In this document: one piece after another, positions 1-14,669 of the stretch
How the letters are laid out: every line of letters starts with the position of its first letter
Position numbering within the stretch: the stretch's first letter is position 1
UHGV virus genome: UHGV-0214741
Strand: one strand, 5' to 3'
Length of the DNA stretch: 14,669 bases
Source of the DNA: a virus
Notes under the pieces: model-generated
What the model was told of the DNA's origin: nothing
What the model saw: the letters and a program-made list of their open reading frames with translations, nothing else
Database searches by the model: none
Translations under genes and position numbers: made by a program

Positions 1-16
1 CAGTACCCTTTTCCAT
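1..16 (-). CDS. cspD: 5' end of cold-shock-like protein CspD (partial, continues beyond window start)
   Basis: Reverse complement of 1-16 reads ATG GAA AAG GGT ACT G = M-E-K-G-T-(V), the CspD N-terminus as I recall it. The opposite flank carries clpS, the divergent neighbour of cspD in E. coli-type genomes. Only 5 codons are visible. Confidence 0.6.
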
Positions 17-236
17 GCTTCGACATCCTTCGCAAATCTTATACAAGTAAGATGGAATAAACCGGGGTCAGAGAGGGGGCTGTTCAAAACCTCGCCAACT
101 CTAGAAATACAATTTAGAGAATTAGGGCGAGCCGTCAAGCATTTGACAGGGGACAAGGGGCAGGTATGAATCAAAAATTTGAAGCAGTTAACGCTATTGA
201 CAGGAATGTGACAGATGTCGCTGATGCCAACGATAG

Positions 237-253
237 ATGATAGTTATTTATCA
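237..253. repeat. Candidate attL core (ATGATAGTTATTTATCA)
   Basis: Matches 14530-14546 at 16 of 17 positions; also an imperfect dyad (TGATAG-TTAT-YTATCA). Both copies are preceded by GCCAA a few bases upstream. Confidence 0.45.
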
Positions 254-257
254 GTTA

Positions 258-400
258 GTGTTCGCGGGTGTTCGTCGTGGTGTATCTATCTCATTTATTG
301 CTATGATTATAAAGGAAAATTTCGTTTTTCTTGTTCGCCCTTGTTCGTCGCTGTTTGCCCTTGTACGATGCACGGTGTAGTCAATGGTGTAGTTAATTTT
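258..400. repeat. Left arm repeat block: TTGTTCG-type 10 bp repeats (258-280 and a tandem array 331-370) followed by tandem 12 bp GGTGTAGTYAAT x2 (374-397)
   Basis: Seen directly: GTGTTCGCGG, GTGTTCGTCGTGG, then TTGTTCGCCC / TTGTTCGTCG / CTGTTTGCCC / TTGTACGATG as four consecutive 10 bp units, then ACGGTGTAGTCAATGGTGTAGTTAATTTT. The same architecture recurs at 14401-14461. Position next to int and att suggests arm-type recombinase or excisionase binding sites. Confidence 0.6.
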
Positions 401-411
401 GATGACCGGAA

Positions 412-1659
412 ATGCGAAACATGAGCAGGGCAATTCATAGACTTAGCGACACTCTTTTACGAAAATTAAGCGGATCACCAACCACAAAAAACACCTTTTT
501 TAATGATGGTGGCAACCTTAGCGTAAGGCATTCAACCAATGGCCTGTTAACCTGGTATTTCACTTACAGGGCCGGAACTGGCAGGCAGGTATCACCGGAA
601 CGCCTGAGACTGGGCAACTATCCCGATCTGAGCCTGAAAGCAGCCAGAGAAAAAGCGGCACAGTGTCGCGCCTGGCTGGCGGAGGGGAAAAATCCACGCC
701 ATGAGCTTAATCACACAGTGCAGGAAGCGTTAGCACCTGTAACGGTTAAGGACGCGATCACTTACTGGCTTGAGTCATACGCGAAGGAAAAGCGCACTGA
801 CCACGAATCACTGAAAAGCCGGATCAATAAGCACATAATCAGCCAGATTGGTGCTATGCCGCTGGATAAATGCGAGTTACGCCACTGGCTGGCCTGTTTT
901 GACCAGCTTGCTAAGCGTAATCCGGTATCAGCCGGCTTTTTGTTGCAGGTATGCAAGCAGGCGCTTAAGTACTGCCGTAAACGTCGCTACGCCGTCAGTA
1001 ACGTTCTTGATGATATGGTCGTAGGTGATGTGGGAAAAAAAGCAGAAATAAGCGAGCGAGTGCTAACAAACAAGGAGCTTGGCGAGCTACTCCGCGCACT
1101 GGATGAAAAAATTTTCCCGCCGTACTACAGCGCCTTAATTCGCCTTCTGATTGTCTTTGGATGCCGTACCACTGAGCTAAGACGCTCCGAGGTTCAGGAA
1201 TGGGATTTTAAAGAAATGCTCTGGACTGTGCCGAAAGAACACAGCAAAACGAAGGTAGCAATATTCAGGCCAATACCGGAAGCGATCTTGCCGTTTGTCA
1301 TGAAGCTGGTGGAGAAGAACAGGCACACGGGCTTATTGCTTGGAGAACTGAAAGGGCAATCATCCGTAGCAGAGTACGGAAGAACGGCACACAGACGCAT
1401 TAATCAAGCCCCCTGGTCGTTGCATGACATCCGGCACACATTTACAACCATGCTGAACGATTTAGGCGTGGATCCGCATATTGTCGAGCAGCTTACCGCC
1501 CACCAGATGCCGGGGATGCAACGAGTCTATAACCACTCCCGTTATCTTGATGCAAAACGTGATGCTCTTAATCTATGGGTAGACCGTCTCGAGCTTCTCC
1601 AGAACAATGATGAAAAAATCGTTGTTATGACCCCGCGAATTTACCCCCAAAATTCTTGA
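412..1659 (+). CDS. int: Tyrosine site-specific integrase, P4-type (N-terminal DUF4102-like arm-binding domain plus C-terminal catalytic domain)
   Basis: 415 aa ORF. The N-terminus (LSDTLLRKL...FFNDGGNLSV...GLLTWYFTYR...LRLGNYPDLSLKAAREKA) fits the P4-integrase arm-binding pattern. The C-terminus has HDIRHTF (HxxR box) and RVYNHSRY with the catalytic Tyr. Stop TGA at 1657-1659. Confidence 0.9.
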   Translation: MRNMSRAIHRLSDTLLRKLSGSPTTKNTFFNDGGNLSVRHSTNGLLTWYFTYRAGTGRQVSPERLRLGNYPDLSLKAAREKAAQCRAWLAEGKNPRHELNHTVQEALAPVTVKDAITYWLESYAKEKRTDHESLKSRINKHIISQIGAMPLDKCELRHWLACFDQLAKRNPVSAGFLLQVCKQALKYCRKRRYAVSNVLDDMVVGDVGKKAEISERVLTNKELGELLRALDEKIFPPYYSALIRLLIVFGCRTTELRRSEVQEWDFKEMLWTVPKEHSKTKVAIFRPIPEAILPFVMKLVEKNRHTGLLLGELKGQSSVAEYGRTAHRRINQAPWSLHDIRHTFTTMLNDLGVDPHIVEQLTAHQMPGMQRVYNHSRYLDAKRDALNLWVDRLELLQNNDEKIVVMTPRIYPQNS

Positions 1660-2078
1660 CAAATTACGGCTGTTTTTTCTTTAAGAGATTACAGCCGTGA
1701 ATAAATCGTAGAATATCGGAAAATATCTGCAAATATCTTCGCTTTATATATGTCAACCATCAAAAAATTGGAATGTCTTCTTCTGAACTTTTATTCTCTG
1801 TTTCTTGATTGTTCCAACACTTGATGGTTTATCTATTTGTTTTTAATGAGATAATTCAAGCGTAATGCCAAGTAACGACATTTTTTGTTGCATCGCTTAA
1901 AAACTCGTGACACGATTTTAAACACTAACGAGCTTCTACGAACCTTAGCGAACAAAGCCTTTAGCAAGGTTGTGTTTTTAATTTAAGAGGTGAAAAAAGA
2001 ATCTAAGTAATATCCGATCTCATATATCTACAGCTAAGAGAAAAGTTTATATACGTAATTTTTTATGTAGGTTTCTGT

Positions 2079-2288
2079 ATGCGTGAAATAAATGAAGATC
2101 GCGTAATCCGTGAGGATGAATGTCGTAAGTTAACTGGAGTGTGTCGCACTACACGCTATGAACTGGAGAAAAAAGGGAATTTCCCGTCACGCCGTAATCT
2201 GGGCGGTCGTTCTGTAGGTTGGCTGCTGTCCGAGGTTATGGAATGGGTTAAAAGCCGGGATCGCATTAATTCAGGCAAGGCAGCGTAA
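2079..2288 (+). CDS. alpA: AlpA-family phage transcriptional regulator / excisionase-like DNA-binding protein
   Basis: 69 aa; the segment CRKLTGVCRTTRYELEKKGNFPSRRNLGGRSVGWLLSEVMEWVKSR matches the AlpA (Phage_AlpA) helix-turn-helix pattern. It lies immediately downstream of int, as in P4-like elements and PICIs. Preceded by a roughly 420 bp AT-rich non-coding region. Confidence 0.8.
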   Translation: MREINEDRVIREDECRKLTGVCRTTRYELEKKGNFPSRRNLGGRSVGWLLSEVMEWVKSRDRINSGKAA

Positions 2289-2305
2289 AGGGGAGCATAT
2301 GACAT

Positions 2306-2335
2306 ATAAAACAAAGGCGACCGGGGGCGGTCGCC
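2306..2335 (-). terminator. Candidate rho-independent terminator for the minus-strand small-gene unit
   Basis: Perfect 8 bp stem GGCGACCG / CGGTCGCC with a 4 nt loop at 2316-2335. On the minus strand it is followed by TTTGTTTTAT (complement of 2306-2315). Confidence 0.45.
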
Positions 2336-2402
2336 AATGGATACACACTAAACTTGAACGCATCACCAACAATGCCACATTTGCGGCTGGTGGGCAATGT
2401 GA

Positions 2403-2591
2403 TCAGTCAGATTTGGTTCGTTCCAAGGTTTGCAACGAGAGCTTTTTCCTGTGCTCTTTAAGGAATTTCTCAAGAGCAAAAGCACATGGCGCGAATCTTT
2501 CTGATTCATGCTCTATCTTTCTGCGCCGTCTTTTCCGTGCCGGTGATAATGTTTTGGTCAATTCTTTATCGGTCATTGTGTTGTCCTGCAT
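2403..2591 (-). CDS. Hypothetical small basic protein (about 57-62 aa)
   Basis: ORF downstream of the RHH gene on the minus strand; highly charged (ARKRRRRKIEHESERF). No convincing SD before the first ATG; the second ATG (codon 6, MTDKEL) has AGGA 7 nt upstream. Could be spurious. Confidence 0.3.
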   Translation of the reverse strand: MQDNTMTDKELTKTLSPARKRRRRKIEHESERFAPCAFALEKFLKEHRKKLSLQTLERTKSD

Positions 2592-2633
2592 AGCAATGCG
2601 CCGTAGTTACTCACACCACGGCGCTGGTGATGG

Positions 2634-2813
2634 TTACTCCTGCTCTTTGGCCTTGCGGCGCTGGCGGCGTTTGATCTCGCCTTTAACGGCAGTAACTATA
2701 AATTGCGCCTTGCTTTCACCTTCATCTAAATTTTTTTCTAAGTCTGCAACAACATCATGCGGGAATCTGGCATTTAACTGTTGCGACTTATTATTTGTTG
2801 AACCTGTTGCCAT
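2634..2813 (-). CDS. Ribbon-helix-helix (Arc/MetJ-like) DNA-binding protein, candidate repressor of the replication operon
   Basis: 59 aa starting from the internal ATG at 2813-2811, which has GAGAGGA 8 nt upstream. MATGSTNNKSQQLNARFPHDVVADLEKNLDEGESKAQFIVTAVKGEIKRR fits the RHH beta-strand / helix / helix pattern (compare Arc FNLRWPREVLDLVRKVAEENGRSVNSEIYQRV). Transcribed divergently from the 3004 operon. Confidence 0.55.
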   Translation of the reverse strand: MATGSTNNKSQQLNARFPHDVVADLEKNLDEGESKAQFIVTAVKGEIKRRQRRKAKEQE

Positions 2814-2833
2814 TACTGAATCCTCTCTAAGTT

Positions 2834-2926
2834 GGTGCGATTCAGTATACACAAAAAAAATTTCAGAGAAAGGCTTGAAGTGCGATTCACTTGCTGATAG
2901 GTTAAAAACGAATGGTGCGATGCACC
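2834..2926. promoter_or_regulatory. Divergent promoter/operator region with three GTGCGAT(T/G)CA repeats
   Basis: GGTGCGATTCAG at 2834-2845, AGTGCGATTCAC at 2879-2890, GGTGCGATGCACC at 2914-2926 (the last is a perfect dyad GGTGC-GAT-GCACC). A TATACT -10-like hexamer on the minus strand overlaps the first site. Confidence 0.4.
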
Positions 2927-3003
2927 AAGCAACAACGCCCCGCAGTGGTGGCACACATGCAGGGCGTCTAACCACCAACGATAGCAACAGTATCGAGGCA
3001 GCT

Positions 3004-3207
3004 ATGAGAAATTATACCAGACACCCGCAAGGGCGGGACTCGTACAACCTGAATAAATACATCTGGCGTTTTATCGCCCTGAGCACGGCACAACCGCGCG
3101 TGATTACCATTGAGGCCACCAGCGAACAGGAAGCACGCCAGCAATCCCCGGCTGGCTACGTGATGGTATTCGCCGCCCGTATTCGTCAGGGGGTGTGCCA
3201 TGCCTGA
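3004..3207 (+). CDS. Hypothetical protein, first gene of the replication operon (67 aa)
   Basis: Internal ATG of the 2299-3207 ORF with GAGG 5 nt upstream; the C-terminal 67 aa have normal composition while the upstream 235 codons do not. The stop overlaps the next ATG (ATGCCTGA). Confidence 0.5.
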   Translation: MRNYTRHPQGRDSYNLNKYIWRFIALSTAQPRVITIEATSEQEARQQSPAGYVMVFAARIRQGVCHA

Positions 3208-3520
3208 TATGTCAAATTACCAGTACCTGATTAATCCGCATTTTAACTGTGAGCATGATATTGCTAAAAAGGTTTATTCCGCTGCTGATGGGGCTACTGA
3301 CAATATATCAATGGCTGTTGCGTCAATTGGTAGCCTGATGTGGCATGCGTCAGAAAATGAGGACTATGACGAAAAGGCCATGCGCATTGATATGGGTAAT
3401 ATCGGTTTGTTACTGGCAATGCTTGGGCAGTTTGATATTTCGTTACGGTGCACCATTGAAAATGCCACAGATGCATTAAATGCCATAAAGAAAGCGAATA
3501 CTGATTCAAATCGGGGATAA
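3200..3520 (+). CDS. Hypothetical protein (106 aa)
   Basis: ORF with GGGGG 6 nt upstream of the ATG, translationally coupled to the previous gene. Hand count of one 60-nt line gives about 40 percent G+C, lower than the downstream replication gene. Confidence 0.6.
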   Translation: MPDMSNYQYLINPHFNCEHDIAKKVYSAADGATDNISMAVASIGSLMWHASENEDYDEKAMRIDMGNIGLLLAMLGQFDISLRCTIENATDALNAIKKANTDSNRG

Positions 3521-3526
3521 ATAATC

Positions 3527-3826
3527 ATGAGAACATATTTATCTGGCTTGACTGCCAGCGGTTATGCACACCCCAAAATTATCCCCGGCGCTATTTATCT
3601 GGATAAGAACGGTAACAGAGTAACGGTAAAAGAACTGATGTTTGACCGTGTGTATTTTATTCGTGATGGCTATTCATTTCATAGTTCGCTGAACGTGGAG
3701 ATCTTTATTAGCAGATTCCGGCGGGAAATCCCGACTTCCAGAAATAACCATGTGTCACGTGTGGATGTGGATAAAAAACTGCAGGAACTGAAAAACATGA
3801 TTGCCGCGTGGAGAGAGCCGAAATGA
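3527..3826 (+). CDS. Hypothetical protein (99 aa)
   Basis: ORF with GGGGA 9 nt upstream of the ATG. Its stop TGA (3824-3826) overlaps the replication-protein ATG (3823-3825) as ATGA. Hand-counted lines give about 37-42 percent G+C. Confidence 0.6.
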   Translation: MRTYLSGLTASGYAHPKIIPGAIYLDKNGNRVTVKELMFDRVYFIRDGYSFHSSLNVEIFISRFRREIPTSRNNHVSRVDVDKKLQELKNMIAAWREPK

Positions 3827-5640
3827 AAAAAGCGCCAAATTTAAAACACCAGCCGCGTGACAAAATGACGGAAGTCATCATTTTTGCGGGTAGTGATGCG
3901 TGGGCACATGCGAAGCAGTGGCAGGAACAGGACGGGCGACTGGCTGGCGATAACGTGCCACCTGTCTGGCTTGGAGAGCAACAACTTGCCGAACTGGACA
4001 ACCTGCAAATCGTACCGGACGGACGCTATCGCGTGCGTCTCTACCAGGCGGGGTTATTGCGTCCGGGGCTTGTTAATACCATCGGGCAGAAACTGGCAGC
4101 GGCAGGTGTCAGGGATGCTGATTATTACCCTGAAGGAATGCACAGCCAGAAACGGGAGAACTGGCGCGAATATCTGGAACGTGAACGGGCAGAGCAGGCG
4201 GAAAAGAAAAAGGTAGTTGAACTGCCTGTAAAGAAAAAAGAGCGGGTAAAAGACGATAACGCTTCATCACTGGCGCTTAACCAGATGGGAGCAAGTCAAC
4301 GCGGCGAAGTTCTCCTGGCACATTATGGCGGTGAACTGGCGATTCATGCTGACTCTGACACTGTTCACCATTACAACGGCGTTGTATGGGAGCCAGTACA
4401 GGATAAAGAATTACAGCGAGCTATGGCACAGATTTTCATTGATGCGGAGATCAGCTATTCGCAGAACGCCATTAAATCGGCGGTCGATACCATGAAGTTA
4501 AGTTTGCCTGTTATGGGGAATACAGCCCGTAACCTGATTGGATTCAGTAACGGGGTATTTGATACCAGAACAGGTAATTTTCGGGAGCATAACAAAAACG
4601 ACTGGTTGTTAATTGCCAGTGAATTACCTTTCAGCCCACCAGCAGAGGGGGAAACGCTGGCAACACATGCGCCGAATTTCTGGAAGTGGTTACGCCGTTC
4701 GGTGGCTGAGAATGACCGCAAGGCGGATCGCGTACTGGCTGCATTATTCATGGTGCTGGCGAACCGGTACGACTGGCAGTTATTCATTGAGGTAACAGGT
4801 CCAGGGGGAAGTGGTAAAAGCGTGATGGCGGAGATTTGCACCATGCTGGCGGGTAAGGCCAACACAGTATCGGCAAGCATGAAGGCGCTGGAAGATGCAA
4901 GGGAACGCGCGTTAGTGGTTGGCTTTTCGCTGATTATCATGCCGGATATGACCCGCTACGCTGGTGATGGGGCAGGAATTAAGGCCATTACAGGCGGTGA
5001 CAAGGTGGCAATTGACCCGAAACACAAAGCCCCCTACTCAACGCGTATTCCGGCAGTAGTGCTGGCGGTTAACAATAACGCCATGTCATTCAGTGACCGC
5101 AGCGGGGGGATCTCACGTCGTCGGGTGATATTCAATTTTTCGGAAGTTGTACCGGAGAACGAACGCGATCCAATGCTGGCGGAAAAAATAGAAGGTGAGC
5201 TGGCGGTAGTGATTCGCCATCTGCTTACACGGTTTGCTGACCAGGACGAAGCCAGACGCCTGTTATATGAGCAGCAGAAATCTGAAGAAGCACTGGCGAT
5301 AAAGCGAGAGGGGGATTCGCTGGTGGACTTCTGCGGCTATCTCATGGCGTCGGTAATGTGTGATGGCCTGTTAGTGGGTAATGCTGAAATTGTGCCATTC
5401 AGCCCACGCAGGTATCTCTATCATGCCTATCTGGCTTATATGAGGGCACATGGGTTTGGTAAACCTGTAACACTGACGCGCTTCGGTAAAGATATGCCGG
5501 GGGCAATGGCGGAATATGGCAGGGAGTATATGAAACGGAAAACGAAGCACGGTTTGCGTTCAAACGTGACACTGACGGAGGAATCAGAAGACTGGATGCC
5601 ATCATGTGTATCGGTCACTAATGACGATAGCAAAAATTAA
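3823..5640 (+). CDS. Replication protein, phage/plasmid primase P4-family C-terminal domain with SF3-type NTPase (Walker A GPGGSGKS)
   Basis: The ORF track starts at GTG 3808, but ATG 3823 has GGAGAG upstream and an ATGA overlap with the preceding gene. Walker A VTGPGGSGKSV and a Walker-B-like hhhhPD (LIIMPD) are present. It lies immediately upstream of a TGTTCACC iteron array, as for P4 alpha and its ori. Confidence 0.85.
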   Translation: MKKAPNLKHQPRDKMTEVIIFAGSDAWAHAKQWQEQDGRLAGDNVPPVWLGEQQLAELDNLQIVPDGRYRVRLYQAGLLRPGLVNTIGQKLAAAGVRDADYYPEGMHSQKRENWREYLERERAEQAEKKKVVELPVKKKERVKDDNASSLALNQMGASQRGEVLLAHYGGELAIHADSDTVHHYNGVVWEPVQDKELQRAMAQIFIDAEISYSQNAIKSAVDTMKLSLPVMGNTARNLIGFSNGVFDTRTGNFREHNKNDWLLIASELPFSPPAEGETLATHAPNFWKWLRRSVAENDRKADRVLAALFMVLANRYDWQLFIEVTGPGGSGKSVMAEICTMLAGKANTVSASMKALEDARERALVVGFSLIIMPDMTRYAGDGAGIKAITGGDKVAIDPKHKAPYSTRIPAVVLAVNNNAMSFSDRSGGISRRRVIFNFSEVVPENERDPMLAEKIEGELAVVIRHLLTRFADQDEARRLLYEQQKSEEALAIKREGDSLVDFCGYLMASVMCDGLLVGNAEIVPFSPRRYLYHAYLAYMRAHGFGKPVTLTRFGKDMPGAMAEYGREYMKRKTKHGLRSNVTLTEESEDWMPSCVSVTNDDSKN

Positions 5641-5654
5641 ACTTATGGAATAAC

Positions 5655-5883
5655 TGTTCACCACTGTTCACCCTGTCATAAATATCTTTTGTATCAGTAT
5701 GTTATAGGGTGAACAGTTATTTATGAACTGTTCACCAAACTATTCACTGTTCACCTTTTTGATTGTTTATTGAGCTTCAAGGGTGAACAGTGGTGAACAG
5801 TTGGTGAATAGTTTTTGTGAAACTGTTCACCCCTTAACATTATGAATTAAAAGATAAAATATCAAAAGGTGAACAGGTGAAGG
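5655..5883. promoter_or_regulatory. Replication origin: array of TGTTCACC iterons in both orientations with AT-rich spacers
   Basis: Forward TGTTCACC at 5655, 5665, 5729, 5748, 5824. Reverse GGTGAACA at 5708, 5782, 5792, 5868. Degenerate copies at 5803 (GGTGAATA) and 5876 (GGTGAAGG). Several are at 10 bp phasing. TGTTCACC is the P4 ori/crr type I iteron as I recall it. Confidence 0.7.
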
Positions 5884-5927
5884 GTTAAAACGCAAAAATT
5901 TTAATTTACTGCTGTGAGATAAAGCCT

Positions 5928-6173
5928 ATGACAGCGAAGCACACAAAAAAATCACAATCGCACGCCCTTGATTTGACGGAACACTGGTTAAGGGTGTCGA
6001 TAAAAATCATCGACCGCAACGCCGGGGAAGGATATGCGAAAGCACATCCCGAACTGATTAGCTCATTCATGACAACGGCAGCTGCAAACTTTGCCACGCT
6101 GACAGAACGGGAGATTGCCGAAGCGGAACAGGTGACAACCATCAACGTTAAAACCGGAGAGCAGACAGCATGA
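5928..6173 (+). CDS. Hypothetical protein (81 aa)
   Basis: ORF directly after the ori; its stop overlaps the next ATG (ATGA at 6170-6173). No recognisable motif. Confidence 0.5.
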   Translation: MTAKHTKKSQSHALDLTEHWLRVSIKIIDRNAGEGYAKAHPELISSFMTTAAANFATLTEREIAEAEQVTTINVKTGEQTA

Positions 6174-6595
6174 CAGCACAGATAGCGGCTTACGGGCGGC
6201 TGGTGGCTGACCCGCAGTTAAAGACCACCAGCAAGGGTACACAAATGACGATGGCTAGTATGGCGGTCCCCCTTCCGTGCAGCCAGGCAGATGACGGAAC
6301 GGCGATGATGTGGTTATCCGTCCTGGCGTTTGGCAGACAGGCCGACGCACTGGCAAAACACCACAAAGGCGAACTGGTGAGCGTGGCGGGTAACATGCAG
6401 GTAAGCCAGTGGACAGGCCAGAACGGCGAAACGCGGCAGGGCTGGCAGGTTATCGCAGACAGCGTGATCAGTGCGCGAACAGCGCGACCGGGCGGCAAAA
6501 AAGGCCAGCAGGGGCAGGCCACTGACGCACTGAACAGGGCAAAACAGCAGACGGGTCAGCACGATGATCCGTACGGGGACAACATACCGTTTTAG
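6170..6595 (+). CDS. Single-stranded DNA-binding protein (SSB-like, OB fold, acidic DIPF-type C-terminal tip)
   Basis: 141 aa. GRLVADPQL ... WLSVLAFGRQADALAKHHKGELVSVAGNMQVSQWTGQNGETRQGWQVIAD parallels the E. coli SSB OB-fold pattern. It has a Gly/Gln-rich linker and the C-terminus DDPYGDNIPF (compare the SSB tail DDDIPF). Confidence 0.75.
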   Translation: MTAQIAAYGRLVADPQLKTTSKGTQMTMASMAVPLPCSQADDGTAMMWLSVLAFGRQADALAKHHKGELVSVAGNMQVSQWTGQNGETRQGWQVIADSVISARTARPGGKKGQQGQATDALNRAKQQTGQHDDPYGDNIPF

Positions 6596-6860
6596 CGACA
6601 ACAGAGGGGACATTCCAGTGACATTTGAAGAAGTCCAGCAACATAAAAAGTTTCATGATTTTGATGATCTGGAAACCATGACAGCAAAAAAATATCGCCG
6701 TCTGCTTTCTTCCGATGCGTTGTTTGTTGTGGATCATCATGATTTTCTGCGTAGCTCACTGACCGGGGAAATTTTGGCAACCAACCGTGAGCAGGTGGAA
6801 GCGATGATCGAATATCTGTGGAAAATAAGGCGCAGAATGCGAGATCCCGTGAAACGGTAA
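6564..6860 (+). CDS. Hypothetical protein; true start probably GTG 6618 (about 80 aa)
   Basis: The ORF-track ATG at 6564 overlaps the SSB 3' end. An in-frame GTG at 6618 has AGAGGGGA 8 nt upstream. It ends at TAA 6858-6860, immediately before a terminator. Confidence 0.5.
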   Translation: MIRTGTTYRFSDNRGDIPVTFEEVQQHKKFHDFDDLETMTAKKYRRLLSSDALFVVDHHDFLRSSLTGEILATNREQVEAMIEYLWKIRRRMRDPVKR

Positions 6861-6869
6861 AATAATAAA

Positions 6870-6897
6870 GGCCTGGTAAAATCCAGGCCATTTTTTT
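6870..6897. terminator. Bidirectional rho-independent terminator between convergent genes
   Basis: Stem GGCCTGG (6870-6876), loop TAAAAT, stem CCAGGCC (6883-6889), then TTTTTTT (6891-6897) on the plus strand. The minus strand reads the same hairpin followed by TTTATTATT. Confidence 0.7.
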
Positions 6898-7402
6898 ACA
6901 GTAAGCCTATTAGGGCACTTGCGCCAGCCCCAACAATGCTGGCAACGGTACTGTTTTCCAGTAACTGCTTTAATACTGATTTGGCTTGTACATCCCCCGA
7001 TTTAGCGACTTTTTCAACCAGTTCAGTGATGCTGATGTTTACCAGCATATGGTTATGCTCACCTATCTGCACTTGATCACCACTAATTGAACCAATGTTA
7101 AATGTATTACTTTTAGTTGGCGTCATATGTTCATTTCCCGTGATATTTTCAATATAGAGAGTCAACATATTTGGATGATTGGTTCCCTGTCTGCGGGTTC
7201 CATTGGGAAGCAACTTCATATCTATAATTTTTAGATTTATCTCGTTTTTACCGACACGCTGGATAATGTGTTGACCAATAGTTACTTCCGGTTCATTTGT
7301 ATATGGAATTAATACCTTGTTTTCTTTTGCGTTTCTTTTACCTCTGAATGATTCGCCATTAATTATGAAAGTATCAGGATATACCATTGCGCTTAAATTC
7401 AT
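6896..7402 (-). CDS. Accessory (cargo) gene: 168 aa hypothetical protein with a C-terminal hydrophobic Gly/Ala-rich tail, candidate membrane-anchored effector
   Basis: Only sizeable gene on the opposite strand. It has its own SD (AAGGA 6 nt before the ATG at 7402-7400) and its own terminator. Hand-counted G+C is roughly 32-43 percent over most of the gene versus about 58 percent in the adjacent capsid gene. C-terminus is STVASIVGAGASALIGLL. No motif I recognise in the N-terminal 145 aa. Confidence 0.65.
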   Translation of the reverse strand: MNLSAMVYPDTFIINGESFRGKRNAKENKVLIPYTNEPEVTIGQHIIQRVGKNEINLKIIDMKLLPNGTRRQGTNHPNMLTLYIENITGNEHMTPTKSNTFNIGSISGDQVQIGEHNHMLVNISITELVEKVAKSGDVQAKSVLKQLLENSTVASIVGAGASALIGLL

Positions 7403-7467
7403 GATGCGTCCTTTGTTGTAGTCAGAGACAGCAATAATAGGCCATGGTTTACTTCTTTTGTAAATTA

Positions 7468-7498
7468 TTTGTTCGTGTTCTTTCGTGGTTGTTCGGTC
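7468..7498. repeat. Internal third copy of the TTGTTCG repeat array, in the divergent promoter region between the cargo gene and the capsid operon
   Basis: TTTGTTCGTG (7468-7477), TTCTTTCGTGG (7478-7488), TTGTTCGGTC (7489-7498) at about 10 bp phasing; compare 14401-14431 and 331-370. Candidate minus-strand -35 TTTACA (7464-7459) and -10 TATTAT (7439-7434) lie immediately beside it. Confidence 0.5.
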
Positions 7499-7688
7499 TG
7501 ACTGACAGGTGTTTACATACTGATTTTTATGTATATGTTGGAGCGTGGCACTCAGACGTGAGCCGCCACAATGCCGCCTGACCCCCTGCGCGATGCCGGG
7601 TTGATCTGCGAGATGCCGAGAGTGTCGGGCGGCGCTCCCCCCGTGTTGGTTTCACGTCCTGAATCTTAACCAATACGAGAAAACCTTC

Positions 7689-8858
7689 ATGAAGAAATTA
7701 ATCGAACTCCGCCAGCAAAAAAACGCCCTGAAAAACCAGATGCGATCCCTGCTGGAAAAAGCCGACAGTGAAAACCGTAGTCTGAACGCTGAAGAAGGCA
7801 AACAGTTTGATGAACTGCGTGCAAAAGCTGATGCCCTCGACACAGAAATTTCCCGCCTCGAGTCTGTGGCTGATGAAGAACGCAGCAAGCCAGGAACGGG
7901 CATCCAGAAATTATCATCTGATGAATTGCGTAACTACATCGTAACCGGAGATGTGCGATCACTGTCCACCAGCACTGACAGCGGCAGGGATGGCGGATAT
8001 ACCGTAATTCCTGAGCTTGATCGCGAAGTCATGCGCCAGCTACAGGATGACAGTGTTATGCGCGTGATCGCGACCGTGAAGACCGCAAAATCAAATGAGT
8101 TTCAGAAACTGGTTTCCACTGGCGGCGCAACTGTAGGACGAGGCACAGAAGGCAGCGCACGCAGTGAAACCAACACCCCGAAAATTGAACGCGTAACCAT
8201 CAAGTTGAATCCGATCTACGCCTACCCGAAAACCACGCAGGAAATCCTGGATTTTTCAGAGGTGGATATTCTGGGCTGGTTATCCTCCGAAATTGCCGAC
8301 ACGTTCGCCAGCACCGAAGAGGATGATTTTGTTAATGGCGACGGTAACGGCAAGCCGAAAGGCTTCATGGCTTACACCCGTGCGGCGACCAGTGACAAAA
8401 CCCGCGCTTTTGGCACCATTGAAAAAATAGTAGCGGCAAGTGGAACCGCCATTACAGCGGACGAACTGATCGACATTCTCTACAAGCTGAAAGCGAAATA
8501 CCGCAAAAATGCCGTCTGGGTGATGAACTCGGGCACGGCAGGGACACTACAGAAGCTGAAAAATGAGAACGGCGATTATATCTGGCGCGACAGCCTTAAA
8601 GAAGGTGCGCCGGATATGTTGCTTGGTCGTCCTGTTTACTGCCTGGAGTCCATGCCGGACATCGGCGCAGGAAAAGCACCGCTAGCGGTTGGCGATTTCA
8701 GTCGTGGTTATTTCATCGTTGATCATGTAACAGGGATTCGCACCCGACCGGACAACATTACTGAACCCGGATTCTACAAGGTCCACACGGATAAATATCT
8801 GGGCGGTGGTGTGGTGGATTCAAACGCCATCAAAATTCTGGAAATGAAAGCTGGCTAG
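7689..8858 (+). CDS. Major capsid protein, HK97-type, with an N-terminal coiled-coil (scaffold-like delta) region
   Basis: 389 aa. The N-terminal roughly 70 aa are strongly helical and charged (LIELRQQKNALKNQMRSLLEKADSENRSLNAEEGKQFDELRAKADALDTEISRLE), followed by a body typical of HK97-family capsid proteins. Followed by a prohead protease and portal. Confidence 0.85.
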   Translation: MKKLIELRQQKNALKNQMRSLLEKADSENRSLNAEEGKQFDELRAKADALDTEISRLESVADEERSKPGTGIQKLSSDELRNYIVTGDVRSLSTSTDSGRDGGYTVIPELDREVMRQLQDDSVMRVIATVKTAKSNEFQKLVSTGGATVGRGTEGSARSETNTPKIERVTIKLNPIYAYPKTTQEILDFSEVDILGWLSSEIADTFASTEEDDFVNGDGNGKPKGFMAYTRAATSDKTRAFGTIEKIVAASGTAITADELIDILYKLKAKYRKNAVWVMNSGTAGTLQKLKNENGDYIWRDSLKEGAPDMLLGRPVYCLESMPDIGAGKAPLAVGDFSRGYFIVDHVTGIRTRPDNITEPGFYKVHTDKYLGGGVVDSNAIKILEMKAG

Positions 8859-8870
8859 TCATGAGTAAGG

Positions 8871-8892
8871 AGGAGGCTGCGGCCTCCTTTTT
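8871..8892 (+). terminator. Intra-operon rho-independent terminator/attenuator after the capsid gene
   Basis: AGGAGGC / GCCTCCT stem (8871-8877 / 8882-8888) with TGCG loop, followed by a T-run through 8892. It sits 13 nt after the capsid stop and before the protease SD (GGAG 8902-8905). Confidence 0.6.
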
Positions 8893-8912
8893 CAGCTTTA
8901 TGGAGTACACCG

Positions 8913-9473
8913 ATGAAAAACACCGATTTTGAAATCCGCACATCTGAACTGACCGCCAGCAATAAAAAGCTGGTGGGGTATGCCGTTCGCTGGAACAGCC
9001 TTTCAGAAATTATCTGGGACGAATTCCGCGAACAGTTCACGCCGGGGGCTTTTGCTGACTATCTGGCGACGGGTAATGATGTGCGCTGCCTGTATGAGCA
9101 TGACTATACCCAACTGCTGGGGCGCACCAAATCCGGCACTCTGGTACTGACTGAGGATAACACCGGGTTACGTTTTGAACTGACACCGCCGGATACCCAG
9201 CTTGGAAAAGATGTGCTTACGCTGGTGGAGCGTGGCGACATTACAGGAATGAGCTTTGGTTTTCGCGCATTATGCGAGGAGTGGAGTATCGCGCAAAAAC
9301 CGTATCTGCGTACCGTAACCGCCGCTGAACTCCGTGAAATCACAATAACGTCGATGCCTGCTTATCCAGAATCTGGCGTGGAGATTGCCCACCGTTCGTT
9401 GTTTGCACAGCACCCTGAATTACGTCCGACAGGAAATAATCGTCATCGCTGGTCTGAGCTGGCGGGGTTGTGA
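8913..9473 (+). CDS. Prohead maturation protease, HK97 family
   Basis: 186 aa; GYAVRWNS ... GAFADYL ... VRCLYEHD ... GLRFEL ... GDITGMSFGF matches the HK97 prohead protease pattern as I recall it. Confidence 0.85.
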   Translation: MKNTDFEIRTSELTASNKKLVGYAVRWNSLSEIIWDEFREQFTPGAFADYLATGNDVRCLYEHDYTQLLGRTKSGTLVLTEDNTGLRFELTPPDTQLGKDVLTLVERGDITGMSFGFRALCEEWSIAQKPYLRTVTAAELREITITSMPAYPESGVEIAHRSLFAQHPELRPTGNNRHRWSELAGL

Positions 9474-9474
9474 T

Positions 9475-10689
9475 ATGTGGTGGCCTTTTAGTCGTAAAAA
9501 AAGCGAGCAGCGTAACCTGTCCATTGATGATTTTCTGGCGCTGTCCGGCGTACCGAATACCGGATCCGGAGAATATGTTTCTGCCGGGACGGCTGAATCA
9601 TTGCCTGCAGTGATGAATGCGGTTTCTGTCATCGCTGAGGCGGTGGCCACGATGCCGTGTTATCTGTATCTGGTACGTAATGACAAGGGCAGGGAGGCGC
9701 GGGAATGGCTGGACAGTCACCCAGTAGATATTCTGCTGAATGAGCAGCCTAATTCGTGCCAGACACCTTACCAGTTTAAACGCACAATGATGCGTCACTG
9801 CCTGCTAAACGGTAACGCCTATGCGGTTATTGAGTGGGGGCAGGACGGGCAGCCAAAATCACTTCATCCTTATGCGCCGGGGTGTGTTGTACCGGAACGC
9901 ACAGGCGCACACAAATACCGCTATACCATCACCGAACCCTGTACAGGAACGGTGCGCACGTATTTACAGGAAGAAGTTTTGCATCTCCGCTATGCCTCGG
10001 ATGATGGCTTTCTGGGGCGTTCCCCCGTCACGATTTGCCGTGAGGCGCTGGGGCTTGGCCTTGCTCAACAGCGTCACGGAGCCAGCATTATGAAAGATGG
10101 CATGATGGCGGCAGGGATTATCACGTCAGGCGAATGGCTGGACGGCGTGAAAGGTAAACAGGCATTGGATGCTCTGGAACGCTACAAGGGGGCGAAAAAT
10201 GCCGGAAAAACGCCAATCCTTGAAGGGGGCATGGATTACAGGCAACTGGGAATGAGTAACCAGGATGCGGAATGGCTGGCCTCCCGTCGCTTCTCCATTG
10301 AAGACATCGCCCGCATGTTCAACGTATCGCCTATTTTTCTGCAGGAATACAGCAACAGCACCTACAGCAATTTCAGCGAGGCAAGCCGCGCGTTTCTGAC
10401 CATGACAATGCGCCCGTGGCTGGCGAACTTCGAACAGCAAATCAAGGCCGCTTTGCTGGTGGCTTCTCCCGTACCTGGTACCCGTTATCTGGTTGAGTTT
10501 GATTCAGCCGATTTATTACGCGCCACACCCACCGAACGTTATGCCACGTATGAGAAAGGGATTAAGAACGGGATCATGAATCCGAACGAAGCCCGTGAGC
10601 GTGAGGGTATGCCGCCGCGTGAAGGTGGTGATGAGTTCAGCCAGGCATGGAAACAGACTGTGGAAATTAAAGGGAGAAAAGATGAGTGA
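9475..10689 (+). CDS. Portal protein, HK97 family
   Basis: The ORF track starts at 9385 inside the protease gene. ATG 9475 (MWWPFSRKK...) begins 1 nt after the protease stop and is the more likely start. About 404 aa, with length and position typical of HK97-type portals. Confidence 0.85.
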   Translation: MWWPFSRKKSEQRNLSIDDFLALSGVPNTGSGEYVSAGTAESLPAVMNAVSVIAEAVATMPCYLYLVRNDKGREAREWLDSHPVDILLNEQPNSCQTPYQFKRTMMRHCLLNGNAYAVIEWGQDGQPKSLHPYAPGCVVPERTGAHKYRYTITEPCTGTVRTYLQEEVLHLRYASDDGFLGRSPVTICREALGLGLAQQRHGASIMKDGMMAAGIITSGEWLDGVKGKQALDALERYKGAKNAGKTPILEGGMDYRQLGMSNQDAEWLASRRFSIEDIARMFNVSPIFLQEYSNSTYSNFSEASRAFLTMTMRPWLANFEQQIKAALLVASPVPGTRYLVEFDSADLLRATPTERYATYEKGIKNGIMNPNEAREREGMPPREGGDEFSQAWKQTVEIKGRKDE

Positions 10690-10984
10690 AGCCAGAATTA
10701 CACCTGATGAAGTCAGGGCACATCTTCGACTTGATGATGATTTATCCGGTGAAGGCGAACTTCTGAAAATGTATACCGATGCGGCGCTGGAAGCCTGCCA
10801 GAAGCATATCGGGAAACGTTTTGAAGACGGGCTGGAATTTACCCCGGCAATGCGTGTTGGTTGCCTGATGTACATCGCTTTCCTGTACGAGAACCGGGAA
10901 GCGGTTTCACCAGTGGAGCACTCGGAACTGCCTATGGCTATTTCTGCGCTCTGGTCAGTTTATCGTGACGTAGGGGTGTACTGA
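10682..10984 (+). CDS. Head-tail connector (gp6-like head-tail adaptor) protein
   Basis: The ORF track begins at 10595, but ATG 10682 has GGGAG 5 nt upstream and overlaps the portal stop. MSEARITPDEVRAHLRLDDD...GELLKMYTDAALEACQKHIGKR fits the gp6-like connector pattern. About 100 aa. Confidence 0.7.
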   Translation: MSEARITPDEVRAHLRLDDDLSGEGELLKMYTDAALEACQKHIGKRFEDGLEFTPAMRVGCLMYIAFLYENREAVSPVEHSELPMAISALWSVYRDVGVY

Positions 10985-11424
10985 TGCCGTGGCAACCATT
11001 AAGGCGATGCACTGAGCCTGGCTGTAATAAGCGCGTGAAGTCCGGCAAGTGTGAAGAGCACAGGCGGGCTGCATGGCGTGCAGAGGATGCCAGACGGGGA
11101 CACCGCCGCGCGCGCGGGTATTCCCGACAGTGGGACAAATACCGCGCCCTGTACCTGAGCAAAAACCCGTTATGCGTGCGTTGTCTGGCTAAGGGGATTT
11201 ATACGCCAGCTCTTGTGGTGGATCACATCATTCCCATCAATGGCGGCGGTGATGTTCTCTTCTGGCCTGAGTGGAATCACCAGGCATTGTGCCAGACGTG
11301 CCACAACCGTAAGACGACACGAGAAGATCCAGCCACGAAAGCAAACCGTAAAGCGGGCATGTATCGCGAGCAGGAAGAACGGGCGGCACACCGTAACGAC
11401 TGGATGTATGGCGATGATGACTGA
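10984..11424 (+). CDS. HNH endonuclease (packaging-associated, terminase partner)
   Basis: 146 aa; Cys-rich N-terminus (CTEPGCNKRVKSGKCEEH) and HNH core VVDHIIPINGGGD ... WNHQALCQTCHNRKT. Its ATG overlaps the connector stop (TGATG). Position immediately upstream of terS is the usual one for HNH-dependent cos packaging. Confidence 0.85.
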   Translation: MPWQPLRRCTEPGCNKRVKSGKCEEHRRAAWRAEDARRGHRRARGYSRQWDKYRALYLSKNPLCVRCLAKGIYTPALVVDHIIPINGGGDVLFWPEWNHQALCQTCHNRKTTREDPATKANRKAGMYREQEERAAHRNDWMYGDDD

Positions 11425-11600
11425 ACAGGAGCAAACCAGGCTGATACGTGGACTGATAAGGCAGCGTGACACATGGAAGACACAGGAGACAGAGCACAAA
11501 GCCAACAGGACAGGGCGCACAAAACGCACCACAGCGAAGCGATTAACCGACCGTGACCGCGAGGTCATGGAATGTTTTCGCAATCGCTGGTGAGGCCGTC

Positions 11601-11700
11601 AGAGGGGGTGGGGGTGGTTTTCAGGACGAAACCGTCCCTGCCGGACACCGACCGCCCCCTCAAATTTTTGTGCACGGTAATTTTTTTGAAAATAATTGGG
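11601..11700. other. Candidate cos / terminase recognition region: GC-rich dyad element followed by an AT-rich tract, directly upstream of terS
   Basis: GAGGGGGTGG (11602-11611) pairs with CCGCCCCCTC (11652-11661) with one mismatch; nested GGACG-AAAC-CGTCC hairpin (11624-11637); then AAATTTTTG...TTTTTTTGAAAATAATT. Functional assignment is by position only. Confidence 0.3.
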
Positions 11701-11712
11701 CGAAAAAAGAAC

Positions 11713-12069
11713 ATGGCAAGACCACCAAAAGCCCCCGCTTACCTGGATGAAATCGCGGTCAGGCAGTGGAAGGAAAAATCGCGCCAGCTTTCCGGGCGGG
11801 AAGACCTTACCCCCGCCGACTGGAGCAATCTGGAACTGTATTGCGTTAACTACTCTATATACCGCAAAGCCGTCGAAGACCTTGCGACGCGCGGGTTCAG
11901 CATTGTTAACAGTCAGGGCAGCGAGAGCAGAAACCCCGCACTGAGCGCAAAGGCTGACGCAGAAAGAATAATGATCAAAATGGCTTCTTTGCTGGGTTTT
12001 GACCCGGTAAGCCGTCGCAGAAATCCACCGGAAACAGAGGAAGAGGACGAACTTGACCGCCTGGCATGA
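11713..12069 (+). CDS. terS: Terminase small subunit, P27-family-like
   Basis: The ORF track starts at 11572, but the recognisable protein begins at ATG 11713 (MARPPKAPAYLDEIAVRQWKEK...), a typical P27-type TerS N-terminus. About 118 aa. Confidence 0.8.
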   Translation: MARPPKAPAYLDEIAVRQWKEKSRQLSGREDLTPADWSNLELYCVNYSIYRKAVEDLATRGFSIVNSQGSESRNPALSAKADAERIMIKMASLLGFDPVSRRRNPPETEEEDELDRLA

Positions 12070-13714
12070 GTACGCAGAAGGCGTAAAAAACGGCAAAATT
12101 ACGGCCTGTAAACGACTGAAACAGGCTGTTAAACGGTATTTTTCTGACCTTGAAAACTCCCTTTACACGTTCGATCCGGAGGTCGTGGAGCGGTTTATTG
12201 CCTTTTCCCGGGTGTGCCCGCACGTAAAAGGCGCAATGCGCGGTAGCCCCATTGAACTTGAGCCGTGGCAGCAGTTCGCCTTTGCCTGCATCCTGGGATT
12301 TAAGGTTAAGGCCACCGGACGGCGCAAATACACCAGCGCATTCATTGAAGTACCGCGAAAAAATGCCAAATCCACGGTCGCCGCTATCCTGGCTAACTGG
12401 TTTCTGGTTATGGAAAACGGGCAGCAGGATATTTACACCGCCGCCGTGAGTCGTGATCAGGCGCGGATCGTGTTTGATGATGCGCGTCAGATGTGCCTTT
12501 TATCCCGACCGTTACGAAAGCGGGTAAATATTCAGGCGCACAAGGTGATACACCCGAAAACCAACAGCCTGTTAAAGCCACTGGCAGCAAAAGCGGCAAC
12601 CATTGAGGGGACAAACCCGAGTCTTGCCATTGTGGATGAATATCACCTGCACCCAGACAACGGGGTTTATTCCGCACTTGAACTGGGGATGGGGGCGCGT
12701 CCGGAGGGGCTGTTATTTGCCATCACCACATCGGGGAGCAACGTTGTTTCAGCCTGTAAACAACACTACGACTATTGCTGCCAGATACTGGATGGTGAAG
12801 AGGTGAACGAATCCATGTTCGTACTGATTTACGAGCTGGATGATGAAAGCGAGGTTGACGATCCGGCGATGTGGATAAAGGCGAATCCCAATATCGATGT
12901 TTCCGTCGATCGTGAAAAACTGGCCTCAACCATCCAGAAAGCGCGGGGTATTCCGTCGCAGTGGGTGGAAATGCTCACCAAGCGATTCAATATCTGGTGT
13001 CAGGGGGCTACGCCGTGGATGGGTAACGGTGCATGGGCGGAGTGCGCCGGAACGTTCGCTGAGGCGGATTTATACGGGCAGGAGTGCTATGCGGGGCTGG
13101 ACTTATCATCAACCAGCGATATTTCCAGCGTGTGCTATGCCTTTCCGGTCGGTAAAAAGATTATGCTGGTTTCACGTCACTATCTACCGGAATTTCAGCT
13201 ACAGAACCCTGCCAATAAAAACCGCGCCATCTATCGCCAGTGGGCAAAGGCGGGCTGGATACGCACAACACCGGGTGACTGCATTGATTATGACCGTATC
13301 CGTGATGACATCATGGCGGATGCAGAGAATTTCAATATCAGGCTGGTGGGTTTCGATACATGGAACGCCACGCACCTGAGGACGCAGCTACAGGGAGCGG
13401 GATTTGAGGTGGAGCCGTTCCCGCAAACGTACCTTCGTTTTAGTCCGGCGGCGAAATCGTTCGAAGTTTTTGTTAACCGGAAGGTGATTGTTCATCGTGG
13501 TGATCCGGTGCTGGCCTGGTCAATGAGTAATGTTGTGATGCAGAGTGACGCGAACGCCAATATCAAGCCGAACAAGAAAAAATCATCCAATAAGATAGAC
13601 CCGAGCGTTGCGGCGCTGATGGCGTTTGGCACATTCCAGGCTGAGCATGAGGAATTTGCATTTGATATGAGCGACAGCCAGAAAGAGCGACTTGCGGCAT
13701 TTGATGGGGTATGA
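12053..13714 (+). CDS. terL: Terminase large subunit (Terminase_1-like ATPase/nuclease)
   Basis: 553 aa. The ORF opens with TTG at 12053, preceded by AGAGGA 5 nt upstream; there is no in-frame ATG nearby. It overlaps the terS 3' end. Size and position fit TerL; VPRKNAKST is a Walker-A-like motif. The exact start is uncertain. Confidence 0.85.
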   Translation: MTAWHEYAEGVKNGKITACKRLKQAVKRYFSDLENSLYTFDPEVVERFIAFSRVCPHVKGAMRGSPIELEPWQQFAFACILGFKVKATGRRKYTSAFIEVPRKNAKSTVAAILANWFLVMENGQQDIYTAAVSRDQARIVFDDARQMCLLSRPLRKRVNIQAHKVIHPKTNSLLKPLAAKAATIEGTNPSLAIVDEYHLHPDNGVYSALELGMGARPEGLLFAITTSGSNVVSACKQHYDYCCQILDGEEVNESMFVLIYELDDESEVDDPAMWIKANPNIDVSVDREKLASTIQKARGIPSQWVEMLTKRFNIWCQGATPWMGNGAWAECAGTFAEADLYGQECYAGLDLSSTSDISSVCYAFPVGKKIMLVSRHYLPEFQLQNPANKNRAIYRQWAKAGWIRTTPGDCIDYDRIRDDIMADAENFNIRLVGFDTWNATHLRTQLQGAGFEVEPFPQTYLRFSPAAKSFEVFVNRKVIVHRGDPVLAWSMSNVVMQSDANANIKPNKKKSSNKIDPSVAALMAFGTFQAEHEEFAFDMSDSQKERLAAFDGV

Positions 13715-14001
13715 CGAGAATGACTGAAACTGATCTACTAAAAATAATTCGCCGCATTACCGGAATCAGTCAGCAGCCTGACGAACAGGCTACACAGCCG
13801 GACAGCGTGATAGCCGAAAATTACGCGCGTGTGGTGGCTGAGGTAATGCGCCGTGACGGTATTGAGCTTAACGGCGTGGATATGCGCAACATACGAACCA
13901 GAGTTCTTGAGTTGCTGGCATACCGTCGCCGTTCTCAACAACGGAGGGAGAGCGCGAAAAATACTTACCAGTGGAGGAAGCCGGAGCACTTACGGCGGTA
14001 A
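13711..14001 (+). CDS. Hypothetical protein (96 aa), translationally coupled to terL
   Basis: Its ATG overlaps the terL stop (ATGA at 13711-13714). Arg-rich C-terminus. Last gene of the packaging operon; function unknown. Confidence 0.5.
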   Translation: MTRMTETDLLKIIRRITGISQQPDEQATQPDSVIAENYARVVAEVMRRDGIELNGVDMRNIRTRVLELLAYRRRSQQRRESAKNTYQWRKPEHLRR

Positions 14002-14020
14002 CTGGTTGATATTACCGAAA

Positions 14021-14226
14021 GTGCAAAAATGCACTTAGCAACTGGTGGCGAGTTGCAGATCTGCAACTCGACTATGAAACTACCCGTAGTTTGGGTAGTA
14101 AGAGTAACACCCAGATTTTGGGGCTTACTCGCGATACCCAAATAAAGGGTATCGGTGTAAGAAATATCGTTTCTCATATGTGAGCACCGAGGGCGGAATT
14201 CCGCCTTCGGTTACTTATTGTGCTCA
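14021..14226. repeat. Non-coding cluster of perfect and near-perfect palindromes / stem-loops
   Basis: GTGCA-AAAA-TGCAC (14021-14034); perfect 18 bp palindrome AGTTGCAGATCTGCAACT (14051-14068); ACTACCC-N7-GGGTAGT (14079-14099); GATACCC-N7-GGGTATC (14133-14153); perfect 14 bp GGCGGAATTCCGCC (14192-14205) inside a 24 bp near-palindrome (14187-14210), itself flanked by TGAGCAC (14181-14187) and GTGCTCA (14220-14226). Confidence 0.5.
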
Positions 14227-14400
14227 TGCACAGGGAGGGGCGGGTCAAATCTCTGTACCCTGACGTCTTCCGGACTGCCAGCCCCATCGATTTTTTATAC
14301 CCGCGAAAAATGAAAAACGCTTCACGCTGGTGGGCCTGATGCCGATAACTGGTTTCATGACTGATAGCCGGAAAATGATAACGATTAAAGCGTGTTGATC

Positions 14401-14461
14401 TTTGTTCGTGGTTGTTCGATATTGTTCGTGGAACGGTGTAGTTAATGGTGTAGTTAATTTT
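14401..14461. repeat. Right arm repeat block: TTGTTCG repeats x3 followed by tandem GGTGTAGTTAAT x2
   Basis: TTTGTTCGTGG (14401-14411), TTGTTCGAT (14412-14420), ATTGTTCGTGG (14421-14431), then ACGGTGTAGTTAATGGTGTAGTTAATTTT (14433-14461). This 29-mer matches 372-400 with one mismatch. Confidence 0.6.
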
Positions 14462-14529
14462 ACTGTTTTTGACGAGCTTATTGTTTGCAACTCAATGAAA
14501 AATAAAGGCTAATAAGCCAAATGCTATAA

Positions 14530-14546
14530 ATGATAGTTATCTATCA
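14530..14546. repeat. Candidate attR core (ATGATAGTTATCTATCA)
   Basis: Direct repeat of 237-253 with one mismatch; a perfect dyad TGATAG-TTAT-CTATCA. Confidence 0.45.
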
Positions 14547-14631
14547 TGTGGAGTAGATTGGTCAGGCAAATAAGCTCTTGTCAGCGGCAGGGCGTTCTGC
14601 CGATAACCGTAACCGAAGATGATAACTGACA

Positions 14632-14669
14632 ATGGGTAAAACGAACGACTGGCTGGACTTTGATCAACT
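14632..14669 (+). CDS. clpS: 5' end of ClpS, the ClpAP adaptor protein (partial, runs off window end)
   Basis: ATG GGT AAA ACG AAC GAC TGG CTG GAC TTT GAT CAA = MGKTNDWLDFDQ, which matches the E. coli ClpS N-terminus as I recall it. Confidence 0.8.
   Translation, partial: MGKTNDWLDFDQ

What the first reader, a model, noticed from the sequence alone, without database searches (positions are those of the whole stretch)
1..14669. Insertion in the cspD-clpS intergenic region, with two competing att boundaries
The flanks read as the cspD start (minus) and the clpS start (plus), so the element is inserted between two divergent stress/proteolysis genes. Two direct-repeat pairs could mark the junctions: a 17-mer (237-253 / 14530-14546) and a 29-mer (372-400 / 14433-14461). 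Removing everything between the 17-mers leaves about 322 bp between the two start codons, which is close to the native spacer length I recall for E. coli K-12 (about 0.3 kb; unverified here). The 29-mer gives about 550 bp. I therefore favour the 17-mer as core and read the 29-mer plus TTGTTCG arrays as element-borne arm sequence. The insertion also replaces much of the native sequence upstream of clpS-clpA, which could change clpS expression.
Basis: partly seen in the sequence, partly recalled or inferred. Interest (0 to 1): 0.5.

Follow-up and report, generated by a model that had tools for sequence, protein, structure and literature searches.

The report
Phage satellite at known cspD-clpS site
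The window is a 14.3-kb capsid-forming phage satellite (cf-PICI) inserted at an already published E. coli attachment site between cspD and clpS; the shorter repeat marks the true junction, and the longer repeat belongs to the satellite's own recombination arms.

Summary
Both flanks align to E. coli K-12. Left homology ends at 253 and right homology resumes at 14526. Removing one repeat-to-repeat unit (14,293 bp) restores exactly the 322-bp K-12 cspD-clpS spacer. The exact identity is 11 bp, ATGATAGTTAT (237-247 / 14530-14540). This is the core already published for PICIs at cspD-clpS (Fillol-Salom 2018, Table S1). It overlaps the stop codon of the small gene yljB, which stays intact.

The 29-mer and the TTGTTCG arrays are absent from K-12 and are carried by the element. 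Relatives at other sites have the same arm layout: about four phased heptamers, then two tandem 12-mers, in both arms. The 12-mers change together with the integrase's N-terminal arm-binding domain, so I infer they are Int arm-type sites. The heptamers contain the GTTCG motif of TorI excisionase sites. They recur upstream of alpA and of the capsid operon, so I infer they are AlpA sites.

The cargo (capsid, protease, portal, adaptor, HNH, TerS, TerL; no tail or lysis genes) marks a cf-PICI. No native DNA is replaced. Any effect on clpS is untested. This is ordinary and largely already known.

The parts
1..16 (-). 5' end of cspD (start codon is the complement of 14-16)
   Evidence: Identical to MG1655 cspD. 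Annotated as cspD in the near-identical locus L002.
166..240 (+). yljB small-protein gene (24 codons). Its TGA stop (238-240) lies inside the att core. The gene is intact.
   Evidence: Coordinates transferred from MG1655 b4770. Annotated intact next to the integrase gene in L002 and L091.
233..253 (.). attL. The exact core is ATGATAGTTAT at 237-247, with an inferred 7-bp overlap GATAGTT at 239-245. G236 comes from attB and T248 from attP.
   Evidence: K-12 alignment ends at 253 with a mismatch at 248. The 11-mer is the published att core. The overlap is inferred from the family alignment.
258..275 (+). Core-proximal pair of GTGTTCG heptamers in 10-bp phase (P' arm)
   Evidence: Conserved in L024, L031 and L091.
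330..367 (+). P'-arm array of four phased heptamers (CTTGTTCG, CTTGTTCG, CTGTTTG, CTTGTACG). Inferred AlpA/RDF sites.
   Evidence: The layout is conserved across Int classes. TorI sites have the GTTCG motif.
374..397 (+). P'-arm tandem 12-mers GGTGTAGTCAAT and GGTGTAGTTAAT, ending 23 bp before the int ATG. Inferred Int arm-type sites.
   Evidence: The 12-mers co-vary with the Int N-terminal domain.
412..1659 (+). Tyrosine integrase. The longest ORF starts at 412. The PGAP start in relatives corresponds to 421.
   Evidence: Pfam Arm-DNA-bind_3 plus Phage_integrase. 94.4% identical to the EcCIIHE3034 Int.
1929..1955 (-). Three phased G(T/C)TCG units upstream of alpA, on the opposite strand. Inferred AlpA autoregulatory sites.
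   Evidence: The second AlpA type (~60% identical, 'AlpA-2') has 4-6 phased TTGTTSN units at the equivalent place in its elements. AlpA activates PalpA (PMC6092414).
2079..2288 (+). alpA: master activator and putative excisionase (RDF)
   Evidence: Pfam Phage_AlpA. PHROG 2790, 'excisionase and transcriptional regulator'. The closest solved structure is the GIsul2 excisionase 8C3T.
2299..3207 (+). 302-aa ORF in the variable region downstream of alpA
   Evidence: No Pfam hit. The C-terminal 88 aa match PHROG 6196.
3200..5640 (+). Replication module: a 106-aa ORF, a DUF4222 protein (3527-3826) and a D5-type primase/helicase (3808-5640)
5652..5878 (.). Putative replication origin: about 11 copies of the iteron ACTGTTCACC in both orientations
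   Evidence: The position just 3' of the primase gene is typical of PICIs (PMC6092414).
5928..6860 (+). 81-aa ORF, SSB (6170-6595) and 98-aa ORF
6896..7402 (-). 168-aa ORF of unknown function. It is the only minus-strand gene in the element.
   Evidence: PHROG 5789 (unknown function). No PADLOC hit.
7469..7539 (+). Three phased heptamers (7469-7495), then a promoter-like site TTTACA-16-TATGTT (7512-7539), upstream of the capsid operon
   Evidence: Conserved in the cf-PICIs L003, L005 and L006.
7689..14001 (+). Packaging operon: HK97-type capsid (7689-8858), S78 protease (8913-9473), portal (to 10689), head-tail adaptor (to 10984), HNH (10984-11424), TerS (to 12069), TerL (12053-13714) and a 96-aa ORF
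   Evidence: Pfam and PHROG hits. RefSeq annotation of L002.
14186..14211 (+). Terminator-like GC-rich hairpin after the packaging operon
14392..14428 (+). P-arm phased heptamers (GTGTTGA, TTGTTCG x3)
14435..14458 (+). P-arm tandem 12-mers GGTGTAGTTAAT x2
14526..14546 (.). attR. The exact core is ATGATAGTTAT at 14530-14540. A14529 comes from attP and C14541 from attB.
   Evidence: K-12 alignment resumes at 14526 with a mismatch at 14529. Published core.
14632..14669 (+). 5' end of clpS

Best explanation
The window holds one intact capsid-forming phage-inducible chromosomal island (cf-PICI), 14,293 bp from core to core. Its P4-type tyrosine integrase inserted it at the known E. coli PICI attachment site between cspD and clpS.

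Strand exchange occurred inside the 11-bp identity ATGATAGTTAT. It probably used a 7-bp overlap, GATAGTT, flanked by imperfect inverted core-type half-sites. The core overlaps the stop codon of yljB. No host DNA was lost.

The '29-mer plus TTGTTCG' module is not a junction. It is a roughly 69-bp recombination-arm module present once in each arm (P and P'), in direct orientation.

- The two tandem 12-mers are the arm-type sites read by the integrase's N-terminal Arm-DNA-binding domain.
- The 10-bp-phased (T)TGTTCG heptamers are most likely sites for AlpA, acting as excisionase (RDF).
- Similar phased arrays upstream of alpA and upstream of the capsid operon suggest that AlpA uses the same motif to activate its own gene and the packaging genes.

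Under this model, helper-phage-induced AlpA would couple excision to capsid and packaging expression.

Shown here: the junctions, the core, the identity of the element, the arm architecture, and its co-variation with the Int N-domain. Inferred: which protein binds the heptamers, the 7-bp overlap, and any regulation.
For: Junction:
- K-12 homology ends at 253 and resumes at 14526. The flanking mismatches are hybrid (G...T at attL, A...C at attR, G...C in attB), which places the crossover within 237-247.
- The restored spacer is 322 bp, equal to K-12.
- ATGATAGTTAT at cspD-clpS is the published core of EcCIIHE3034 and EcCI18098. The published EcCIIHE3034 coordinates coincide with the two cores in L091. 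Its Int is 94.4% and its AlpA 98.6% identical to the window's.
- The site is uninterrupted in 5057 of 5426 genomes and split in about 368. This integrase, at 90% nucleotide identity or more, occurs in 366 genomes.
- The metagenome contig L024 carries the predicted attP-type junction ATAAATGATAGTTATTTATCA between a P arm and a P' arm.

Element identity:
- Pfam and PHROG annotation.
- The cf-PICI description in bioRxiv 10.1101/2022.09.08.507074.

Arms:
- All 24 related loci that retain a left arm have the layout heptamers, then 2x 12-mer, then 23-24 bp (37 bp in SMS-3-5), then int. The 12-mers reappear at the far end in all 12 loci that extend that far.
- The same 12-mer serves three different cores: cspD-clpS, roxA-phoQ and allE-allC.
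- The L074 class carries GGTGTAGTCACT in both arms. Its Int is 78% identical to the L004 class over the first 100 aa and 95.5% identical over the rest. Its AlpA and heptamers are unchanged.
- SMS-3-5 has a third 12-mer, a 60%-identical N-domain, and the same AlpA type and heptamers as the window.

Heptamers:
- TorI RDF sites on KplE1 attL are GTTCG, GATCG and GTCCG (PMC2951348).
- The closest solved relative of AlpA is an excisionase.
- AlpA is required for int-dependent excision and activates PalpA (PMC6092414).
- Arrays lie upstream of alpA and upstream of the capsid operon, next to a promoter-like site.
Against: - No binding or excision experiment exists for this element.
- The AlpA assignment rests on about three independent lineages and on analogy with TorI.
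- TorI itself is only a weak structural match (rank 34) and gave no sequence match.
- Int type and AlpA type are largely linked in the data set. The dissociation therefore depends on SMS-3-5 and on the L074 class.
- Heptamers at the capsid-operon promoter of AlpA-2 elements mix G, C and A at the seventh position, so the correlation between seventh base and AlpA type is loose.
- In PICMI, AlpA did not change transcription (PMC10803314). In EcCICFT073, AlpA did not affect Pint.
- The ori iterons (ACTGTTCACC) share TGTTC with the heptamers, which leaves a small chance that a replication protein is involved. Against that, arm heptamers are the same in L004 (RepA helicase) and L006 (primase).
Confidence: 0.85

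Rival explanations
1. The 29-mer pair (372-400 / 14433-14461) is the true att core and the native spacer is about 554 bp. The 17-mer would then be a coincidental or secondary repeat.
For: It is the longer repeat, 28/29 identical and part of a 69-nt repeat at 78%. For some PICIs the published 'att core' is in fact such a tandem repeat.
Against: - The K-12 spacer is 322 bp and lacks the 12-mers and TTGTTCG.
- The sequences 254-371 and 14462-14525 have no K-12 counterpart.
- The same 12-mers flank elements at roxA-phoQ and allE-allC, which have different cores.
- The published core for this site is the 11-mer.
Confidence: 0.01
2. The binding assignments are reversed or shared. Under this rival, the phased heptamers are the Int arm-type sites. 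The tandem 12-mers would then bind AlpA, or a host factor such as a response regulator that reads direct repeats.
For: - Phased direct repeats are also typical of Int arm sites.
- Int and AlpA types are mostly linked.
- The heptamer's seventh base differs between the two Int/AlpA lineages.
Against: - The 12-mer changes exactly where only the Int N-terminal domain changes, while AlpA stays 95-98% identical.
- Heptamer arrays also occur at two promoters with no 12-mer nearby.
- The heptamers contain the TorI-type GTTCG motif.
- A host factor of fixed specificity would not explain three 12-mer variants that change concertedly in both arms.
Confidence: 0.12
3. The element is a fixed, immobile remnant. 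The repeats would be relics of a past integration and no longer function.
For: No excision data exist for this copy. Only 2 of 5426 genomes carry this exact mosaic at 97% coverage or more.
Against: - All ORFs of the int, alpA, replication and packaging modules are full length.
- Both arms and both cores are intact.
- The same cargo is found at another att site with another int module at 98.9% identity, which implies recent mobility.
- Relatives occur as an attP-type junction and as a circular contig in viromes.
Confidence: 0.08
4. It is a small temperate prophage or a P4-like satellite rather than a PICI.
For: It encodes its own capsid, portal and terminase, and a P4-family integrase with AlpA/Vis-like and D5-type primase genes.
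Against: - There are no tail, lysis or CI-type repressor genes in 14.3 kb.
- No Sid, Psu or Delta homologue was detected.
- Gene order, unidirectional transcription and the att site match PICIs and cf-PICIs.
Confidence: 0.03

Closest known systems
EcCIIHE3034 and EcCI18098, classical E. coli PICIs at cspD-clpS (Fillol-Salom et al. 2018, ISME J, PMC6092414, Table S1)
   Same: Same att site and the same 11-bp core, ATGATAGTTAT. The Int is 94.4% and the AlpA 98.6% identical. The P and P' arms have the same structure.
   Different: EcCIIHE3034 is 10.5 kb. It carries the classical PICI late module (lambda-type capsid and decoration homologues, and TerS) rather than a full HK97-type capsid, portal and terminase operon.
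cf-PICIs, prototype EcCIEDL933 (Alqurainy et al., bioRxiv 10.1101/2022.09.08.507074). The SMS-3-5 element (NC_010498.1) is the nearest cargo relative.
   Same: The gene set is int, alpA, primase, SSB, capsid, protease, portal, adaptor, HNH, TerS and TerL, with no tails. Window 2096-14347 is 98.9% identical to the SMS-3-5 element.
   Different: The int module and both arms differ. SMS-3-5 sits between rcnR and thiM, has a 67%-identical Int and uses a different 12-mer. The window's element combines that cargo with the cspD-clpS int/att module.
KplE1 (CPS-53) IntS/TorI recombination module (Panis et al. 2010, PLoS Genet, PMC2951348)
   Same: The integrase gene abuts attL, so Int arm-type sites and RDF sites overlap the int upstream region. 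The RDF sites are short GTTCG-type motifs in closely spaced blocks. RDF expression is uncoupled from int.
   Different: - The proteins are different. TorI was not detected by sequence.
- The documented TorI sites are on attL, whereas here the heptamer module is in both arms.
- Here the motif also occurs at putative promoters.
- Nothing has been tested experimentally for this element.
Lambda Int/Xis attP (heterobivalent integrase paradigm)
   Same: A core with a 7-bp overlap flanked by inverted core-type sites. Arm-type sites are read by a separate N-terminal domain. Phased RDF sites are present.
   Different: The integrases are unrelated apart from the shared tyrosine-recombinase family. The arm module is duplicated in direct orientation in both arms. 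The RDF gene is not co-transcribed with int.

Membership tests
Gram-negative PICI (criteria of Fillol-Salom 2018) | int, alpA and pri-rep/ori in conserved order, transcribed rightward | tested here: met
   int 412-1659, alpA 2079-2288, primase 3808-5640 and iterons 5652-5878 are all on the + strand.
Gram-negative PICI (criteria of Fillol-Salom 2018) | A dedicated att site, not used by prophages | tested here: met
   The core ATGATAGTTAT at cspD-clpS is listed as a PICI attC. All 31 IMG/VR loci with this Int are 6-15 kb PICI-like elements. I did not survey every occupied genome for prophages.
Gram-negative PICI (criteria of Fillol-Salom 2018) | Size about 10-15 kb, with no lysis or tail genes | tested here: met
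   14,293 bp. Pfam and PHROG scans of all ORFs of 60 aa or more found no tail, holin or endolysin families.
Gram-negative PICI (criteria of Fillol-Salom 2018) | Helper-phage-dependent induction through AlpA and high-frequency transfer | not testable with these tools
   Needs induction and transduction experiments.
cf-PICI (Alqurainy et al.) | Encodes its own capsid, protease, portal, head-tail connector/adaptor, HNH, TerS and TerL | tested here: met
   Pfam: Phage_capsid, Peptidase_S78, Phage_portal, Phage_connect_1, HNH, Terminase_4, TerL_ATPase and TerL_nuclease. Only one adaptor gene is recognised. A separate head-closure gene, as in L005, is not annotated.
cf-PICI (Alqurainy et al.) | Forms its own small capsids and borrows only helper tails | not testable with these tools
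   Needs electron microscopy and genetics.
P4-like satellite | Sid, Psu and Delta capsid-size and transactivation genes, cnr and plasmid maintenance | tested here: not met
   No such Pfam or PHROG families among the ORFs. Only the integrase, AlpA and primase families are shared.
Heterobivalent tyrosine-integrase att system (lambda / KplE1 type) | A core shared by attL, attR and attB, with the crossover inside it | tested here: met
   Hybrid mismatch pattern around the 11-bp identity. An attP-type junction occurs in L024.
Heterobivalent tyrosine-integrase att system (lambda / KplE1 type) | Arm-type sites recognised by the N-terminal domain | tested here: inconclusive
   An Arm-DNA-bind_3 domain is present. 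The tandem 12-mers co-vary with that domain in three classes. There is no binding assay.
Heterobivalent tyrosine-integrase att system (lambda / KplE1 type) | RDF binding sites in the arms | tested here: inconclusive
   The phased heptamers contain the GTTCG motif reported for TorI. AlpA is excisionase-like. There is no binding assay.
Heterobivalent tyrosine-integrase att system (lambda / KplE1 type) | IHF or another host bending-factor site | not tested
   Not searched.

The most novel reading that the evidence does not exclude
One short motif, 10-bp-phased (T)TGTTCG, may serve as a common AlpA operator. It occurs in both recombination arms, upstream of alpA and upstream of the capsid operon. 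A single helper-induced protein would then trigger excision, its own amplification and late-gene expression together in cf-PICIs. In parallel, the integrases of this family appear to be modular. Arm-binding domains and their matching tandem 12-mers swap as a unit, independently of core specificity. As a by-product, the tandem arm repeats seem to be listed as the 'att core' for some published PICIs (the yejM/proL group). This suggests those boundaries need revising.
Probability: 0.5. Interest if true: 0.4.

Novelty: already known. Interest (0 to 1): 0.2.

Why it matters
The question the finding posed now has a definite answer. The short repeat is the junction and the long repeat is arm sequence. 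The site and core were published in 2018 and the element family in 2022-23, so the insertion itself adds little.

Three things are useful beyond that.

- There is a practical rule for annotating PICI boundaries. The longest terminal direct repeat is usually the arm module (heptamers plus tandem 12-mers), not the crossover. At least one published att assignment appears to have fallen into this trap.
- There is a testable map of putative Int and AlpA sites for a satellite family whose induction switch (AlpA) has no defined DNA target in the papers I read.
- The insertion leaves cspD, yljB and clpS intact but separates yljB and 237 bp of upstream sequence from clpS. About 7% of E. coli genomes have this site interrupted, and most of them carry this integrase type.

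Tried and rejected
- **The 29-mer as core.** Rejected by the K-12 alignment.
- **Integrase relatives in GTDB genomes.** The single-protein query returned only 2 loci. I used E. coli RefSeq and IMG/VR instead.
- **IMG/VR prophage calls.** Most are cut at the int start and lack the left arm. Only 18 of those 80 loci were usable for arm analysis.
- **Strict array detector.** A search for three or more TTGTTC units with at most 1 mismatch found only the P-arm array. I replaced it with phased-pair counting.
- **Seventh base of the heptamer as an AlpA-type marker.** It holds in the arms but not at the capsid-operon promoter, so I do not rely on it.
- **Rep or primase as the heptamer reader** (TGTTC is shared with the ori iterons). 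Rejected because the arm heptamers are the same in elements with different replication modules (L004 RepA versus L006 primase).
- **Rfam and tRNA scans of the window.** Nothing found. The site is not a tRNA or a known RNA gene.
- **PADLOC on accessory ORFs.** No defence system found.
- **Literature on a clpS promoter in the spacer.** Nothing usable. Consensus scans found no plus-strand sigma-70-like site in either the native or the occupied spacer.
- **cf-PICI supplement (list of att sites).** Not held.
- **ED1a record.** Not in the collection. I used ATCC 25922 instead.
- **Single-sequence AlphaFold model of AlpA.** Only pLDDT 66, so the fold matches are supportive rather than decisive.

Full report
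**1. Observation**

The window begins inside cspD and ends inside clpS. The cspD start codon is the complement of 14-16 and the clpS ATG is at 14632.

- The 17-mer pair is 16/17 identical. It extends to a 21-mer with two mismatches, 233-253 / 14526-14546 (family D16).
- The exact shared block is 11 bp, ATGATAGTTAT, at 237-247 and 14530-14540. It occurs exactly twice in the window, against 0.01 expected.
- The 29-mer pair is 28/29 identical. It forms the 3' end of a 69-nt direct repeat at 78% identity, 332-400 / 14393-14461 (D2).
- TTGTTCG occurs 9 times against 2.5 expected. TGTTCG pairs in helical phase (about 10 or 20 bp apart) number 6 against 0.003 in simulations. All are on the + strand, at 259/269, 332/342, 7470/7490 and 14403/14413/14423.
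- GGTGTAGTTAAT is present as two tandem copies in each arm.

**2. Which repeat is the junction**

I fetched the MG1655 cspD-clpS region, locus L001. The K-12 spacer between the two start codons is 322 bp.

- Window 1-253 aligns to K-12 with one mismatch, T248 versus C.
- Window 14526-14669 aligns with one mismatch, A14529 versus G.
- Nothing between 254 and 14525 has a K-12 counterpart.
- K-12 has no GGTGTAGTTAAT-like sequence and no TTGTTCG in the spacer.

The three sites read as follows.

| Site | Sequence |
|---|---|
| attB (K-12) | ATAG-ATGATAGTTAT-CTATCA |
| attL | ATAG-ATGATAGTTAT-TTATCA |
| attR | ATAA-ATGATAGTTAT-CTATCA |

Each junction is a hybrid, so the crossover lies within the 11-bp identity and attP is predicted to be ATAA-ATGATAGTTAT-TTATCA. 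Removing one repeat-to-repeat unit (14,293 bp) from the 14,615 bp between the start codons leaves 322 bp, exactly the K-12 value. Using the 29-mer instead leaves 554 bp.

The literature agrees. Table S1 of Fillol-Salom et al. 2018 (PMC6092414) lists ATGATAGTTAT at cspD-clpS as the att core of the PICIs EcCIIHE3034 and EcCI18098. In IHE3034 (locus L091) the published element coordinates coincide with the two copies of this 11-mer. Its integrase is 94.4% and its AlpA 98.6% identical to the window's, and its arms align along their full length.

A metagenome contig (L024, IMGVR_UViG_3300019373_000108) begins with a P arm joined to a P' arm through exactly the predicted attP sequence. It ends in attR plus clpS. 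This is either a tandem array or a mix of circular and integrated forms.

Across 5,426 complete E. coli genomes the empty site is uninterrupted in 5,057 and split in about 368. This integrase, at 90% nucleotide identity or more, is found in 366 genomes.

**3. What the core overlaps**

In K-12 the small gene yljB (b4770) occupies the equivalent of window 166-240. Its TGA stop (238-240) lies inside the core. attL reproduces the native sequence through position 247, so yljB stays intact. It is annotated intact beside the integrase gene in occupied genomes.

No host sequence is lost. 237 bp of the spacer remain next to cspD. 85 bp plus the repeat remain next to clpS. The weaker point stands: element DNA, beginning with a terminator-like hairpin at 14186-14211, now lies upstream of the last ~100 native bp before clpS. 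Consensus scans found no plus-strand sigma-70-like site in either the native or the occupied spacer. I found no usable literature on the clpS promoter. The expression question stays open.

**4. What the element is**

The ORFs, all on the + strand except one, are listed below.

| Coordinates | Product |
|---|---|
| 412/421-1659 | Tyrosine integrase with an N-terminal Arm-DNA-bind_3 domain |
| 2079-2288 | AlpA |
| 2299-3207 | Variable 302-aa ORF |
| 3527-3826 | DUF4222 protein |
| 3808-5640 | D5-type primase/helicase |
| 6170-6595 | SSB |
| 6896-7402 (minus strand) | 168-aa unknown |
| 7689-14001 | HK97-type capsid, S78 prohead protease, portal, head-tail adaptor, HNH endonuclease, TerS, TerL and a 96-aa ORF |

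An iteron field of about 11 ACTGTTCACC units at 5652-5878, just after the primase gene, is a likely origin. There are no tail, lysis or repressor genes. There is no tRNA and no Rfam family.

This is the gene set and order of the capsid-forming PICIs described with EcCIEDL933 as prototype (bioRxiv 10.1101/2022.09.08.507074). That paper reports that cf-PICIs use six E. coli attB sites, four of them shared with classical PICIs.

The element is a mosaic.

- Window 2096-14347 is 98.9% identical to a cf-PICI in strain SMS-3-5 and many others. That element sits between rcnR and thiM and has a different integrase.
- The int module and both arms (1-2095 and 14348-end) are of the cspD-clpS type.
- Only two genomes carry the whole combination at 97% coverage or more.
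- Among 31 IMG/VR elements with this integrase, only 4 carry the capsid and portal genes. The rest look like classical PICIs.

**5. What the 29-mer and the TTGTTCG arrays are**

I compared arms from elements at four other sites:

- roxA-phoQ (L004, L005), the site and core (GGACATATTT) of EcCICFT073;
- allE-allC (L006);
- rcnR-thiM (L003);
- further IMG/VR loci, including a circular 11.1-kb contig (L074).

All 24 loci that retain a left arm show the same layout. About four heptamers at 10-11 bp spacing are followed by two tandem 12-mers, and the int start codon comes 23-24 bp later (37 bp in SMS-3-5). The same 12-mers reappear at the far end in all 12 loci that extend that far. The 69-nt repeat is therefore a conserved arm module of the family, not a junction.

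*12-mers.* There are three variants.

| 12-mer | Where it occurs |
|---|---|
| GGTGTAGTYAAT | Elements with three different cores (cspD-clpS, roxA-phoQ, allE-allC) |
| GGTGTAGTCACT | The L074 class, in both arms |
| GTGTGGTCAGTT | SMS-3-5, in both arms |

The L074-class integrase is 95.5% identical to the L004 class after residue 100 but only 78% identical in the first 100 residues, which form the Arm-DNA-binding domain. Its AlpA (95-98% identical) and its heptamers are unchanged. The SMS-3-5 integrase has a 60%-identical N-domain and a third 12-mer, but the same AlpA type and heptamers as the window. The 12-mers thus follow the integrase N-domain and not the core or AlpA. I infer they are the arm-type sites.

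*Heptamers.* Several observations point to AlpA.

- For the KplE1 prophage, whose integrase gene likewise abuts attL, the TorI excisionase binds blocks of GTTCG, GATCG and GTCCG motifs that overlap the integrase promoter (PMC2951348). The heptamer (T)TGTTCG contains that motif.
- The window's AlpA matches Pfam Phage_AlpA and PHROG 2790, 'excisionase and transcriptional regulator'.
- Its only PDB relative by sequence is the GIsul2 excisionase 8C3T, which is also the best fold match of a modest model (pLDDT 66). RdfS and, weakly, TorI follow.
- Published work shows that AlpA is needed for int-dependent excision, that it does not act through Pint, and that it activates its own promoter and downstream genes (PMC6092414 section 14; PMC11773190).
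- AlpA overexpression drives EcCIEDL933 reproduction.
- In PICMIs, AlpA behaves as an excisionase with a TorI/Xis-like fold (PMC10803314).

The phased arrays occur where these functions predict them:

- in both arms, plus a core-proximal pair at 258-275;
- upstream of alpA, as three G(T/C)TCG units on the minus strand at 1929-1955; elements with the second AlpA type (~60% identical, here called AlpA-2) have 4-6 units at the equivalent place;
- upstream of the capsid operon at 7469-7495, 17 bp before a TTTACA-16-TATGTT promoter-like site, conserved in the cf-PICIs L003, L005 and L006.

I therefore propose that AlpA reads the heptamers both as RDF and as activator. This rests on inference from about three lineages and on analogy, with no binding data. 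I put it at about 0.55-0.6.

**6. Core geometry (inferred)**

Aligning predicted attP cores on the conserved P' sequence TTTATCA-TTAGTG gives the following.

| Element | C half-site | Overlap | C' half-site |
|---|---|---|---|
| L004 | TGATAAAA | GGACATA | TTTTATCA |
| L006 | TTATAGAT | ATATCCC | TTTTATCA |
| Window | CTATAAAT | GATAGTT | ATTTATCA |

In each case the 7-bp centre falls inside the attL/attR identity block. This suggests a 7-bp overlap, GATAGTT (239-245 / 14532-14538).

**7. Comparison with known systems and novelty**

The att site and core are published (2018), and so is the cf-PICI family (2022-23). Near-identical copies of the element are in RefSeq. The finding is therefore already known in kind and in site. 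The element is one more mosaic of known modules. It meets every membership criterion for PICI and cf-PICI that sequence alone can test. It fails the P4-like criteria (no Sid, Psu or Delta) and the prophage criteria.

The arm-site map and the proposed AlpA operator were not described in the papers I could read. They are modest extensions and still hypotheses.

**8. By-products**

- For the PICIs at yejM-luxR (EcCIATCC25922, EcCIED1a), the 'att core' printed in Table S1 closely matches a tandem 12-mer, TTTAGTTATACG x2, that lies inside both arms of the ATCC 25922 element. The K-12 comparison places the real junction at the 3' end of tRNA-Pro proL.
- The SMS-3-5-type cf-PICI integrates inside the thiM TPP riboswitch aptamer. 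The copy left in front of thiM scores 35 bits against a gathering score of 54.

**9. Verdict**

Interest is low at 0.2. The most novel reading not excluded is a shared AlpA operator together with modular arm-domain/12-mer swapping, at about 0.5 probability and moderate interest if true.

Noticed in passing
window 166-240 (+): The att core overlaps the stop codon of the 24-codon gene yljB. Integration regenerates the gene intact but moves it 14.3 kb away from clpS, which it precedes by 98 bp in K-12.
   Followed up: partly
window 5652-5878: A dense field of about 11 copies of the 10-mer ACTGTTCACC/GGTGAACAGT in both orientations lies immediately after the primase gene. It is a likely replication origin.
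   Followed up: partly
window 7469-7539: Three phased TTGTTCG-type heptamers sit 17 bp upstream of a promoter-like TTTACA-16-TATGTT site, ahead of the capsid operon. The arrangement is conserved in cf-PICIs with different int and AlpA types (L003, L005, L006).
   Followed up: partly
window 1929-1955 (-); L004 21399-21450; L006 21334-21370: Phased G(T/C)TCG or TTGTTSN units lie on the opposite strand between int and alpA. They are a candidate for the published AlpA autoactivation site.
   Followed up: partly
window 2299-3207 (+): A 302-aa ORF lies in the variable slot downstream of alpA. Only its last 88 aa match a PHROG ('transcriptional repressor', Icd-like region). In relatives this slot holds a pseudogene, a YlcI/YnfO gene on the other strand and a short Icd-like gene.
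   Followed up: partly
window 6896-7402 (-): This is the only minus-strand gene of the element (168 aa, PHROG 5789, unknown function, no PADLOC hit). It sits in the accessory slot before the packaging operon, where defence genes are expected in cf-PICIs.
   Followed up: partly
window 14001-14347: About 350 bp of non-coding DNA after the last packaging gene is shared at about 99% with the SMS-3-5 element and contains a strong hairpin (14186-14211). It may hold the cos site or a terminator. I did not analyse it.
   Followed up: no
L024 1-110 and 10470-10780 (IMGVR_UViG_3300019373_000108): A metagenome contig of a classical PICI with this integrase starts with an attP-type junction (P arm, ATAAATGATAGTTATTTATCA, P' arm). 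It ends with attR plus clpS. This implies either a tandem array or co-assembly of excised and integrated forms.
   Followed up: partly
L074 (IMGVR_UViG_3300045988_152974, 11,098 nt): A contig with a 119-nt terminal overlap, so presumably circular, holds a related PICI with a complete attP. Its 12-mers are GGTGTAGTCACT in both arms. Its integrase differs from the roxA-phoQ class almost only in the first 100 residues.
   Followed up: yes
L090 1604-1621, ~1752-1776, ~13009-13033, 13085-13103 (E. coli ATCC 25922, NZ_CP009072.1): The 'att site core' published for EcCIATCC25922 and EcCIED1a (yejM-luxR) closely matches a tandem 12-mer inside both arms. The K-12 comparison puts the real junction at the 3' end of tRNA-Pro proL. 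The left arm also has two inverted copies of the 12-mer.
   Followed up: partly
L003 1560-1607 and 16713-16795 (E. coli SMS-3-5): The SMS-3-5-type cf-PICI is inserted inside the thiM TPP riboswitch aptamer (core AGAAATACCCGTAT). The copy left upstream of thiM has element DNA in place of its 5' half. It scores 35 bits against the Rfam gathering score of 54.
   Followed up: partly
L003 3011-3865: The SMS-3-5 element has an extra DUF6387 gene between int and alpA that the window's element lacks.
   Followed up: no

What the first reader, a model, noticed from the sequence alone, without database searches (positions are those of the whole stretch)
237..14546. Capsid-forming PICI-type satellite: makes its own HK97 head and terminase but carries no tail or lysis genes
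The combination of int, alpA, a P4-family replication protein with iteron ori, and a complete head and packaging module without any tail, tail-fibre, holin or endolysin gene in about 14 kb matches the cf-PICI class of satellites, which build their own capsids and borrow only tails from a helper. This is consistent with a published family rather than a new one, but the individual element and its cargo may be undescribed.
Basis: partly seen in the sequence, partly recalled or inferred. Interest (0 to 1): 0.6.

Follow-up and report, generated by a model that had tools for sequence, protein, structure and literature searches.

The report
Capsid-forming phage satellite missing its stopper
This is a 14.3-kb capsid-forming phage satellite (cf-PICI) integrated in the E. 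coli chromosome, a member of an already published family, notable mainly because it lacks the head-closure gene that the studied members need.

Summary
Window 233-14546 is an integrated element bounded by 21-bp att repeats at the 3' end of yljB, between cspD and clpS. It carries int, alpA, a P4-alpha-like rep with nine TGTTCACC iterons, ssb, and an HK97-type capsid, protease, portal, connector, HNH, TerS and TerL. No tail, holin or endolysin gene was found. It is gene-for-gene syntenic with the prototype EcCIEDL933 (capsid 63%, portal 81%, TerL 93%). Its capsid matches the solved EcCIEDL933 capsid (PDB 9GYI, E=7e-154). Capsids of full-length phage genomes reach only 37% identity. The cf-PICI reading is supported, and the family is known: the same packaging module is in 160 of 5,426 complete E. 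coli genomes.

One real difference: it lacks the gp16-SPP1-type head-closure gene that all three characterised cf-PICIs carry, giving 10 of 11 SatelliteFinder core components. About a quarter of related viral contigs lack it too.

Found in passing:
- A covariation-supported structured leader of about 150 nt in front of the capsid gene, absent from Rfam.
- Phased TTGTTCG boxes at both att arms and at the capsid promoter.
- An unannotated cargo gene whose N-terminal barrel resembles phage neck and stopper proteins.

The parts
233..253 (.). attL core, overlapping the stop codon of the host gene yljB
   Evidence: Direct repeat with 14526-14546. Alignment with the empty K-12 attB puts the crossover within ATGATAGTTAT.
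259..347 (+). Phased (T)TGTTCG boxes on the attL arm upstream of int (259, 269, 332, 342)
   Evidence: These form part of a 69-nt arm repeat shared with 14393-14461.
374..397 (+). Two tandem integrase arm-type sites, GGTGTAGTyAAT
   Evidence: The same pair recurs at 14435-14458 and at both ends of EcCIEDL933. It is absent from the SMS-3-5 element, which has a different integrase.
412..1659 (+). Tyrosine integrase with an arm-binding domain. In relatives the annotated start corresponds to window 421.
   Evidence: PF00589 and PF13356. It is 77% identical to the EcCIEDL933 Int.
2079..2288 (+). alpA, the candidate inducer, excisionase and regulator
   Evidence: PF05930 at 2.9e-16. It is 43% identical to P4 Vis (ORF88) and 68% identical to the EcCIEDL933 AlpA.
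2299..3207 (+). 302-aa ORF in the variable slot after alpA; its C-terminal ~50 aa form an Icd-like domain
   Evidence: NF033153 matches residues 254-297 and phrog_6196 matches residues 214-301. The N-terminal part has no family. The ORF is only 68% identical in the closest genome.
3200..3520 (+). 106-aa ORF of unknown function
   Evidence: phrog_15327, function unknown.
3527..3826 (+). DUF4222 protein
   Evidence: PF13973 at 7e-17.
3823..5640 (+). Replication protein with a P4-alpha-like helicase and origin-binding part, joined to a different N-terminus
   Evidence: D5_N, DUF5906 and Pox_D5. Residues 145-595 are 51% identical to P4 alpha residues 320-771. The first 140 aa are 70% identical to the EcCIEDL933 Rep.
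5655..5875 (.). Replication origin: nine TGTTCACC iterons on both strands around AT-rich spacers
   Evidence: The window holds 10 copies against 0.6 expected. The sequence is identical to the annotated P4 'ori type 1 repeat'.
5928..6173 (+). 81-aa ORF conserved in EcCIEDL933 (71% identical)
   Evidence: phrog_1231, function unknown.
6170..6595 (+). Single-strand DNA-binding protein
   Evidence: PF00436. It is 69% identical to the EcCIEDL933 SSB.
6564..6860 (+). Small ORF of unknown function. The start is uncertain; relatives are annotated from the position equivalent to 6612.
   Evidence: phrog_1957. It is 45% identical to an EcCIEDL933 ORF.
6870..6889 (.). Bidirectional terminator-like hairpin between the replication genes and the cargo gene
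6896..7402 (-). Cargo gene orf168c. It has low G+C, an N-terminal beta-barrel, a disordered linker and a hydrophobic Gly/Ala-rich C-terminal helix.
7459..7539 (+). Control region of the packaging operon: an invariant TGTAAAT, three phased TTGTTCG-like boxes (7468-7495) and a promoter-like site (7512-7539)
   Evidence: The equivalent layout is present in EcCIEDL933 and in the SMS-3-5 element.
7540..7688 (+). Structured 5' leader made of hairpins P1, P2 and P3, abutting the capsid start codon
   Evidence: The fold has z=-2.9. The covariance model hits once per locus in 31 sources. On that alignment 96.9% of cells pair against 36-45% in slid controls, and 12 pairs show compensatory change. No Rfam family matches.
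7689..8858 (+). HK97-fold major capsid protein
   Evidence: PF05065 at 1.9e-71. It hits PDB 9GYI, the EcCIEDL933 capsid, at E=7e-154.
8913..9473 (+). Prohead serine protease
   Evidence: PF04586 at 6e-46.
9475..10689 (+). Portal protein
   Evidence: PF04860 at 2.6e-92 and TIGR01537. It is 81% identical to the EcCIEDL933 portal.
10682..10984 (+). The only head-tail joining gene: a gp6-like connector (PHROG 'adaptor Ad1')
   Evidence: PF05135, TIGR01560 and phrog_40. The portal stop and the HNH start leave no room for a second gene.
10984..11424 (+). HNH endonuclease of the packaging machinery
   Evidence: PF01844. It is 84% identical to the EcCIEDL933 HNH.
11408..11593 (+). 61-aa ORF, homologue of EcCIEDL933 gene 1792
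   Evidence: It is 77% identical. Mutating gene 1792 severely reduced EcCIEDL933 transfer (paper).
11594..11712 (.). Candidate cos or packaging site in a conserved non-coding spacer
   Evidence: The spacer is conserved across genera. Its architecture resembles the HK022 genome ends. The linear vB_KppS-Ant record breaks inside it.
11713..12069 (+). Small terminase, P27 family
   Evidence: PF05119 and TIGR01558.
12053..13714 (+). Large terminase (TTG start)
   Evidence: PF03354 and PF20441. It is 93% identical to the EcCIEDL933 TerL.
13720..14001 (+). 93-aa ORF that follows terL in this and related elements
   Evidence: phrog_1561, function unknown. It is 73% identical in EcCIEDL933. The C-terminal motif Y.W.KPE..RR is conserved.
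14186..14211 (+). Terminator-like hairpin ending the packaging operon
   Evidence: 11-bp stem with 8 G-C pairs.
14402..14458 (+). attR arm: three phased TTGTTCG boxes (14402-14428) followed by two integrase arm sites (14435-14458)
14526..14546 (.). attR core

Best explanation
The window holds an intact, probably still mobile capsid-forming PICI of the EcCIEDL933/KpCIDSM30104 lineage, integrated by its own tyrosine integrase at an attB overlapping the 3' end of yljB.

Likely life cycle:
1. A helper phage switches on alpA. This is shown for EcCIEDL933 and inferred here.
2. AlpA is homologous to P4 Vis, an excisionase and regulator. It promotes excision and activates the element's operons. The phased TTGTTCG boxes beside the integrase arm sites and in front of the capsid promoter are candidate binding sites.
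3. The P4-alpha-like Rep binds the TGTTCACC iterons just downstream of its gene and, with the element's SSB, replicates the circle.
4. A single operon behind a structured leader RNA makes capsid, protease, portal, one connector, HNH, TerS and TerL. By homology to the solved EcCIEDL933 capsid, these build small T=4 heads. The 14.3-kb genome is packaged from a cos site in the orf61-terS spacer.
5. Tails and lysis come from the helper.
6. The element has no head-closure (stopper) gene, so it most likely also takes that protein from a co-resident HK97-like helper.

What is shown: gene content, synteny, att sites, iterons, absence of the head-closure gene, and RNA covariation. What is inferred: induction, T=4 capsids, the cos position, the role of the boxes, and borrowing of the stopper.
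For: - Att sites and empty-site comparison.
- Domain assignments.
- Synteny and identities with EcCIEDL933 and with the K. pneumoniae ATCC 13883 element.
- The capsid hits 9GYI at E=7e-154, with the 'connector loop' region aligned and only a 1-residue gap.
- The capsid is 61-77% identical to four satellite-like or anomalous records and 37% or less to full-length phage genomes.
- Rep and iterons match P4 alpha and the P4 type-1 iterons. AlpA is 43% identical to P4 Vis.
- No tail, holin, endolysin or stopper homologues were found.
- Signs of recent mobility:
  - The 6.8-kb packaging region is 100.0% identical in strain ST648, where it sits at rcnR|thiM behind a different integrase.
  - The same module is in 160 of 5,426 complete genomes.
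  - APEC37 has the same att site and integrase with a different rep and no orf168c.
- The experimental basis for the family comes from the papers read.
Against: - Nothing here was tested experimentally for this element, and its helper is unknown.
- In EcCIEDL933 every packaging-module mutant lost transfer, except the gene-1792 mutant, whose transfer was severely reduced.
- The adaptor plus connector pair sets tail specificity in all three studied cf-PICIs. An element with only one of the two might therefore be transfer-defective.
- Borrowing of a helper stopper has no direct support. The window's connector is only 25% identical to HK022 gp6.
- The assignment of the boxes to AlpA is imperfect. 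Three loci with the other AlpA class still have TTGTTC-like boxes.
Confidence: 0.88

Rival explanations
1. It is a cf-PICI that has become defective. Loss of the head-closure gene left capsids that cannot retain DNA or dock tails, so the element is now an immobile remnant inherited vertically.
For: The gene is absent. Its EcCIEDL933 counterpart lies in a module where every mutant lost transfer, apart from gene 1792, whose mutant was severely reduced. The adaptor plus connector pair determines tail use.
Against: - The deletion is clean: the portal and connector genes overlap by 8 nt.
- All other genes are intact.
- The same module is 100.0% identical at a second att site behind a different integrase and recombined with another rep at this site.
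- The one-connector layout recurs in about 10 species representatives from distant genera and in 23 of 89 related viral contigs with portal identities of 76-100%.
- SatelliteFinder reports 10-of-11 elements as the commonest class.
Confidence: 0.1
2. It is the remnant of an HK97-like temperate prophage that lost its tail, lysis and immunity genes.
For: The head and terminase genes are of HK97 type.
Against: - The att sites are intact at both ends.
- The size is 14.3 kb, with PICI-type int, alpA and rep instead of lambdoid regulation.
- The gene order matches cf-PICIs rather than HK022.
- tblastn at E<=0.01 finds only the HK022 portal (26%) and TerL (27%); the HK022 capsid gives no hit.
- The closest capsids in the phage collection lie in satellite-sized or otherwise anomalous records.
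Confidence: 0.02
3. It is a P4-like satellite that acquired a head module.
For: Rep is 51% identical to P4 alpha, the iterons are identical to those of P4, and AlpA is homologous to P4 Vis.
Against: There are no homologues of sid, psu, delta, epsilon or cI. Rep lacks the alpha primase domain. The integrase is only 24% identical to the P4 integrase. Rep modules are swapped between otherwise identical elements.
Confidence: 0.02

Closest known systems
EcCIEDL933 (prototype cf-PICI, E. coli O157:H7 EDL933; Alqurainy et al., bioRxiv 10.1101/2022.09.08.507074)
   Same: The gene order is the same: int, alpA, variable ORF plus Icd-like, DUF4222, rep, ssb, capsid, protease, portal, connector, HNH, small ORF, terS, terL, small ORF. 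Identities are 56-93% across the packaging module. The integrase arm sites GGTGTAGTTAAT are the same. TTGTTC boxes sit at the same three places.
   Different: - EcCIEDL933 has an additional head-closure gene (PF05521/TIGR01563) between portal and connector.
- It has a DUF927 Rep and a PerC-like gene, and it lacks orf168c.
- It uses a different attB (roxA|phoQ).
- Its leader is of a different sequence class and ends in a terminator-like hairpin plus U8.
KpCIDSM30104 and EcCIGN02175 (He et al., bioRxiv 10.1101/2025.02.11.637232)
   Same: These have the closest capsid (76%), protease (84%), portal (87%), Rep (75%) and the same class of leader RNA. The comparison uses the element in K. pneumoniae ATCC 13883, which to my knowledge is the same type strain as DSM 30104.
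   Different: Both carry adaptor plus connector, and these were shown to set tail specificity. They have a different AlpA class and different boxes, and a different integrase (48%).
Classical E. coli PICIs (for example EcCICFT073)
   Same: They share the int-alpA-rep left half and alpA-dependent induction, according to the papers.
   Different: Classical PICIs have no capsid, portal, connector or TerL and are packaged in helper capsids. I did not compare sequences with them directly.
Satellite phage P4
   Same: The alpha helicase and origin-binding region is 51% identical, the TGTTCACC iterons are identical, and AlpA is homologous to Vis (43%).
   Different: There is no sid, psu, delta, epsilon or cI, and no alpha primase domain. 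P4 uses P2 capsid proteins, whereas this element encodes its own.
HK97-like temperate phages (HK97, HK022, HK106)
   Same: They share the HK97-fold capsid, S78 protease, HK97-type portal and the HNH-TerS-TerL cos packaging system. The cos-region architecture looks similar.
   Different: Only the HK022 portal (26%) and TerL (27%) are detectable by tblastn. The module order differs, and there are no tail, lysis or stopper genes. HK022 carries Ad1 plus two Hc1-annotated genes.

Membership tests
cf-PICI (SatelliteFinder model, PMC10085698) | Integrase | tested here: met
   PF00589 and PF13356.
cf-PICI (SatelliteFinder model, PMC10085698) | Regulator (AlpA, MerR or Stl) | tested here: met
   PF05930 at 2.9e-16.
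cf-PICI (SatelliteFinder model, PMC10085698) | Primase-replicase | tested here: met
   D5_N, DUF5906 and Pox_D5. It is 51% identical to P4 alpha.
cf-PICI (SatelliteFinder model, PMC10085698) | Own major capsid protein | tested here: met
   PF05065 and TIGR01554. PDB 9GYI hit at E=7e-154.
cf-PICI (SatelliteFinder model, PMC10085698) | Prohead serine protease | tested here: met
   PF04586.
cf-PICI (SatelliteFinder model, PMC10085698) | Portal | tested here: met
   PF04860 and TIGR01537.
cf-PICI (SatelliteFinder model, PMC10085698) | Head-tail connector (gp6-like) | tested here: met
   PF05135, TIGR01560 and phrog_40.
cf-PICI (SatelliteFinder model, PMC10085698) | Head-tail adaptor, i.e. head-closure protein (gp16 SPP1-like, PF05521) | tested here: not met
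   The EcCIEDL933 protein has no tblastn hit at E<=1. A profile built from 61 cf-PICI homologues scores at best E=0.75 against all six-frame ORFs of 30 aa or more. The model still accepts 10 of 11 components as 'Type B'.
cf-PICI (SatelliteFinder model, PMC10085698) | HNH nuclease, TerS and TerL | tested here: met
   PF01844, PF05119, PF03354 and PF20441.
cf-PICI (SatelliteFinder model, PMC10085698) | No tail and no holin genes (forbidden components) | tested here: met
   No such Pfam or PHROG hit. No HK022 tail or lysis homologue. The element is bounded by host genes. The SatelliteFinder profiles themselves were not run.
cf-PICI (SatelliteFinder model, PMC10085698) | Size about 14 kb with about 19 genes | tested here: met
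   The element is 14.3 kb with about 20 ORFs. The published median is 14 kb and 19 proteins.
cf-PICI (experimental definition, Alqurainy et al.) | Capsid and terminase group with satellites rather than with phages | tested here: met
   Four records reach 60% or more: two of satellite size (vB_KppS-Ant 16.5 kb, Pmp8 15.3 kb), one 3.8-kb fragment and one 106-kb record. The remaining 603 matching records are below 60%, and the best listed full-length phages are at 37%.
cf-PICI (experimental definition, Alqurainy et al.) | alpA-dependent induction by a helper phage | not testable with these tools
   Only homology to the EcCIEDL933 AlpA (68%) is available.
cf-PICI (experimental definition, Alqurainy et al.) | Builds its own small (T=4) capsids, packages only itself and needs only helper tails | not testable with these tools
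   This is inferred from 63% identity to the solved T=4 capsid protein and from the genome size. 'Only tails' is doubtful here, given the missing stopper.
P4-like satellites | sid, psu, delta, epsilon and cI hijacking and immunity genes | tested here: not met
   Only int, the alpha C-terminal part and vis have hits.
Classical PICIs | No portal, connector or adaptor genes (forbidden in the PICI model) | tested here: not met
   A portal and a connector are present. The model description was read.

The most novel reading that the evidence does not exclude
Two linked readings remain open.

(a) One-connector cf-PICIs such as this one are functional satellites that take not only tails but also the head-closure (stopper) protein from the helper. 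If so, they would be confined to co-resident helpers and excluded from the 'tail-less capsid plus free tail' route described for the studied cf-PICIs.

(b) Capsid production in this clade is gated by an undescribed cis-acting leader RNA. Its first hairpin can pair with the 5' strand of the last hairpin, which is an SD-occluding helix here and a terminator in EcCIEDL933. This switch would act downstream of phased AlpA boxes.
Probability: 0.3. Interest if true: 0.65.

Novelty: new member of a known kind. Interest (0 to 1): 0.4.

Why it matters
As a cf-PICI it adds little: the family is published and this packaging module is common in E. coli.

It is useful as a clean natural example of a cf-PICI with one head-tail joining gene instead of two. 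The current model makes the adaptor plus connector pair the determinant of tail choice, and it relies on stable, DNA-filled tail-less capsids. About a quarter of this clade lacks the gene that normally plugs the portal. Whether these elements are restricted to co-resident helpers can be tested directly.

The conserved leader RNA and the phased boxes give concrete handles on how the capsid operon is switched on. The papers read here do not address that question.

Tried and rejected
- Locating EcCIEDL933: three 45-50-kb stretches of the EDL933 chromosome held only ordinary prophages or core genes. Two further requests failed outright, one for an absent accession and one for an over-long range. 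The element was found at 1.680-1.695 Mb.
- orf168c as a replacement stopper: rejected.
  - Its barrel resembles neck and stopper proteins.
  - The hhalign probability against the cf-PICI head-closure profile is below 1%.
  - It co-occurs with the head-closure gene in eight other loci and is absent from the other one-connector loci.
  - Elsewhere it sits in variable regions rather than in head modules: beside P2-type tail genes in Pseudomonas, among unannotated ORFs in Xanthomonas and Shewanella.
  - PilZ barrels score almost as well, but the PilZ motifs do not fit.
- orf93 as a stopper: not supported. It is also present in EcCIEDL933, which has its own head-closure gene. No structure was predicted for it.
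- Leader RNA as an HK022 put-like element: the covariance model gives no hit in HK022 (best E=2.6). No Rfam family matches.
- PADLOC: no defence-system hit for any unknown ORF, apart from a weak BrxA match for orf93 (E=0.007).
- P4 'type 2' repeats (CCACTTAAAG) do not resemble the TTGTTCG boxes.
- Class II AlpA elements do not repeat their capsid-promoter box near int.
- Literature: no paper in the library mentions WP_001053662. No text names cspD|clpS as a PICI attB. The att-site tables of the cf-PICI paper are not held.
- tRNA scan: none in the window.

Full report
**1. What is in the window**

The 14,669-base window is E. coli chromosome. The start of cspD (minus strand) and the small gene yljB occupy bases 1-240, and clpS begins at 14633.

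Between them lies an insert bounded by an imperfect 21-bp direct repeat: 233-253 ATAGATGATAGTTATTTATCA and 14526-14546 ATAAATGATAGTTATCTATCA. The empty site in K-12 reads ATAGATGATAGTTATCTATCA. Each junction carries one host-type and one element-type mismatch, which places strand exchange within ATGATAGTTAT.

Just inside both ends is a 69-nt arm repeat (332-400 and 14393-14461). It contains two tandem GGTGTAGTyAAT motifs preceded by TTGTTCG boxes spaced 10 bp apart.

**2. Gene content**

Pfam, NCBIfam and PHROGs give the following:
- a tyrosine integrase with an arm-binding domain (412-1659)
- AlpA (2079-2288)
- a 302-aa ORF whose last ~50 residues are Icd-like (2299-3207)
- two small ORFs, one of them DUF4222
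- a D5_N/DUF5906/Pox_D5 replication protein (3823-5640)
- an 81-aa ORF, SSB (6170-6595) and another small ORF
- a reverse-strand, low-G+C 168-aa ORF (6896-7402)
- one rightward block:
  - HK97 capsid (7689-8858)
  - S78 protease (8913-9473)
  - HK97 portal (9475-10689)
  - gp6-like connector (10682-10984)
  - HNH (10984-11424)
  - a 61-aa ORF
  - P27-type TerS (11713-12069)
  - TerL (12053-13714)
  - a 93-aa ORF
  - a strong terminator-like hairpin (14186-14211)

No ORF matches a tail, tail-fibre, holin or endolysin family. HK022 tail, holin, endolysin and head-closure proteins give no tblastn hit at E<=0.01.

**3. Replication module**

TGTTCACC occurs 10 times in the window against 0.6 expected. 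Nine copies lie in 5655-5875, directly after rep, on both strands around AT-rich spacers. This octamer is exactly the annotated 'ori type 1 repeat' of satellite P4, which has 11 exact copies in its ori and crr.

Rep residues 145-595 are 51% identical to P4 alpha residues 320-771 (E=8e-164). The alpha primase domain is replaced by a 140-aa N-terminus that is 70% identical to the N-terminus of the EcCIEDL933 Rep.

AlpA is 43% identical to P4 ORF88 (Vis), annotated as 'excisionase and transcriptional regulator'. No sid, psu, delta, epsilon or cI homologue exists. The element therefore shares parts with P4 but is not a P4-like satellite.

**4. Comparison with characterised cf-PICIs**

I located the prototype EcCIEDL933 in the EDL933 chromosome between roxA and phoQ. 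The two elements are collinear. Identities are int 77%, AlpA 68%, SSB 69%, capsid 63%, protease 62%, portal 81%, connector 56%, HNH 84%, the homologue of gene 1792 77%, TerS 88-89%, TerL 93% and the post-TerL ORF 73%.

The capsid hits PDB 9GYI at E=7e-154 over its full length. The He et al. preprint identifies 9GYI as the EcCIEDL933 T=4 capsid. The region of the proposed size-determining 'connector loop' aligns with only a 1-residue gap.

The element in K. pneumoniae ATCC 13883 is, to my knowledge, the same type strain as DSM 30104 and hence very probably KpCIDSM30104. It is closer still in capsid (76%), protease (84%) and portal (87%).

Against 50,697 phage records, only four reach 60% capsid identity or more. 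Two are satellite-sized (vB_KppS-Ant, 16.5 kb; Pasteurella Pmp8, 15.3 kb). One is a 3.8-kb fragment and one is an odd 106-kb record. The other 603 matching records are below 60%, and the best listed full-length phages (SfI, SfII, SfIV and others) reach 37%.

The cf-PICI interpretation is supported.

**5. The one defining feature that fails**

EcCIEDL933 has two genes between portal and HNH:
- a head-closure protein (PF05521 Phage_HCP, TIGR01563 gp16_SPP1)
- a gp6-like connector

The window has only the connector. The portal stop (10689) overlaps the connector start (10682), and the connector ends where HNH starts.

The EcCIEDL933 head-closure protein has no tblastn hit in the window even at E<=1. 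A profile built from 61 cf-PICI homologues scores no better than E=0.75 against all 275 six-frame ORFs of 30 aa or more.

[quoted passage not shown] It accepts 10 of 11 as Type B, which is its largest class (459 of 969). By that scheme this element is a Type B cf-PICI.

Two experimental results make the gap functionally interesting:
- In EcCIEDL933, every packaging-module mutant lost transfer except the gene-1792 mutant, whose transfer was severely reduced.
- The adaptor plus connector pair sets which tails can be used in EcCIEDL933, EcCIGN02175 and KpCIDSM30104, all of which have both genes.

**6. Is the one-connector layout decay or a working variant?**

Several observations argue for a working variant:
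- Among one-genome-per-species representatives carrying a related portal, about 55 loci have the two-gene layout (portal-to-HNH gap about 630-660 bp). About 10 have only the connector (gap 267-374 bp). These include Yersinia aleksiciae, Pantoea, Erwinia, Leclercia, Symbiopectobacterium, Xenorhabdus and one of five Gilliamella/Frischella loci.
- Among IMG/VR contigs sharing the leader motif, 66 have both genes and 23 have only the connector, with portal identities from 76 to 100%.
- In complete E. coli genomes, 160 of 5,426 carry this packaging module over at least 80% of its length.
- Strain ST648 has it at 100.0% nucleotide identity over 6.8 kb, but at rcnR|thiM behind a different integrase (67% identical).
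- Strain APEC37 has the window's att site and integrase with a DUF927-type rep and no orf168c.

Identical modules at different sites and in different combinations indicate recent movement and recombination. I therefore favour a functional variant over a dead remnant (about 0.1).

The simplest way it could work is that the head-closure protein, like the tail, comes from a co-resident HK97-like helper. HK022 encodes an Ad1 and two Hc1-annotated proteins. This is inference only.

**7. Cargo gene orf168c**

This reverse-strand gene has 36% G+C locally. It lies in the variable slot before the packaging operon, where the He et al. preprint expects immune systems.

It has no Pfam or PADLOC match and belongs to a PHROG of unknown function. 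Homologues occur across Enterobacterales, Pseudomonas, Shewanella and Xanthomonas, all unannotated.

An AlphaFold model from a 35-sequence alignment (pLDDT 78) shows three parts:
- an N-terminal beta-barrel (residues 1-90)
- a disordered linker containing a conserved FNIGSVSGxQVQIG motif
- C-terminal helices ending in a hydrophobic Gly/Ala-rich stretch

It is not a hidden replacement for the missing stopper:
- Profile comparison with the cf-PICI head-closure family gives a probability below 1%.
- It co-occurs with that gene in eight other loci and is missing from the other one-connector loci.
- Outside cf-PICIs it sits beside the P2-type tail genes of a presumed prophage, next to a HEPN-like gene, or in regions of unannotated ORFs.

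A stand-alone accessory function is the best guess, for example defence or interference that senses or mimics a neck component. This is untested.

**8. Control region and leader RNA (found in passing)**

Upstream of the capsid gene the layout is:
- an invariant TGTAAAT (7459-7465)
- three TTGTTCG-like boxes at about 10-bp phase (7468-7495)
- a promoter-like site (7512-7539)
- a leader of about 150 nt

TTGTTCG occurs 9 times in the window against 2.5 expected. Seven copies fall in three phased clusters: upstream of int, upstream of the capsid promoter, and on the attR arm. EcCIEDL933 has TTGTTC boxes at the same three places. So does the SMS-3-5 element, whose integrase and arm sites differ but whose AlpA is 92% identical.

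Across loci, all 10 elements with this AlpA class have TTGTTC-type boxes at the capsid promoter. Most elements with the second AlpA class have CTCATGTTTAC-type boxes, with three exceptions. This fits AlpA acting as excisionase and activator, but it does not prove it.

The leader folds into hairpins P1, P2 and P3. A covariance model built from 19 sequences finds exactly one hit per locus in 31 of 71 sources, always abutting the capsid ATG.

On that alignment 96.9% of cells pair, against 36-45% when partners are slid. Twelve pairs show compensatory changes (8 of 9 in P2, 4 of 10 in P1), and no shuffle out of 500 reaches the observed values. The alignment was fitted to the model, so these numbers lean towards the structure. 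P2's compensatory changes are also plain in the MAFFT alignment.

P3 is invariant within this class. Its 3' strand overlaps the likely ribosome-binding site.

The P1 loop and 3' strand (AGACGUGA) are complementary to the P3 5' strand (UCACGUCU). Within the class only one pair covaries (U-A to G-C in two loci). Analogous complementarity is seen in the Xenorhabdus class and in EcCIEDL933. In EcCIEDL933 the last hairpin is followed by U8 immediately before the ATG; the simple terminator scan misses it, presumably because its loop is too long for the pattern.

This suggests an attenuator or anti-sequestor switch. The evidence for alternative pairing is only suggestive.

No Rfam family matches, and the model finds nothing in HK022. 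The 25-nt P1 sequence occurs exactly in at least 120 IMG/VR contigs, mostly 14-18 kb long. In the curated phage collection the leader is found only in three of the four records that carry a cf-PICI-type capsid.

**9. Candidate cos site**

The 119-bp spacer between the 61-aa ORF and terS (11594-11712) is strongly conserved across genera. It has a G-run, a spacer of about 40 bp, CCGCCCCCTCAAATTTTT and a T-run. The ends of the HK022 genome show the same architecture around the physical terminus. The linear vB_KppS-Ant record breaks inside the same spacer. This is an inference by analogy.

**10. Verdict**

The element is a new mosaic member of a known family. The best whole-window match in complete genomes is 97.9% identical over 98%. 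Its attB is heavily used: the same yljB-int junction is present in 367 of 5,426 complete genomes.

Interest is moderate to low for the finding as posed. It rises somewhat because of the missing head-closure gene, which can be tested directly against the current tail-piracy model, and because of the undescribed leader RNA.

Noticed in passing
window 7540-7688 (control region from 7459): A structured 5' leader of about 150 nt (hairpins P1, P2, P3) lies directly upstream of the capsid gene and is conserved in related cf-PICIs of many genera. It has 12 compensatory base pairs and no Rfam family. The P1 loop is complementary to the 5' strand of P3, suggesting a switch.
   Followed up: yes
window 259-347, 7468-7495, 14402-14428: TTGTTCG boxes phased at 10 bp form three clusters: next to the integrase arm sites on both att arms, and just upstream of the capsid-operon promoter. 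The same three positions are seen in EcCIEDL933 and in an element with a different integrase. The box type largely follows the AlpA class. They are candidate AlpA (Vis-like) sites.
   Followed up: partly
[not shown]
   Followed up: partly
L009:23085-23123 (EcCIEDL933, just before its capsid ATG): The prototype's leader ends in a 7-bp GC-rich hairpin followed by U8 immediately before the capsid start codon. An upstream hairpin is complementary to the 5' strand of this hairpin. This looks like a transcription attenuator in the experimentally studied element.
   Followed up: partly
window 11594-11712: A conserved non-coding spacer between the 61-aa ORF and terS has an architecture like the HK022 genome ends. 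It is the likely cos site.
   Followed up: partly
loci L036, L044, L060, L062-L064, L068, L069, L071, L072; IMG/VR loci listed: cf-PICIs with only the connector and no head-closure gene recur in distant genera. They make up 23 of 89 related viral contigs, which suggests repeated loss or a stable alternative design.
   Followed up: yes
L096 (strain ST648, rcnR|thiM) and L220 (strain APEC37, cspD|clpS): The same packaging module, at up to 100.0% nucleotide identity, is combined with a different integrase and att site (ST648) or with a different rep and no cargo gene at the same att site (APEC37). The modules are being shuffled. The yljB-int junction is present in 367 of 5,426 complete E. coli genomes.
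   Followed up: partly
phage-collection records LR881103.1 (L219), OR544139.1, OR850982.1, PQ569648.1: Several records deposited as phages carry cf-PICI-type capsids, and three of them also carry the leader. They appear to be satellites, or chimeric assemblies, filed as phages. The 765-aa 'tape measure' annotated in vB_KppS-Ant has no Pfam support.
   Followed up: partly
window 2299-3207: The variable gene after alpA is one continuous 302-aa ORF here, ending in an Icd-like domain. In EcCIEDL933 a 247-aa ORF and a 65-aa Icd-like gene are separate. Relatives annotate a reverse-strand YlcI/YnfO gene in this stretch.
   Followed up: no
window 13720-14001: The small ORF after terL belongs to a very abundant E. 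coli family with a conserved basic C-terminal motif (Y.W.KPE..RR). Shorter versions follow terL in other cf-PICIs. Its function is unknown.
   Followed up: partly

What the first reader, a model, noticed from the sequence alone, without database searches (positions are those of the whole stretch)
258..14461. TTGTTCG repeat array occurs three times: at both element arms and upstream of the capsid operon
Seen directly: arrays of TTGTTCG(Y)(S) units at about 10 bp phasing lie at 258-370 (left arm, before int), 14401-14431 (right arm) and 7468-7498 (between the cargo gene and the capsid operon). The two arm copies are each followed by ACGGTGTAGTYAATGGTGTAGTTAATTTT; the internal copy is followed by a degenerate version (CAGGTGTTTACATACTGATTTTT). 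Helically phased direct repeats near att are typical binding sites for an excisionase-like protein or the integrase arm-binding domain. A copy upstream of the late operon would let one regulator (AlpA is the obvious candidate) couple excision to capsid-gene activation. The motif also resembles the ori iteron TGTTCACC, so the replication protein is an alternative binder.
Basis: partly seen in the sequence, partly recalled or inferred. Interest (0 to 1): 0.65.

Follow-up and report, generated by a model that had tools for sequence, protein, structure and literature searches.

The report
Excisionase-type repeat arrays in a phage satellite
A 14.3-kb capsid-forming phage satellite inserted between cspD and clpS of E. 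coli carries helically phased GTTCG repeats on both attachment-site arms, in front of its capsid operon and near alpA, and these are most likely the binding sites of its small AlpA excisionase/regulator, which would tie excision to capsid-gene transcription.

Summary
TTGTTCG occurs 9 times against 2.5 expected. Seven copies lie in three same-strand arrays with exact 10-bp spacing. None of this is native DNA: island-free genomes match only window 1-253 and 14526-14669. The att core is therefore the 21-bp repeat at 233-253 and 14526-14546, and both end arrays lie on the arms of attP.

The 24-bp GGTGTAGTYAAT pair after each arm array is a separate element. Across 25 related islands its sequence changes with the integrase N-terminal arm-binding domain, even where AlpA is identical. 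P4 has the same tandem 12-bp arm repeats. It is best read as the integrase arm-type site.

The GTTCG units do not follow the integrase or the replication protein. They match the mapped sites of the excisionase TorI in prophage KplE1: GTTCG cores, blocks of 2 and 3, 10-bp phasing, next to the arm sites before int.

The internal array sits at about -54 to -74 of a promoter-like site (TTTACA-16-TATGTT) conserved across Enterobacterales. A fourth GTTCG pair lies upstream of alpA.

Best reading: AlpA operators, an Apl/Cox/Vis-like dual excisionase and regulator. Binding is untested. New member of a known kind; moderate interest.

The parts
233..253 (.). attL copy of the 21-bp att core (ATAGATGATAGTTATTTATCA). 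It overlaps the 3' end of the small host ORF yljB.
   Evidence: Direct repeat D16. Island-free genomes end their match at 253. Alignment with the MG1655 empty site places the crossover within 237-246.
258..277 (+). Distal P'-arm block: two 10-bp phased units, GTGTTCGCGG and GTGTTCGTCG (GTTCG at 260 and 270).
   Evidence: Both pentamers are unchanged in the diverged island L089, while the flanking spacer has many substitutions. Equivalent distal blocks are present in L003, L006, L012, L013 and L021.
331..367 (+). Proximal P'-arm block: four 10-bp phased units (TTGTTCG, TTGTTCG, CTGTTTG, TTGTACG). Predicted AlpA/excisionase sites.
   Evidence: None of the 19 substitutions against L089 falls in a pentamer. 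Same layout as TorI sites I3-I5 of KplE1 attL.
374..397 (+). P'-arm tandem 12-bp pair GGTGTAGTCAAT GGTGTAGTTAAT. Predicted integrase arm-type sites, 24 bp before the int ATG.
   Evidence: Present twice in each of 20 of 24 islands scanned, the other four (L008, L016, L045, L053) showing only the int-side copy, with a sequence class that follows the Int N-domain. P4 is annotated with the same tandem 'attP arm sequence repeats'.
421..1659 (+). int: P4-type tyrosine integrase (Arm-DNA-bind_3 + Phage_int_M + Phage_integrase).
   Evidence: Pfam. RefSeq annotation of the near-identical (99.8%) protein in L001.
1939..1953 (-). Inverted GTTCG-N5-GTTCG pair 125 bp upstream of alpA. Possible AlpA autoregulatory operator, or a relic of a hairpin.
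   Evidence: a minus-strand pair lies before alpA in all 7 class-i islands. In five relatives it sits in the loop of a covarying hairpin just before the alpA ATG.
2079..2288 (+). alpA: 69-aa winged-helix protein, the proposed binder.
   Evidence: Pfam Phage_AlpA E 2.9e-16. PHROG 'excisionase and transcriptional regulator'. Nearest solved structure is 8c3t, the GIsul2 excisionase.
7456..7468 (+). TTTTGTAAATTAT box, the most conserved part of the capsid-upstream region. It abuts the array.
   Evidence: Homology with other cf-PICIs begins here. Invariant in alignment A1. Highest information content over 29 loci.
7469..7495 (+). Internal array: TTGTTCG, TCTTTCG, TTGTTCG at 10-bp spacing. Unit centres lie at about -74, -64 and -54 from the predicted transcription start.
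   Evidence: Three phased units in L001 and L002 (TTGTTCG, TTGTTCC, TTGTTCG), and phased GT-rich units at the same place in many genera.
7512..7539 (+). Predicted sigma-70 promoter of the capsid/packaging operon: TTTACA, 16 bp, TATGTT.
   Evidence: the only promoter-like site in 7350-7750. Both hexamer positions are conserved in relatives.
7545..7569 (+). Hairpin GTGGCACTCAGACGTGAGCCGCCAC at the predicted 5' end of the capsid-operon mRNA.
   Evidence: Invariant in A1 and, with few exceptions, unchanged in the loci that carry the box. Predicted stem-loop. No Rfam family.
7689..8858 (+). Major capsid gene, first gene of the packaging operon: capsid, protease, portal, connector, HNH, TerS, TerL to 13714.
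   Evidence: Pfam.
14402..14428 (+). P-arm array: three exact TTGTTCG units at 10-bp spacing.
   Evidence: Identical in L089 and with one spacer change in L001. Equivalent three-unit arrays are present in L006 and L013; L003, L012 and L021 have units at 10- or 20-bp spacing.
14435..14458 (+). P-arm tandem pair GGTGTAGTTAAT x2. Predicted integrase arm-type sites, centred about 89 bp before the core centre.
14526..14546 (.). attR copy of the att core (ATAAATGATAGTTATCTATCA).

Best explanation
The window holds a capsid-forming phage-inducible chromosomal island (cf-PICI) with a P4-type recombination module.

After excision, attP reads: three GTTCG units, a 12-bp tandem pair, 67 bp, the 21-bp core, two GTTCG units, a 55-bp AT-rich spacer, four GTTCG-like units, a second 12-bp tandem pair, then int. 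The tandem pairs are the arm-type sites of the integrase N-terminal domain.

The GTTCG units are spaced one helical turn apart and all point the same way. They are the sites on which the 69-aa winged-helix protein AlpA would polymerise head to tail. This would bend the arms and help Int at the neighbouring arm sites, so that excision is favoured.

The same three-unit array lies at about -54 to -74 of the promoter of the capsid/packaging operon, and a two-unit pair lies upstream of alpA. Once a helper phage switches alpA on, one protein would then excise the island, reinforce its own synthesis and turn on, or at least modulate, capsid-gene transcription.

Shown here: the sequence architecture, its conservation and the co-variation patterns. 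Inferred: that AlpA is the binder, and the sign of its effect at the capsid promoter.
For: 1. The arrays are island-borne and non-random.

2. In seven islands of the same integrase class, from E. coli, Enterobacter, Kosakonia, Pantoea and Serratia, GTTC[GA]-N5-GTT[CT][GA] occurs 3-8 times against 0.2-0.3 expected. Every hit is on the P' arm, before alpA, before the capsid gene or on the P arm. The only exceptions are the ori iterons of this window.

3. Against the diverged island L089, 19 substitutions fall in 254-420. None is in the six pentamers or the tandem pair (Fisher p = 3.5e-4).

4. The tandem pair tracks the integrase and not AlpA. Xenorhabdus islands with identical AlpA and the same arm sequence upstream of the pair have TGTATAAACA or GGTGGGGTAATC pairs, matching two different Int arm domains.

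5. Experimental precedent: the five TorI excisionase sites in KplE1 attL have cores GTTCG, GATCG and GTCCG, in blocks of 2 and 3. The triple is at 10-bp phasing next to the IntS arm sites and intS (PMC2951348; sequence read).

6. P4 has tandem 12-bp arm repeats on both sides of its core, preceded on the int side by four 10-bp phased units.

7. AlpA is Pfam Phage_AlpA and PHROG 'excisionase and transcriptional regulator'. Its nearest solved structure is an excisionase.

8. In related PICIs, alpA is required for induction, excision and transfer, and activates its own promoter and downstream genes (PMC6092414; PMC11773190; cf-PICI preprint).

9. The capsid-upstream array sits at a fixed position before a conserved promoter-like site. 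It is present in 172 E. coli genomes and in many genera, whatever the integrase class or replication module.
Against: - No binding data exist for this or any PICI AlpA in the papers I could search.
- Sequence similarity between AlpA and TorI is weak: 25% identity with pairwise E 5e-5, hhalign E 0.044, structural TM about 0.5 from a low-confidence model. The TorI precedent is therefore an analogy within a fold class, not orthology.
- Islands with a 43-55% identical long-form AlpA, such as L002, carry the same GTTCG capsid-promoter array. Islands of class i vary in how well the promoter units match. Promoter units and AlpA type therefore do not co-vary cleanly.
- AlpA did not change Pint activity in EcCICFT073.
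- The predicted promoter matches 9 of 12 consensus positions, so it may not need an activator.
- The alpA-upstream pair lies inside a covarying hairpin and may be constrained as RNA rather than as an operator.
- The 18-nt identity between the right-arm array and the internal array of relatives includes spacer bases. This also fits recent sequence exchange.
Confidence: 0.55

Rival explanations
1. AlpA sites on the arms only. The array before the capsid operon is bound by something else: a host factor, a helper-phage protein, or another product of the conserved capsid module. Alternatively it is only an upstream promoter element. Its likeness to the arm arrays would then be shallow or come from sequence exchange.
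For: The most conserved feature of the capsid-upstream region is the TTTTGTAAATTAT box, not the units. In many genera the units read GTAC/GTTTAC and occur nowhere else in the element. The array type does not follow the AlpA type. The classical PICI L089 has the same arms and alpA but no array before its late genes.
Against: Within class-i islands the same GTTC[GA] units at the same 10-bp phasing recur at the arms and at the capsid promoter and nowhere else. Three phased units at -54 to -74 is a usual position for an upstream-bound regulator. alpA is required for cf-PICI induction.
Confidence: 0.22
2. The TTGTTCG units are the integrase arm-type sites, like the three adjacent P' sites of lambda. 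The 12-bp tandem pairs are then the excisionase sites.
For: Three adjacent direct repeats at about 10-bp spacing is also the layout of lambda P'1-P'3 (general knowledge). Both motif types lie on both arms.
Against: The tandem pair, not the GTTCG-type region, changes with the Int N-domain while AlpA is held constant. GTTCG is the mapped excisionase core in KplE1, where the Int arm sites are a different motif. An integrase site before a capsid promoter in islands with four other integrase classes would be hard to explain.
Confidence: 0.08
3. The replication initiator binds the arrays, because the unit resembles the ori iteron TGTTCACC.
For: The TGTTC core is shared with the iterons at 5655-5876.
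Against: L001 (DUF927 primase) and L002 (RepA-type helicase) have other replication modules and no GTTCACC clusters, yet keep identical or near-identical arrays. The iterons end in ACC and are arranged as inverted groups, unlike the arrays.
Confidence: 0.02
4. The internal copy is a non-functional relic of an att arm left by tandem integration or recombination.
For: There is an 18-nt near-identity between the right-arm array and the internal array of L001/L002, spacer bases included.
Against: No core and no tandem pair accompany it. Its position before the promoter is fixed in 172 E. coli genomes and in other genera with unrelated att sites.
Confidence: 0.05

Closest known systems
KplE1 (CPS-53)/HK620 recombination module: IntS integrase and TorI excisionase (PMC2951348)
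   Same: Integrase with the same domain set. attL runs from the core to a block of 2 excisionase sites, a block of 3 at 10-bp phasing with GTTCG cores, the Int arm-type sites and then the int ATG, all in the same orientation.
   Different: TorI sites are reported on attL only, whereas here an array also lies on the P arm. TorI represses PintS by abutting the -35, and no promoter is recognisable before int here. TorI is only distantly similar to AlpA. KplE1 has no copy at a late promoter.
Satellite phage P4: attP arm repeats and Vis, an AlpA-family excisionase and regulator of late promoters
   Same: Tandem 12-bp arm repeats on both sides of the core, 134 and 75 bp from its centre, against 142 and 89 bp here. 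Four 10-bp phased units precede the int-side pair. Vis is annotated 'excisionase and transcriptional regulator' and bends att DNA.
   Different: The P4 units read (G/T)TCC, not GTTCG. P4 also has extra single arm repeats, including one in opposite orientation, which I did not look for here. P4 has no capsid genes. By my recollection, unverified here, Vis represses PLL, whereas AlpA in PICIs is an activator.
Dual-purpose recombination directionality factors: Apl of phage 186 and Cox of P2 (PMC7498355)
   Same: One small HTH protein binds direct repeats spaced one helical turn apart both at att and at a promoter region far from att, so that excision and transcription are coupled.
   Different: Apl and Cox repress the lytic and lysogenic switch promoters. 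Here the distant site is upstream of a structural (capsid) operon, in an activator-like position. Different protein families.
Doubled TGTATTGC motif of helper-embedded PICIs (PMC10111431)
   Same: Two co-oriented copies of a tandem 12-bp motif per attP, at 81 and 132 bp from the centre. This is the same element as the pair in L002.
   Different: That paper reports the motif as absent from other PICIs. Here an equivalent pair with a class-specific sequence is found in cspD-clpS, fis and other PICIs. The paper does not describe the GTTCG arrays.
AlpA of Pseudomonas aeruginosa, a Q-like antiterminator (PMC9371919)
   Same: The name only. It is also a positive regulator that reads a DNA element at a promoter.
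   Different: It has at least eight helices with DNA-contact residues numbered up to 142, so it is far longer than 69 aa. It reads a single GGGACG element between -35 and -10 and loads onto RNA polymerase. It is not comparable with a 69-aa protein and upstream repeat arrays.

Membership tests
Capsid-forming PICI (cf-PICI) | 10-18 kb island with int, alpA and a replication module, plus a full capsid/packaging module (capsid, protease, portal, connector, HNH, TerS, TerL) and no tail or lysis genes | tested here: met
   Pfam scans. The island is 14.3 kb between the att cores. Criteria as given in the cf-PICI papers.
Capsid-forming PICI (cf-PICI) | Induction by a helper phage and transfer in its own small capsids with helper tails | not testable with these tools
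   Experimental property, shown for EcCIEDL933 only.
P4-type heterobivalent integrase attP | Tyrosine integrase with an N-terminal arm-type DNA-binding domain | tested here: met
   Arm-DNA-bind_3 E 7.9e-17 and Phage_integrase E 2.7e-18.
P4-type heterobivalent integrase attP | Co-oriented arm repeats on both sides of a core shared with attB | tested here: met
   Tandem pairs at 374-397 and 14435-14458. Core mapped against the MG1655 empty site. P4 has the same layout.
P4-type heterobivalent integrase attP | The arm repeats are bound by the integrase N-domain | not testable with these tools
   Indirect only: five motif classes match five Int N-domain classes, with AlpA held constant in two of them.
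Winged-helix excisionase (RDF) operator array (lambda Xis, TorI, Vis type) | Head-to-tail direct repeats spaced about one helical turn apart | tested here: met
   Exact 10-bp spacing in all three arrays, all on the + strand. General rule stated in PMC7498355.
Winged-helix excisionase (RDF) operator array (lambda Xis, TorI, Vis type) | Located on an att arm next to integrase arm-type sites | tested here: met
   The arrays end 6 bp before the tandem pairs on both arms.
Winged-helix excisionase (RDF) operator array (lambda Xis, TorI, Vis type) | The element encodes a small winged-helix excisionase-family protein | tested here: met
   alpA: Pfam Phage_AlpA. PHROG 'excisionase and transcriptional regulator'. 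8c3t excisionase is the best sequence and structure match.
Winged-helix excisionase (RDF) operator array (lambda Xis, TorI, Vis type) | That protein binds the repeats and stimulates excision | not testable with these tools
   alpA is needed for excision in EcCIMP1 and for induction in EcCICFT073 and EcCIEDL933. No binding data were found.
Dual-function RDF/transcription regulator (Apl, Cox, Vis type) | The same recognition repeats occur at att and at a promoter away from att | tested here: met
   Arrays at the arms, at 7469-7495 before a promoter-like site, and at 1939-1953 before alpA.
Dual-function RDF/transcription regulator (Apl, Cox, Vis type) | A regulatory effect of the protein at that promoter | not testable with these tools
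   Only indirect: AlpA activates PICI genes in EcCICFT073, and alpA overexpression is used to boost EcCIEDL933 production.
Q-like antiterminator AlpA (P. aeruginosa) | A much larger, Q-like fold protein (at least eight helices, DNA-contact residues numbered up to 142) whose N-terminal segment forms a ring in the RNA exit channel, and a single binding element between -35 and -10 | tested here: not met
   The window AlpA is 69 aa with a MerR/excisionase-like fold. The arrays lie upstream of the -35. Features of the Pseudomonas protein from PMC9371919.

The most novel reading that the evidence does not exclude
The phased GTTCG array is the long-missing operator of AlpA, the master regulator of Gram-negative PICIs. 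It defines a four-site regulon: both att arms, the alpA leader and the capsid-operon promoter. Through these sites a single 69-aa excisionase-like protein would directly couple helper-phage sensing to excision, self-amplification and capsid production. At the capsid promoter an excisionase filament would act as a transcriptional activator, whereas most dual-function excisionases repress (P2 Cox activation of P4 PLL is the known exception).
Probability: 0.4. Interest if true: 0.55.

Novelty: new member of a known kind. Interest (0 to 1): 0.4.

Why it matters
AlpA is accepted as the switch that launches Gram-negative PICIs and cf-PICIs, but I found no paper in the searchable library that defines where it binds.

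A concrete, conserved and mutable operator (GTTCG at 10-bp phasing) at four named places makes the circuit directly testable: how excision, alpA autoactivation and capsid-operon expression are ordered, and whether the capsid module is under direct AlpA control.

The comparison also resolves an open point from the helper-embedded-PICI paper, which left the binder of the doubled attP motif undecided. The co-variation shown here assigns it to the integrase arm domain. The motif type is also general to P4-like and PICI attP sites, not unique to one clade.

If AlpA does not bind, the arms are still an ordinary P4-type attP. The capsid-upstream array would then be an unassigned promoter element.

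Tried and rejected
- Native-sequence explanation. Rejected: the empty sites lack the arrays.
- GGTGTAGTTAAT repeat as the att core. Rejected: the junctions map to the 21-bp repeat 64-120 bp further out.
- Replication-protein binding. Rejected by module swaps.
- Internal 'degenerate arm motif'. Rejected in favour of a -35/-10 pair.
- Pseudomonas AlpA antitermination as a model. Rejected: different protein and site geometry.
- Rfam scan of the whole window. Nothing relevant.
- Strict IHF consensus in the arms and the capsid-upstream region. No match.
- Sigma-70-like promoter before int, before alpA and in the right arm. None found.
- GTTTAC-type units of other cf-PICI promoters at the arms of those elements. 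Not found.
- Firmer AlpA-TorI homology by profile comparison and by structure. Both weak. The AlphaFold model was single-sequence with pLDDT 66, so its matches carry little weight.
- PADLOC and Pfam on the cargo gene. No hit.
- Literature searches for a defined AlpA operator in PICIs. None found.


Full report
WHAT THE WINDOW IS. The window runs from the start of cspD (minus strand, ending near base 16) to the start of clpS (ATG at 14633). Between them lies a 14.3-kb island. It encodes a P4-type tyrosine integrase (421-1659), a 69-aa AlpA-family protein (2079-2288) and a D5-type primase-helicase followed by iterons. It also encodes an SSB, one oppositely oriented cargo gene, and a full head and packaging module from capsid to TerL (7689-13714). 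It has no tail or lysis genes. This is the gene set of a capsid-forming phage-inducible chromosomal island, or cf-PICI.

CHECK OF THE OBSERVATION. Exact TTGTTCG occurs 9 times against 2.5 expected, and no shuffle out of 200 reaches 9. Seven copies are on the + strand in three clusters with 10-bp spacing, starting at 331/341, 7469/7489 and 14402/14412/14422. The left arm holds two blocks: two units with GTTCG at 260 and 270, and four units at 333, 343, 353 and 363, the last two degenerate. A 55-bp AT-rich stretch separates the blocks. Each arm array is followed 6 bp later by the tandem pair GGTGTAGTYAAT GGTGTAGTTAAT.

WHERE THE ISLAND ENDS. Of 5,426 complete E. coli genomes, the island-free ones match the window only at 1-253 and 14526-14669. 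Alignment with the MG1655 empty site shows that the junctions are the 21-bp repeat at 233-253 and 14526-14546. Two mismatches within the repeat (G..T in attL, A..C in attR, G..C in attB) place strand exchange inside 237-246. After excision the two end regions join into one attP. Its order is: three GTTCG units, tandem pair, 67 bp, core, two units, spacer, four units, tandem pair, int.

TWO DIFFERENT MOTIFS WITH TWO DIFFERENT PARTNERS. I collected related islands from E. coli (L001-L004, L089) and from 80 loci in other genera through the capsid protein. About 25 of these carry a related int and alpA. In each of them a 12-bp tandem pair lies just before int. In 20 of the 24 scanned a second, co-oriented copy was found at the far end, close to the core; four loci (L008, L016, L045, L053) showed only the int-side copy.

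The pair falls into five sequence classes: GGTG[TC]AGT.A.T, TGTATAAACA, CGGTGTATCAAT, TGTGTATTGCA and GGTGGGGTAATC. The classes coincide with five variants of the beta-strand region of the integrase arm-binding domain. The key case is Xenorhabdus. Islands there have the same AlpA recognition region (near-identical protein) and the same arm sequence upstream of the pair, yet they carry either TGTATAAACA or GGTGGGGTAATC. Each goes with its own Int N-domain. The pair is therefore best assigned to the integrase.

Phage P4 is annotated with the same tandem 12-bp 'attP arm sequence repeats', 134 and 75 bp from the core centre. The distances here are 142 and 89 bp, and in helper-embedded PICIs 132 and 81 bp. 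The paper on helper-embedded PICIs left the binder open and regarded the doubled motif as unique to that clade. The present comparison shows that it is a general feature with class-specific sequence.

THE GTTCG UNITS. The units do not follow the integrase class. They also do not follow the replication module. L001 has a DUF927 primase and L002 a RepA-type helicase, both lack GTTCACC iterons, and both keep the arrays.

In seven islands of the same integrase class as the window, from five genera, the phased pattern GTTC[GA]-N5-GTT[CT][GA] occurs 3-8 times against 0.2-0.3 expected. Every hit lies at one of four places: the int-side arm, just upstream of alpA on the minus strand, upstream of the capsid gene, or the far arm. 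The iterons of this window are the only exception.

L089 is a classical PICI at the same chromosomal site. Against it, 19 substitutions fall in 254-420, and none falls in the six pentamers or the tandem pair (Fisher p = 3.5e-4).

THE EXPERIMENTAL PRECEDENT. In the E. coli prophage KplE1, the excisionase TorI binds five sites in attL whose cores are GTTCG, GATCG and GTCCG. They form a block of two and a block of three separated by 2 nt, next to the IntS arm sites and the intS start (PMC2951348). The MG1655 sequence reads caGTTCGtcatgGTTCGcttcaGATCGTTGACA, which is exact 10-bp phasing in the direction of intS. This matches the core, spacing, block structure and orientation seen at 258-400.

On its int side, P4 likewise has four 10-bp phased units before the arm repeats. 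Excisionases in general bind head to tail on repeats one helical turn apart (PMC7498355).

The window's AlpA is Pfam Phage_AlpA and PHROG 'excisionase and transcriptional regulator'. Its nearest solved structure is the GIsul2 excisionase 8c3t. Its similarity to TorI itself is weak: 25% identity, hhalign E 0.044, TM about 0.5 from a low-confidence model. In the pairwise alignment, TorI residues Y28 and R45, whose mutation impairs DNA binding, align with Y and R of AlpA. I treat this as support for a shared binding mode, not as orthology.

THE INTERNAL COPY. Homology between the capsid-upstream regions of different cf-PICIs starts at 7456, just before the array, and the region is found in 172 E. 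coli genomes. The alignment shows the following, in order:
- an invariant TTTGTAAATTATTTGTTC;
- three phased units, reading TTGTTCG, TTGTTCC, TTGTTCG in L001 and L002;
- a promoter-like site, TTTACA, 16 bp, TATGTT (7512-7539), the only such site in the region;
- an invariant hairpin at the predicted 5' end of the transcript.

The unit centres lie at about -74, -64 and -54. It stays the same in islands whose arm pair is entirely different. Across genera, the first unit and the box are the most conserved parts, and the other two units keep their phase but vary in sequence.

HOW IT MOST LIKELY WORKS. Published work shows that alpA is needed for induction, excision and transfer of related PICIs. 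It also activates its own promoter and downstream genes, and it is switched on by the helper phage. Combined with the architecture above, the best-supported model has these steps:
- AlpA polymerises on the GTTCG arrays of both arms and assists Int at the adjacent arm sites, so that the island excises.
- AlpA binds the pair near alpA.
- AlpA binds the array upstream of the capsid promoter and so links capsid and packaging gene expression to the same signal.

The closest functional analogues are the dual excisionase/regulators Apl, Cox and Vis. The steps that rest on inference are the identity of the binder and the direction of the effect at the capsid promoter.

WEAK POINTS:
- The promoter units do not co-vary cleanly with the AlpA type.
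- AlpA did not affect Pint in EcCICFT073.
- The predicted promoter is fairly strong on its own.
- The alpA-upstream pair lies inside a covarying hairpin and may be constrained as RNA.
- L089 has the same arms but no array before its late genes.
- In other genera the promoter units (GTAC/GTTTAC) are not found on the arms.

VERDICT. The feature is real. The arm part is an ordinary P4-type attP with integrase arm sites and excisionase sites. The new content is the assignment of the two motifs to their binders, the prediction of the AlpA operator, and its presence at the cf-PICI capsid promoter. I rate it a new member of a known kind, with interest 0.4 and confidence 0.55 in the AlpA model as a whole.

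Noticed in passing
window 7545-7569: The hairpin GTGGCACTCAGACGTGAGCCGCCAC sits exactly at the predicted 5' end of the capsid-operon transcript. Stem and loop are unchanged in most of the loci carrying the box, from many genera. There is no Rfam match. It could be an mRNA-stabilising 5' stem-loop or a protein or antiterminator loading site.
   Followed up: partly
window 7456-7468: The box TTTTGTAAATTAT directly upstream of the internal array is the most conserved part of the whole capsid-upstream region. Its binder or role is unknown. It could be a fourth array unit at 11-bp spacing or an UP-like element.
   Followed up: partly
L003 4726-4772, L006 4466-4512, L012 3963-4009, L013 3148-3194, L021 4467-4513; window 1924-1970: A hairpin lies immediately before the alpA start codon. 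Eight of its 13 predicted pairs show compensatory changes. Its loop carries the conserved CGAAC-N5-CGAAC, which is GTTCG pairs on the other strand, and a T run follows in some loci. In the window the stem has decayed and the element lies 125 bp upstream of alpA. It may be a terminator or attenuator that contains an AlpA operator.
   Followed up: partly
window 166-253: The att core overlaps the last bases of the small host ORF yljB (window 166-240 by comparison with L001). Integration keeps the yljB protein sequence unchanged.
   Followed up: partly
L002 1600-16760: A cf-PICI is inserted inside the terL gene of a resident prophage, making it a helper-embedded PICI. It has two AlpA-family genes in tandem after int, a 73-aa Xis-like form and a 92-aa long form. 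This hints at a split of the excisionase and regulator roles in that clade.
   Followed up: partly
L089 16233-26870: A classical, non-capsid-forming PICI occupies the same cspD-clpS site with near-identical arms, int and alpA but a different late region (protease-capsid fusion, DUF1441). One recombination module therefore serves two satellite types.
   Followed up: partly
window 6896-7402 (minus strand): The 168-aa cargo gene matches only PHROG 5789 (unknown function) and has no Pfam or PADLOC hit. The same slot holds unrelated genes in relatives: DUF3775 in L003, ProQ/FinO in L002, a hypothetical gene in L004. It looks like a variable accessory hotspot just upstream of the capsid promoter.
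   Followed up: partly
window 2299-3207: In the 302-aa ORF after alpA, only the last 90 residues or so match PHROG 'transcriptional repressor' families. RefSeq calls the corresponding pieces in relatives Icd-like. The N-terminal 210 residues have no match.
   Followed up: no
window 5655-5876: The replication-origin region has about nine GGTGAACAG/CTGTTCACC iterons in direct and inverted groups, downstream of the primase-helicase gene. They share TGTTC with the arrays but form a separate family.
   Followed up: partly
L023, L028, L029, L031, L053 (Xenorhabdus innexi) and other Xenorhabdus loci: Single Xenorhabdus genomes carry five or more separate contigs with cf-PICI-type capsid genes. This suggests unusually many such elements per genome.
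   Followed up: no

What the first reader, a model, noticed from the sequence alone, without database searches (positions are those of the whole stretch)
2299..3003. Arc-like RHH gene with GTGCGAT operator repeats, antisense to a long spurious-looking ORF
On the minus strand a 59 aa protein with a clear ribbon-helix-helix pattern (QLNARFPHDVVADLEKNL...) has a good SD, a possible partner ORF downstream and a terminator at 2306-2335. It faces the 3004 operon across a region with three GTGCGAT(T/G)CA sites, one a perfect dyad. That is the classic layout of a repressor controlling a divergent early operon, analogous to the master repressors of PICIs. The plus strand carries a 302-codon ORF across the same DNA with an SD-like AGGGGAG before its ATG, but about 13 Cys in 302 residues and a terminator-type hairpin inside it argue that its first 235 codons are not coding. 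The strand assignment cannot be settled from sequence alone.
Basis: partly seen in the sequence, partly recalled or inferred. Interest (0 to 1): 0.5.

Follow-up and report, generated by a model that had tools for sequence, protein, structure and literature searches.

The report
Repressor gene nested in antisense ORF
A small repressor gene and its three matching DNA sites look like the on/off switch of a phage-satellite island in E. coli, and the opposite strand carries a long reading frame that evolution keeps free of stop codons right across that gene and its promoters.

Summary
The window is an E. coli capsid-forming PICI-type phage satellite.

On the minus strand, 2813->2634 encodes a 59-aa YlcI/YnfO-family protein with ribbon-helix-helix (RHH) topology. 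Three exact GTGCGAT(T/G)CA sites (2835, 2880, 2915) lie on the -10/+1 of its own promoter and on the -35/spacer and +4..+14 of the divergent promoter of the Icd-like/replication operon. In 60 related loci from many Enterobacterales the three sites keep their places. Their 5-bp core changes together with the RHH beta-strand across about 15 specificity types, and not with AlpA or the Icd-like protein. This supports the repressor/operator reading.

The 302-codon plus-strand ORF (2299-3207) is not a chance ORF. Its frame is stop-free across the RHH gene in 59/60 loci, where 40-49 stops are expected and 1 is seen. It is stop-free across the promoter/operator spacer in 54/60. Spacer indels come in threes, and its ATG is coupled to the preceding gene. 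Its amino-acid sequence in the overlap is unconstrained.

The most likely reading is a translated bridge that carries alpA-driven transcription antisense through the repressor cassette into the replication operon. That mechanism is inferred.

The parts
2079..2288 (+). alpA (69 aa), the gene that precedes the long ORF
   Evidence: Pfam Phage_AlpA, E=2.9e-16. RefSeq: helix-turn-helix transcriptional regulator.
2299..3207 (+). 302-codon ORF kept open by selection. Codons 1-235 run antisense to the partner gene, the RHH gene and the promoter/operator region. Codons 236-302 are the Icd-like protein.
   Evidence: Frame is stop-free over the RHH gene in 59/60 loci, over the 190-nt spacer in 54/60 and over the 150 nt to the left in 47/60; the other plus frames carry 180-350 stops in total. 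Synonymous-codon nulls expect 40-49 stops and 1 is seen. Its start is coupled to the upstream gene in 44/58 loci. NCBI records hold it as a 302-aa Icd-like protein.
2290..2295 (+). Shine-Dalgarno-like GGGGAG of the long ORF, between the alpA stop (2286-2288) and ATG 2299
   Evidence: Sequence. The same arrangement (alpA stop, RKG-coding purine run, ATG, KTKA) is seen in about 16 loci of several genera.
2306..2335 (-). Intrinsic-terminator motif of the leftward unit (stem 2335..2316, T-run 2315..2306). It lies inside codons 3-13 of the plus ORF.
   Evidence: The motif is conserved across genera as the 'KTKA' peptide motif of the plus ORF. There is no T-run on the plus strand.
2403..2576 (-). 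Partner ORF, 57 aa (62 aa from ATG 2591), basic (ARKRRRRK), function unknown. An accessory, not part of the conserved module.
   Evidence: RefSeq hypothetical protein. phrog_21027, E=1.9e-14. Found by tblastn only in the E. coli-type loci and absent from the O157:H7 PICI. Weak signal of purifying selection from 37 events.
2634..2813 (-). RHH (YlcI/YnfO-family) gene, 59 aa. Candidate repressor and specificity determinant.
2821..2827 (-). Shine-Dalgarno GAGAGGA of the RHH gene
   Evidence: Sequence.
2835..2845 (.). Operator O1 (GTG-CGATT-CAG). It overlaps the last base of the -10 and the start region of the leftward promoter.
2844..2849 (-). -10 hexamer TATACT of the leftward (RHH) promoter (inferred)
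   Evidence: CAGTATAC is conserved at the same place in nearly all 60 loci. The simple promoter scan did not report it because there is no good -35.
2875..2880 (+). -35 hexamer TTGAAG of the rightward promoter (inferred)
   Evidence: TTGA(A/C)(G/A) lies 61 nt from the RHH ATG in almost every locus.
2880..2890 (.). Operator O2 (GTG-CGATT-CAC). It overlaps the -35 and the spacer of the rightward promoter.
2898..2903 (+). -10 hexamer TAGGTT of the rightward promoter (inferred, weak match)
   Evidence: It lies 17 bp after the -35. Better hexamers (TAAAGT, TATAGT, TAAATT) sit at the same place in L002-L005.
2913..2927 (.). Operator O3 within the dyad TGGTGC-GAT-GCACCA, about +4..+14 of the rightward transcript. 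On the minus strand it also matches the terminator pattern.
2936..2995 (+). Conserved structured leader: hairpin 1 (2936-2966), invariant TCTAACCACCAAC (2967-2979), hairpin 2 (2979-2995) abutting SD GAGG (2995-2998)
   Evidence: 14 of 17 pairs show compensatory changes. 89.5 % of cells are paired, against 25-45 % when the partners are slid, and 0/500 shuffles reach this. No Rfam family matches.
3004..3207 (+). Icd-like gene (67 aa), first gene of the rightward operon, in frame with the long ORF. Its stop overlaps the next ATG (3200).
   Evidence: NCBIfam NF033153, 70.1 bits against a cut-off of 25. RefSeq. Overlap ATGCCTGA.

Best explanation
The region is the regulatory switch of a Gram-negative phage-inducible chromosomal island (PICI). 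It uses both strands of the same DNA.

**Minus strand.** A short leftward unit runs from a promoter with -10 at 2849-2844, through the RHH gene and an accessory 57-aa gene, to a terminator at 2335-2306. The RHH protein is a 59-aa ribbon-helix-helix protein. It most likely binds three 11-bp sites of the form GTG-N5-CA(C/G).
- O1 lies on its own promoter, which would give autoregulation.
- O2 and O3 lie on the -35/spacer and the start region of the divergent promoter. Binding there would repress the Icd-like, replication and packaging operon.
- Residues 12, 14 and 17 of the beta-strand set the N5 specificity. Arg16 is invariant.

**Plus strand.** A 302-codon ORF starts 10 nt after alpA. It runs antisense through the accessory gene, the RHH gene and both promoters and operators, and joins the Icd-like gene in frame. 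Only its openness is selected, not its peptide sequence.

**Inferred mechanism.**
1. When a helper phage turns on alpA, transcripts from the alpA promoter continue rightward.
2. Because they are translated without a gap, they escape Rho-dependent termination of antisense or untranslated RNA.
3. They pass over the RHH promoter and gene, interfering with repressor synthesis.
4. They carry ribosomes into the structured leader and the replication operon.

This would give a two-state switch: RHH on, or AlpA on.

**Shown and inferred.** Shown: the anatomy, the co-variation, and the selection for an open frame. Inferred: DNA binding, repression, read-through, and the role of Rho.
For: **Context**
- The window holds int, alpA, primase, SSB, capsid, protease, portal, HNH, terS and terL. 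This matches the cf-PICI family (bioRxiv 10.1101/2022.09.08.507074).
- The same switch sits in a classical O157:H7 PICI.

**RHH protein**
- NF041551 scores 63.3 bits.
- AlphaFold with 42 sequences gives an extended segment 1-18, helix 19-30 and helix 35-58.

**Operators**
- Three exact sites against 0.07 expected.
- In 60 loci the sites keep fixed positions relative to the conserved -10 and -35 elements.
- 105 of 105 locus pairs with a similar beta-strand share the core, against 59 of 885 dissimilar pairs.
- There is no association with the first rightward gene (rho -0.08).
- The same AlpA (97-98 % identical) occurs with three different cores, and different AlpA proteins occur with the same core.

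**Plus ORF**
- Stop counts in the ORF frame against the other two plus frames: [1, 251, 188] over the RHH gene, [22, 288, 347] over the spacer, [30, 179, 220] over the left 150 nt.
- None of the 301 codons that precede Gln/His codons in RHH genes ends in T, against 23 % elsewhere. The null expects 40-49 stops.
- Spacer lengths are 184, 187... 211, all congruent to 1 mod 3, in 48 of 56 loci.
- The start overlaps or abuts the previous gene's stop (-1, -4, -8, -11, +8..+14) in 44 of 58 loci, mostly with an SD.
- In an independent IMG/VR sample, 51 of 57 distinct loci are open at least to the leader.
- Changes that are synonymous in RHH but non-synonymous in the plus frame occur as often as fully synonymous ones (2.66 against 2.45).
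- No plus-strand terminator motif lies between alpA and the Icd-like gene.
- Downstream genes overlap stop-to-start as far as the primase.

**Literature**
Against: - There are no expression, binding or translation data. Every functional step is inferred from comparative sequence.
- The RHH gene and its operators are physically adjacent. Co-inheritance therefore contributes to their association. The stronger point is the concerted change of three separate sites.
- The promoter hexamers are weak matches, and the consensus scan did not report them.
- The GC skew of the plus strand in 2400-2900 is only slightly C-rich, so a Rho target is not obvious.
- 38 of 57 and 42 of 60 loci keep the ORF in frame with the Icd-like gene. 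That could mean the fusion protein itself matters.
- About 10 % of loci have a broken frame.
- The loci share ancestry, so the counts overstate the number of independent events.
Confidence: 0.6

Rival explanations
1. One reading: the RHH repressor/operator module is real, and the plus-strand ORF upstream of 3004 is a chance 'shadow' ORF with no biological meaning.
For: - The peptide is Cys/Ser/Leu-rich and matches no family.
- Its amino-acid sequence is not conserved outside the overlap and is not under purifying selection inside it.
- The frame that shares wobble positions with a gene on the other strand is the one most prone to stay open.
- RefSeq annotates only the 67-aa gene.
Against: - Synonymous-codon nulls that allow for the shared-wobble effect still expect 40-49 stops in 60 RHH genes, and 1 is seen.
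- The frame is also open across about 190 nt of AT-rich non-coding promoter DNA in 54 of 60 loci, where the other frames carry about 5 stops each.
- Spacer indels are in threes.
- The start is coupled to the upstream gene.
Confidence: 0.04
2. The plus ORF encodes a functional long isoform of the Icd-like protein, so the fusion product itself is the selected feature. The N-terminal extension would act as, for example, a degron, a tether or a regulator of the Icd-like domain. The short isoform would be made from the RHH-controlled promoter.
For: - The ORF is in frame with the Icd-like gene in 42 of 60 and 38 of 57 loci.
- 48 of 56 spacers are congruent to 1 mod 3.
- NCBI and PHROGs hold long forms: 302 aa, and phrog_29966 (188 aa) with the Icd-like part at its C-terminus.
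Against: - The extension has no conserved residues beyond those imposed by the DNA elements under it, and omega is about 1 in the overlap.
- In 13 of 57 E. coli variants and 3 GTDB loci the ORF ends 20-40 nt before the Icd-like ATG, at the TAA of TCTAACC or the TAG of CGATAGC. In 3 more it continues out of frame. The fusion is therefore dispensable, while translation up to the leader is kept.
Confidence: 0.2
3. The three sites are recognised by a protein other than the RHH protein (AlpA, the Icd-like protein or a helper-phage factor). Under this view the RHH protein has another role, such as partition, excision or packaging.
For: - Binding was not tested.
- K-12 YlcI, the family's namesake, sits next to cos/nohD and not in a regulatory region.
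- phrog_6196, which covers the Icd-like protein, is labelled 'transcriptional repressor'.
Against: - The core of the sites does not follow the Icd-like protein (4 of 19 similar pairs share a core; rho -0.08) or AlpA.
- It follows the RHH beta-strand in 105 of 105 pairs.
- Mutual information peaks at alternate beta-strand residues 12 and 14, with Arg16 invariant next to the invariant GTG/CAC. This is the pattern expected for an RHH ribbon in the major groove.
Confidence: 0.05
4. The RHH gene and the downstream 57-aa gene form a type II toxin-antitoxin or addiction pair that stabilises the island.
For: - RHH antitoxins (TacA, ParD, CopA, MazE9) head the structural matches.
- The two genes are co-directional and share a terminator.
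Against: - The partner is missing from 55 of 60 loci and from the O157:H7 PICI.
- It matches no toxin family in Pfam or NCBIfam.
- The sites lie on the promoter of the divergent operon as well as on the RHH promoter.
Confidence: 0.03

Closest known systems
Phage P22 immI region: Mnt and Arc RHH repressors with the Pant/Pmnt divergent promoters (recalled from memory)
   Same: - A small RHH repressor gene is transcribed divergently from an early operon.
- Operators overlap both promoters.
- The beta-strand motif Q-x-N-x-R-(F/W)-P of the window protein resembles Arc's Q-F-N-L-R-W-P.
   Different: - There is no detectable homology beyond about 24 residues.
- There are three separate 11-bp sites instead of one 21-bp operator.
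- The repressor gene and its promoters are buried antisense in a translated ORF, which is not described for immI.
- The host element is a satellite, not a phage.
Stl/Rpr master repressors of Gram-positive PICIs (SaPIs) (PMC6092414)
   Same: - The position matches: between int and the replication module, divergent from the replication operon.
- The presumed role is the same: keeping the island silent until a helper phage is active.
   Different: - The fold is unrelated (Stl proteins are large HTH repressors).
- Induction of Gram-negative PICIs is known to need the activator AlpA and not an anti-repressor.
- No repressor has been described for these islands.
P1/P7 immI (c4 RNA-icd-ant) and P4 immunity (kil/eta translation and CI RNA controlling Rho-dependent termination) (recalled from memory; the papers could not be fetched)
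   Same: - An Icd-like first gene.
- The idea that translation across an immunity region decides whether transcription reaches the downstream genes.
   Different: - No C4, CI or isrK-type RNA is detectable (Rfam).
- The immunity factor here is a protein.
- The translated ORF is antisense to that protein's gene.
Convergent-transcription switches: lambda PRE reading antisense through cro, and coliphage 186 pR/pL (recalled from memory)
   Same: A promoter activated by a regulator sends transcription antisense through the gene of the opposing regulator.
   Different: In those systems the antisense segment is not a conserved translated ORF, and it does not span the opposing promoter/operator region.
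cf-PICI EcCIEDL933 and classical E. coli PICIs such as EcCICFT073 (bioRxiv 10.1101/2022.09.08.507074; PMC6092414)
   Same: - The gene order is int-alpA-...-primase-...-capsid/packaging.
- alpA is required for induction.
- The window has the full cf-PICI head and packaging set.
   Different: The published descriptions do not mention the minus-strand RHH gene, its operators or the long ORF.
YlcI/YnfO (DUF3950) proteins of the K-12 cryptic prophages DLP12 and Qin
   Same: Same NCBIfam model. A small minus-strand gene in a mobile element.
   Different: - Only 23 % identity over 31 residues.
- K-12 ylcI lies next to cos/nohD.
- No function is published.

Membership tests
Ribbon-helix-helix (Arc/MetJ/CopG) DNA-binding superfamily | Beta-strand, helix, helix topology in about 45 residues | tested here: met
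Ribbon-helix-helix (Arc/MetJ/CopG) DNA-binding superfamily | Match to a curated RHH sequence model or to a solved RHH protein | tested here: not met
   No Pfam family at E<=0.1. No PDB sequence hit with the single sequence or the profile. Only a local BLASTP match to Arc, E=6e-4.
Ribbon-helix-helix (Arc/MetJ/CopG) DNA-binding superfamily | Alternate beta-strand side chains read bases of repeated or dyad sites | tested here: inconclusive
   Co-variation of residues 12, 14 and 17 with the 5-bp core, and invariant Arg16 beside the invariant GTG/CAC, fit this. Binding itself was not measured.
Ribbon-helix-helix (Arc/MetJ/CopG) DNA-binding superfamily | Obligate dimer forming a two-stranded antiparallel ribbon | not testable with these tools
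   Only monomer prediction was available.
YlcI/YnfO family (NCBIfam NF041551) | Score above the curated cut-off of the family model | tested here: met
   63.3 bits against 30, E=1.5e-17, residues 9-50. phrog_949, E=3.5e-24.
Icd-like host cell division inhibitor (NCBIfam NF033153) | Score above the curated cut-off | tested here: met
   70.1 bits against 25 for 3004-3204. Inhibition of division was not tested.
Capsid-forming PICI (cf-PICI) | [quoted passage not shown] | tested here: met
   No tail gene is seen in the window, but the window ends at 14669, possibly before the end of the element. Head-tail connector genes were not specifically identified (the 96-aa ORF at 13711-13998 hits only unknown-function PHROGs).
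Capsid-forming PICI (cf-PICI) | Induction and transfer dependent on a helper phage and on AlpA | not testable with these tools
   Experimental property (10.1101/2022.09.08.507074).
PICI master repressor (Stl/Rpr type) | Divergent from, and repressing, the excision/replication operon | tested here: inconclusive
   The divergent position and the operators on the rightward promoter are met. Repression was not measured.
PICI master repressor (Stl/Rpr type) | Relieved by direct binding of a helper-phage protein | not tested
   No data. Published work points to activation of alpA instead (PMC6092414).
C4/CI/isrK antisense-RNA immunity of P1, P7 and P4 | Rfam C4 or isrK RNA upstream of the icd-type gene | tested here: not met
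   No hit at gathering score in the window. No relevant hit at E<=10 in 2200-3300.
Type II toxin-antitoxin module with RHH antitoxin | Conserved adjacent toxin gene of a known family | tested here: not met
   The partner ORF has no Pfam or NCBIfam match. It is absent from most loci.
Protein-coding ORF (for 2299-3003, plus strand) | Frame conserved as open, indels in multiples of three, and a conserved start with SD | tested here: met
Protein-coding ORF (for 2299-3003, plus strand) | Purifying selection on the amino-acid sequence | tested here: not met
   Changes that are synonymous in RHH and non-synonymous in the plus frame are as frequent as doubly synonymous ones (2.66 against 2.45). The left part is not alignable between genera.

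The most novel reading that the evidence does not exclude
The plus ORF is a 'translated bridge' whose only selected property is uninterrupted translation. It lets AlpA-driven RNA polymerase, shielded from Rho by ribosomes, run antisense through the repressor's gene, promoter and operators. That silences and displaces the repressor and carries transcription into the replication operon. Gram-negative PICIs would then be controlled by a previously unrecognised bistable switch made of two nested antisense genes, with at least 15 exchangeable RHH/operator immunity types.
Probability: 0.4. Interest if true: 0.85.

Novelty: new variant of a known kind. Interest (0 to 1): 0.74.

Why it matters
- **A candidate for a missing part.** How Gram-negative PICIs stay silent has been an open point. 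The founding paper states that a global repressor is not evident and that only the activator AlpA is known (PMC6092414). This locus offers a concrete, testable candidate repressor with mapped operators and a readable specificity code. It is widespread: part of the region matches in 2028 of 5426 complete E. coli genomes, and the module occurs across Enterobacterales genera.
- **A clean natural case of antisense overlap.** A reading frame is preserved for being translated and not for what it encodes. It spans an oppositely oriented gene together with its promoter and operators. If the read-through model holds, it shows how a mobile element can insert a divergent control cassette into an operon without breaking transcription-translation coupling.
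- **An annotation problem explained.** Pipelines currently give the Icd-like gene as 67, 88, 116 or 302 aa, or call 'pseudogene' fragments on the plus strand.

Tried and rejected
- **C4/CI-type RNA upstream of the Icd-like gene.** Rfam found nothing at gathering score or at E<=10.
- **Pfam on the RHH, partner, long-ORF and Icd-like proteins.** No family for any of the four.
- **PDB sequence searches.** Nothing with either the profile or the single sequence.
- **Single-sequence AlphaFold.** It gave an uninformative all-helical model. The alignment-based model was used instead.
- **Toxin-antitoxin reading.** Rejected because the partner is not conserved.
- **Second copy or complement of the invariant leader motif TCTAACCACCAAC in the window, as a possible antisense target.** None found.
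- **The minus-strand terminator-like hit at 2927..2913.** It is the O3 dyad. In other loci the equivalent hairpin often lacks a T-run, so it was not treated as a terminator.
- **K-12 ylcI as a guide to function.** Different context and only 23 % identity.
- **Literature.** Searches for YlcI/YnfO, DUF3950, PICI with AlpA and ribbon-helix-helix, and AlpA with antitermination and PICI returned no functional work on this module. The P1 c4/icd papers could not be retrieved.
- **GC skew as a sign of a Rho site.** Only a slight C excess.
- **Syn/non-syn test on the partner ORF.** Only 37 events, so it is suggestive at best.
Full report
**1. What the window is**

The window carries, on the plus strand:
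- a tyrosine integrase (412-1659);
- AlpA (2079-2288; Pfam Phage_AlpA, E=2.9e-16);
- an Icd-like gene (3004-3207);
- a 106-aa gene, then a DUF4222 gene;
- a D5-type primase (3808-5640);
- SSB, major capsid, maturation protease, portal, HNH endonuclease, and small and large terminase.

This is the gene set of a capsid-forming phage-inducible chromosomal island (cf-PICI) (bioRxiv 10.1101/2022.09.08.507074). The stretch 2000-3400 is 99.9 % identical to several complete E. coli genomes. Part of the stretch 2289-3010 matches in 2028 of 5426 complete E. coli genomes.

In the best match, RefSeq annotates two minus-strand genes between alpA and the Icd-like gene: a 'YlcI/YnfO family protein' (window 2634-2813) and a hypothetical protein (2403-2576).

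**2. Check of the observation**

This covers the 59-aa minus-strand ORF with SD GAGAGGA, the second ORF downstream, the minus-strand terminator motif (stem 2335..2316 plus TTTGTTTTAT), three exact GTGCGATKCA sites, and the 302-codon plus ORF with GGGGAG before its ATG and 13 Cys.

The three sites are the only exact matches in 14.7 kb. Shuffles give 0.07 expected, and none of 200 shuffles reaches three.

**3. The minus-strand protein**

- It passes the NCBIfam YlcI/YnfO model (63.3 bits, cut-off 30) and phrog_949.
- It matches no Pfam family and no PDB sequence.
- AlphaFold with a 42-sequence alignment gives an extended N-terminal segment, helix 19-30, a G-E-S turn and helix 35-58. This is the ribbon-helix-helix layout of a monomer taken out of its dimer. 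Confidence is moderate, pLDDT 68.8.
- The segment KSQQLNARFPHDVV aligns with Arc's KMPQFNLRWPREVL, with pairwise E=6e-4.

**4. Operators: comparative evidence**

I fetched four further E. coli loci and 56 loci from GTDB species representatives of many Enterobacterales genera.

Conserved layout:
- In all of them the RHH gene faces an Icd-like gene across about 184-216 bp.
- The sequence CAGTATAC lies just upstream of the RHH gene. On the minus strand this reads TATACT and is the presumed -10.
- A TTGA(A/C)(G/A) hexamer lies 61 nt from the RHH ATG in almost every locus.

Three sites of the form GTG-N5-CA occupy fixed places. Site 1 abuts the leftward -10. Site 2 starts at the last base of the rightward -35. 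Site 3 lies about 35 bp further on, around +4..+14, often inverted or inside a hairpin.

Within a locus the three cores agree, with 0-1 mismatch. Between loci they differ, and they differ together with the RHH beta-strand:

| RHH beta-strand | Operator site |
|---|---|
| QQLNARF | GTGCGATTCA |
| QMTTVRI | GTGTAT(G/T)TCA |
| QS(L/V/I)T(A/V)R(I/V) | GTGTAAG(A/C)CA |
| QALKARV, QSLKSRV | GTGGGCCACA |
| LQVSVRL | GTGGTGTTCA |
| QLFTVRV | GTGTGT(A/T)TCA |
| KKLEARV | GTGGCTGACA |

There are about 15 types in all.

Statistics and controls:
- All 105 locus pairs with a similar beta-strand share the core, against 59 of 885 dissimilar pairs.
- Mutual information is highest for residues 12, 14 and 17. 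Arg16 is invariant.
- The first rightward gene does not co-vary (rho -0.08; 4 of 19 similar pairs share a core).
- AlpA does not co-vary. Nearly identical AlpA proteins (97-98 %) accompany three different cores in the window, L002 and L003. L003 and L004 have the same operators but different AlpA proteins.
- Adjacency of gene and sites means co-inheritance plays a part. The concerted change of three separate sites is hard to explain without a common reader, and the RHH ribbon is the obvious one.

I conclude that the RHH protein is very probably a sequence-specific repressor of the rightward promoter through O2 and O3, and of its own promoter through O1. Binding remains untested.

**5. The partner ORF**

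- The 57/62-aa basic protein is found by tblastn only in the E. coli-type loci.
- It is absent from an O157:H7 classical PICI that otherwise has the same switch.
- Its few substitutions lean towards purifying selection in its own frame. There are only 37 events.
- It is an accessory gene. It is not part of the conserved module and it does not look like a toxin.

**6. The plus-strand ORF is not spurious**

I measured, in every locus, how far each antisense frame stays open around the RHH gene.

Extent of the open frame:
- One frame, the one that shares wobble positions with the RHH gene, is open across the whole RHH gene and the whole promoter/operator spacer.
- In most loci it continues through the Icd-like gene.
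- It also extends 100-500 nt to the left. The total is 200-380 codons.

Stop counts over 60 distinct loci, ORF frame first, then the other two plus frames:

| Region | Stops [ORF frame, frame 2, frame 3] | Loci stop-free in the ORF frame |
|---|---|---|
| RHH gene | [1, 251, 188] | 59/60 |
| 190-nt spacer | [22, 288, 347] | 54/60 |
| 150 nt left of the RHH gene | [30, 179, 220] | 47/60 |

The shared-wobble frame is known to be stop-poor, so I tested that directly.
- Resampling or permuting synonymous codons of the RHH genes predicts 40-49 antisense stops and only 25-29 open loci. The observed figures are 1 stop and 59 open loci.
- An antisense TGA arises when a codon ending in T precedes a Gln or His codon. 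Of the 301 such preceding codons, none ends in T, although 23 % of other codons do.

Further evidence that the frame is coding:
- The spacer between the RHH ATG and the Icd-like ATG takes ten different lengths from 184 to 211 nt that are all congruent to 1 mod 3. This holds in 48 of 56 loci.
- The first ATG of the ORF overlaps or abuts the stop codon of the preceding plus-strand gene (offsets -1, -4, -8, -11, -14, or +8 to +14) in 44 of 58 loci, usually with a GGAG-type SD.
- In the window the order is alpA stop (2286-2288), GGGGAG, ATG 2299.
- Downstream, the Icd-like stop overlaps the next ATG, and so on to the primase. The plus strand is therefore translatable without a gap from alpA to the primase.

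An independent sample of 80 IMG/VR loci, fetched through the partner protein, gives the same picture. Of 57 evaluable distinct loci:
- in 38 the ORF runs in frame through the Icd-like gene;
- in 13 it ends 20-40 nt before the Icd-like ATG;
- in 6 it is broken earlier.

**7. What is selected in that ORF**

- Within specificity groups, substitutions that are synonymous for RHH but change the plus-frame amino acid are as frequent, relative to expectation, as doubly synonymous ones (2.66 against 2.45). RHH-non-synonymous changes are depleted (0.42-0.99).
- To the left of the RHH gene the plus-frame peptides of different genera cannot be aligned. The exception is a 'KTKA' motif, which is simply the antisense of the conserved leftward terminator.
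- So the RHH gene is an ordinary gene under purifying selection. The plus ORF is selected for being open and translated, not for its sequence.
- Some variants stop just before the Icd-like ATG. The property that is most conserved is translation up to the leader, not the fusion protein.

**8. Mechanism (inferred)**

Published work shows three things:
- AlpA activates its own promoter.
- A reporter in the gene after alpA depends on AlpA.
- AlpA is required for induction, and no repressor has been identified in Gram-negative PICIs (PMC6092414; 10.1101/2022.09.08.507074).

The anatomy suggests two states.

*Quiescent state.* RHH made from the leftward promoter occupies O1-O3 and keeps the rightward promoter shut.

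*Induced state.*
1. A helper phage switches on alpA, and transcripts from its promoter run rightward.
2. No plus-strand terminator motif lies in the way, and the leftward terminator has its T-run on the other strand only.
3. The RNA is translated from ATG 2299, so it should escape the Rho-dependent termination that normally removes untranslated and antisense RNA. This is established general knowledge, recalled from memory. Translation-dependent escape from Rho is also how P1 icd/ant and P4 kil/eta are described, again from memory; I could not retrieve those papers.
4. This read-through would collide with and occlude the RHH promoter, produce antisense RNA to the RHH message, sweep the operators, and deliver ribosomes into the structured leader and the replication operon.

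The main alternative is that the long Icd-like isoform itself is functional. The evidence for that is the prevalence of the in-frame arrangement. The evidence against is the unconstrained sequence and the variants that stop short.

**9. The leader**

Between O3 and the Icd-like ATG there are two hairpins (2936-2966 and 2979-2995) separated by the invariant TCTAACCACCAAC. The second hairpin abuts the SD.
- In 32 diverse sequences, 14 of 17 pairs show compensatory changes.
- 89.5 % of cells are paired, against 25-45 % when the 3' partners are slid.
- No shuffle reaches the observed values.
- No Rfam family matches, and no second copy or complement of the invariant motif is in the window.

Its role is unknown. 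Ribosomes arriving in the long ORF would unfold it, whereas transcripts started at the rightward promoter would fold it.

**10. Comparison with known systems and novelty**

- In function the module resembles the P22 immI Mnt/Arc arrangement and the Stl repressors of Gram-positive PICIs. It is not homologous to Stl, and it is only marginally similar to Arc.
- It belongs by model score to the uncharacterised YlcI/YnfO family. No functional paper on that family was found, and K-12 ylcI sits in a different context.
- The RHH/operator immunity cassette is a new member of a familiar kind.
- I have found no description of a repressor gene, its promoter and its operators nested antisense within an ORF that is conserved only for translatability. 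I rate the whole as a new variant of a known kind, with above-average interest.

**11. Caveats**

- All functional statements rest on sequence comparison.
- The loci are related by descent, so counts of loci are not counts of independent events.
- The promoter hexamers are weak and inferred from conservation.
- The structure model is of moderate confidence.
- About one locus in ten has a broken frame. These may be decaying copies or assembly errors.

Noticed in passing
window 2936-2995: The leader of the Icd-like gene forms two hairpins with many compensatory changes, around an invariant TCTAACCACCAAC. It is more conserved than the flanking genes. No Rfam family matches and its function is unknown.
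   Followed up: partly
L003 1852-2157; also L004, L034, L038, L047, L050, L051, L055-L057: Some RHH homologues are 100-111 aa. They carry an insertion of about 42 residues, predicted helical, between helix B and the conserved basic tail. The antisense frame stays open across the insertion as well.
   Followed up: no
L002 1561-1840; L004 1385-1864; L005 1307-1754: PGAP calls plus-strand fragments 'Icd-like protein, pseudogene'. NCBI holds the same gene as 67, 88, 116 or 302 aa. This inconsistency is caused by the long ORF.
   Followed up: partly
window 5900-14669 compared with L001 15900-19700: A genome that is 99.9 % identical over 2000-3400 carries a different late module (capsid, decoration protein, HTH, terS only). 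The window has capsid, protease, portal, HNH, terS and terL. The same switch is joined to different packaging modules.
   Followed up: no
window 6896-7402 (-): A 168-aa minus-strand gene (phrog_5789, unknown function) lies between SSB and the capsid gene. It is the only other sizeable minus-strand gene in the element and may be cargo.
   Followed up: no
L062-L141 (IMG/VR E. coli loci): In 13 of 57 distinct variants the long ORF ends 20-40 nt before the Icd-like ATG, at the TAA of TCTAACC or the TAG of CGATAGC inside the leader. So three frame relations to the Icd-like gene exist in nature.
   Followed up: partly
L143 6252-6446 (E. coli K-12 ylcI): The namesake of the family lies divergent from nohD across the cos region of prophage DLP12, not in a regulatory region. 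It is only 23 % identical to the window protein over 31 residues.
   Followed up: partly
window 2306-2335 and the equivalent sites in L015-L030, L054, L056, L142: The leftward terminator just after alpA is conserved across genera. It is read in the plus ORF as the peptide motif x-K-T-K-A, always 2-4 codons after the ORF's ATG.
   Followed up: partly
L010 and L056: In two loci the open plus frame is far longer (568 and 695 codons) and continues past the first rightward gene. In L010 it runs out of frame with that gene. Unexplained.
   Followed up: no

What the first reader, a model, noticed from the sequence alone, without database searches (positions are those of the whole stretch)
3200..3826. 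Low-GC pair of small ORFs at the head of the replication operon
Two translationally coupled ORFs (106 aa and 99 aa) sit between a 67 aa ORF and the replication gene. Lines I hand-counted in this stretch are about 37-42 percent G+C, clearly below the replication gene downstream (about 58 percent in the line I counted). Neither has a motif I recognise. In satellites, small early genes in this position often encode helper-interference or derepression functions, so these are candidates for such a role or for a small two-gene accessory module.
Basis: partly seen in the sequence, partly recalled or inferred. Interest (0 to 1): 0.45.

Follow-up and report, generated by a model that had tools for sequence, protein, structure and literature searches.

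The report
Satellite early genes: RgdR-like plus unknown
The two small genes are real, conserved early genes of an E. coli phage satellite: the second belongs to the known RgdR/DUF4222 family of small DNA-binding regulators, which sits directly in front of replication-initiator genes of many kinds, and the first belongs to an uncharacterised family of small acidic proteins that fills a swappable slot.

Summary
The window is a capsid-forming PICI-type satellite of E. coli. It encodes int, alpA, Icd-like, ORF1, ORF2, primase-helicase, an iteron ori, SSB, and then capsid, portal and terminase genes.

Both ORFs exist as described. They are tightly coupled to their neighbours and are under purifying selection (dN/dS about 0.2). 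It recurs at this position in most related elements.

ORF2 does have a recognisable identity. It is a DUF4222 protein (E=7e-17), 31% identical over its full length to RgdR. RgdR is a 99-aa DNA-binding regulator of type III secretion and motility, and it occupies the same position in the O157:H7 satellite OI-51. ORF2 lacks the RGD motif.

In almost every locus I examined, DUF4222 overlaps the start of a replication-initiator gene. Five initiator architectures are involved, one of them in a true phage. The ori iterons follow the replicase, not DUF4222.

ORF1 belongs to a small Enterobacterales family of about 100-aa acidic helical proteins, often mislabelled 'ubiquinol-cytochrome C reductase'. 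It is one of several unrelated families that fill a variable slot.

I found no evidence for helper interference or derepression. The layout is known; only the functional reading is partly new.

The parts
3004..3207 (+). Icd-like gene (67 aa). It is the first gene of the co-directional block, and its stop overlaps the ORF1 start by 8 nt.
   Evidence: NCBIfam NF033153 phage_ICD_like E=1.2e-19. RefSeq names it 'host cell division inhibitor Icd-like protein'. Nucleotide homology to many other islands ends at about 3202-3208.
3189..3193 (+). G5 run that serves as a Shine-Dalgarno-like element for ORF1. Loss of one G fuses Icd-like and ORF1 in frame.
   Evidence: Sequence read. The fusion proteins P0002 (36 member sequences), P0001 and P0057 read '...RIRQGCAMPDMSNY...', which is exactly the -1 G product.
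3200..3520 (+). ORF1: a 106-aa acidic protein (pI 4.6) predicted to form a helical hairpin. It belongs to an uncharacterised Enterobacterales family with the core motif sIGsLMfwA..nE-Y..DM-nIG-L.
   Evidence: No Pfam, NCBIfam or PADLOC hit. It matches phrog_15327, of unknown function. An exhaustive HMM search found only 22 representatives among 1.84 billion, and a profile search found 133 proteins. The AF2 model has pLDDT 63.7 with two long helices, and neither fold nor sequence search found a solved relative. dN/dS is about 0.2.
3527..3826 (+). ORF2: a 99-aa basic protein (pI 10.0) of the DUF4222/RgdR family, with P-G-A at residues 20-22 in place of RGD.
   Evidence: PF13973 E=7e-17. It is 31% identical to RgdR (ECs1581) over all 99 residues, E=1e-13, and RgdR itself scores PF13973 E=2e-23. 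It occupies the same position as rgdR in Sakai Sp7. The AF2 model has pLDDT 58.8, with four short strands and a C-terminal helix. dN/dS is about 0.16.
3823..5640 (+). Primase-helicase (605 aa). Its ATG overlaps the ORF2 stop as ATGA. The first 125-140 aa or so form an N-terminal domain shared with other satellite replicase types.
   Evidence: Pfam D5_N, DUF5906 and Pox_D5. The RefSeq start is given. The mosaic breakpoint lies at about 4211-4243.
5641..5927 (.). Replication origin: 33% G+C, with nine copies of the iteron GGTGAACAG in both orientations.
   Evidence: The iteron type follows the replicase module, not the DUF4222 type.
2079..2288 (+). alpA, the helper-induced activator of the satellite cycle in E. 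coli PICIs. It lies upstream of the block.
   Evidence: Pfam Phage_AlpA E=3e-16. Its function is taken from PMC6092414.

Best explanation
**What it is.** ORF1 and ORF2 are two translationally coupled early genes of a capsid-forming PICI-type satellite. They lie in the block Icd-like > ORF1 > ORF2 > primase-helicase > ori. This block is expressed when the helper phage turns on AlpA.

**ORF2.** ORF2 is a divergent member of the RgdR/DUF4222 family. These are small basic proteins, predicted here to form a small beta unit followed by a C-terminal helix. The studied member, RgdR, binds DNA without sequence specificity and changes transcription of host loci. I infer that the family's native job belongs to the replication module. 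The protein is co-translated with whatever initiator follows it. It acts on something common to all these elements, either DNA in general or a host nucleoid or replisome factor. It does not recognise the origin. Its known effects on virulence genes would then be a by-product.

**ORF1.** ORF1 is one of several unrelated small acidic helical proteins that fill a variable, low-G+C slot between the Icd-like gene and DUF4222. I infer that it works by binding another protein, and that it is an exchangeable accessory and not a core replication component.

**Shown and inferred.**
- Shown here: gene reality, coupling, family membership, positional conservation, and the independence of iteron type from DUF4222 type.
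- Shown elsewhere, and only for RgdR itself: the DNA-binding and regulatory activity.
- Inferred: the replication-linked role of ORF2 and the protein-binding role of ORF1.
For: **Satellite identity.**

**Coupling and a single transcription unit.**

**Purifying selection on both ORFs.**

**ORF2 belongs to DUF4222 and is homologous to RgdR over its full length.**. RgdR's properties are taken from PMC3378721: 99 aa, pI about 10, non-specific DNA binding in EMSA, LEE1 activation, motility repression and Congo-red binding. [quoted passage not shown]

**DUF4222 directly precedes replication initiators of five architectures, usually with a 4-nt overlap.**
- N-domain plus D5_N/DUF5906/Pox_D5: window, L003, L010, L027, L033.
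- N-domain plus DUF927: Sakai, L016, L028, L031.
- N-domain plus AAA_25 RepA-type helicase: L014, L019.
- Zn-ribbon/Toprim/DUF927 primase: L011.
- An HTH_36 O-like initiator in Klebsiella phage ST101-KPC2phi6.3.
- Sources.

**The iterons follow the replicase.** The same iteron occurs with different DUF4222 types (window and L033). The same DUF4222 type occurs with different iterons (window and L028).

**ORF1 sits in a variable slot.**
- The slot holds at least four mutually unrelated families, all acidic with pI 4.2-5.1.
- Relatives of ORF1 occupy the same slot in Klebsiella, Hafnia, Serratia and Citrobacter satellites.
- One relative is the first gene after the CI-like repressor in a Yersinia prophage.

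**Cassette boundaries.**
Against: - No experiment links any DUF4222 protein to replication. The association rests on gene position alone.
- Hafnia, Serratia and related satellites use the same primase type without DUF4222. They carry an unrelated basic protein of 112-122 aa in that place, so DUF4222 is not indispensable.
- In one locus a DUF5375-like gene sits between DUF4222 and the primase.
- ORF2 is only 31% identical to RgdR and lacks the RGD motif, whose residue 20 matters for RgdR activity. RgdR's activities may therefore not transfer to ORF2.
- Both structure models are low-confidence (pLDDT 59 and 64). The fold searches gave no significant match.
- For ORF1 there is no functional evidence of any kind.
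Confidence: 0.5

Rival explanations
1. One or both ORFs act on the helper phage, either interfering with it or derepressing a helper prophage, as epsilon does in satellite P4.
For: - In P4 the helper-derepression gene epsilon lies in the same operon, upstream of the alpha primase gene.
- The slot that holds ORF1 is highly variable between otherwise similar elements and is low in G+C. This is typical of genes under diversifying pressure or frequent exchange.
- An ORF1 relative is the first early-left gene of a Yersinia lambdoid prophage, so the family is used early in infection.
Against: - Neither ORF resembles any P4 protein or any sequenced phage protein.
- Neither hits a defence model.
- In E. 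coli PICIs the helper induces the satellite through alpA, not the reverse (PMC6092414).
- This element makes its own capsids and packaging machinery. According to the cf-PICI paper, that is how such satellites exploit the helper (10.1101/2022.09.08.507074).
- ORF2's family is fixed to the initiator gene rather than to any helper type.
Confidence: 0.12
2. ORF2 is simply an accessory virulence regulator carried as cargo, as RgdR is usually described. Its position next to the primase has no functional meaning.
For: - RgdR and its CFT073 orthologue activate LEE1 and type III secretion and repress motility when expressed in trans.
- Deleting OI-51 lowers sheep colonisation (PMC3378721).
- PMC6092414 lists RgdR among accessory virulence genes.
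Against: - The family is present in strains without a LEE (PMC3378721).
- It is present in other genera.
- It is present in a Klebsiella phage.
- It is almost always overlapped with the initiator start codon, across five initiator architectures. That is not how cargo genes are usually placed.
- ORF2 lacks the RGD motif.
Confidence: 0.2
3. ORF2 acts mainly as a translated leader. Its translation, not its product, is what matters, because it delivers ribosomes to the primase start. This would resemble the leader peptides of some plasmid rep genes.
For: The ATGA overlap with the initiator start is conserved in nearly every locus.
Against: - The protein sequence is under purifying selection (dN/dS about 0.16).
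- It forms a Pfam family conserved across genera.
- RgdR acts in trans from a plasmid (PMC3378721).
Confidence: 0.05
4. ORF1 (acidic) and ORF2 (basic) form a toxin-antitoxin-like or inhibitor-target pair, in which ORF1 neutralises the DNA-binding protein.
For: - Two small adjacent coupled genes have opposite charge: pI 4.6 and 10.0.
- An acidic protein precedes DUF4222 in every satellite examined.
- The ORF1-ORF2 pair is co-inherited in E. coli and Citrobacter.
Against: - Neither ORF hits a toxin-antitoxin or defence family.
- RgdR expressed alone is functional and was not reported to be toxic (PMC3378721).
- The acidic partners are unrelated to one another.
- ORF1 relatives occur without DUF4222.
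Confidence: 0.1

Closest known systems
RgdR (ECs1581) of E. coli O157:H7 O-island 51 / CP-933C / Sp7, which is the capsid-forming satellite EcCIEDL933
   Same: - Same Pfam family (DUF4222).
- Same length (99 aa) and the same basic charge.
- Alignable end to end.
- Same position immediately upstream of the satellite replicase, overlapping its start.
- Same kind of element: int, alpA, Icd-like, small ORFs, DUF4222, replicase, SSB and a head module.
   Different: - Only 31% identical, whereas the orthologues discussed in PMC3378721 are above 77%.
- P-G-A replaces R-G-D at residues 20-22.
- It is preceded by one ORF of a different family instead of three small ORFs.
- It is followed by a D5-type replicase, not a DUF927-type.
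- Activity on LEE and motility is untested for this variant.
Phage P4 left operon: epsilon, ORF151, ORF106 (DUF5375), alpha
   Same: Small genes are co-transcribed directly upstream of the satellite's primase-helicase gene. In P4 these include a helper-directed factor and a small ORF next to the primase.
   Different: - No sequence or profile similarity to ORF1 or ORF2.
- One satellite locus has both DUF4222 and a faint DUF5375 hit, so the two are not equivalents.
- That P4 ORF106 is the Cnr copy-number regulator is my recollection. I did not check it here.
Phage- or island-encoded modulators of nucleoid proteins (T4 MotB, T7 gp5.5, LUZ24 gp4, H-NST, EnrR)
   Same: These are small early proteins of mobile elements. 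Some bind DNA non-specifically, and some relieve H-NS silencing, including silencing of the LEE (abstracts listed). The phenotypes reported for RgdR are LEE1 up, motility down and Congo-red binding up. From general knowledge, these are the directions expected when H-NS silencing is weakened.
   Different: - No sequence relationship was tested or expected.
- H-NS was not examined in the RgdR study.
- This is a functional analogy only.

Membership tests
DUF4222 / RgdR family (PF13973) | Significant match to the PF13973 profile above the gathering score | tested here: met
   ORF2 scores 61.1 bits against a cut-off of 27, E=7e-17, covering profile positions 1-52 of 53. RgdR scores 82 bits.
DUF4222 / RgdR family (PF13973) | Full-length homology to the founding member RgdR (ECs1581) | tested here: met
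   BLASTP gives 31% identity over residues 1-99 of both proteins with no gaps, E=1e-13.
DUF4222 / RgdR family (PF13973) | RGD tripeptide at residues 20-22, the motif that gave RgdR its name and is tied to activity | tested here: not met
   ORF2 has P20-G21-A22. P20 is invariant in its 13 close relatives, and Citrobacter relatives have PGD. This motif defines the EHEC RgdR subgroup, not the Pfam family.
DUF4222 / RgdR family (PF13973) | Non-specific DNA binding and activation of LEE1 or repression of motility | not testable with these tools
   Reported only for RgdR and its CFT073 orthologue (PMC3378721). ORF2 would need EMSA and reporter assays.
DUF4222 / RgdR family (PF13973) | Gene lies immediately upstream of the element's replication-initiator gene (my working criterion, derived from the loci compared here) | tested here: met
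   The ATGA overlap lies at 3823-3826. The same arrangement holds in Sakai, L003, L010, L011, L014-L019, L027, L028, L030-L033 and phage L035.
Capsid-forming PICI (cf-PICI) | int, alpA and a PICI-type replicase, plus its own major capsid, protease, portal, connector, and small and large terminase genes, with no tail or lysis genes, in about 10-15 kb | tested here: met
   Pfam hits. The window is 14.7 kb. A 97-98% identical island lies in E. coli chromosomes. The definition is taken from 10.1101/2022.09.08.507074. Induction and transfer by a helper were not tested.
ORF1 family (unnamed; phrog_15327 and relatives) | Protein of about 95-106 aa with the conserved core G-x-S-x-IG-x-LM-F/W-x-A ... 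E-x-Y ... D-M-x-x-IG | tested here: met
   See alignment A3. hmmsearch with A3 scores ORF1 at E=1.6e-40 and the Klebsiella, Hafnia and Citrobacter slot proteins at 1e-20 to 1e-42.
Ubiquinol-cytochrome c reductase (the name given to many ORF1 relatives in public records) | Match to any cytochrome bc1 subunit family | tested here: not met
   None of 12 family members has a Pfam hit at E up to 1 to such a family. Six named members have no NCBIfam hit of that kind. The name appears to be unsupported.
P4 helper-derepression protein epsilon, or P4 ORF106 (DUF5375) | Sequence or profile similarity | tested here: not met
   tblastn of both ORFs against the phage collection, which holds P4, found nothing. 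ORF1 against ORF106 gave no alignment. The DUF4222 profile against ORF106 gave probability 0.1%.

The most novel reading that the evidence does not exclude
DUF4222/RgdR proteins may be general helpers of replication initiation for mobile elements, and not virulence regulators. In this reading they are made in step with the initiator and clear or remodel host nucleoid proteins such as H-NS from the AT-rich origin and early region. This would explain three things: why the family is welded to five unrelated initiator types, why it ignores iteron sequence, and why RgdR overexpression switches on H-NS-silenced loci such as LEE1 while lowering motility. The acidic slot proteins such as ORF1 would be exchangeable modulators of this step or of the helper or host.
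Probability: 0.2. Interest if true: 0.6.

Novelty: new member of a known kind. Interest (0 to 1): 0.35.

Why it matters
About 9% of complete E. coli genomes carry this exact cassette, and about a third carry a related Icd-like/DUF4222/replicase block. RgdR is cited as a virulence regulator of EHEC. If its family is really part of the replication module of satellites and some phages, then its effects on the LEE and on motility are side effects of satellite biology. They would be expected to rise when a helper phage induces the island.

The work also flags three practical points:
- A propagated misannotation ('ubiquinol-cytochrome C reductase') on ORF1 relatives.
- An unannotated DUF4222 gene in a deposited phage genome.
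- A shared N-terminal domain of satellite replicases that has no family assignment.

Tried and rejected
**Searches that found nothing for ORF1.**
- Pfam, NCBIfam and PADLOC gave no hits.

**Structure.**
- AlphaFold models of both proteins were low-confidence: pLDDT 63.7 and 58.8, from shallow alignments.
- Foldseek against the PDB gave no significant hit. ORF2's best match was E=0.15 among generic small beta-barrels. ORF1's best was E=1.3 among generic helical hairpins. I draw no functional conclusion from them.
- Profile searches of both families against PDB sequences found nothing below E=0.25.
- I left the third fold search unused, because the models are too weak for it to be meaningful.

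**Other negative searches.**
- tblastn of ORF1, ORF2, a Yersinia ORF1 relative and a short Klebsiella DUF4222 against 50,697 phage records found nothing. Only RgdR found three borderline hits.
- The degenerate-pattern scan of species-representative genomes recovered just three DUF4222 loci, so I could not make an unbiased census of DUF4222 neighbours.
- Rfam found no RNA family anywhere in the window.
- Promoter-like matches were fewer than in shuffled sequence, so the operon's promoter is not located.

**Ideas tested and rejected.**
- That DUF4222 sets origin specificity: the iterons follow the replicase.
- That the different acidic slot proteins are one divergent superfamily: hhalign probabilities were at most 1.2%.
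- That ORF1 or ORF2 relate to P4 ORF106.
- That DUF4222 type co-varies strictly with the type of replicase N-domain: it does not.
- A toxin-antitoxin reading, which I considered and rated low.
Full report
**1. What the window is**

The window is a phage satellite of the capsid-forming PICI type. On the + strand it encodes:
- a tyrosine integrase (412-1659) and AlpA (2079-2288);
- an Icd-like protein (3004-3207), then the two ORFs in question;
- a D5_N/DUF5906/Pox_D5 primase-helicase;
- SSB, and then major capsid, prohead protease, portal, head-tail connector, HNH, and small and large terminase genes.

Two small genes lie on the reverse strand between alpA and the Icd-like gene. One of them is a YlcI/YnfO family member.

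An origin with nine GGTGAACAG iterons lies just after the primase, at 5641-5927.

Islands 97-98% identical over the whole window occur in E. coli chromosomes. An island identical over 2900-4100, but with a different downstream part, sits between cspD/yljB and clpS in strain KGu016.

This layout matches the description of cf-PICIs such as EcCIEDL933 (10.1101/2022.09.08.507074).

**2. Checking the observation**

Reading the sequence shows three things:
- The Icd-like stop overlaps the ORF1 ATG by 8 nt.
- Six bases separate the ORF1 stop from the ORF2 ATG.
- The ORF2 stop overlaps the primase ATG as ATGA at 3823-3826. The primase therefore starts at 3823, as RefSeq annotates it, not at the GTG at 3808.

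Each start has a G-rich Shine-Dalgarno-like element 5-9 nt upstream. No terminator-like site lies on the + strand between 3004 and 5640.

*Reality of the genes.* Both are real genes. Against relatives in Citrobacter freundii and a metagenome:
- ORF1 has dS about 1.0 and dN about 0.22.
- ORF2 has dS about 0.4 and dN about 0.065.
- Most differences fall at third codon positions.

*Composition.* The claim holds only in weaker form.

| Stretch | G+C |
|---|---|
| ORF1 | 41.1% |
| ORF2 | 43.3% |
| Region 3200-3826 | 41.9% |
| Whole window | 49.2% |
| Whole primase | 51.2% |

- The region ranks at the 10th percentile of same-size windows, and three other stretches are lower.
- The dip is not peculiar to this window. 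In the eight E. coli and C. freundii elements compared, the slot between Icd-like and DUF4222 is 37-46% G+C, between flanks of 50-56%. It is absent in the Klebsiella and Buttiauxella loci.

**3. ORF2 is a member of the RgdR family**

ORF2 matches Pfam DUF4222 (E=7e-17). RefSeq names the identical protein 'DUF4222 domain-containing protein'.

A literature search for DUF4222 led to RgdR. What is known about RgdR comes from PMC3378721:
- It is the 99-aa, pI-10 product of ecs1581 in O-island 51 (CP-933C, Sp7) of E. coli O157:H7.
- It activates the LEE1 promoter and type III secretion, represses motility and increases Congo-red binding.
- It binds DNA without specificity in gel shifts.
- A natural variant from strain ED1a, with CGD in place of RGD at residues 20-22, neither binds DNA nor activates secretion.

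OI-51 is the satellite later named EcCIEDL933. [quoted passage not shown]

I fetched the Sakai island. There, rgdR lies directly upstream of the replicase with the same 4-nt overlap. RgdR itself scores as DUF4222 (E=2e-23).

ORF2 and RgdR align over all 99 residues without gaps at 31% identity (E=1e-13). ORF2 is therefore a distant member of the family, in the same place in the same kind of element. It is not a close orthologue.
- It has PGA in place of RGD, and that proline is invariant among its close relatives.
- It keeps K35, another residue that affected RgdR activity.
- Whether it shares RgdR's activities cannot be told from sequence.

The AlphaFold model is weak (pLDDT 58.8). It shows four short strands followed by helices. 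Fold and sequence searches against solved structures gave nothing significant.

**4. DUF4222 is tied to the replication-initiator gene**

In E. coli the general layout is: Icd-like, then one to three small ORFs, then DUF4222, then a replicase whose start overlaps the DUF4222 stop. The replicase is annotated in four ways: DNA primase family, DUF927, primase-like DNA-binding, and RepA helicase.

By domain content, DUF4222 precedes five initiator architectures:

| Initiator architecture | Loci |
|---|---|
| Shared N-domain + D5_N/DUF5906/Pox_D5 | window, L003, L010, L027, L033 |
| Shared N-domain + DUF927 | Sakai, L016, L028, L031 |
| Shared N-domain + AAA_25 (RepA-type helicase) | L014, L019 |
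| Zn-ribbon/Toprim/DUF927 primase | L011 (Citrobacter youngae) |
| HTH_36 O-like initiator | L035 (Klebsiella phage ST101-KPC2phi6.3) |

- The shared N-terminal domain is about 125-140 aa and has no Pfam family.
- In the phage, an unannotated 59-aa DUF4222 ORF (E=8e-19) overlaps the start of the initiator.

Loci found by a DUF4222 pattern alone, in Buttiauxella, Citrobacter and Apirhabdus, show the same adjacency. In Apirhabdus the primase is fragmented.

There are exceptions:
- One locus has a gene with a faint DUF5375 hit between DUF4222 and the primase.
- Hafnia, Serratia and related satellites have an unrelated basic protein of 112-122 aa in the DUF4222 position.

I then asked whether DUF4222 might set origin specificity. 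It does not.
- The window and L033 share GGTGAACAG iterons and a D5-type primase, but their DUF4222 proteins differ.
- L028 has an ORF2-type DUF4222 (91% identical) with a DUF927 replicase. It carries the TGCGGGTTA-type iterons seen in Sakai, which has RgdR with DUF927.

So whatever DUF4222 acts on must be common to elements with unrelated initiators and unrelated iterons. That fits the non-specific DNA binding reported for RgdR.

**5. ORF1**

ORF1 has no Pfam, NCBIfam or PADLOC match. Its only family hit is a PHROG of unknown function.

An exhaustive HMM search of 1.84 billion representative proteins found just 22 relatives. A profile built from the distant ones retrieved 133 proteins of 95-106 aa from Klebsiella, Yersinia, Serratia, Hafnia, Raoultella and others. 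They share the core sIGsLMfwA..nE-Y..DM-nIG-L.

Many carry the name 'ubiquinol-cytochrome C reductase'. No Pfam or NCBIfam model supports that name.

The protein is acidic (pI 4.6). A low-confidence model predicts two long helices, with no significant structural match.

Context was informative. In seven of eight distinct contexts the relative sits in the same slot of a satellite, upstream of a primase:
- Klebsiella, two kinds of element;
- Hafnia;
- Serratia;
- an unnamed metagenomic element;
- Citrobacter youngae;
- the window's own E. coli/C. freundii type.

In the eighth context, a Yersinia lambdoid prophage, it is the first gene after the CI-like repressor in the leftward early operon.

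In other E. coli satellites the slot is filled by other small acidic helical proteins (pI 4.2-5.1). They belong to at least three further families, with no detectable relation to ORF1 or to each other.

**6. Are ORF1 and ORF2 a two-gene module?**

Within the window's own clade, yes, in the sense of linkage.
- Homology to elements with other cassettes stops at about 3202-3208 and resumes at about 3782-3821.
- The pair stays together in C. freundii and in a metagenomic relative. It also stays together upstream of a different replicase type.
- With L028 the co-inherited block runs from 3166 to 4243. It takes the replicase N-domain with it.

Across the two families, no.
- Half of the ORF1-family contexts lack DUF4222.
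- Most DUF4222 genes have other neighbours.

A one-base deletion in the G5 run at the Icd/ORF1 junction gives in-frame Icd::ORF1 fusion proteins. These are on record, in one case with 36 member sequences. They could be real variants or homopolymer sequencing errors.

**7. Mechanism**

Shown:
- The genes are real.
- They are coupled to their neighbours.
- They belong to the families named above.
- They occupy conserved positions.
- DUF4222 is independent of iteron type.

Shown elsewhere for RgdR only: non-specific DNA binding and effects on host transcription.

Inferred:
- ORF2 is produced in step with the primase when AlpA turns on the island.
- It acts as a general DNA-associated cofactor of the replication module. 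The virulence-gene effects of RgdR would be a by-product.
- ORF1 is an exchangeable accessory that probably acts by binding a protein.

A more specific idea is that DUF4222 proteins counteract nucleoid silencing.
- RgdR's three phenotypes go in the direction I would expect from weakened H-NS silencing. This rests on general knowledge of H-NS control of LEE1, flagella and curli.
- The origins here are AT-rich, at 26-45% G+C.
- Small H-NS-directed proteins of phages and islands are known.
- The RgdR study did not examine H-NS.

I rate this idea at about 0.2.

**8. Rivals**

- *Helper interference or derepression.* This remains possible for ORF1, on the grounds of slot variability and the P4 analogy. 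It has no positive support.
- *Pure cargo regulator.* This is the published view of RgdR. It does not explain the fixed overlap with initiators in elements and hosts that lack a LEE.
- *Translated leader only.* Purifying selection and RgdR's activity in trans argue against it.
- *Acid-base inhibitor pair.* This is suggested by the charges, but the facultative association and the diversity of acidic partners argue against it.

**9. Novelty and verdict**

The layout, and the presence of RgdR-family genes in E. coli PICIs, are already published. ORF2 is a new and divergent member of a known family. ORF1 is a member of an unstudied family.

I did not find the following points in the papers I searched:
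- DUF4222 overlaps the start of initiators of five architectures, including one in a true phage.
- Iteron type is independent of DUF4222 type.
- The ORF1-ORF2 cassette has sharp boundaries.

These points are worth a modest follow-up. Its composition figures are overstated, and its functional guess is unsupported.

Noticed in passing
window 6896-7402 (- strand): A 168-aa reverse-strand gene is the lowest-G+C gene in the window (37.9%). It lies between the replication and packaging modules. It matches phrog_5789 (unknown function). It has a sub-threshold Pfam RHIM hit at 'VQIGEHN' (residues 110-119) and a hydrophobic C-terminal tail, and no PADLOC hit. It could be an accessory or defence-type cargo gene.
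   Followed up: partly
window 2299-3207 (+ strand): A stop-free 302-codon frame runs antisense across two reverse-strand genes (2403-2576, and YlcI/YnfO at 2634-2813) and ends as the Icd-like gene. Gene callers in other records call long proteins here: 324, 317, 386 and 429 aa, the last with a Phage_ASH hit. It is unclear which strand is expressed.
   Followed up: no
window 3189-3193: Loss of one G from this G5 run fuses the Icd-like gene and ORF1 in frame. Such fusion proteins are on record (P0002 with 36 member sequences, P0001, P0057). They could be real variants or homopolymer sequencing errors.
   Followed up: partly
window 3823-4243; also L002, L014-L019, L003, L008, L010: An N-terminal domain of about 125-140 aa (MKxAPNxKxQPRDKxTEVIIFAGSDAW...) is shared by satellite replicases whose remaining parts differ: D5-type primase-helicase, DUF927, or AAA_25 RepA-type helicase. 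It has no Pfam hit. A recombination breakpoint lies at its end.
   Followed up: partly
window 5641-5927: This is the replication origin, with nine GGTGAACAG iterons in both orientations at 33% G+C. DUF927-type relatives carry 11 TGCGGGTTA-type iterons instead.
   Followed up: yes
L003/L004 (Klebsiella), 3258-9532: This satellite carries an ORF1 relative and a short DUF4222. It is inserted between prophage capsid genes and tail genes, apparently inside a helper prophage. That matches the helper-embedded PICIs described in PMC10111431.
   Followed up: partly
L035 (Klebsiella phage ST101-KPC2phi6.3, MK416017) 3480-4617: An unannotated 59-aa DUF4222 ORF overlaps the start of a 322-aa HTH_36 initiator ORF. 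The record instead annotates a reverse-strand CDS there and a truncated 'replication protein O'.
   Followed up: yes
P0077, P0081, P0086, P0090 and many others: ORF1 relatives in Klebsiella, Serratia, Raoultella and E. coli are named 'ubiquinol-cytochrome C reductase' in NCBI and UniRef records. No profile supports this name, so it is probably a propagated misannotation.
   Followed up: yes
L020/L021 6783-10237: One satellite has DUF4222 (73 aa), then a 190-aa protein with a faint DUF5375 hit (the family of P4 ORF106), then a Zn-ribbon/Toprim/DUF927 primase. The two kinds of small 'pre-primase' gene can therefore coexist.
   Followed up: no

What the first reader, a model, noticed from the sequence alone, without database searches (positions are those of the whole stretch)
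5655..5883. P4-type TGTTCACC iteron origin immediately downstream of the replication gene
At least nine perfect copies of TGTTCACC or its complement, plus degenerate copies, are arranged in both orientations with AT-rich spacers, several at 10 bp phasing. This is the iteron recognised by the P4 alpha protein, as I recall it, and supports the replication-protein assignment and an autonomous replicon.
Basis: partly seen in the sequence, partly recalled or inferred. Interest (0 to 1): 0.4.

Follow-up and report, generated by a model that had tools for sequence, protein, structure and literature searches.

The report
P4-type replication origin of a satellite island
The repeat cluster is real and is almost certainly the replication origin of a capsid-forming phage satellite island of E. 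coli, built from the same 8-base repeats and the same spacing as the origin of satellite phage P4; it is an ordinary, though so far unannotated, member of a known kind of origin.

Summary
Observation confirmed. There are nine perfect TGTTCACC copies in 5655-5875, against 0.6 expected in the whole window, plus three degenerate copies. The true unit is ACTGTTCACC. The array starts 13 bp after the stop codon of the replication gene.

Interpretation supported, with refinements.
- TGTTCACC is the annotated "ori type 1 repeat" of P4.
- The array is a 230-bp imperfect palindrome. Each arm aligns along its whole length with the P4 ori core: six repeats at matching spacing and a 35-36 bp AT-rich gap.
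- The replication protein (Rep) is 51% identical to the helicase and origin-binding part of P4 alpha. Its C-terminus matches the solved alpha origin-binding domain, 1KA8, at E 2e-24. It lacks alpha's Zn-ribbon/Toprim primase part.
- In P4 itself the site downstream of alpha is crr, not ori. This island has one compound site only.
- The same two-armed layout lies downstream of rep in EcCICFT073, whose rep-ori was shown experimentally to replicate. It also occurs in relatives from many genera, where the repeat sequence changes together with the Rep wing.

The element is a complete capsid-forming phage-inducible island (cf-PICI) between cspD and clpS. The array occurs, unannotated, in 594 of 5,426 complete E. 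coli genomes.

Verdict: a new member of a known kind, of modest interest. Rep binding and replication activity are inferred, not tested.

The parts
3823..5640 (+). Replication initiator gene (Rep, 605 aa). It has an N-terminal domain of about 125 aa with unknown function, then D5_N, an SF3 helicase, and a C-terminal winged-helix origin-binding domain.
   Evidence: Pfam gives D5_N, DUF5906 and Pox_D5. The protein is 51% identical to P4 alpha residues 320-771 and 49% identical to EcCICFT073 Pri-Rep. The start is the ATG at 3823 (MKKAPN), with an ATGA overlap with the upstream ORF; this agrees with the PGAP annotation. It has no Zn_Ribbon_Prim or Toprim domains, which P4 alpha does have.
5311..5601 (+). 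Coding region of the C-terminal winged-helix origin-binding domain. The wing KRKTKHGLRSN is encoded at 5533-5565.
   Evidence: phmmer against PDB hits 1KA8, the P4 alpha origin-binding domain, at E 1.8e-24 over residues 502-598 of the 610-aa ORF that starts at the GTG at 3808 (residues 497-593 of the 605-aa Rep). Wing changes go together with iteron changes in relatives.
5653..5883 (.). The whole iteron array: a two-armed imperfect palindrome centred near 5768. This is the proposed origin.
   Evidence: Nine perfect and three degenerate iterons. The two arms align with each other at z 22. The single strand folds into one long hairpin, -55 kcal/mol, z -10. The layout is conserved across genera.
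5653..5672 (+). Left arm, outer pair of iterons: ACTGTTCACC ACTGTTCACC, 10-bp phased.
5673..5707 (.). Left 35-bp AT-rich spacer (26% G+C) between convergent iterons. Candidate unwinding region.
   Evidence: It aligns with the 35-bp AT-rich stretch of the P4 ori core.
5708..5717 (-). Left arm, single inverted iteron (GGTGAACAGT).
5727..5755 (+). Left arm, inner triplet: ACTGTTCACC (5727-5736), degenerate ACTATTCAC (5739-5747), ACTGTTCACC (5746-5755).
   Evidence: Relatives have three copies here.
5756..5781 (.). Central 26-bp spacer (27% G+C), the axis of the dyad.
5782..5812 (-). Right arm, inner triplet: GGTGAACAGT (5782-5791), GGTGAACAGT (5792-5801), degenerate GGTGAATAGT (5803-5812).
   Evidence: Collinear with P4 9310-9340.
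5822..5831 (+). Right arm, single inverted iteron (ACTGTTCACC), followed by CCTTAAC as in P4.
5832..5867 (.). Right 36-bp AT-rich spacer (17% G+C) between convergent iterons. Candidate unwinding region.
   Evidence: Homologous to P4 9361-9395.
5868..5883 (-). Right arm, outer pair: GGTGAACAGG (5868-5877) overlapping the degenerate GGTGAAGG (5876-5883).
   Evidence: Relatives have GGTGAACAGGTGAACAC here.
5884..5912 (.). Distal AT-rich block, GTTAAAACGCAAAAATTTTAATTTACTGC. Relatives from other genera carry the similar motif TTAAACGCATATTTTTTAATTTTAT at this position. Its role is unknown; it may be a second unwinding element or a promoter for the downstream genes.
   Evidence: Alignment. No sigma-70 consensus was found.
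6170..6595 (+). Island-encoded single-stranded DNA-binding protein, two genes downstream of the origin. A likely replication accessory.
   Evidence: Pfam SSB at 1.8e-15. The rep / ori / small ORF / ssb order is conserved in relatives.

Best explanation
Positions 5653-5883 are the Rep-dependent origin of vegetative replication of a capsid-forming phage-inducible chromosomal island (cf-PICI) inserted between cspD and clpS of E. coli.

The origin is a compound version of the P4 ori core. Two copies of the 'six type-1 iterons plus 35-bp AT-rich gap' module face each other across a 26-bp centre.

Proposed mechanism:
1. After induction, Rep (3823-5640) binds the roughly 12 ACTGTTCACC iterons through its C-terminal winged-helix domain.
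2. The dyad arrangement positions SF3 helicase rings in opposite orientations.
3. The AT-rich gaps bracketed by convergent iterons (5673-5707, 5832-5867) melt, and the island's own SSB coats the strands.
4. Replication then proceeds, probably bidirectionally as in P4.
5. Because Rep lacks alpha's Zn-ribbon/Toprim primase, primers must come from elsewhere: host DnaG, the helper phage, or the uncharacterised N-terminal domain.

What is shown here: repeat enrichment, homology to the P4 ori, homology of Rep to alpha and to 1KA8, conservation of the layout, and Rep-iteron co-variation. What is inferred: binding, the melting site, ring orientation, and the priming route.
For: Enrichment: nine perfect copies against 0.6 expected.

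Identity of the repeat: the P4 record annotates this 8-mer as 'ori type 1 repeat' in rep_origin and in crr.

Homology to the P4 ori:
- Blastn of 5500-6000 hits the annotated P4 origin.
- Both arms align along their whole length with P4 9300-9420 (z 21-23), including spacer sequence. Alignment to the crr units is weaker (z 9-15).
- Iteron start-to-start spacing is 10, 11, 21, 44, 8 in the right arm and 7, 12, 21, 43, 10 in the left arm, against 10, 11, 22, 43, 10 in P4.

The initiator:
- Rep is 51% identical to alpha residues 320-771.
- Its C-terminus matches the solved alpha origin-binding domain at E 1.8e-24.
- Alpha binds the origin repeats through this domain (PMC4234260).

Experimental precedent: EcCICFT073 rep plus its downstream ori supports plasmid maintenance, and deleting either one abolishes it (PMC6092414). 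That Rep is 49% identical to this one. Its ori has the same two-armed grammar with CTGTCTACC iterons.

Conservation: the layout and spacing are kept in nine related loci from seven genera. Iteron columns are 81% conserved against 56% for spacer columns.

Co-variation:
- Relatives with altered wings carry altered iterons in the same layout.
- Two Reps that differ at 9 of 587 residues, two of them in the wing, have different iterons.
- A different Rep family in the same slot brings a different iteron set.

Uniqueness: this is the only cluster in the complete island.

Host factors: there is no DnaA box, GATC or IHF consensus, which fits a self-contained initiator.
Against: - Nothing here tests binding or replication of this particular element.
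- P4 needs two separate cis sites, ori and crr. A single site being sufficient rests on the EcCICFT073 analogy.
- Rep has no recognisable primase, so the P4 mechanism cannot be transferred in full.
- The wing-iteron correlation is not one-to-one. EcCICFT073 and L007 share TGTCTACC-type iterons but have different wings.
- The conservation test treats alignment columns and related sequences as independent.
Confidence: 0.87

Rival explanations
1. The array is a crr-like cis-acting enhancer. Rep binds it, but initiation takes place at another site, as in P4, where the cluster downstream of alpha is crr and ori lies elsewhere.
For: The position downstream of rep is that of the P4 crr. Part of each arm also aligns with the crr units, z 9-15.
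Against: - There is no second iteron cluster anywhere in the complete island.
- Both arms align better, and along their whole length, with ori than with crr.
- The EcCICFT073 rep plus downstream site alone replicates a plasmid.
- Most full-length alpha loci in other genera also have only the downstream two-armed cluster.
Confidence: 0.05
2. The main role of the array is regulatory. The Rep-binding sites would act as an operator or copy-control (handcuffing) element, or would control transcription into the downstream small-ORF/ssb genes, rather than serving as the start site.
For: - Iterons in plasmids commonly do both jobs (general knowledge).
- The array lies between rep and the next genes, with no terminator detected.
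- A conserved AT-rich block follows it.
Against: - No promoter consensus was found.
- The layout is that of a mapped origin, P4, and of a functionally tested one, EcCICFT073.
- This role would add to the origin function rather than replace it.
Confidence: 0.05
3. The array is a non-replicative palindrome: a packaging (cos/pac) site, integrase arm sites, a single-strand origin of a rolling-circle element, or a chance repeat.
For: The region folds as a long hairpin as single-stranded DNA.
Against: - The hairpin is simply the consequence of the inverted iteron arms.
- Rep is an SF3 helicase, not a nicking HUH protein.
- The P4 att arm repeats are different 12-mers near int.
- The terminase and HNH genes lie 5-6 kb away.
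- Chance is excluded.
- The repeat sequence tracks the Rep DNA-binding domain, not the terminase or the integrase.
Confidence: 0.02

Closest known systems
Satellite phage P4 ori (ori1) and crr with the alpha protein
   Same: - The same 8-mer iteron, TGTTCACC.
- The same module of six iterons at about 10/11/21-22/43-44/10 bp spacing with a 35-bp AT-rich gap.
- Spacer sequence that aligns with P4.
- An initiator with a homologous SF3 helicase and a winged-helix origin-binding domain.
   Different: - P4 has one ori module 2.4 kb upstream of alpha plus two direct 120-bp crr units downstream. Here, two inverted ori-type modules are fused in one site directly downstream of rep.
- There are no type 2 repeats.
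- No Cnr homologue was detected.
- Rep lacks the Zn-ribbon/Toprim primase.
- The host element is a capsid-forming PICI, not a P4-like satellite.
EcCICFT073 pri-rep/ori, the Gram-negative PICI replicon (Fillol-Salom et al. 2018, PMC6092414)
   Same: - The ori lies directly 3' of rep.
- There are two sets of iterons with AT-rich stretches, and the two-armed grammar and spacings are identical.
- Rep is 49% identical, including the shared N-terminal domain.
- The same flanking genes: DUF4222 upstream, a small ORF and ssb downstream.
   Different: - The iteron is CTGTCTACC instead of ACTGTTCACC.
- The DNA-binding domain is only about 33% identical.
- The CFT073 island is a classical PICI without its own capsid and terminase set.
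Staphylococcal SaPI rep-ori (recalled from Ubeda et al. 2007; not retrieved here)
   Same: [quoted passage not shown]
   Different: The Rep proteins and iteron sequences are unrelated. This resemblance comes from memory and from its mention in PMC6092414, not from a test here.
Origins of SF3-helicase viruses: SV40 large T antigen and papillomavirus E1 (general knowledge)
   Same: Initiator-binding sites in dyad symmetry next to AT-rich DNA, bound by a DNA-binding domain fused to an SF3 helicase.
   Different: There is no sequence relationship, and the DNA-binding fold is different. This is an analogy for the mechanism only.

Membership tests
P4 ori1-type origin (alpha-type replicon) | Clustered type 1 iterons TGTTCACC in both orientations | tested here: met
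   Nine perfect and three degenerate copies. The P4 annotation confirms the motif.
P4 ori1-type origin (alpha-type replicon) | Six iterons at near-helical spacing plus a 35-bp AT-rich stretch. This is the minimal ori1 as I recall it from Tocchetti et al. 1999, a paper not held by the tools. | tested here: met
   Met twice, once in each arm. The spacing and AT gap match P4 coordinates 9310-9413.
P4 ori1-type origin (alpha-type replicon) | A cognate initiator with an alpha-type winged-helix origin-binding domain and an SF3 helicase | tested here: met
   1KA8 at E 1.8e-24; 51% identity to alpha residues 320-771.
P4 ori1-type origin (alpha-type replicon) | The initiator carries a DnaG-type primase domain (Zn ribbon plus Toprim) | tested here: not met
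   Pfam finds these domains in alpha but not in this Rep. The model of the N-terminal domain has no significant PDB match. The Toprim matches in the viral library are all sub-threshold, E 0.013 or worse.
P4 ori1-type origin (alpha-type replicon) | A bipartite cis requirement: ori plus a distant crr | tested here: not met
   There is a single cluster in the complete island. Whether one site is enough functionally cannot be tested here.
P4 ori1-type origin (alpha-type replicon) | Type 2 repeats next to ori, and a Cnr copy-number regulator | tested here: not met
   No enrichment of CAYTTAAAGY. No similarity of the upstream ORFs to P4 ORF106, which I take to be Cnr.
P4 ori1-type origin (alpha-type replicon) | Rep binds the iterons and the site supports Rep-dependent replication | not testable with these tools
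   Needs EMSA or footprinting and a plasmid maintenance assay.
Gram-negative PICI pri-rep/ori replicon | The ori lies immediately 3' of rep, with two sets of iterons and AT-rich DNA | tested here: met
   Definition from PMC6092414 Fig. 2 legend.
Gram-negative PICI pri-rep/ori replicon | Rep is homologous to a validated PICI Pri-Rep | tested here: met
   49% identity over the full length to EcCICFT073 Rep. The ori layout is the same.
Gram-negative PICI pri-rep/ori replicon | The rep-ori pair behaves as an exchangeable cassette within an int-alpA island | tested here: met
   The same flanks hold RepA-type or DUF927-type modules, and the RepA-type one examined brings its own iterons. An identical cassette sits in a different island in strain KSC64. 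int and alpA are present.
Capsid-forming PICI (cf-PICI) | int, alpA and rep, then capsid-protease-portal-connector, then hnh-terS-terL, with no tail genes | tested here: met
   Pfam assignments and the PGAP map of a 98% identical island between cspD and clpS. Definition from bioRxiv 10.1101/2022.09.08.507074.

The most novel reading that the evidence does not exclude
One iteron code (TGTTCACC), read by one type of winged-helix domain, is shared by three otherwise unrelated satellite families that live in the same enterobacterial hosts: P4-like satellites, classical PICIs and capsid-forming PICIs.

Their initiators could therefore fire, or block, each other's origins, giving cross-activation or incompatibility between satellites.

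Specificity appears to be re-programmable by as few as two wing residues. The primase-less Rep would need a priming route different from that of P4.

The single two-armed site would combine the ori and crr functions that P4 has split apart.
Probability: 0.3. Interest if true: 0.55.

Novelty: new member of a known kind. Interest (0 to 1): 0.3.

Why it matters
**Annotation.** The result gives the exact origin of a widespread E. coli satellite. The array is in 594 of 5,426 complete genomes and carries no feature in RefSeq. The cf-PICI paper does not mention an origin.

**Experiments it makes possible.** It links the cf-PICI and PICI replicons to the biochemically studied P4 alpha/ori system. Existing knowledge can therefore guide experiments: the solved origin-binding domain, and the minimal ori as I recall it.

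**Naming.** The 'DNA primase family protein' label on these Reps is misleading, because the primase domain is absent.

**DNA recognition.** The comparative data supply natural specificity variants, with wing changes paired to iteron changes. These could be used to work out how this winged helix reads DNA, and to predict which satellites can cross-talk.

None of this changes the picture of how such origins work.

Tried and rejected
1. **In-gene copy as a second site.** I considered whether the tenth copy, ACTGTTCACC at 4360-4369, is a second site analogous to P4 ori2. Rejected: it encodes TVHH, and its synonymous positions are not conserved.
2. **N-terminal domain as a decayed Toprim primase.** The AlphaFold model is confident (pLDDT 82.6), but Foldseek finds nothing significant in PDB (best E 0.08). 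In the viral library it finds only an uncharacterised phage protein (E 7e-4) and sub-threshold Toprim entries. Unresolved, and not used in the argument.
3. **Cnr homologue upstream of rep.** None by BLASTP or NCBIfam.
4. **P4 type 2 repeats.** Not enriched.
5. **DnaA boxes, GATC and IHF sites in 5600-5960.** None.
6. **Promoters and terminators in 5500-6000.** None by consensus scan.
7. **Rfam families in the window.** None. No tRNA genes either.
8. **Primary P4 papers (Ziegelin 1993, Tocchetti 1999).** Not held. A text search for the motif returned only primer sequences. Statements taken from those papers are marked as recollection.
9. **Strain KSC64 as the source of the window.** Only the 2.4-kb rep-ori segment is identical. 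The rest of that island differs.

Full report
**1. The observation**

An exact search finds ten TGTTCACC in the 14,669-bp window, and nine of them lie in 5655-5875. Dinucleotide-preserving shuffles give 0.61 on average and never more than 3.
- Five copies are on the + strand and four on the - strand.
- Eight of the nine extend to the 10-mer ACTGTTCACC.
- Three degenerate copies complete the pattern: GGTGAATAGT at 5803-5812, ACTATTCAC at 5739-5747, and GGTGAAGG at 5876-5883.
- The region has 33-35% G+C against about 52% in the flanking genes. The spacers themselves have 11-27%.
- The first copy begins 13 bp after the stop codon of the upstream gene.

The tenth copy, at 4360-4369 inside that gene, encodes T-V-H-H of the conserved peptide DSDTVHHY. 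Relatives write the same peptide with other codons, so it is a coincidence of coding.

**2. Anatomy**

The array is not a loose scatter. Reading left to right, with > for TGTTCACC on the + strand and < for the - strand, and ' marking a degenerate copy:

[>>] - 35 bp AT-rich - [<] - 9 bp - [> >' >] - 26 bp centre - [< < <'] - 9 bp - [>] - 36 bp AT-rich - [< <']

- The left arm is the reverse complement of the right arm. Local alignment gives z 22 against shuffles, and inverted repeats I1 and I2 appear.
- As a single strand, the 251 bases fold into one long imperfect hairpin of -55 kcal/mol, z -10.
- Each AT-rich gap is bracketed by convergent iterons.

**3. Comparison with P4**

The P4 record (NC_001609) annotates TGTTCACC as 'ori type 1 repeat'. 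There are six copies in the replication origin (9310-9413) and ten in crr (4291-4590).
- Blastn of window 5500-6000 hits the annotated P4 origin.
- Each arm aligns along its whole length with P4 9300-9420 (z 21-23). The alignment includes spacer sequence such as TTCACCC(C/T)TTAAC and the A-rich run before the last iteron pair. Alignment to the 120-bp crr units is partial (z 9-15).
- Iteron start-to-start spacings are 10, 11, 21, 44, 8 in the right arm and 7, 12, 21, 43, 10 in the left arm (read as reverse complement). In P4 they are 10, 11, 22, 43, 10.
- From memory, since the paper is not held: Tocchetti et al. 1999 delimited the minimal P4 ori1 to 123 bp with six type I iterons and a 35-bp AT-rich region, and found it sensitive to small insertions. 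Each arm here is such a module.

**4. The initiator**

The upstream gene is 3823-5640. The true start is the ATG giving MKKAPN, which overlaps the preceding stop as ATGA and agrees with PGAP.
- It encodes D5_N, an SF3 helicase (DUF5906) and a Pox_D5-type C-terminus.
- It is 51% identical to P4 alpha over alpha residues 320-771.
- Its C-terminus matches PDB 1KA8, the alpha origin-binding winged helix, at E 1.8e-24.
- That domain binds the repeats of the P4 origin (PMC4234260, citing Ziegelin and Lanka 1995 and Yeo et al. 2002).
- Unlike alpha, the protein has no Zn-ribbon or Toprim primase domain. Its first 125 residues or so form a separate domain.

That N-terminal domain is also found fused to RepA-type and DUF927-type replication proteins. 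A confident AlphaFold model (pLDDT 82.6) has no significant match among solved structures. The only significant viral-library match is an uncharacterised protein. Toprim entries appear only below threshold. I had suspected a decayed Toprim, and this leaves that idea unresolved.

**5. The element**

The window holds, in order:
- int and alpA;
- an Icd-like gene and a DUF4222 gene;
- rep and the array;
- a small ORF and ssb;
- capsid, prohead protease, portal and connector;
- HNH, TerS and TerL.

There are no tail genes. A 98% identical island lies between cspD/yljB and clpS in another E. coli strain. This is the gene order that defines capsid-forming PICIs of Proteobacteria (bioRxiv 10.1101/2022.09.08.507074). 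That paper does not mention an origin. Because the window spans the whole island, the array is its only iteron cluster.

**6. Functional precedent**

Fillol-Salom et al. 2018 (PMC6092414) describe Gram-negative PICI origins as two sets of iterons flanking AT-rich DNA, directly downstream of pri-rep. They showed that EcCICFT073 rep plus ori maintains a temperature-sensitive plasmid, and that deleting either one does not.

I fetched that locus. Its Rep is 49% identical to this one over the full length. Its origin has exactly the same two-armed grammar and spacings, written with CTGTCTACC instead of ACTGTTCACC. The window's array is thus an architectural homologue of a tested origin.

**7. Comparative evidence that the repeats are Rep sites**

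Eighty related loci were fetched from other species. In nearly all of them the most repeated 8-mer in the 450 bp downstream of rep is an iteron.
- In nine related loci from Raoultella, Kluyvera, Pluralibacter, Citrobacter, Pectobacterium and Serratia, and likewise in a Klebsiella locus, the layout and spacings match the window. In the ten-sequence alignment, iteron columns are 81% conserved against 56% for spacers. The Mann-Whitney p value is 1e-7, but columns and sequences are not independent.
- The iteron changes with the Rep DNA-binding domain. In locus L007 the helicase is 93% identical and the DNA-binding domain only 67%. The putative recognition helix is almost unchanged (one residue differs), the wing carries a five-residue insertion, and the iteron is TGTCTACC.
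- Other wings go with ACTGTCCGC, CTCTCCACC (GGTGGAGA on the other strand) or TGTATACC.
- L081 and L083 differ at 9 of 587 residues, two of them in the wing (N559T, M562V). L081 has GGTATACAC iterons. L083 has mostly ATGAACAC, with a few residual old copies.
- Where an unrelated RepA-type helicase occupies the same slot, the intergenic repeats become AAAAGTGAGG.

The correlation is not a simple code: EcCICFT073 and L007 share an iteron type but have different wings.

**8. P4 is the unusual one**

In about 45 of about 55 loci with a full-length alpha-type Rep (mostly 800-830 aa), from Xenorhabdus, Photorhabdus and Zobellella, the type 1 cluster is a two-armed array of about 210 bp. It starts about 43 bp after the rep stop, and there is no second cluster within the 3 kb of upstream sequence held. 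Only P4 (ori at -2.4 kb plus two crr units) and one Pantoea locus show an upstream cluster.

It does not describe P4 itself, where that position is occupied by crr.

**9. Mechanism**

This step is inferred.
1. Rep is produced after induction. It binds the roughly twelve iterons through its winged helix.
2. The dyad places helicase rings head to head.
3. The AT-rich gaps melt, and the island's SSB coats the strands.
4. No DnaA box, GATC or IHF consensus is present, which fits an initiator that acts on its own.
5. Priming cannot follow the P4 route, because the primase domain is missing. Host DnaG, the helper phage, or the unknown N-terminal domain are the candidates.

**10. Rival explanations**
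- *A crr-like enhancer with initiation elsewhere* is unlikely, because there is no second cluster and the CFT073 rep-ori fragment suffices.
- *A regulatory or copy-control role* is compatible with the origin function but would be secondary to it. No promoter or terminator consensus was found.
- *A packaging site, att site, rolling-circle origin or chance repeat* are excluded by the enrichment, by the type of Rep, and by the fact that the repeat tracks the Rep DNA-binding domain.

**11. Distribution and novelty**
- The rep-ori segment is at least 80% covered in 656 of 5,426 complete E. coli genomes.
- The intergenic array alone is in 594 genomes, with up to six matching places in one genome and no annotated feature.
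- The whole island is in 28 genomes.
- An identical cassette sits in a different, non-capsid island in strain KSC64.

The array is therefore a new, unannotated member of a known kind of origin: the P4 ori1 type, and the PICI rep-ori type. The comparative findings are worth a note but do not overturn anything. They are the two-armed compound site as the family norm, the primase-less Rep, and the wing-iteron switches.

Noticed in passing
window 3823-4200 (Rep residues 1-125): The N-terminal domain of Rep is a portable module. Near-identical copies are fused to SF3 (D5_N), RepA/AAA_25 and DUF927 replication proteins in other E. coli islands. The AlphaFold model is confident (pLDDT 82.6) and shows an alpha/beta fold. 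It has no significant PDB match, and the one significant viral-library match is an uncharacterised phage protein. The function is unknown; it could be a docking site for a host or helper factor.
   Followed up: partly
L081 (Pseudocitrobacter faecalis) and L083 (Escherichia sp. ESNIH1), about 330 bp downstream of the rep stop in each: The two Reps differ at only 9 of 587 residues, including N559T and M562V in the wing. Their origins use different iterons: GGTATACAC in L081 and mostly ATGAACAC in L083. L083 still holds a few of the other type. This looks like a specificity switch caught in progress.
   Followed up: partly
L025-L077 (Xenorhabdus, Photorhabdus and Zobellella loci with full-length alpha): Most full-length alpha-type genes are followed by a single two-armed type 1 array, with no second cluster within 3 kb upstream. 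The split ori/crr of P4 therefore seems to be the exception in its own family.
   Followed up: partly
window 5884-5912: An AT-rich block just after the last iterons (GTTAAAACGCAAAAATTTTAATTTACTGC). Relatives from other genera carry the similar motif TTAAACGCATATTTTTTAATTTTAT at the same position. No promoter consensus was found, and its role is unknown.
   Followed up: partly
L090 (E. coli KSC64, NZ_CP018840, 441820-444212): A rep-ori segment 100% identical over 2,393 bp sits in a different island, with another integrase and no capsid set of its own, inserted in a prophage terminase gene. The cassette moves between classical and capsid-forming islands.
   Followed up: partly
window 2299-3207: The 302-aa ORF listed mechanically is probably not one gene. 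In a 98% identical island PGAP annotates a 67-aa Icd-like protein (about window 3001-3204) and a YlcI/YnfO gene on the opposite strand (about 2622-2801).
   Followed up: partly
window 3823-5640 and RefSeq homologues: These Reps are annotated 'DNA primase family protein' or 'pri-rep', yet they lack the Zn-ribbon and Toprim domains that make P4 alpha a primase. The name is inherited from the P4-family C-terminal model (TIGR01613, which here scores below its cut-off).
   Followed up: yes
L002 (LR881103.1, 'Escherichia phage vB_KppS-Ant', 16.5 kb): This record, deposited as a phage from an induced prophage, has the gene set of a capsid-forming PICI, with a Rep 75% identical to this one and the same two-armed array. 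It is likely a satellite rather than a phage.
   Followed up: no
window 1-411 and 14350-14669: The window ends match the chromosomal cspD/yljB and clpS neighbourhood, so the window spans the complete island of about 14 kb. No tRNA gene is present at the insertion site.
   Followed up: partly

What the first reader, a model, noticed from the sequence alone, without database searches (positions are those of the whole stretch)
6170..6595. Satellite-encoded SSB-like protein with DIPF-type tail
A short (141 aa) SSB-like protein with the acidic C-terminal tip that recruits host replication and repair proteins is encoded next to the ori. A satellite carrying its own SSB could be tuning replication, or sequestering host SSB partners during helper infection.
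Basis: partly seen in the sequence, partly recalled or inferred. Interest (0 to 1): 0.4.

Follow-up and report, generated by a model that had tools for sequence, protein, structure and literature searches.

The report
Satellite's own single-strand DNA-binding protein
The gene is a genuine, already-annotated single-stranded-DNA-binding protein that sits beside the replication origin of an E. coli phage satellite (a capsid-forming PICI); it is an ordinary accessory replication gene whose exact role in satellites has never been tested.

Summary
Window 6170-6595 (+) encodes a 141-aa protein that passes the curated cut-offs of Pfam SSB (PF00436, 57 bits against 26) and TIGR00621. It is predicted to have a confident OB fold (aa 1-103) and a disordered tail, and its best structural matches are bacterial SSBs. 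It ends in DDPYGDNIPF. The -IPF end, the Asp at -5 and the aromatic at -7 are conserved across homologues, but the tip is NIPF, not DIPF, and is less acidic than in E. coli SSB.

The window is a ~14-kb capsid-forming PICI flanked by att-like repeats. An AT-rich array of 10 iterons (5641-5927) lies between the primase-helicase gene and the SSB operon, so "next to the ori" holds.

The protein is only 25% identical to host SSB. It is under purifying selection (dN/dS 0.05-0.23). Homologues occur in 1484 of 5426 complete E. coli genomes, and all nine sampled E. coli sites lie downstream of a satellite replicase and its intergenic region. RefSeq already names it SSB. One paper already lists SSB among the replication genes of Gram-negative PICIs.

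The most likely role is an accessory coat for satellite ssDNA that recruits host replisome factors. The decoy idea is untested. Low interest.

The parts
6170..6595 (+). ssb gene, 141 aa plus stop: a single-stranded DNA-binding protein of a mobile-element lineage
   Evidence: PF00436 57.3 bits, above the cut-off of 26. TIGR00621 59.5 bits, above 53.95. phrog_44 8.4e-38. RefSeq names it 'single-stranded DNA-binding protein', WP_000126652.1. dN/dS is 0.05-0.23.
6170..6478 (+). OB-fold ssDNA-binding domain (aa 1-103)
   Evidence: AlphaFold2 pLDDT block means are 77-92, with a beta1-3 / helix 55-62 / beta4-5 topology. The top Foldseek matches are bacterial SSBs, TM up to 0.81. W48, F54 and W81 align with E. 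coli SSB W54, F60 and W88. The W40 equivalent is Ala and the H55 equivalent is Leu.
6479..6562 (+). Short basic disordered linker (aa 104-131, TARPGGKKGQQGQATDALNRAKQQTGQH)
   Evidence: pLDDT is below 50. It is 28 aa with net charge +4, against 55 aa and net +1 in E. coli SSB. Its length and sequence vary among homologues.
6563..6592 (+). C-terminal tip DDPYGDNIPF (SSB-Ct-type partner-binding motif)
   Evidence: The family motif is D-P-[YFW]-x-D-x-I-P-F. The -IPF end is found in about 107 of the 120 listed homologues. It aligns with PMDFDDDIPF of E. coli SSB.
5928..6173 (+). Conserved 81-aa helical protein (phrog_1231, function unknown), translationally coupled to ssb
   Evidence: phrog_1231 8.3e-49. 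ATGA overlap with ssb. Found in 1382 E. coli genomes, against 1484 for ssb. Directly upstream of ssb in 8 of the 9 sampled E. coli elements. The AF2 model is a helical hairpin with mean pLDDT 67.
5641..5927 (.). Putative origin of replication: two sets of iterons (ACTGTTCACC / GGTGAACAGT) flanking an AT-rich core
   Evidence: 10 iteron copies here, against 0.78 expected in the whole window. GC is 0.33. The layout matches that published for Gram-negative PICI origins (PMC6092414).
3808..5640 (+). Replication initiator: primase / SF3-type helicase (D5_N, DUF5906, Pox_D5)
   Evidence: Pfam hits. phrog_864 'DNA primase' 6e-193. TIGR01613 P4-family primase C-terminal region 3.5e-27, 95.1 bits, below its curated cut-off of 108.7.
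6612..6860 (+). Downstream small ORF (82 aa by RefSeq; phrog_1957, function unknown), the last gene of the ssb operon
   Evidence: phrog_1957 1.9e-36. RefSeq CDS WP_096949951.1.
6870..6889 (.). Bidirectional intrinsic terminator that closes the hyp81-ssb-hyp82 operon and the convergent 168-aa gene
   Evidence: A 7-bp stem with 6 GC pairs and T-runs on both strands.
341..400 (+). attL-like repeat (left boundary of the element)
   Evidence: 82% identical over 60 nt to 14402-14461. The element is inserted between cspD/yljB and clpS in a near-identical genome.
14402..14461 (+). attR-like repeat (right boundary of the element)

Best explanation
The gene encodes a bona fide bacterial-type SSB belonging to a lineage carried by enterobacterial phage satellites (PICIs and capsid-forming PICIs). 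It is part of the satellite's replication module. The inferred sequence of events is as follows. After helper-phage induction, rightward transcription runs through the primase-helicase gene, the iteron origin, the 81-aa ORF, ssb and the next small ORF, and stops at the terminator at 6870-6889. The initiator melts the AT-rich core of the origin. The satellite SSB, probably a tetramer, coats the exposed single strands. Its conserved -D-x-IPF tip docks onto the host proteins that normally read the host SSB tail (such as the clamp-loader chi subunit, PriA and RNase HI), so that the host replisome works on satellite DNA. Carrying its own SSB gives the satellite extra ssDNA-coating capacity while it and its helper both amplify and compete for the host's limited SSB. 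Shown here: SSB family membership, the fold, the disordered tail, the conserved tip, purifying selection, linkage to replicase and ori, and satellite context. Inferred: tetramerisation, ssDNA binding, which partners bind, co-transcription, and the benefit to the satellite.
For: Family and fold. ssDNA-stacking residues W48, F54 and W81 are conserved. The tip is conserved while the linker varies. Purifying selection, dN/dS 0.05-0.23. In all nine sampled E. coli sites the gene follows the replicase and the intergenic region after it, whatever the replicase family (D5/SF3, RepA helicase, DUF927). In Klebsiella it follows a primase-helicase with a zinc-binding domain. Iteron origin directly upstream. 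No terminator was predicted between the primase-helicase gene and ssb, and there is a strong terminator after the operon. The literature groups 'Primase, SSB and DUF5906' as PICI replication genes co-localised with mapped origins (PMC10111431).
Against: The rep+ori of EcCICFT073 alone drives plasmid replication in E. coli DH5alpha (PMC6092414), so host SSB suffices for at least one PICI replicon. The ssb is frameshifted in one otherwise intact-looking cf-PICI (L013). O157/O145 PICI copies carry -ISF instead of -IPF. From my own knowledge, that change abolishes partner binding in E. coli ssb-113. Both cases show the tip or the whole gene can be lost without loss of the element. The W40 and H55 equivalents are not conserved. 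No experiment on any satellite SSB was found.
Confidence: 0.7

Rival explanations
1. Decoy or competitor. The satellite SSB mainly titrates host SSB-interacting proteins (ExoI, RecJ, RecQ, PriA, chi and others) or displaces host SSB. This would handicap helper-phage replication or recombination (interference), or protect the satellite's cos-ended linear DNA from SSB-stimulated nucleases.
For: The tip is conserved but differs from the host's: less acidic, position -4 variable, and an invariant Pro-aromatic at -8/-7. The linker is half as long and basic, and the whole protein has pI 8.9 against 5.4 for host SSB. The lineage is only 25% identical to host SSB and is absent from sequenced enterobacterial phages, so it has evolved separately. 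A phage SSB-like protein with an FDDDIPF tip has been proposed to interfere with ExoI-controlled processes (bioRxiv 10.64898/2026.04.29.721553). Genes just after a PICI ori are often interference genes (PMC6092414).
Against: There is no direct evidence. Its constant position within the replicase-ori module, whatever the packaging or interference module, fits a replication role better. A decoy would not need an intact ssDNA-binding OB fold under strong purifying selection.
Confidence: 0.15
2. Defence interplay. The satellite SSB counters, or itself triggers, host or satellite-borne anti-phage systems that sense phage SSBs or ssDNA (retron- or DRT-type sensors). This would affect the outcome of helper infection.
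For: Phage SSB-like proteins can trigger a defence system. Satellites commonly carry defence cargo, and a low-GC cargo-like gene lies immediately downstream (6896-7402).
Against: No PADLOC family matches ssb or its neighbours. The neighbours of ssb vary (PerC, ProQ/FinO, phrog_1957), whereas its upstream linkage to replicase and intergenic region is constant.
Confidence: 0.07
3. A decaying hitch-hiker: a captured SSB gene with no current function for the element.
For: One frameshifted copy (L013). Tail-less or truncated relatives occur on small plasmids. The gene is a GC outlier, 0.60 against 0.49 for the window.
Against: dN/dS is 0.05-0.23 against eight homologues. The start, OB core and tip are invariant across hundreds of sequence clusters. 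It is present in 27% of complete E. coli genomes.
Confidence: 0.03

Closest known systems
Escherichia coli chromosomal SSB (P0AGE0; PDB 1EQQ/1EYG)
   Same: One N-terminal OB fold, a disordered linker, and a C-terminal tip ending in -IPF preceded by Asp and an aromatic residue at -7. The equivalents of W54, F60 and W88 are conserved.
   Different: Only 25% identity over the OB domain. It has 141 aa against 178. The linker is 28 aa and basic (net +4), against 55 aa and Gly/Gln/Pro-rich. The tip is DNIPF rather than DDIPF. W40 is Ala and H55 is Leu. The pI is 8.9 against 5.4.
SSB genes of Gram-negative PICIs and helper-embedded PICIs (the 'Replication' gene category of Mageeney et al. 2023, PMC10111431)
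   Same: It is the same gene family in the same position, after the replicase and ori of int-alpA-type satellites. One sampled homologue (L003) lies in a PICI embedded in a prophage capsid gene, exactly the configuration described in that paper.
   Different: There is no real difference. Here the carrier is a capsid-forming PICI rather than a classical or helper-embedded PICI. That paper only classifies the gene and does not analyse its sequence features or its function.
Phage-encoded SSBs of PHROG 44 (for example Staphylococcus and Streptococcus temperate phages)
   Same: Same Pfam family, similar short length, and a replication-module location. The best PDB and phage matches are Gram-positive-type SsbA/SsbB-like proteins.
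   Different: At most about 34% identity to any record in the GenBank phage collection. No enterobacterial phage hit was found at E<=1e-5.
Conjugative-plasmid leading-region SSBs (F-plasmid Ssb type)
   Same: A mobile-element-encoded SSB with a host-like C-terminal tip.
   Different: The lineage and context differ. Only 45 of 72,556 plasmid records match, and most matches are integrated or mis-assigned satellites or small non-conjugative plasmids. Satellite DNA enters the cell as dsDNA, so the plasmid rationale of coating incoming ssDNA does not apply (inference).

Membership tests
Bacterial SSB family (Pfam PF00436 / TIGR00621) | The sequence matches the family profile above the curated cut-off | tested here: met
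   PF00436 57.3 bits against a cut-off of 26, covering profile positions 4-101 of 104. TIGR00621 59.5 bits against 53.95.
Bacterial SSB family (Pfam PF00436 / TIGR00621) | OB-fold beta-barrel with a helix between strands 3 and 4 | tested here: met
   AF2 model: strands 3-11, 16-19, 25-36 and 44-54, helix 55-62, strands 69-82 and 88-101, with pLDDT block means of 77-92. The top 50 Foldseek PDB hits are all SSBs, TM up to 0.81.
Bacterial SSB family (Pfam PF00436 / TIGR00621) | Aromatic residues that stack on ssDNA (E. coli W40, W54, F60, W88) | tested here: met
   Three of the four are conserved (W48, F54, W81) and invariant in the family. The W40 equivalent is Ala.
Bacterial SSB family (Pfam PF00436 / TIGR00621) | Disordered linker followed by a conserved acidic tip ending in -IPF | tested here: met
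   aa 104-141 have pLDDT below 50. The tip is DDPYGDNIPF, and -IPF occurs in about 107 of 120 homologues. The acidity is reduced: Asn at -4 and Gly at -6.
Bacterial SSB family (Pfam PF00436 / TIGR00621) | Homotetramer that binds ssDNA with high affinity | not testable with these tools
   Only a monomer model could be built. The residue equivalent to E. coli H55 at the tetramer interface is Leu. This needs SEC-MALS and EMSA or fluorescence quenching.
Capsid-forming PICI (the carrier element) | int, AlpA-type regulator and primase/replicase plus ori, together with its own capsid, protease, portal, head-tail connector, HNH, TerS and TerL | tested here: met
   ORF map and Pfam/PHROG/RefSeq names. 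Iteron ori.
Capsid-forming PICI (the carrier element) | No tail or lysis genes; size about 14 kb; bounded by att repeats in the chromosome | tested here: met
   None of the RefSeq CDSs of the near-identical element in L001 is named as a tail, holin or endolysin gene. The att-like repeats at 341-400 and 14402-14461 give about 14.1 kb. The published median for cf-PICIs is 14 kb (PMC10085698).
Capsid-forming PICI (the carrier element) | Helper-phage-dependent induction and transfer using hijacked tails | not testable with these tools
   This needs induction and transduction assays.
Conjugative-plasmid leading-region SSB | Located in a plasmid leading region with psiB/ardA-type genes, on conjugative plasmids | tested here: not met
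   Chromosomal satellite context. Only 45 plasmid records match, and 39 of them are non-mobilizable.

The most novel reading that the evidence does not exclude
The satellite SSB would be a specialised competitor of host SSB rather than a spare copy of it. Its short basic linker and its altered, less acidic D-x-IPF tip would give it a different partner spectrum. With that it would channel host replisome and repair factors to satellite DNA, starve the helper phage of them, or shield cos-ended DNA from SSB-stimulated exonucleases. The translationally coupled 81-aa protein would act as its cofactor. This would amount to a new satellite interference or hijacking mechanism acting on the host SSB interactome.
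Probability: 0.12. Interest if true: 0.55.

Novelty: already known. Interest (0 to 1): 0.2.

Why it matters
It matters little as a discovery. The protein already carries the name SSB in RefSeq, and SSB is already listed among the replication genes of Gram-negative PICIs. Two modest points remain.

First, a distinct SSB lineage, only 25% identical to host SSB and with no close relative in the sequenced-phage collection, sits in about a quarter of complete E. coli genomes, always inside satellite replication modules in the nine sites sampled.

Second, nobody appears to have tested what it does. In the cf-PICI paper examined, the mutational analysis addressed the packaging module. A simple deletion or tip-mutant experiment would show whether satellites need their own SSB to out-replicate the helper, or use it to manipulate the host SSB interactome.

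Tried and rejected
1. Related loci across species: the scan of genome contigs with the family alignment returned only two loci, because the back-translated patterns were too narrow. I sampled contexts from the E. coli and plasmid collections instead.

2. The 81-aa partner: there is no Pfam, NCBIfam or PADLOC match. The AF2 model is only a helical hairpin at mean pLDDT 67. That is too weak for a meaningful fold search, so none was run.

3. ncRNA or tRNA in the window: none found.

4. Promoter scan of 5500-7800: no sigma-70-like site lies upstream of the ssb operon. I therefore infer read-through from the upstream operon, but this is not shown.

5. Plasmid-type SSB hypothesis: rejected on context and distribution.

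6. Recent capture of the host ssb: rejected, at 25% identity.

7. A pseudogene or chance ORF: rejected by the profile scores and dN/dS.

8. I did not run the representative-library search or a third homologue search. They return no context and would not change the verdict.

Full report
**Observation**

Window 6170-6595 (+) is an intact ORF of 141 aa that ends ...HDDPYGDNIPF. Its ATG overlaps the TGA of an upstream 81-aa ORF (ATGA at 6170-6173), and a GGAG lies 10 nt upstream. The N-terminus MTAQI is invariant in the aligned homologues.

The protein passes the curated thresholds of two SSB models: Pfam PF00436 (57.3 bits, cut-off 26, E=1.8e-15) and TIGR00621 (59.5 bits, cut-off 53.95). It also matches PHROG 44, 'single strand DNA binding protein' (8.4e-38), and it hits about 30 crystallised bacterial SSBs by sequence (best 6e-10).

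An AlphaFold2 model built on 12 family members gives a confident OB fold for aa 1-103 (block means of pLDDT 77-92). The topology is the canonical one: strands, then a helix at 55-62, then two long strands. The C-terminus (aa 104-141) is disordered, with pLDDT below 50. The top 50 Foldseek matches in the PDB are all bacterial SSBs, with target-normalised TM-scores up to 0.81. The would-refute condition 'no SSB profile match' is therefore not met. ssDNA binding itself cannot be tested here.

**Comparison with the host protein**

I first checked my recalled E. coli SSB sequence against PDB 1EQQ; it is identical over 178 aa. The window protein is only 25% identical to it over the OB domain.

- W48, F54 and W81 align with the ssDNA-stacking residues W54, F60 and W88.
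- The W40 equivalent is Ala, and the H55 equivalent (tetramer interface) is Leu.
- The linker is 28 aa with net charge +4, against 55 aa, Gly/Gln/Pro-rich and net +1 in the host. The overall pI is 8.9 against 5.4.
- The tip aligns as DDPYGDNIPF against PMDFDDDIPF. The -IPF end, the Asp at -5 and an aromatic at -7 are shared, but positions -4 and -6 are Asn and Gly instead of Asp.

Across the 120 best homologue clusters the tip reads D-P-[YFW]-x-D-x-IPF. The -IPF end occurs in about 107 of them, and most exceptions are truncated entries. Linker length and sequence vary.

Pairwise Nei-Gojobori dN/dS against eight homologues is 0.05-0.23 in the OB domain. The gene is under purifying selection.

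**Context**

The window is a capsid-forming PICI (cf-PICI). Its parts, in order, are:

- integrase, 412-1659;
- AlpA-like regulator, 2079-2288;
- YlcI/YnfO protein on the minus strand, and an Icd-like region;
- DUF4222 protein, 3527-3826;
- D5_N/DUF5906/Pox_D5 primase-helicase, 3808-5640;
- the ssb operon;
- a convergent 168-aa gene;
- HK97-type capsid, prohead protease, portal, head-tail connector, HNH endonuclease, TerS and TerL.

A 98%-identical element in E. coli FFFEB2 lies between cspD/yljB and clpS and has the same RefSeq gene names. That annotation includes 'single-stranded DNA-binding protein' WP_000126652.1. Imperfect direct repeats at 341-400 and 14402-14461 bound about 14.1 kb. This matches the published 14-kb median for cf-PICIs (PMC10085698). 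No tail, holin or endolysin gene is present.

**The origin**

The 287-bp gap between the primase-helicase gene and the 81-aa ORF has 33-35% GC. It holds 10 of the window's 12 matches to GGTGAACAGT (one mismatch allowed), in both orientations, around an AT-rich core. The chance expectation for the whole window is 0.78, and none of 200 shuffles reached 12. [quoted passage not shown] 'Next to the ori' is thus supported, with the 81-aa ORF in between.

A strong bidirectional terminator at 6870-6889 follows the third small ORF of the operon. No terminator and no sigma-70-like promoter was predicted between the primase-helicase gene and ssb. I infer co-transcription with the replication genes, but this is not shown.

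**Distribution**

- Megablast finds ssb homologues in 1484 of 5426 complete E. coli genomes, at 1751 places and up to six per genome.
- The 81-aa ORF occurs in 1382 genomes.
- This element's capsid gene occurs in only 156 genomes.

The hyp81-ssb cassette is therefore shared by many more elements than this particular cf-PICI.

I inspected nine E. coli sites: L001-L004 and L010-L014. All are int-alpA-...-replicase-intergenic region-(hyp81)-ssb-...-packaging-module satellites. They include cf-PICIs, classical PICIs with a lambda-like capsid/decoration/TerS module, and one PICI embedded in a prophage capsid gene. The replicase upstream belongs to different families: D5/SF3 primase, RepA-family helicase or DUF927. 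In Klebsiella it is a primase-helicase with a zinc-binding domain. The SSB thus travels with 'a replicase plus the region after it' rather than with one particular initiator.

An O157:H7 cf-PICI at tqsA carries the identical 81-aa protein and a 136-aa SSB ending DDDPYGDDIPF.

No record in the GenBank phage collection exceeds about 34% identity, and no enterobacterial phage matches at E<=1e-5. Only 45 plasmid records match; most are mis-assigned chromosomal fragments or small non-conjugative replicons. This is a satellite or small-replicon lineage. It is not the conjugative-plasmid SSB and not a recent copy of host ssb.

**What is already known**

RefSeq/PGAP already names these proteins SSB. 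Mageeney et al. [quoted passage not shown]

The cf-PICI papers and the SatelliteFinder paper do not mention SSB. I found no experiment on a satellite SSB. Fillol-Salom et al. 2018 showed that the rep gene plus ori of EcCICFT073 suffices to replicate a plasmid in DH5alpha (PMC6092414). Host SSB can therefore serve a PICI replicon, and the satellite SSB is at most accessory.

**Mechanism**

The best-supported reading (confidence 0.7) is an accessory replication SSB:

1. It is induced together with the initiator.
2. It coats the strands opened at the iteron origin and at the forks.
3. Through the conserved D-x-IPF tip it recruits the host factors that normally read the host SSB tail.
4. This gives the satellite extra ssDNA-coating capacity while helper and satellite amplify together.

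Family membership, fold, tail, selection and linkage are shown. Oligomeric state, ssDNA binding, partners, co-transcription and benefit are inferred.

The rivals are:

- A decoy or competitor of the host SSB interactome, 0.15. This is suggested by the divergent linker and tip, and by a recent report that a phage SSB-like protein with an FDDDIPF tip perturbs ExoI-controlled processes.
- A role in defence triggering or evasion, 0.07. There is no PADLOC hit.
- A decaying hitch-hiker, 0.03. This is contradicted by dN/dS and by the distribution.

Some evidence argues against a strict requirement for the gene. One cf-PICI has a frameshifted ssb (L013). The O157/O145 PICI copies end in -ISF. From my own knowledge, the same Pro-to-Ser change in E. 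coli ssb-113 (P176S) disables partner binding.

**Verdict**

The feature is ordinary and already annotated and classified in the literature. The only open question is functional. Interest is 0.2.

Noticed in passing
window 6896-7402 (-): A 168-aa gene of unknown function (phrog_5789, 2.9e-84). It has low GC (0.38), is convergent with the ssb operon and shares the bidirectional terminator at 6870-6889. It has no significant Pfam hit (only RHIM at E=0.014, below the gathering score) and no PADLOC hit. It occupies the variable slot between the replication and capsid modules, where other satellites carry PerC or ProQ/FinO genes, so it may be cargo or an accessory gene.
   Followed up: partly
window 3808-4242 (primase-helicase aa 1-145); L002 7137-7571: The first ~145 aa of the D5/SF3 primase-helicase are 68% identical to the N-terminus of the otherwise unrelated RepA-family helicase replicase of an O157:H7 PICI. 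They are 48% identical to the equivalent region in an E. albertii element (L005). However, the iteron GGTGAACAGT is absent from those loci. This looks like a shuffled N-terminal module that is probably not the iteron-specificity determinant.
   Followed up: partly
L002 9001-9411; L012 8001-8411: The SSBs of the O157:H7 and O145 PICIs at roxA-phoQ end in ...GDDISF. The Pro-to-Ser change at the penultimate residue is the same change as the classic E. coli ssb-113 (P176S) allele (my own knowledge). This predicts a tip that is defective in partner binding.
   Followed up: no
L003 2279-14392: A PICI carrying the same hyp81-ssb cassette is inserted inside the major capsid gene of a lambdoid prophage; partial capsid CDSs lie on both sides. 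This is the helper-embedded PICI configuration described in PMC10111431.
   Followed up: partly
L013 8001-8344: The ssb is annotated as frameshifted in an otherwise complete-looking cf-PICI of E. coli STEC299. The gene can therefore be lost without immediate loss of the element.
   Followed up: no
window 6170-6595: The ssb gene is a compositional outlier. Its GC is 0.60 and its GC3 is 0.69, against 0.49 for the whole window and a GC3 of 0.53 for the primase-helicase gene. The flanking ori (0.33) and downstream genes (0.38-0.43) are AT-rich. This points to mosaic assembly of the module.
   Followed up: partly
L007 6761-7075; L009 6998-7477: Relatives of this SSB occur on an Enterobacter 15-kb plasmid, next to a VapE-domain protein, and on Sodalis plasmid pSG2, after a relaxase region. 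They are truncated: the Enterobacter copy has no linker or tip, and the Sodalis copy ends ...PPFDDI without the final PF.
   Followed up: partly
window 6564-6860 (+): The ORF downstream of ssb can be read from an ATG at 6564, inside the ssb 3' end (98 aa). RefSeq starts it at 6612, which is an ATT codon in this window, giving 82 aa. The PHROG match begins at residue 18 of the long form. The true start is uncertain.
   Followed up: no
window 2299-3207 (+) and 2634-2987 (-): A 302-aa ORF overlaps the YlcI/YnfO-family gene on the opposite strand. RefSeq annotates only a partial pseudogene there in the near-identical element. In related satellites this region holds Bro-N or Icd-like fragments, so it looks like a decayed or rearranged 'Bro zone'.
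   Followed up: no

What the first reader, a model, noticed from the sequence alone, without database searches (positions are those of the whole stretch)
6896..7402. Low-GC, opposite-strand single-gene cargo between the replication and capsid modules: candidate novel membrane-anchored effector
This is the one gene the satellite backbone does not explain. It is the only substantial minus-strand gene inside the element and forms its own transcription unit (own SD, candidate promoter at 7434-7464, and a bidirectional terminator at 6870-6897). Its base composition is clearly foreign: my hand counts of 60-nt lines give about 32-43 percent G+C, against about 58 percent in the neighbouring capsid gene. 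The 168 aa product has a soluble N-terminal region of about 145 aa with no motif I recognise, and ends in a hydrophobic Gly/Ala-rich tail (STVASIVGAGASALIGLL), i.e. a tail-anchored membrane topology. In satellites and PICIs such variable slots commonly hold anti-phage or helper-interference genes, and single-gene membrane-acting abortive-infection effectors are a known theme, so an uncharacterised defence or exclusion function is a reasonable hypothesis. The function is inferred from context only.
Basis: partly seen in the sequence, partly recalled or inferred. Interest (0 to 1): 0.8.

Follow-up and report, generated by a model that had tools for sequence, protein, structure and literature searches.

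The report
RHIM-like motif protein in phage satellite
The odd low-GC gene in this E. coli phage satellite is a real, separately inserted cargo gene, and its unannotated protein joins a small barrel domain to a motif resembling the amyloid "RHIM" switch of animal necroptosis and to a membrane-seeking tail, which suggests, but does not prove, a one-protein cell-suicide defence against phages.

Summary
The ORF at 6896-7402 (-) encodes 168 aa and has the lowest G+C in the island (37.9%). It lies in a clean 552-bp insertion (6896-7447) that sibling capsid-forming PICIs lack. The slot between the replication and capsid modules is a published variable region "expected to encode immune systems".

Residues 100-124 (TFNIGSISGDQVQIGEHNHMLVNIS) are the most conserved part of the protein, are disordered in the AlphaFold monomer, and resemble the RHIM amyloid motif. 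The window protein scores 15.4 bits against Pfam RHIM (cut-off 20); a relative scores 25.2. A profile of the module ranks RIPK1/RIPK3 RHIM constructs as the top 7 of 177,635 PDB sequences.

The motif, two helices and a Gly/Ala-rich C-terminal helix form a module fused to many unrelated N-terminal domains (263 clusters). It occurs in satellites, prophage moron and hotspot loci, and integron-like arrays. In sibling islands the same slot holds two adjacent genes that share the motif, as in known amyloid-signalling pairs.

There is no match in PADLOC, NCBIfam or Tai. My best reading is a sensor, amyloid switch and membrane effector in one protein that causes abortive infection. This is inferred, not shown. 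Novelty: new variant of a known kind.

The parts
6896..7447 (-). 552-bp cargo insertion: the ORF plus 45 bp of its own 5' leader, including the SD and the -10 element
   Evidence: Alignment with sibling cf-PICIs that lack it (E. coli 3150, TUM1881) shows a clean indel with conserved flanks.
6896..7402 (-). ORF of 168 aa (WP_001053662.1, annotated 'hypothetical protein')
   Evidence: 98 homologues of constant length ~168-171 aa. Full-length match to PHROG 5789, function unknown.
7118..7402 (-). N-terminal small beta-barrel domain (aa 1-95), the putative sensor or ligand-binding domain
7031..7105 (-). RHIM-like motif TFNIGSISGDQVQIGEHNHMLVNIS (aa 100-124), with core VQIG..N
   Evidence: Pfam RHIM scores 15.4 bits, E 0.014, below the 20-bit cut-off. 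I103, Q112 and G114 are invariant; G108 and N117 nearly so. Q-x-G-x-x-N is invariant across 31 diverse module proteins. pLDDT <50 in the monomer model. PDB profile search ranks RIPK1/RIPK3 RHIM constructs as the top 7. Shuffle test.
6956..7030 (-). Two conserved helices (aa 125-149, ITELVEKVAKSGDVQAKSVLKQLLE)
   Evidence: AlphaFold2 helices 125-134 and 138-149. Conserved A-K and L positions across the module.
6899..6955 (-). C-terminal Gly/Ala/Ser/Leu-rich hydrophobic helix (aa 150-168, NSTVASIVGAGASALIGLL), a glycine-zipper-like, marginal transmembrane segment
   Evidence: Helix 151-167. KD 1.48. Family KD17 mean 1.77 and Hessa-type sum mean +2.2. Always within 0-7 residues of the C-terminus in relatives.
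7409..7413 (-). Shine-Dalgarno AAGGA, 6 nt upstream of the ATG
   Evidence: Read from the sequence.
7434..7464 (-). Candidate sigma-70 promoter TTTACA-19 nt-TATTAT. The -10 (7434-7439) lies in the insert and the -35 (7459-7464) in backbone DNA.
   Evidence: Read from the sequence. Not called by the scan because of the 19-nt spacer. Junction position.
6870..6889 (.). Bidirectional intrinsic-terminator-like hairpin GGCCTGG-TAAAAT-CCAGGCC; a backbone element shared with the upstream + strand gene
   Evidence: Homologous hairpin present in islands without the cargo.

Best explanation
The gene is accessory cargo of a capsid-forming phage-inducible chromosomal island (cf-PICI). Its product belongs to a widespread, unannotated family carried on mobile elements. 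The family is defined by a C-terminal module with three parts: a RHIM-like motif of about 25 residues (h-N-I-G-s-I-s-g-x-x-V-Q-[IVL]-G-x-x-N...N-I-s-I), a two-helix hairpin, and a glycine-zipper-like hydrophobic helix that ends the protein. In this protein the module follows a small beta-barrel.

Proposed mechanism (inferred, not shown):
1. At rest the protein is monomeric, the motif is unstructured and the marginally hydrophobic tail is not productively inserted.
2. A phage-derived cue is recognised by the N-terminal barrel and clusters the protein. In sibling islands a second motif-bearing protein, encoded immediately upstream, may do this instead.
3. The RHIM-like motifs stack into a cross-beta (amyloid-type) homotypic assembly.
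4. That assembly brings many C-terminal helices together, and they insert co-operatively into the inner membrane and permeabilise it.
5. The infected cell dies before phage release (abortive infection).

What is shown: the gene is an inserted cargo; the module is conserved and modular; the motif resembles RHIM in sequence; motif-sharing gene pairs exist; the family lives in defence and moron contexts.

What is inferred: amyloid formation, membrane permeabilisation, the trigger, and the anti-phage phenotype.
For: Cargo:
- Clean 552-bp indel versus sibling islands.
- Lowest G+C in the island.
- The slot is a known variable region expected to hold immune systems.

Motif:
- Pfam RHIM is the only Pfam hit (15.4 bits).
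- RHIM is the commonest Pfam hit among relatives: 8 of 33 and 9 of 48.
- One relative passes the curated cut-off (P0244, 25.2 vs 20 bits).
- Q-x-G-x-x-N is invariant across 31 diverse sequences.
- A profile of the module ranks RIPK1/RIPK3 RHIM amyloid constructs as the top 7 of 177,635 PDB sequences.
- The match is order-specific: mouse RIPK1 RHIM scores 21.7 bits and 0 of 20,000 shuffles reach it.
- The motif is the best-conserved region yet has pLDDT <50 in the monomer model, as expected for a conditionally folding motif.

Modularity:
- 263 clusters match at E<=1e-3.
- Many share only the C-terminal module behind unrelated N-domains such as a Zn-ribbon, wHTH-like and helical domains.
- In P0095-97 the N-domain is 14-19% identical to the window protein and the C-module 68-79%. 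These variants sit in the same slot.

Pairing:
- In E. coli BA92, Enterobacter soli and 6 IMG/VR satellites, the slot holds a 254-aa gene with the same motif but no hydrophobic tail, 30 bp upstream of the barrel-type gene.
- The same 254-aa-type N-domain also occurs fused to the complete module (P0153, L033, L094/96/97). This reproduces the two-component versus all-in-one pattern of amyloid-signalling systems.

Context:
- P2-like prophage next to a HEPN protein, an S8 peptidase and a Dam methylase.
- Next to AbiTii.
- Next to a HigB/HigA-like pair.
- KAP NTPase, HEPN_AbiV and DUF4917 among neighbours.
- Moron locus between Rz and terS.
- Integron-like cassette array.

Precedent: Bab/Agp amyloid-signalling abortive infection in E. 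coli (10.1101/2024.11.07.622273).
Against: - There is no experimental evidence for any step.
- The window protein itself is below the Pfam RHIM cut-off.
- Individual PDB E-values are 0.1-0.6.
- In this island there is no partner with the motif within the window.
- The motif is internal rather than terminal, unlike all described BASS, FASS and RHIM effector arrangements.
- The tail is only marginally hydrophobic, so membrane insertion is not assured.
- No PADLOC model matches.
- The family's recurrent association with the cf-PICI head module, together with a neck-protein-like fold, leaves room for a role in the satellite life cycle.
- AlphaFold2 monomer disorder is also compatible with an ordinary flexible linker.
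Confidence: 0.45

Rival explanations
1. Satellite life-cycle or helper-interference factor. The N-terminal barrel mimics a phage head-completion (stopper or head-tail joining) protein. It binds helper-phage necks, DNA-filled heads or tails, blocks helper head-tail joining and so leaves tails for the satellite's own capsids. The motif and tail only serve to oligomerise the protein and tether it to the membrane.
Confidence: 0.17
2. Ordinary small membrane-associated accessory protein without amyloid behaviour, for example an exclusion, toxin or lysis-modulating moron. On this view the conserved motif is a beta-hairpin linker or a conventional oligomerisation element, and the RHIM resemblance is convergent or coincidental.
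For: The window protein is below the Pfam cut-off. PDB E-values are 0.1-0.6. N/Q/G/I-rich short motifs can converge. One homologue lies directly after a lysis cassette. The tail resembles glycine-zipper segments of small membrane toxins (own knowledge).
Against: Invariance of Q-x-G-x-x-N across very divergent proteins. Reciprocal RHIM hits from Pfam and PDB. Order-specific similarity. Adjacent gene pairs share just this motif. The N-terminal domain is cytoplasmic by topology (no signal peptide, C-terminal tail), which does not suit periplasmic injection blocks.
Confidence: 0.2
3. Anti-defence decoy. A mobile-element protein carrying a RHIM/BASS-like motif that co-assembles with, and neutralises, host amyloid-signalling defences, as viral RHIM proteins block necroptosis.
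For: It is carried by satellites and prophages that must survive host immunity. E. coli has amyloid-signalling defence (Bab/Agp). The residues reported for BASS11 (I-G-S-V, D-N) loosely resemble IGSI...E-H-N here. Viral and bacterial RHIM decoys are mentioned.
Against: A decoy does not need a conserved membrane-seeking tail. The family is common in taxa where BASS pairs are unreported. The gene has its own promoter on the strand opposite the induced operons, which suggests expression in the resident state.
Confidence: 0.06
4. Second-messenger-responsive effector. The barrel is a PilZ-like nucleotide-binding domain, and ligand binding drives membrane disruption by the tail, in the manner of CBASS Cap15-type effectors.
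Against: The canonical RxxxR and D/NxSxxG c-di-GMP motifs are absent from the window protein (RGKRNAK; DMKLLPNG; read). No cyclase or CD-NTase neighbour in any context examined. The N-domain is replaceable by unrelated domains.
Confidence: 0.05

Closest known systems
Bab/Agp (BASS11) amyloid-signalling abortive-infection system of E. coli ECOR25 (bioRxiv 10.1101/2024.11.07.622273)
   Same: Both are in E. coli and carried on mobile elements or in defence hotspots. Both have a short N/Q/G-rich motif that controls a small membrane-targeting protein. A motif shared by adjacent genes also occurs in sibling islands here (BA92, E. soli). The residues reported for BASS11 (I-G-S-V, D-N) are loosely similar.
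   Different: Bab has an N-terminal Bell-like helical pore domain and a C-terminal motif. Here a beta-barrel comes first, the motif is internal and the hydrophobic helix is C-terminal. There is no TPR-GreA/B-PIN (Agp) partner, and in this window no partner at all. The Bab sequence could not be aligned.
RHIM (Pfam PF12721) of RIPK1, RIPK3, ZBP1 and TRIF, and fungal PP / bacterial BASS3 RHIM-like motifs
   Same: Core (I/V)-Q-(I/V/L)-G followed by a conserved N at +3. Length of about 20-25 residues. Reciprocal sequence hits.
   Different: The window protein scores 15.4 bits against a cut-off of 20. No kinase or NLR context. BASS3 is reported in Actinobacteria and Cyanobacteria as Bell/NLR pairs with terminal motifs. 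Here the motif is in Gammaproteobacteria and others, is internal, and is mostly in solitary genes.
HET-S/NWD2 and HELLP/PNT1 fungal amyloid-controlled pore formers
   Same: The logic is the same: an amyloid motif converts a latent membrane-inserting domain, and both two-component and all-in-one architectures exist.
   Different: Unrelated effector fold (HeLo/Hell versus a helical hairpin plus glycine-zipper tail). The order of elements is reversed. The sensor is not a STAND NTPase.
Tai (tail assembly inhibition) systems of PICIs, P4-like satellites and prophages (PMC11364771)
   Same: Single small genes of about 180-210 aa in the same kinds of places: after pri in PICIs and before terS in phages. 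Unknown to PADLOC and DefenseFinder when found.
   Different: No homology: TaiSalA against the family profile gives hhalign probability 5%. TaiSalA is helical, with an RNARSH-type motif, and has no RHIM-like motif or hydrophobic tail.
Phage head-completion / stopper / head-tail joining proteins (e.g. 2KZ4, phage Chi Neck 2) and PilZ domains
   Different: 5-23% identity. No Pfam match. The two fold classes score alike, so the resemblance does not assign a function.

Membership tests
Pfam RHIM (PF12721) | Score at or above the curated gathering threshold (20 bits) | tested here: not met
   The window protein scores 15.4 bits, E 0.014. The relative P0244, with the same module, scores 25.2 bits. 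8 of 33 and 9 of 48 relatives give sub-threshold hits.
Pfam RHIM (PF12721) | Core tetrad (I/V)-Q-(I/V/L/C)-G with a conserved Asn three residues after the Gly | tested here: met
   V111-Q112-I113-G114...N117. Q, G and N are invariant in 31 diverse module sequences. Aligned to RIPK1 IQIGNHN / IQIGAYN.
Pfam RHIM (PF12721) | Forms cross-beta amyloid and mediates homotypic interaction | not testable with these tools
   Only indirect evidence: disordered in the monomer model, three low-confidence strands in the P0096 model, and motif-sharing gene pairs.
Amyloid-signalling gene pairs (FASS/BASS; NWD2/HET-S, Agp/Bab) | The same motif in the products of two adjacent genes | tested here: not met
   One motif copy in the window and in L001-L006. 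The feature is met in sibling loci: E. coli BA92 (L045), E. soli (L014) and 6 IMG/VR contigs.
Amyloid-signalling gene pairs (FASS/BASS; NWD2/HET-S, Agp/Bab) | Motif at the C-terminus of the effector and the N-terminus of a STAND/NLR or TGP sensor | tested here: not met
   The motif is internal (aa 100-124 of 168). No NACHT, NB-ARC, TPR or PIN neighbour.
Bab-type (Bell/HeLo-like) effector | N-terminal helical pore-forming domain with an N-terminal hydrophobic helix | tested here: not met
   The N-terminus is a beta-barrel and the hydrophobic helix is C-terminal.
Tai systems | Sequence homology to tested Tai proteins | tested here: not met
   hhalign of TaiSalA against the family gives probability 5%. 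tblastn of the protein against 50,697 phage records, at E <= 1e-3, returned only three hits, none of them KC139516 (the TaiSalA record).
PilZ (c-di-GMP receptor) | RxxxR and (D/N)xSxxG motifs | tested here: not met
Phage head-closure / head-tail joining protein (Phage_HCP-type) | Profile match, and position within the head-tail gene order | tested here: not met
Tail-anchored membrane protein | Single hydrophobic segment at the extreme C-terminus and no signal peptide | tested here: met
   aa 150-168 end the protein. Relatives end 0-7 residues after the segment.
Tail-anchored membrane protein | Segment hydrophobic enough for stable insertion | tested here: inconclusive
   KD 1.48 (19 aa) in the window protein. 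Family KD17 mean 1.77. Hessa-type sum mean +2.2 kcal/mol.
Known anti-phage defence systems (PADLOC-DB 2.0) | Match to any model | tested here: not met
   0 families for the protein. 1 weak hit among 48 relatives.
Capsid-forming PICI (host element) | int, alpA, pri plus own capsid, protease, portal, connector, HNH, terS and terL, with no tail genes | tested here: met
   The island lies between cspD/yljB and clpS.

The most novel reading that the evidence does not exclude
This is the barrel-type member of a previously undescribed, widespread class of one-protein (sometimes two-gene) bacterial immune effectors. A RHIM-type amyloid switch is wired directly to a latent membrane-inserting tail and coupled to interchangeable sensor domains. 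That would extend RHIM-like amyloid signalling from animals, fungi and filamentous bacteria to unicellular Gammaproteobacteria and their phage satellites, prophages and integron cassettes.
Probability: 0.35. Interest if true: 0.85.

Novelty: new variant of a known kind. Interest (0 to 1): 0.74.

Why it matters
If the motif really works as an amyloid switch, this family would be a minimal, genetically tractable E. coli model of RHIM-type signalling: about 170 residues with sensor, switch and executioner in one chain. It would also be a natural library of swapped sensor domains for asking what triggers such switches.

It would add a new cargo class to the immune hotspots of phage satellites. It would also bear on the debated evolutionary link between bacterial abortive infection and necroptosis-like cell death.

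If instead the barrel targets phage necks, it would show how tail-stealing satellites manipulate helper assembly. Either result is directly testable with simple plaque, toxicity and fibril assays.

Tried and rejected
- Libraries. PADLOC and NCBIfam gave no hit. PHROGs gave only an unknown-function family.
- Tai systems. Same genomic niches, but unrelated in sequence.
- PilZ reading. Rejected for lack of the c-di-GMP motifs.
- Partner gene in the window. Six-frame motif scan found only one copy.
- Bab (OWC60847.1) sequence, wanted to align BASS11 with this motif. It is not printed in the preprint, no supplements are held, and no published version was found.
- The search for related loci with the diverse module alignment failed for lack of a conserved stretch. 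It worked with a closer subset.
Motif-only occurrences in large sensor proteins therefore remain unexamined.
- P0139 context look-up found nothing on record.
- Literature searches for RHIM-like motifs in prokaryotic defence found no description of this family.

Full report
**1. The observation**

The window is a complete capsid-forming PICI (cf-PICI) of E. coli FFFEB2, inserted between cspD/yljB and clpS. It carries an integrase, alpA, an Icd-like gene, DUF4222, a D5-type primase, SSB, an HK97-type capsid protein, an S78 protease, a portal protein, a gp6-like connector, HNH, terS and terL. It has no tail genes.

The ORF at 6896-7402 (-) exists and encodes 168 aa. RefSeq annotates it as hypothetical protein WP_001053662.1. 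Its G+C is 0.379 (GC3 0.349), the lowest of any gene in the island.

A 7-bp-stem hairpin at 6870-6889, with T-runs on both strands, is detected. It is visible by eye but falls outside the scan's spacer range. An AAGGA Shine-Dalgarno lies 6 nt from the ATG.

**2. It is cargo**

Alignment with near-identical islands in E. coli 3150 and TUM1881 shows that 6896-7447 is a clean 552-bp insertion. The terminator hairpin and the -35 hexamer belong to the backbone; the -10, the SD and the ORF belong to the insert.

Among 5,426 complete E. coli genomes, the capsid type occurs in 156. The full gene occurs in 51. In 25 more genomes only the 3' part of the gene, which encodes the C-terminal module, matches at 60-80% identity. 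The same protein also sits in an island with a different integrase and attachment site in SMS-3-5, between rcnR and thiM.

He et al. describe the regions before and after the cf-PICI packaging operon as variable and "expected to encode immune systems" (10.1101/2025.02.11.637232).

Family members sit below their surroundings in G+C in every host checked, by 7-15 points in 15 of the 16 loci and by 1.5 points in the sixteenth (L012).

**3. What the protein is**

Curated libraries give nothing: no PADLOC or NCBIfam hit, and a full-length match only to PHROG 5789 of unknown function. The single Pfam hit is RHIM (RIP homotypic interaction motif) at aa 110-119, scoring 15.4 bits, below the 20-bit cut-off.

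Ninety-eight homologues of constant length come from Enterobacterales, Pseudomonas, Shewanella and Xanthomonas. Their alignment shows that the region around that hit is the most conserved part of the protein. I103, Q112 and G114 are invariant, and G108 and N117 nearly so.

AlphaFold2 (mean pLDDT 78) gives four parts:
- a confident beta-barrel (aa 1-95);
- a low-confidence segment exactly over the conserved motif (aa 97-121, pLDDT <50);
- helices at 125-134 and 138-149;
- a terminal helix at 151-167.

The tail NSTVASIVGAGASALIGLL is Gly/Ala/Ser/Leu-rich and only marginally hydrophobic. Kyte-Doolittle is 1.48 for the window protein, and the family mean Hessa-type sum is +2.2 kcal/mol.

**4. The module**

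A profile search of 1.84 billion representative proteins found 263 clusters at E<=1e-3. Many proteins of 140-250 aa match only profile positions ~90-168: the motif, the two helices and the tail. In these proteins the module always lies at the extreme C-terminus, behind unrelated N-terminal domains such as a Zn-ribbon, wHTH-like domains and several helical types.

Across 31 such diverse sequences the invariant columns are Q, G and N of x-Q-x-G-x-x-N, plus an Ala, a Leu and a Gly further on.

Evidence that the motif is RHIM-like:
- RHIM is the commonest Pfam hit in this set (9 of 48). One member, P0244, passes the curated threshold at 25.2 bits.
- In the reverse direction, a profile of the module searched against all PDB sequences ranks seven RIPK1/RIPK3 RHIM amyloid constructs first (E 0.096-0.63).
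- A motif-only HMM scores mouse RIPK1 RHIM at 21.7 bits, and none of 20,000 composition-matched shuffles reaches that. Human RIPK1 scores 10.2 bits, reached by 8 of 20,000 shuffles.

The resemblance is modest per sequence but reciprocal, order-specific, and centred on the invariant residues.

**5. Gene pairs**

In the window, and in the six loci fetched by that point (L001-L006), the motif occurs once. In E. coli BA92, Enterobacter soli and six IMG/VR satellite contigs, the same slot holds two co-oriented genes:
- a 254-aa protein whose C-terminal part carries the same motif (NIFNIATVNSQYVQLGTNNNINIQEL) but ends hydrophilically;
- 30 bp downstream, the 169-aa barrel-motif-tail protein.

The 254-aa type of N-domain also occurs fused to the complete module, tail included (P0153, L033, L094/96/97). 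Adjacent genes sharing a short motif, alongside all-in-one fusions, are the genomic signature by which fungal and bacterial amyloid-signalling systems were defined.

**6. Context elsewhere**

Relatives occur in the following places:
- a Pseudomonas P2-like prophage, between tail gene D and a cluster containing a HEPN protein, an S8 peptidase and a Dam methylase;
- next to AbiTii;
- next to a HigB/HigA-like pair and Dam;
- between Rz and HNH-terS of a lambdoid phage;
- in arrays of small co-oriented ORFs in Xanthomonas, Shewanella and Vreelandella; the Xanthomonas array has attC-like repeats;
- next to KAP NTPase, HEPN_AbiV and DUF4917.

Thirty-one loci in species-representative genomes include MAGs of Thermodesulfobacteriota, Sulfurimonas, Kiritimatiellales and Flavobacteriaceae. 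Of 51 IMG/VR loci, about 40 are cf-PICI-like, with the gene divergent from the capsid gene. Across these, capsid protein identity ranges from 64 to 100% and N-domain identity from 42 to 100%.

**7. The N-terminal barrel**

The very divergent slot variant P0096 is 19% identical in the N-domain and 77% identical in the C-module. It models as the same architecture and gives the same two hit classes. Foldseek against viral models found nothing significant. The canonical PilZ c-di-GMP motifs are absent. The fold therefore does not identify the ligand. The neck-protein likeness is a lead worth testing, given that cf-PICIs depend on head-tail joining.

**8. Interpretation**

The best-supported reading is a latent membrane effector controlled by a RHIM-like homotypic (probably cross-beta) motif and coupled to a sensor domain. 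That would make it a one-protein, or in sibling islands a two-protein, abortive-infection device. It is analogous to Bab/Agp, HET-S/NWD2 and RIPK3-MLKL, but has a different architecture: the motif is internal, the membrane helix is C-terminal, and there is no STAND or TGP sensor.

None of the mechanistic steps is shown.

Rival readings:
- a helper-interference role through neck mimicry;
- an ordinary membrane moron with a coincidental motif;
- an anti-defence decoy;
- a PilZ-like nucleotide-responsive effector.

Tai systems occupy the same niches but are unrelated.

**9. Verdict**

The gene belongs to an undescribed modular family whose hallmark is a RHIM-like motif. Novelty: new variant of a known kind. 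Interest is high because the hypothesis is specific and cheap to test.

Noticed in passing
L004:7600-12600 (Xanthomonas contig SRR24512235_399): The homologue lies in an array of small co-oriented ORFs. The array is punctuated by five copies of a 57-nt repeat, TCTAAC...GCGGCGCGGCTTAATT...GTTAG, which looks like integron attC sites. The gene itself is bracketed by another ~49-nt repeat (9859-9907 and 10516-10564). Shewanella (L005) and Vreelandella (L020) loci look similar. This suggests the gene travels as a cassette.
   Followed up: partly
window 10682-10984; compare L006:6088-6716: Between portal and HNH this island encodes only a gp6-like connector (Phage_connect_1). The cf-PICI in L006 has both Phage_connect_1 and a Phage_HCP head-closure gene. 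I did not resolve whether this island lacks a stopper or uses an unrecognised one.
   Followed up: partly
window 412-1659 versus L001:2157-3377 (E. coli SMS-3-5): An identical cargo protein and an identical capsid protein (the same RefSeq accessions in both strains), with the packaging genes annotated alike, occur in islands with different integrases and attachment sites: cspD|clpS here and rcnR|thiM in SMS-3-5. The right half of the island therefore recombines between backbones.
   Followed up: partly
L002:9320-9922 (Pseudomonas P2-like prophage): The gene immediately upstream of the homologue is a 200-aa HEPN_RiboL-PSP-like protein (26.7 bits; cut-off 28.4). The tested Tai protein TaiSalA (L043:779-1324) also shows an RNARSH HEPN-like motif by eye. 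The neighbour may therefore be Tai-like. Not tested.
   Followed up: no
L020:5539-6156 and 7704-8210 (Vreelandella zhanjiangensis): Two different module-bearing genes lie 1.5 kb apart in one array, separated by a 453-aa ORF with no Pfam match. One has a wHTH-like N-domain and a modified, less hydrophobic tail. The other is barrel-type.
   Followed up: partly
P0124 (326 aa) and P0131 (334 aa): Two proteins keep the barrel but have a degenerate motif (the QxG core is lost). They continue into other sequence; P0124 is probably the member that ends in a GNAT acetyltransferase domain (one GNAT hit among the 48 proteins scanned). They may be decayed fusions or gene-call artefacts.
   Followed up: no
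window 7448-7688: A 240-bp G+C-rich leader upstream of the capsid gene is conserved in islands with and without the cargo. It carries a + strand promoter-like site, TTTACA-16-TATGTT, at 7512-7539. This is presumably the control region of the packaging operon.
   Followed up: no
window ~2264-2624 and 2299-3207: RefSeq marks a truncated pseudogene after alpA. The 302-aa ORF listed at 2299-3207 overlaps the minus-strand YlcI/YnfO gene and the Icd-like gene, so it is probably not a real gene.
   Followed up: no
L044:2811-3287 (phage vB_EcoM-689R6): A gene annotated 'terminase small subunit' sits between the holin and Rz, where an endolysin is expected. A second terS is annotated downstream. This is probably a mis-annotation in the record.
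   Followed up: no
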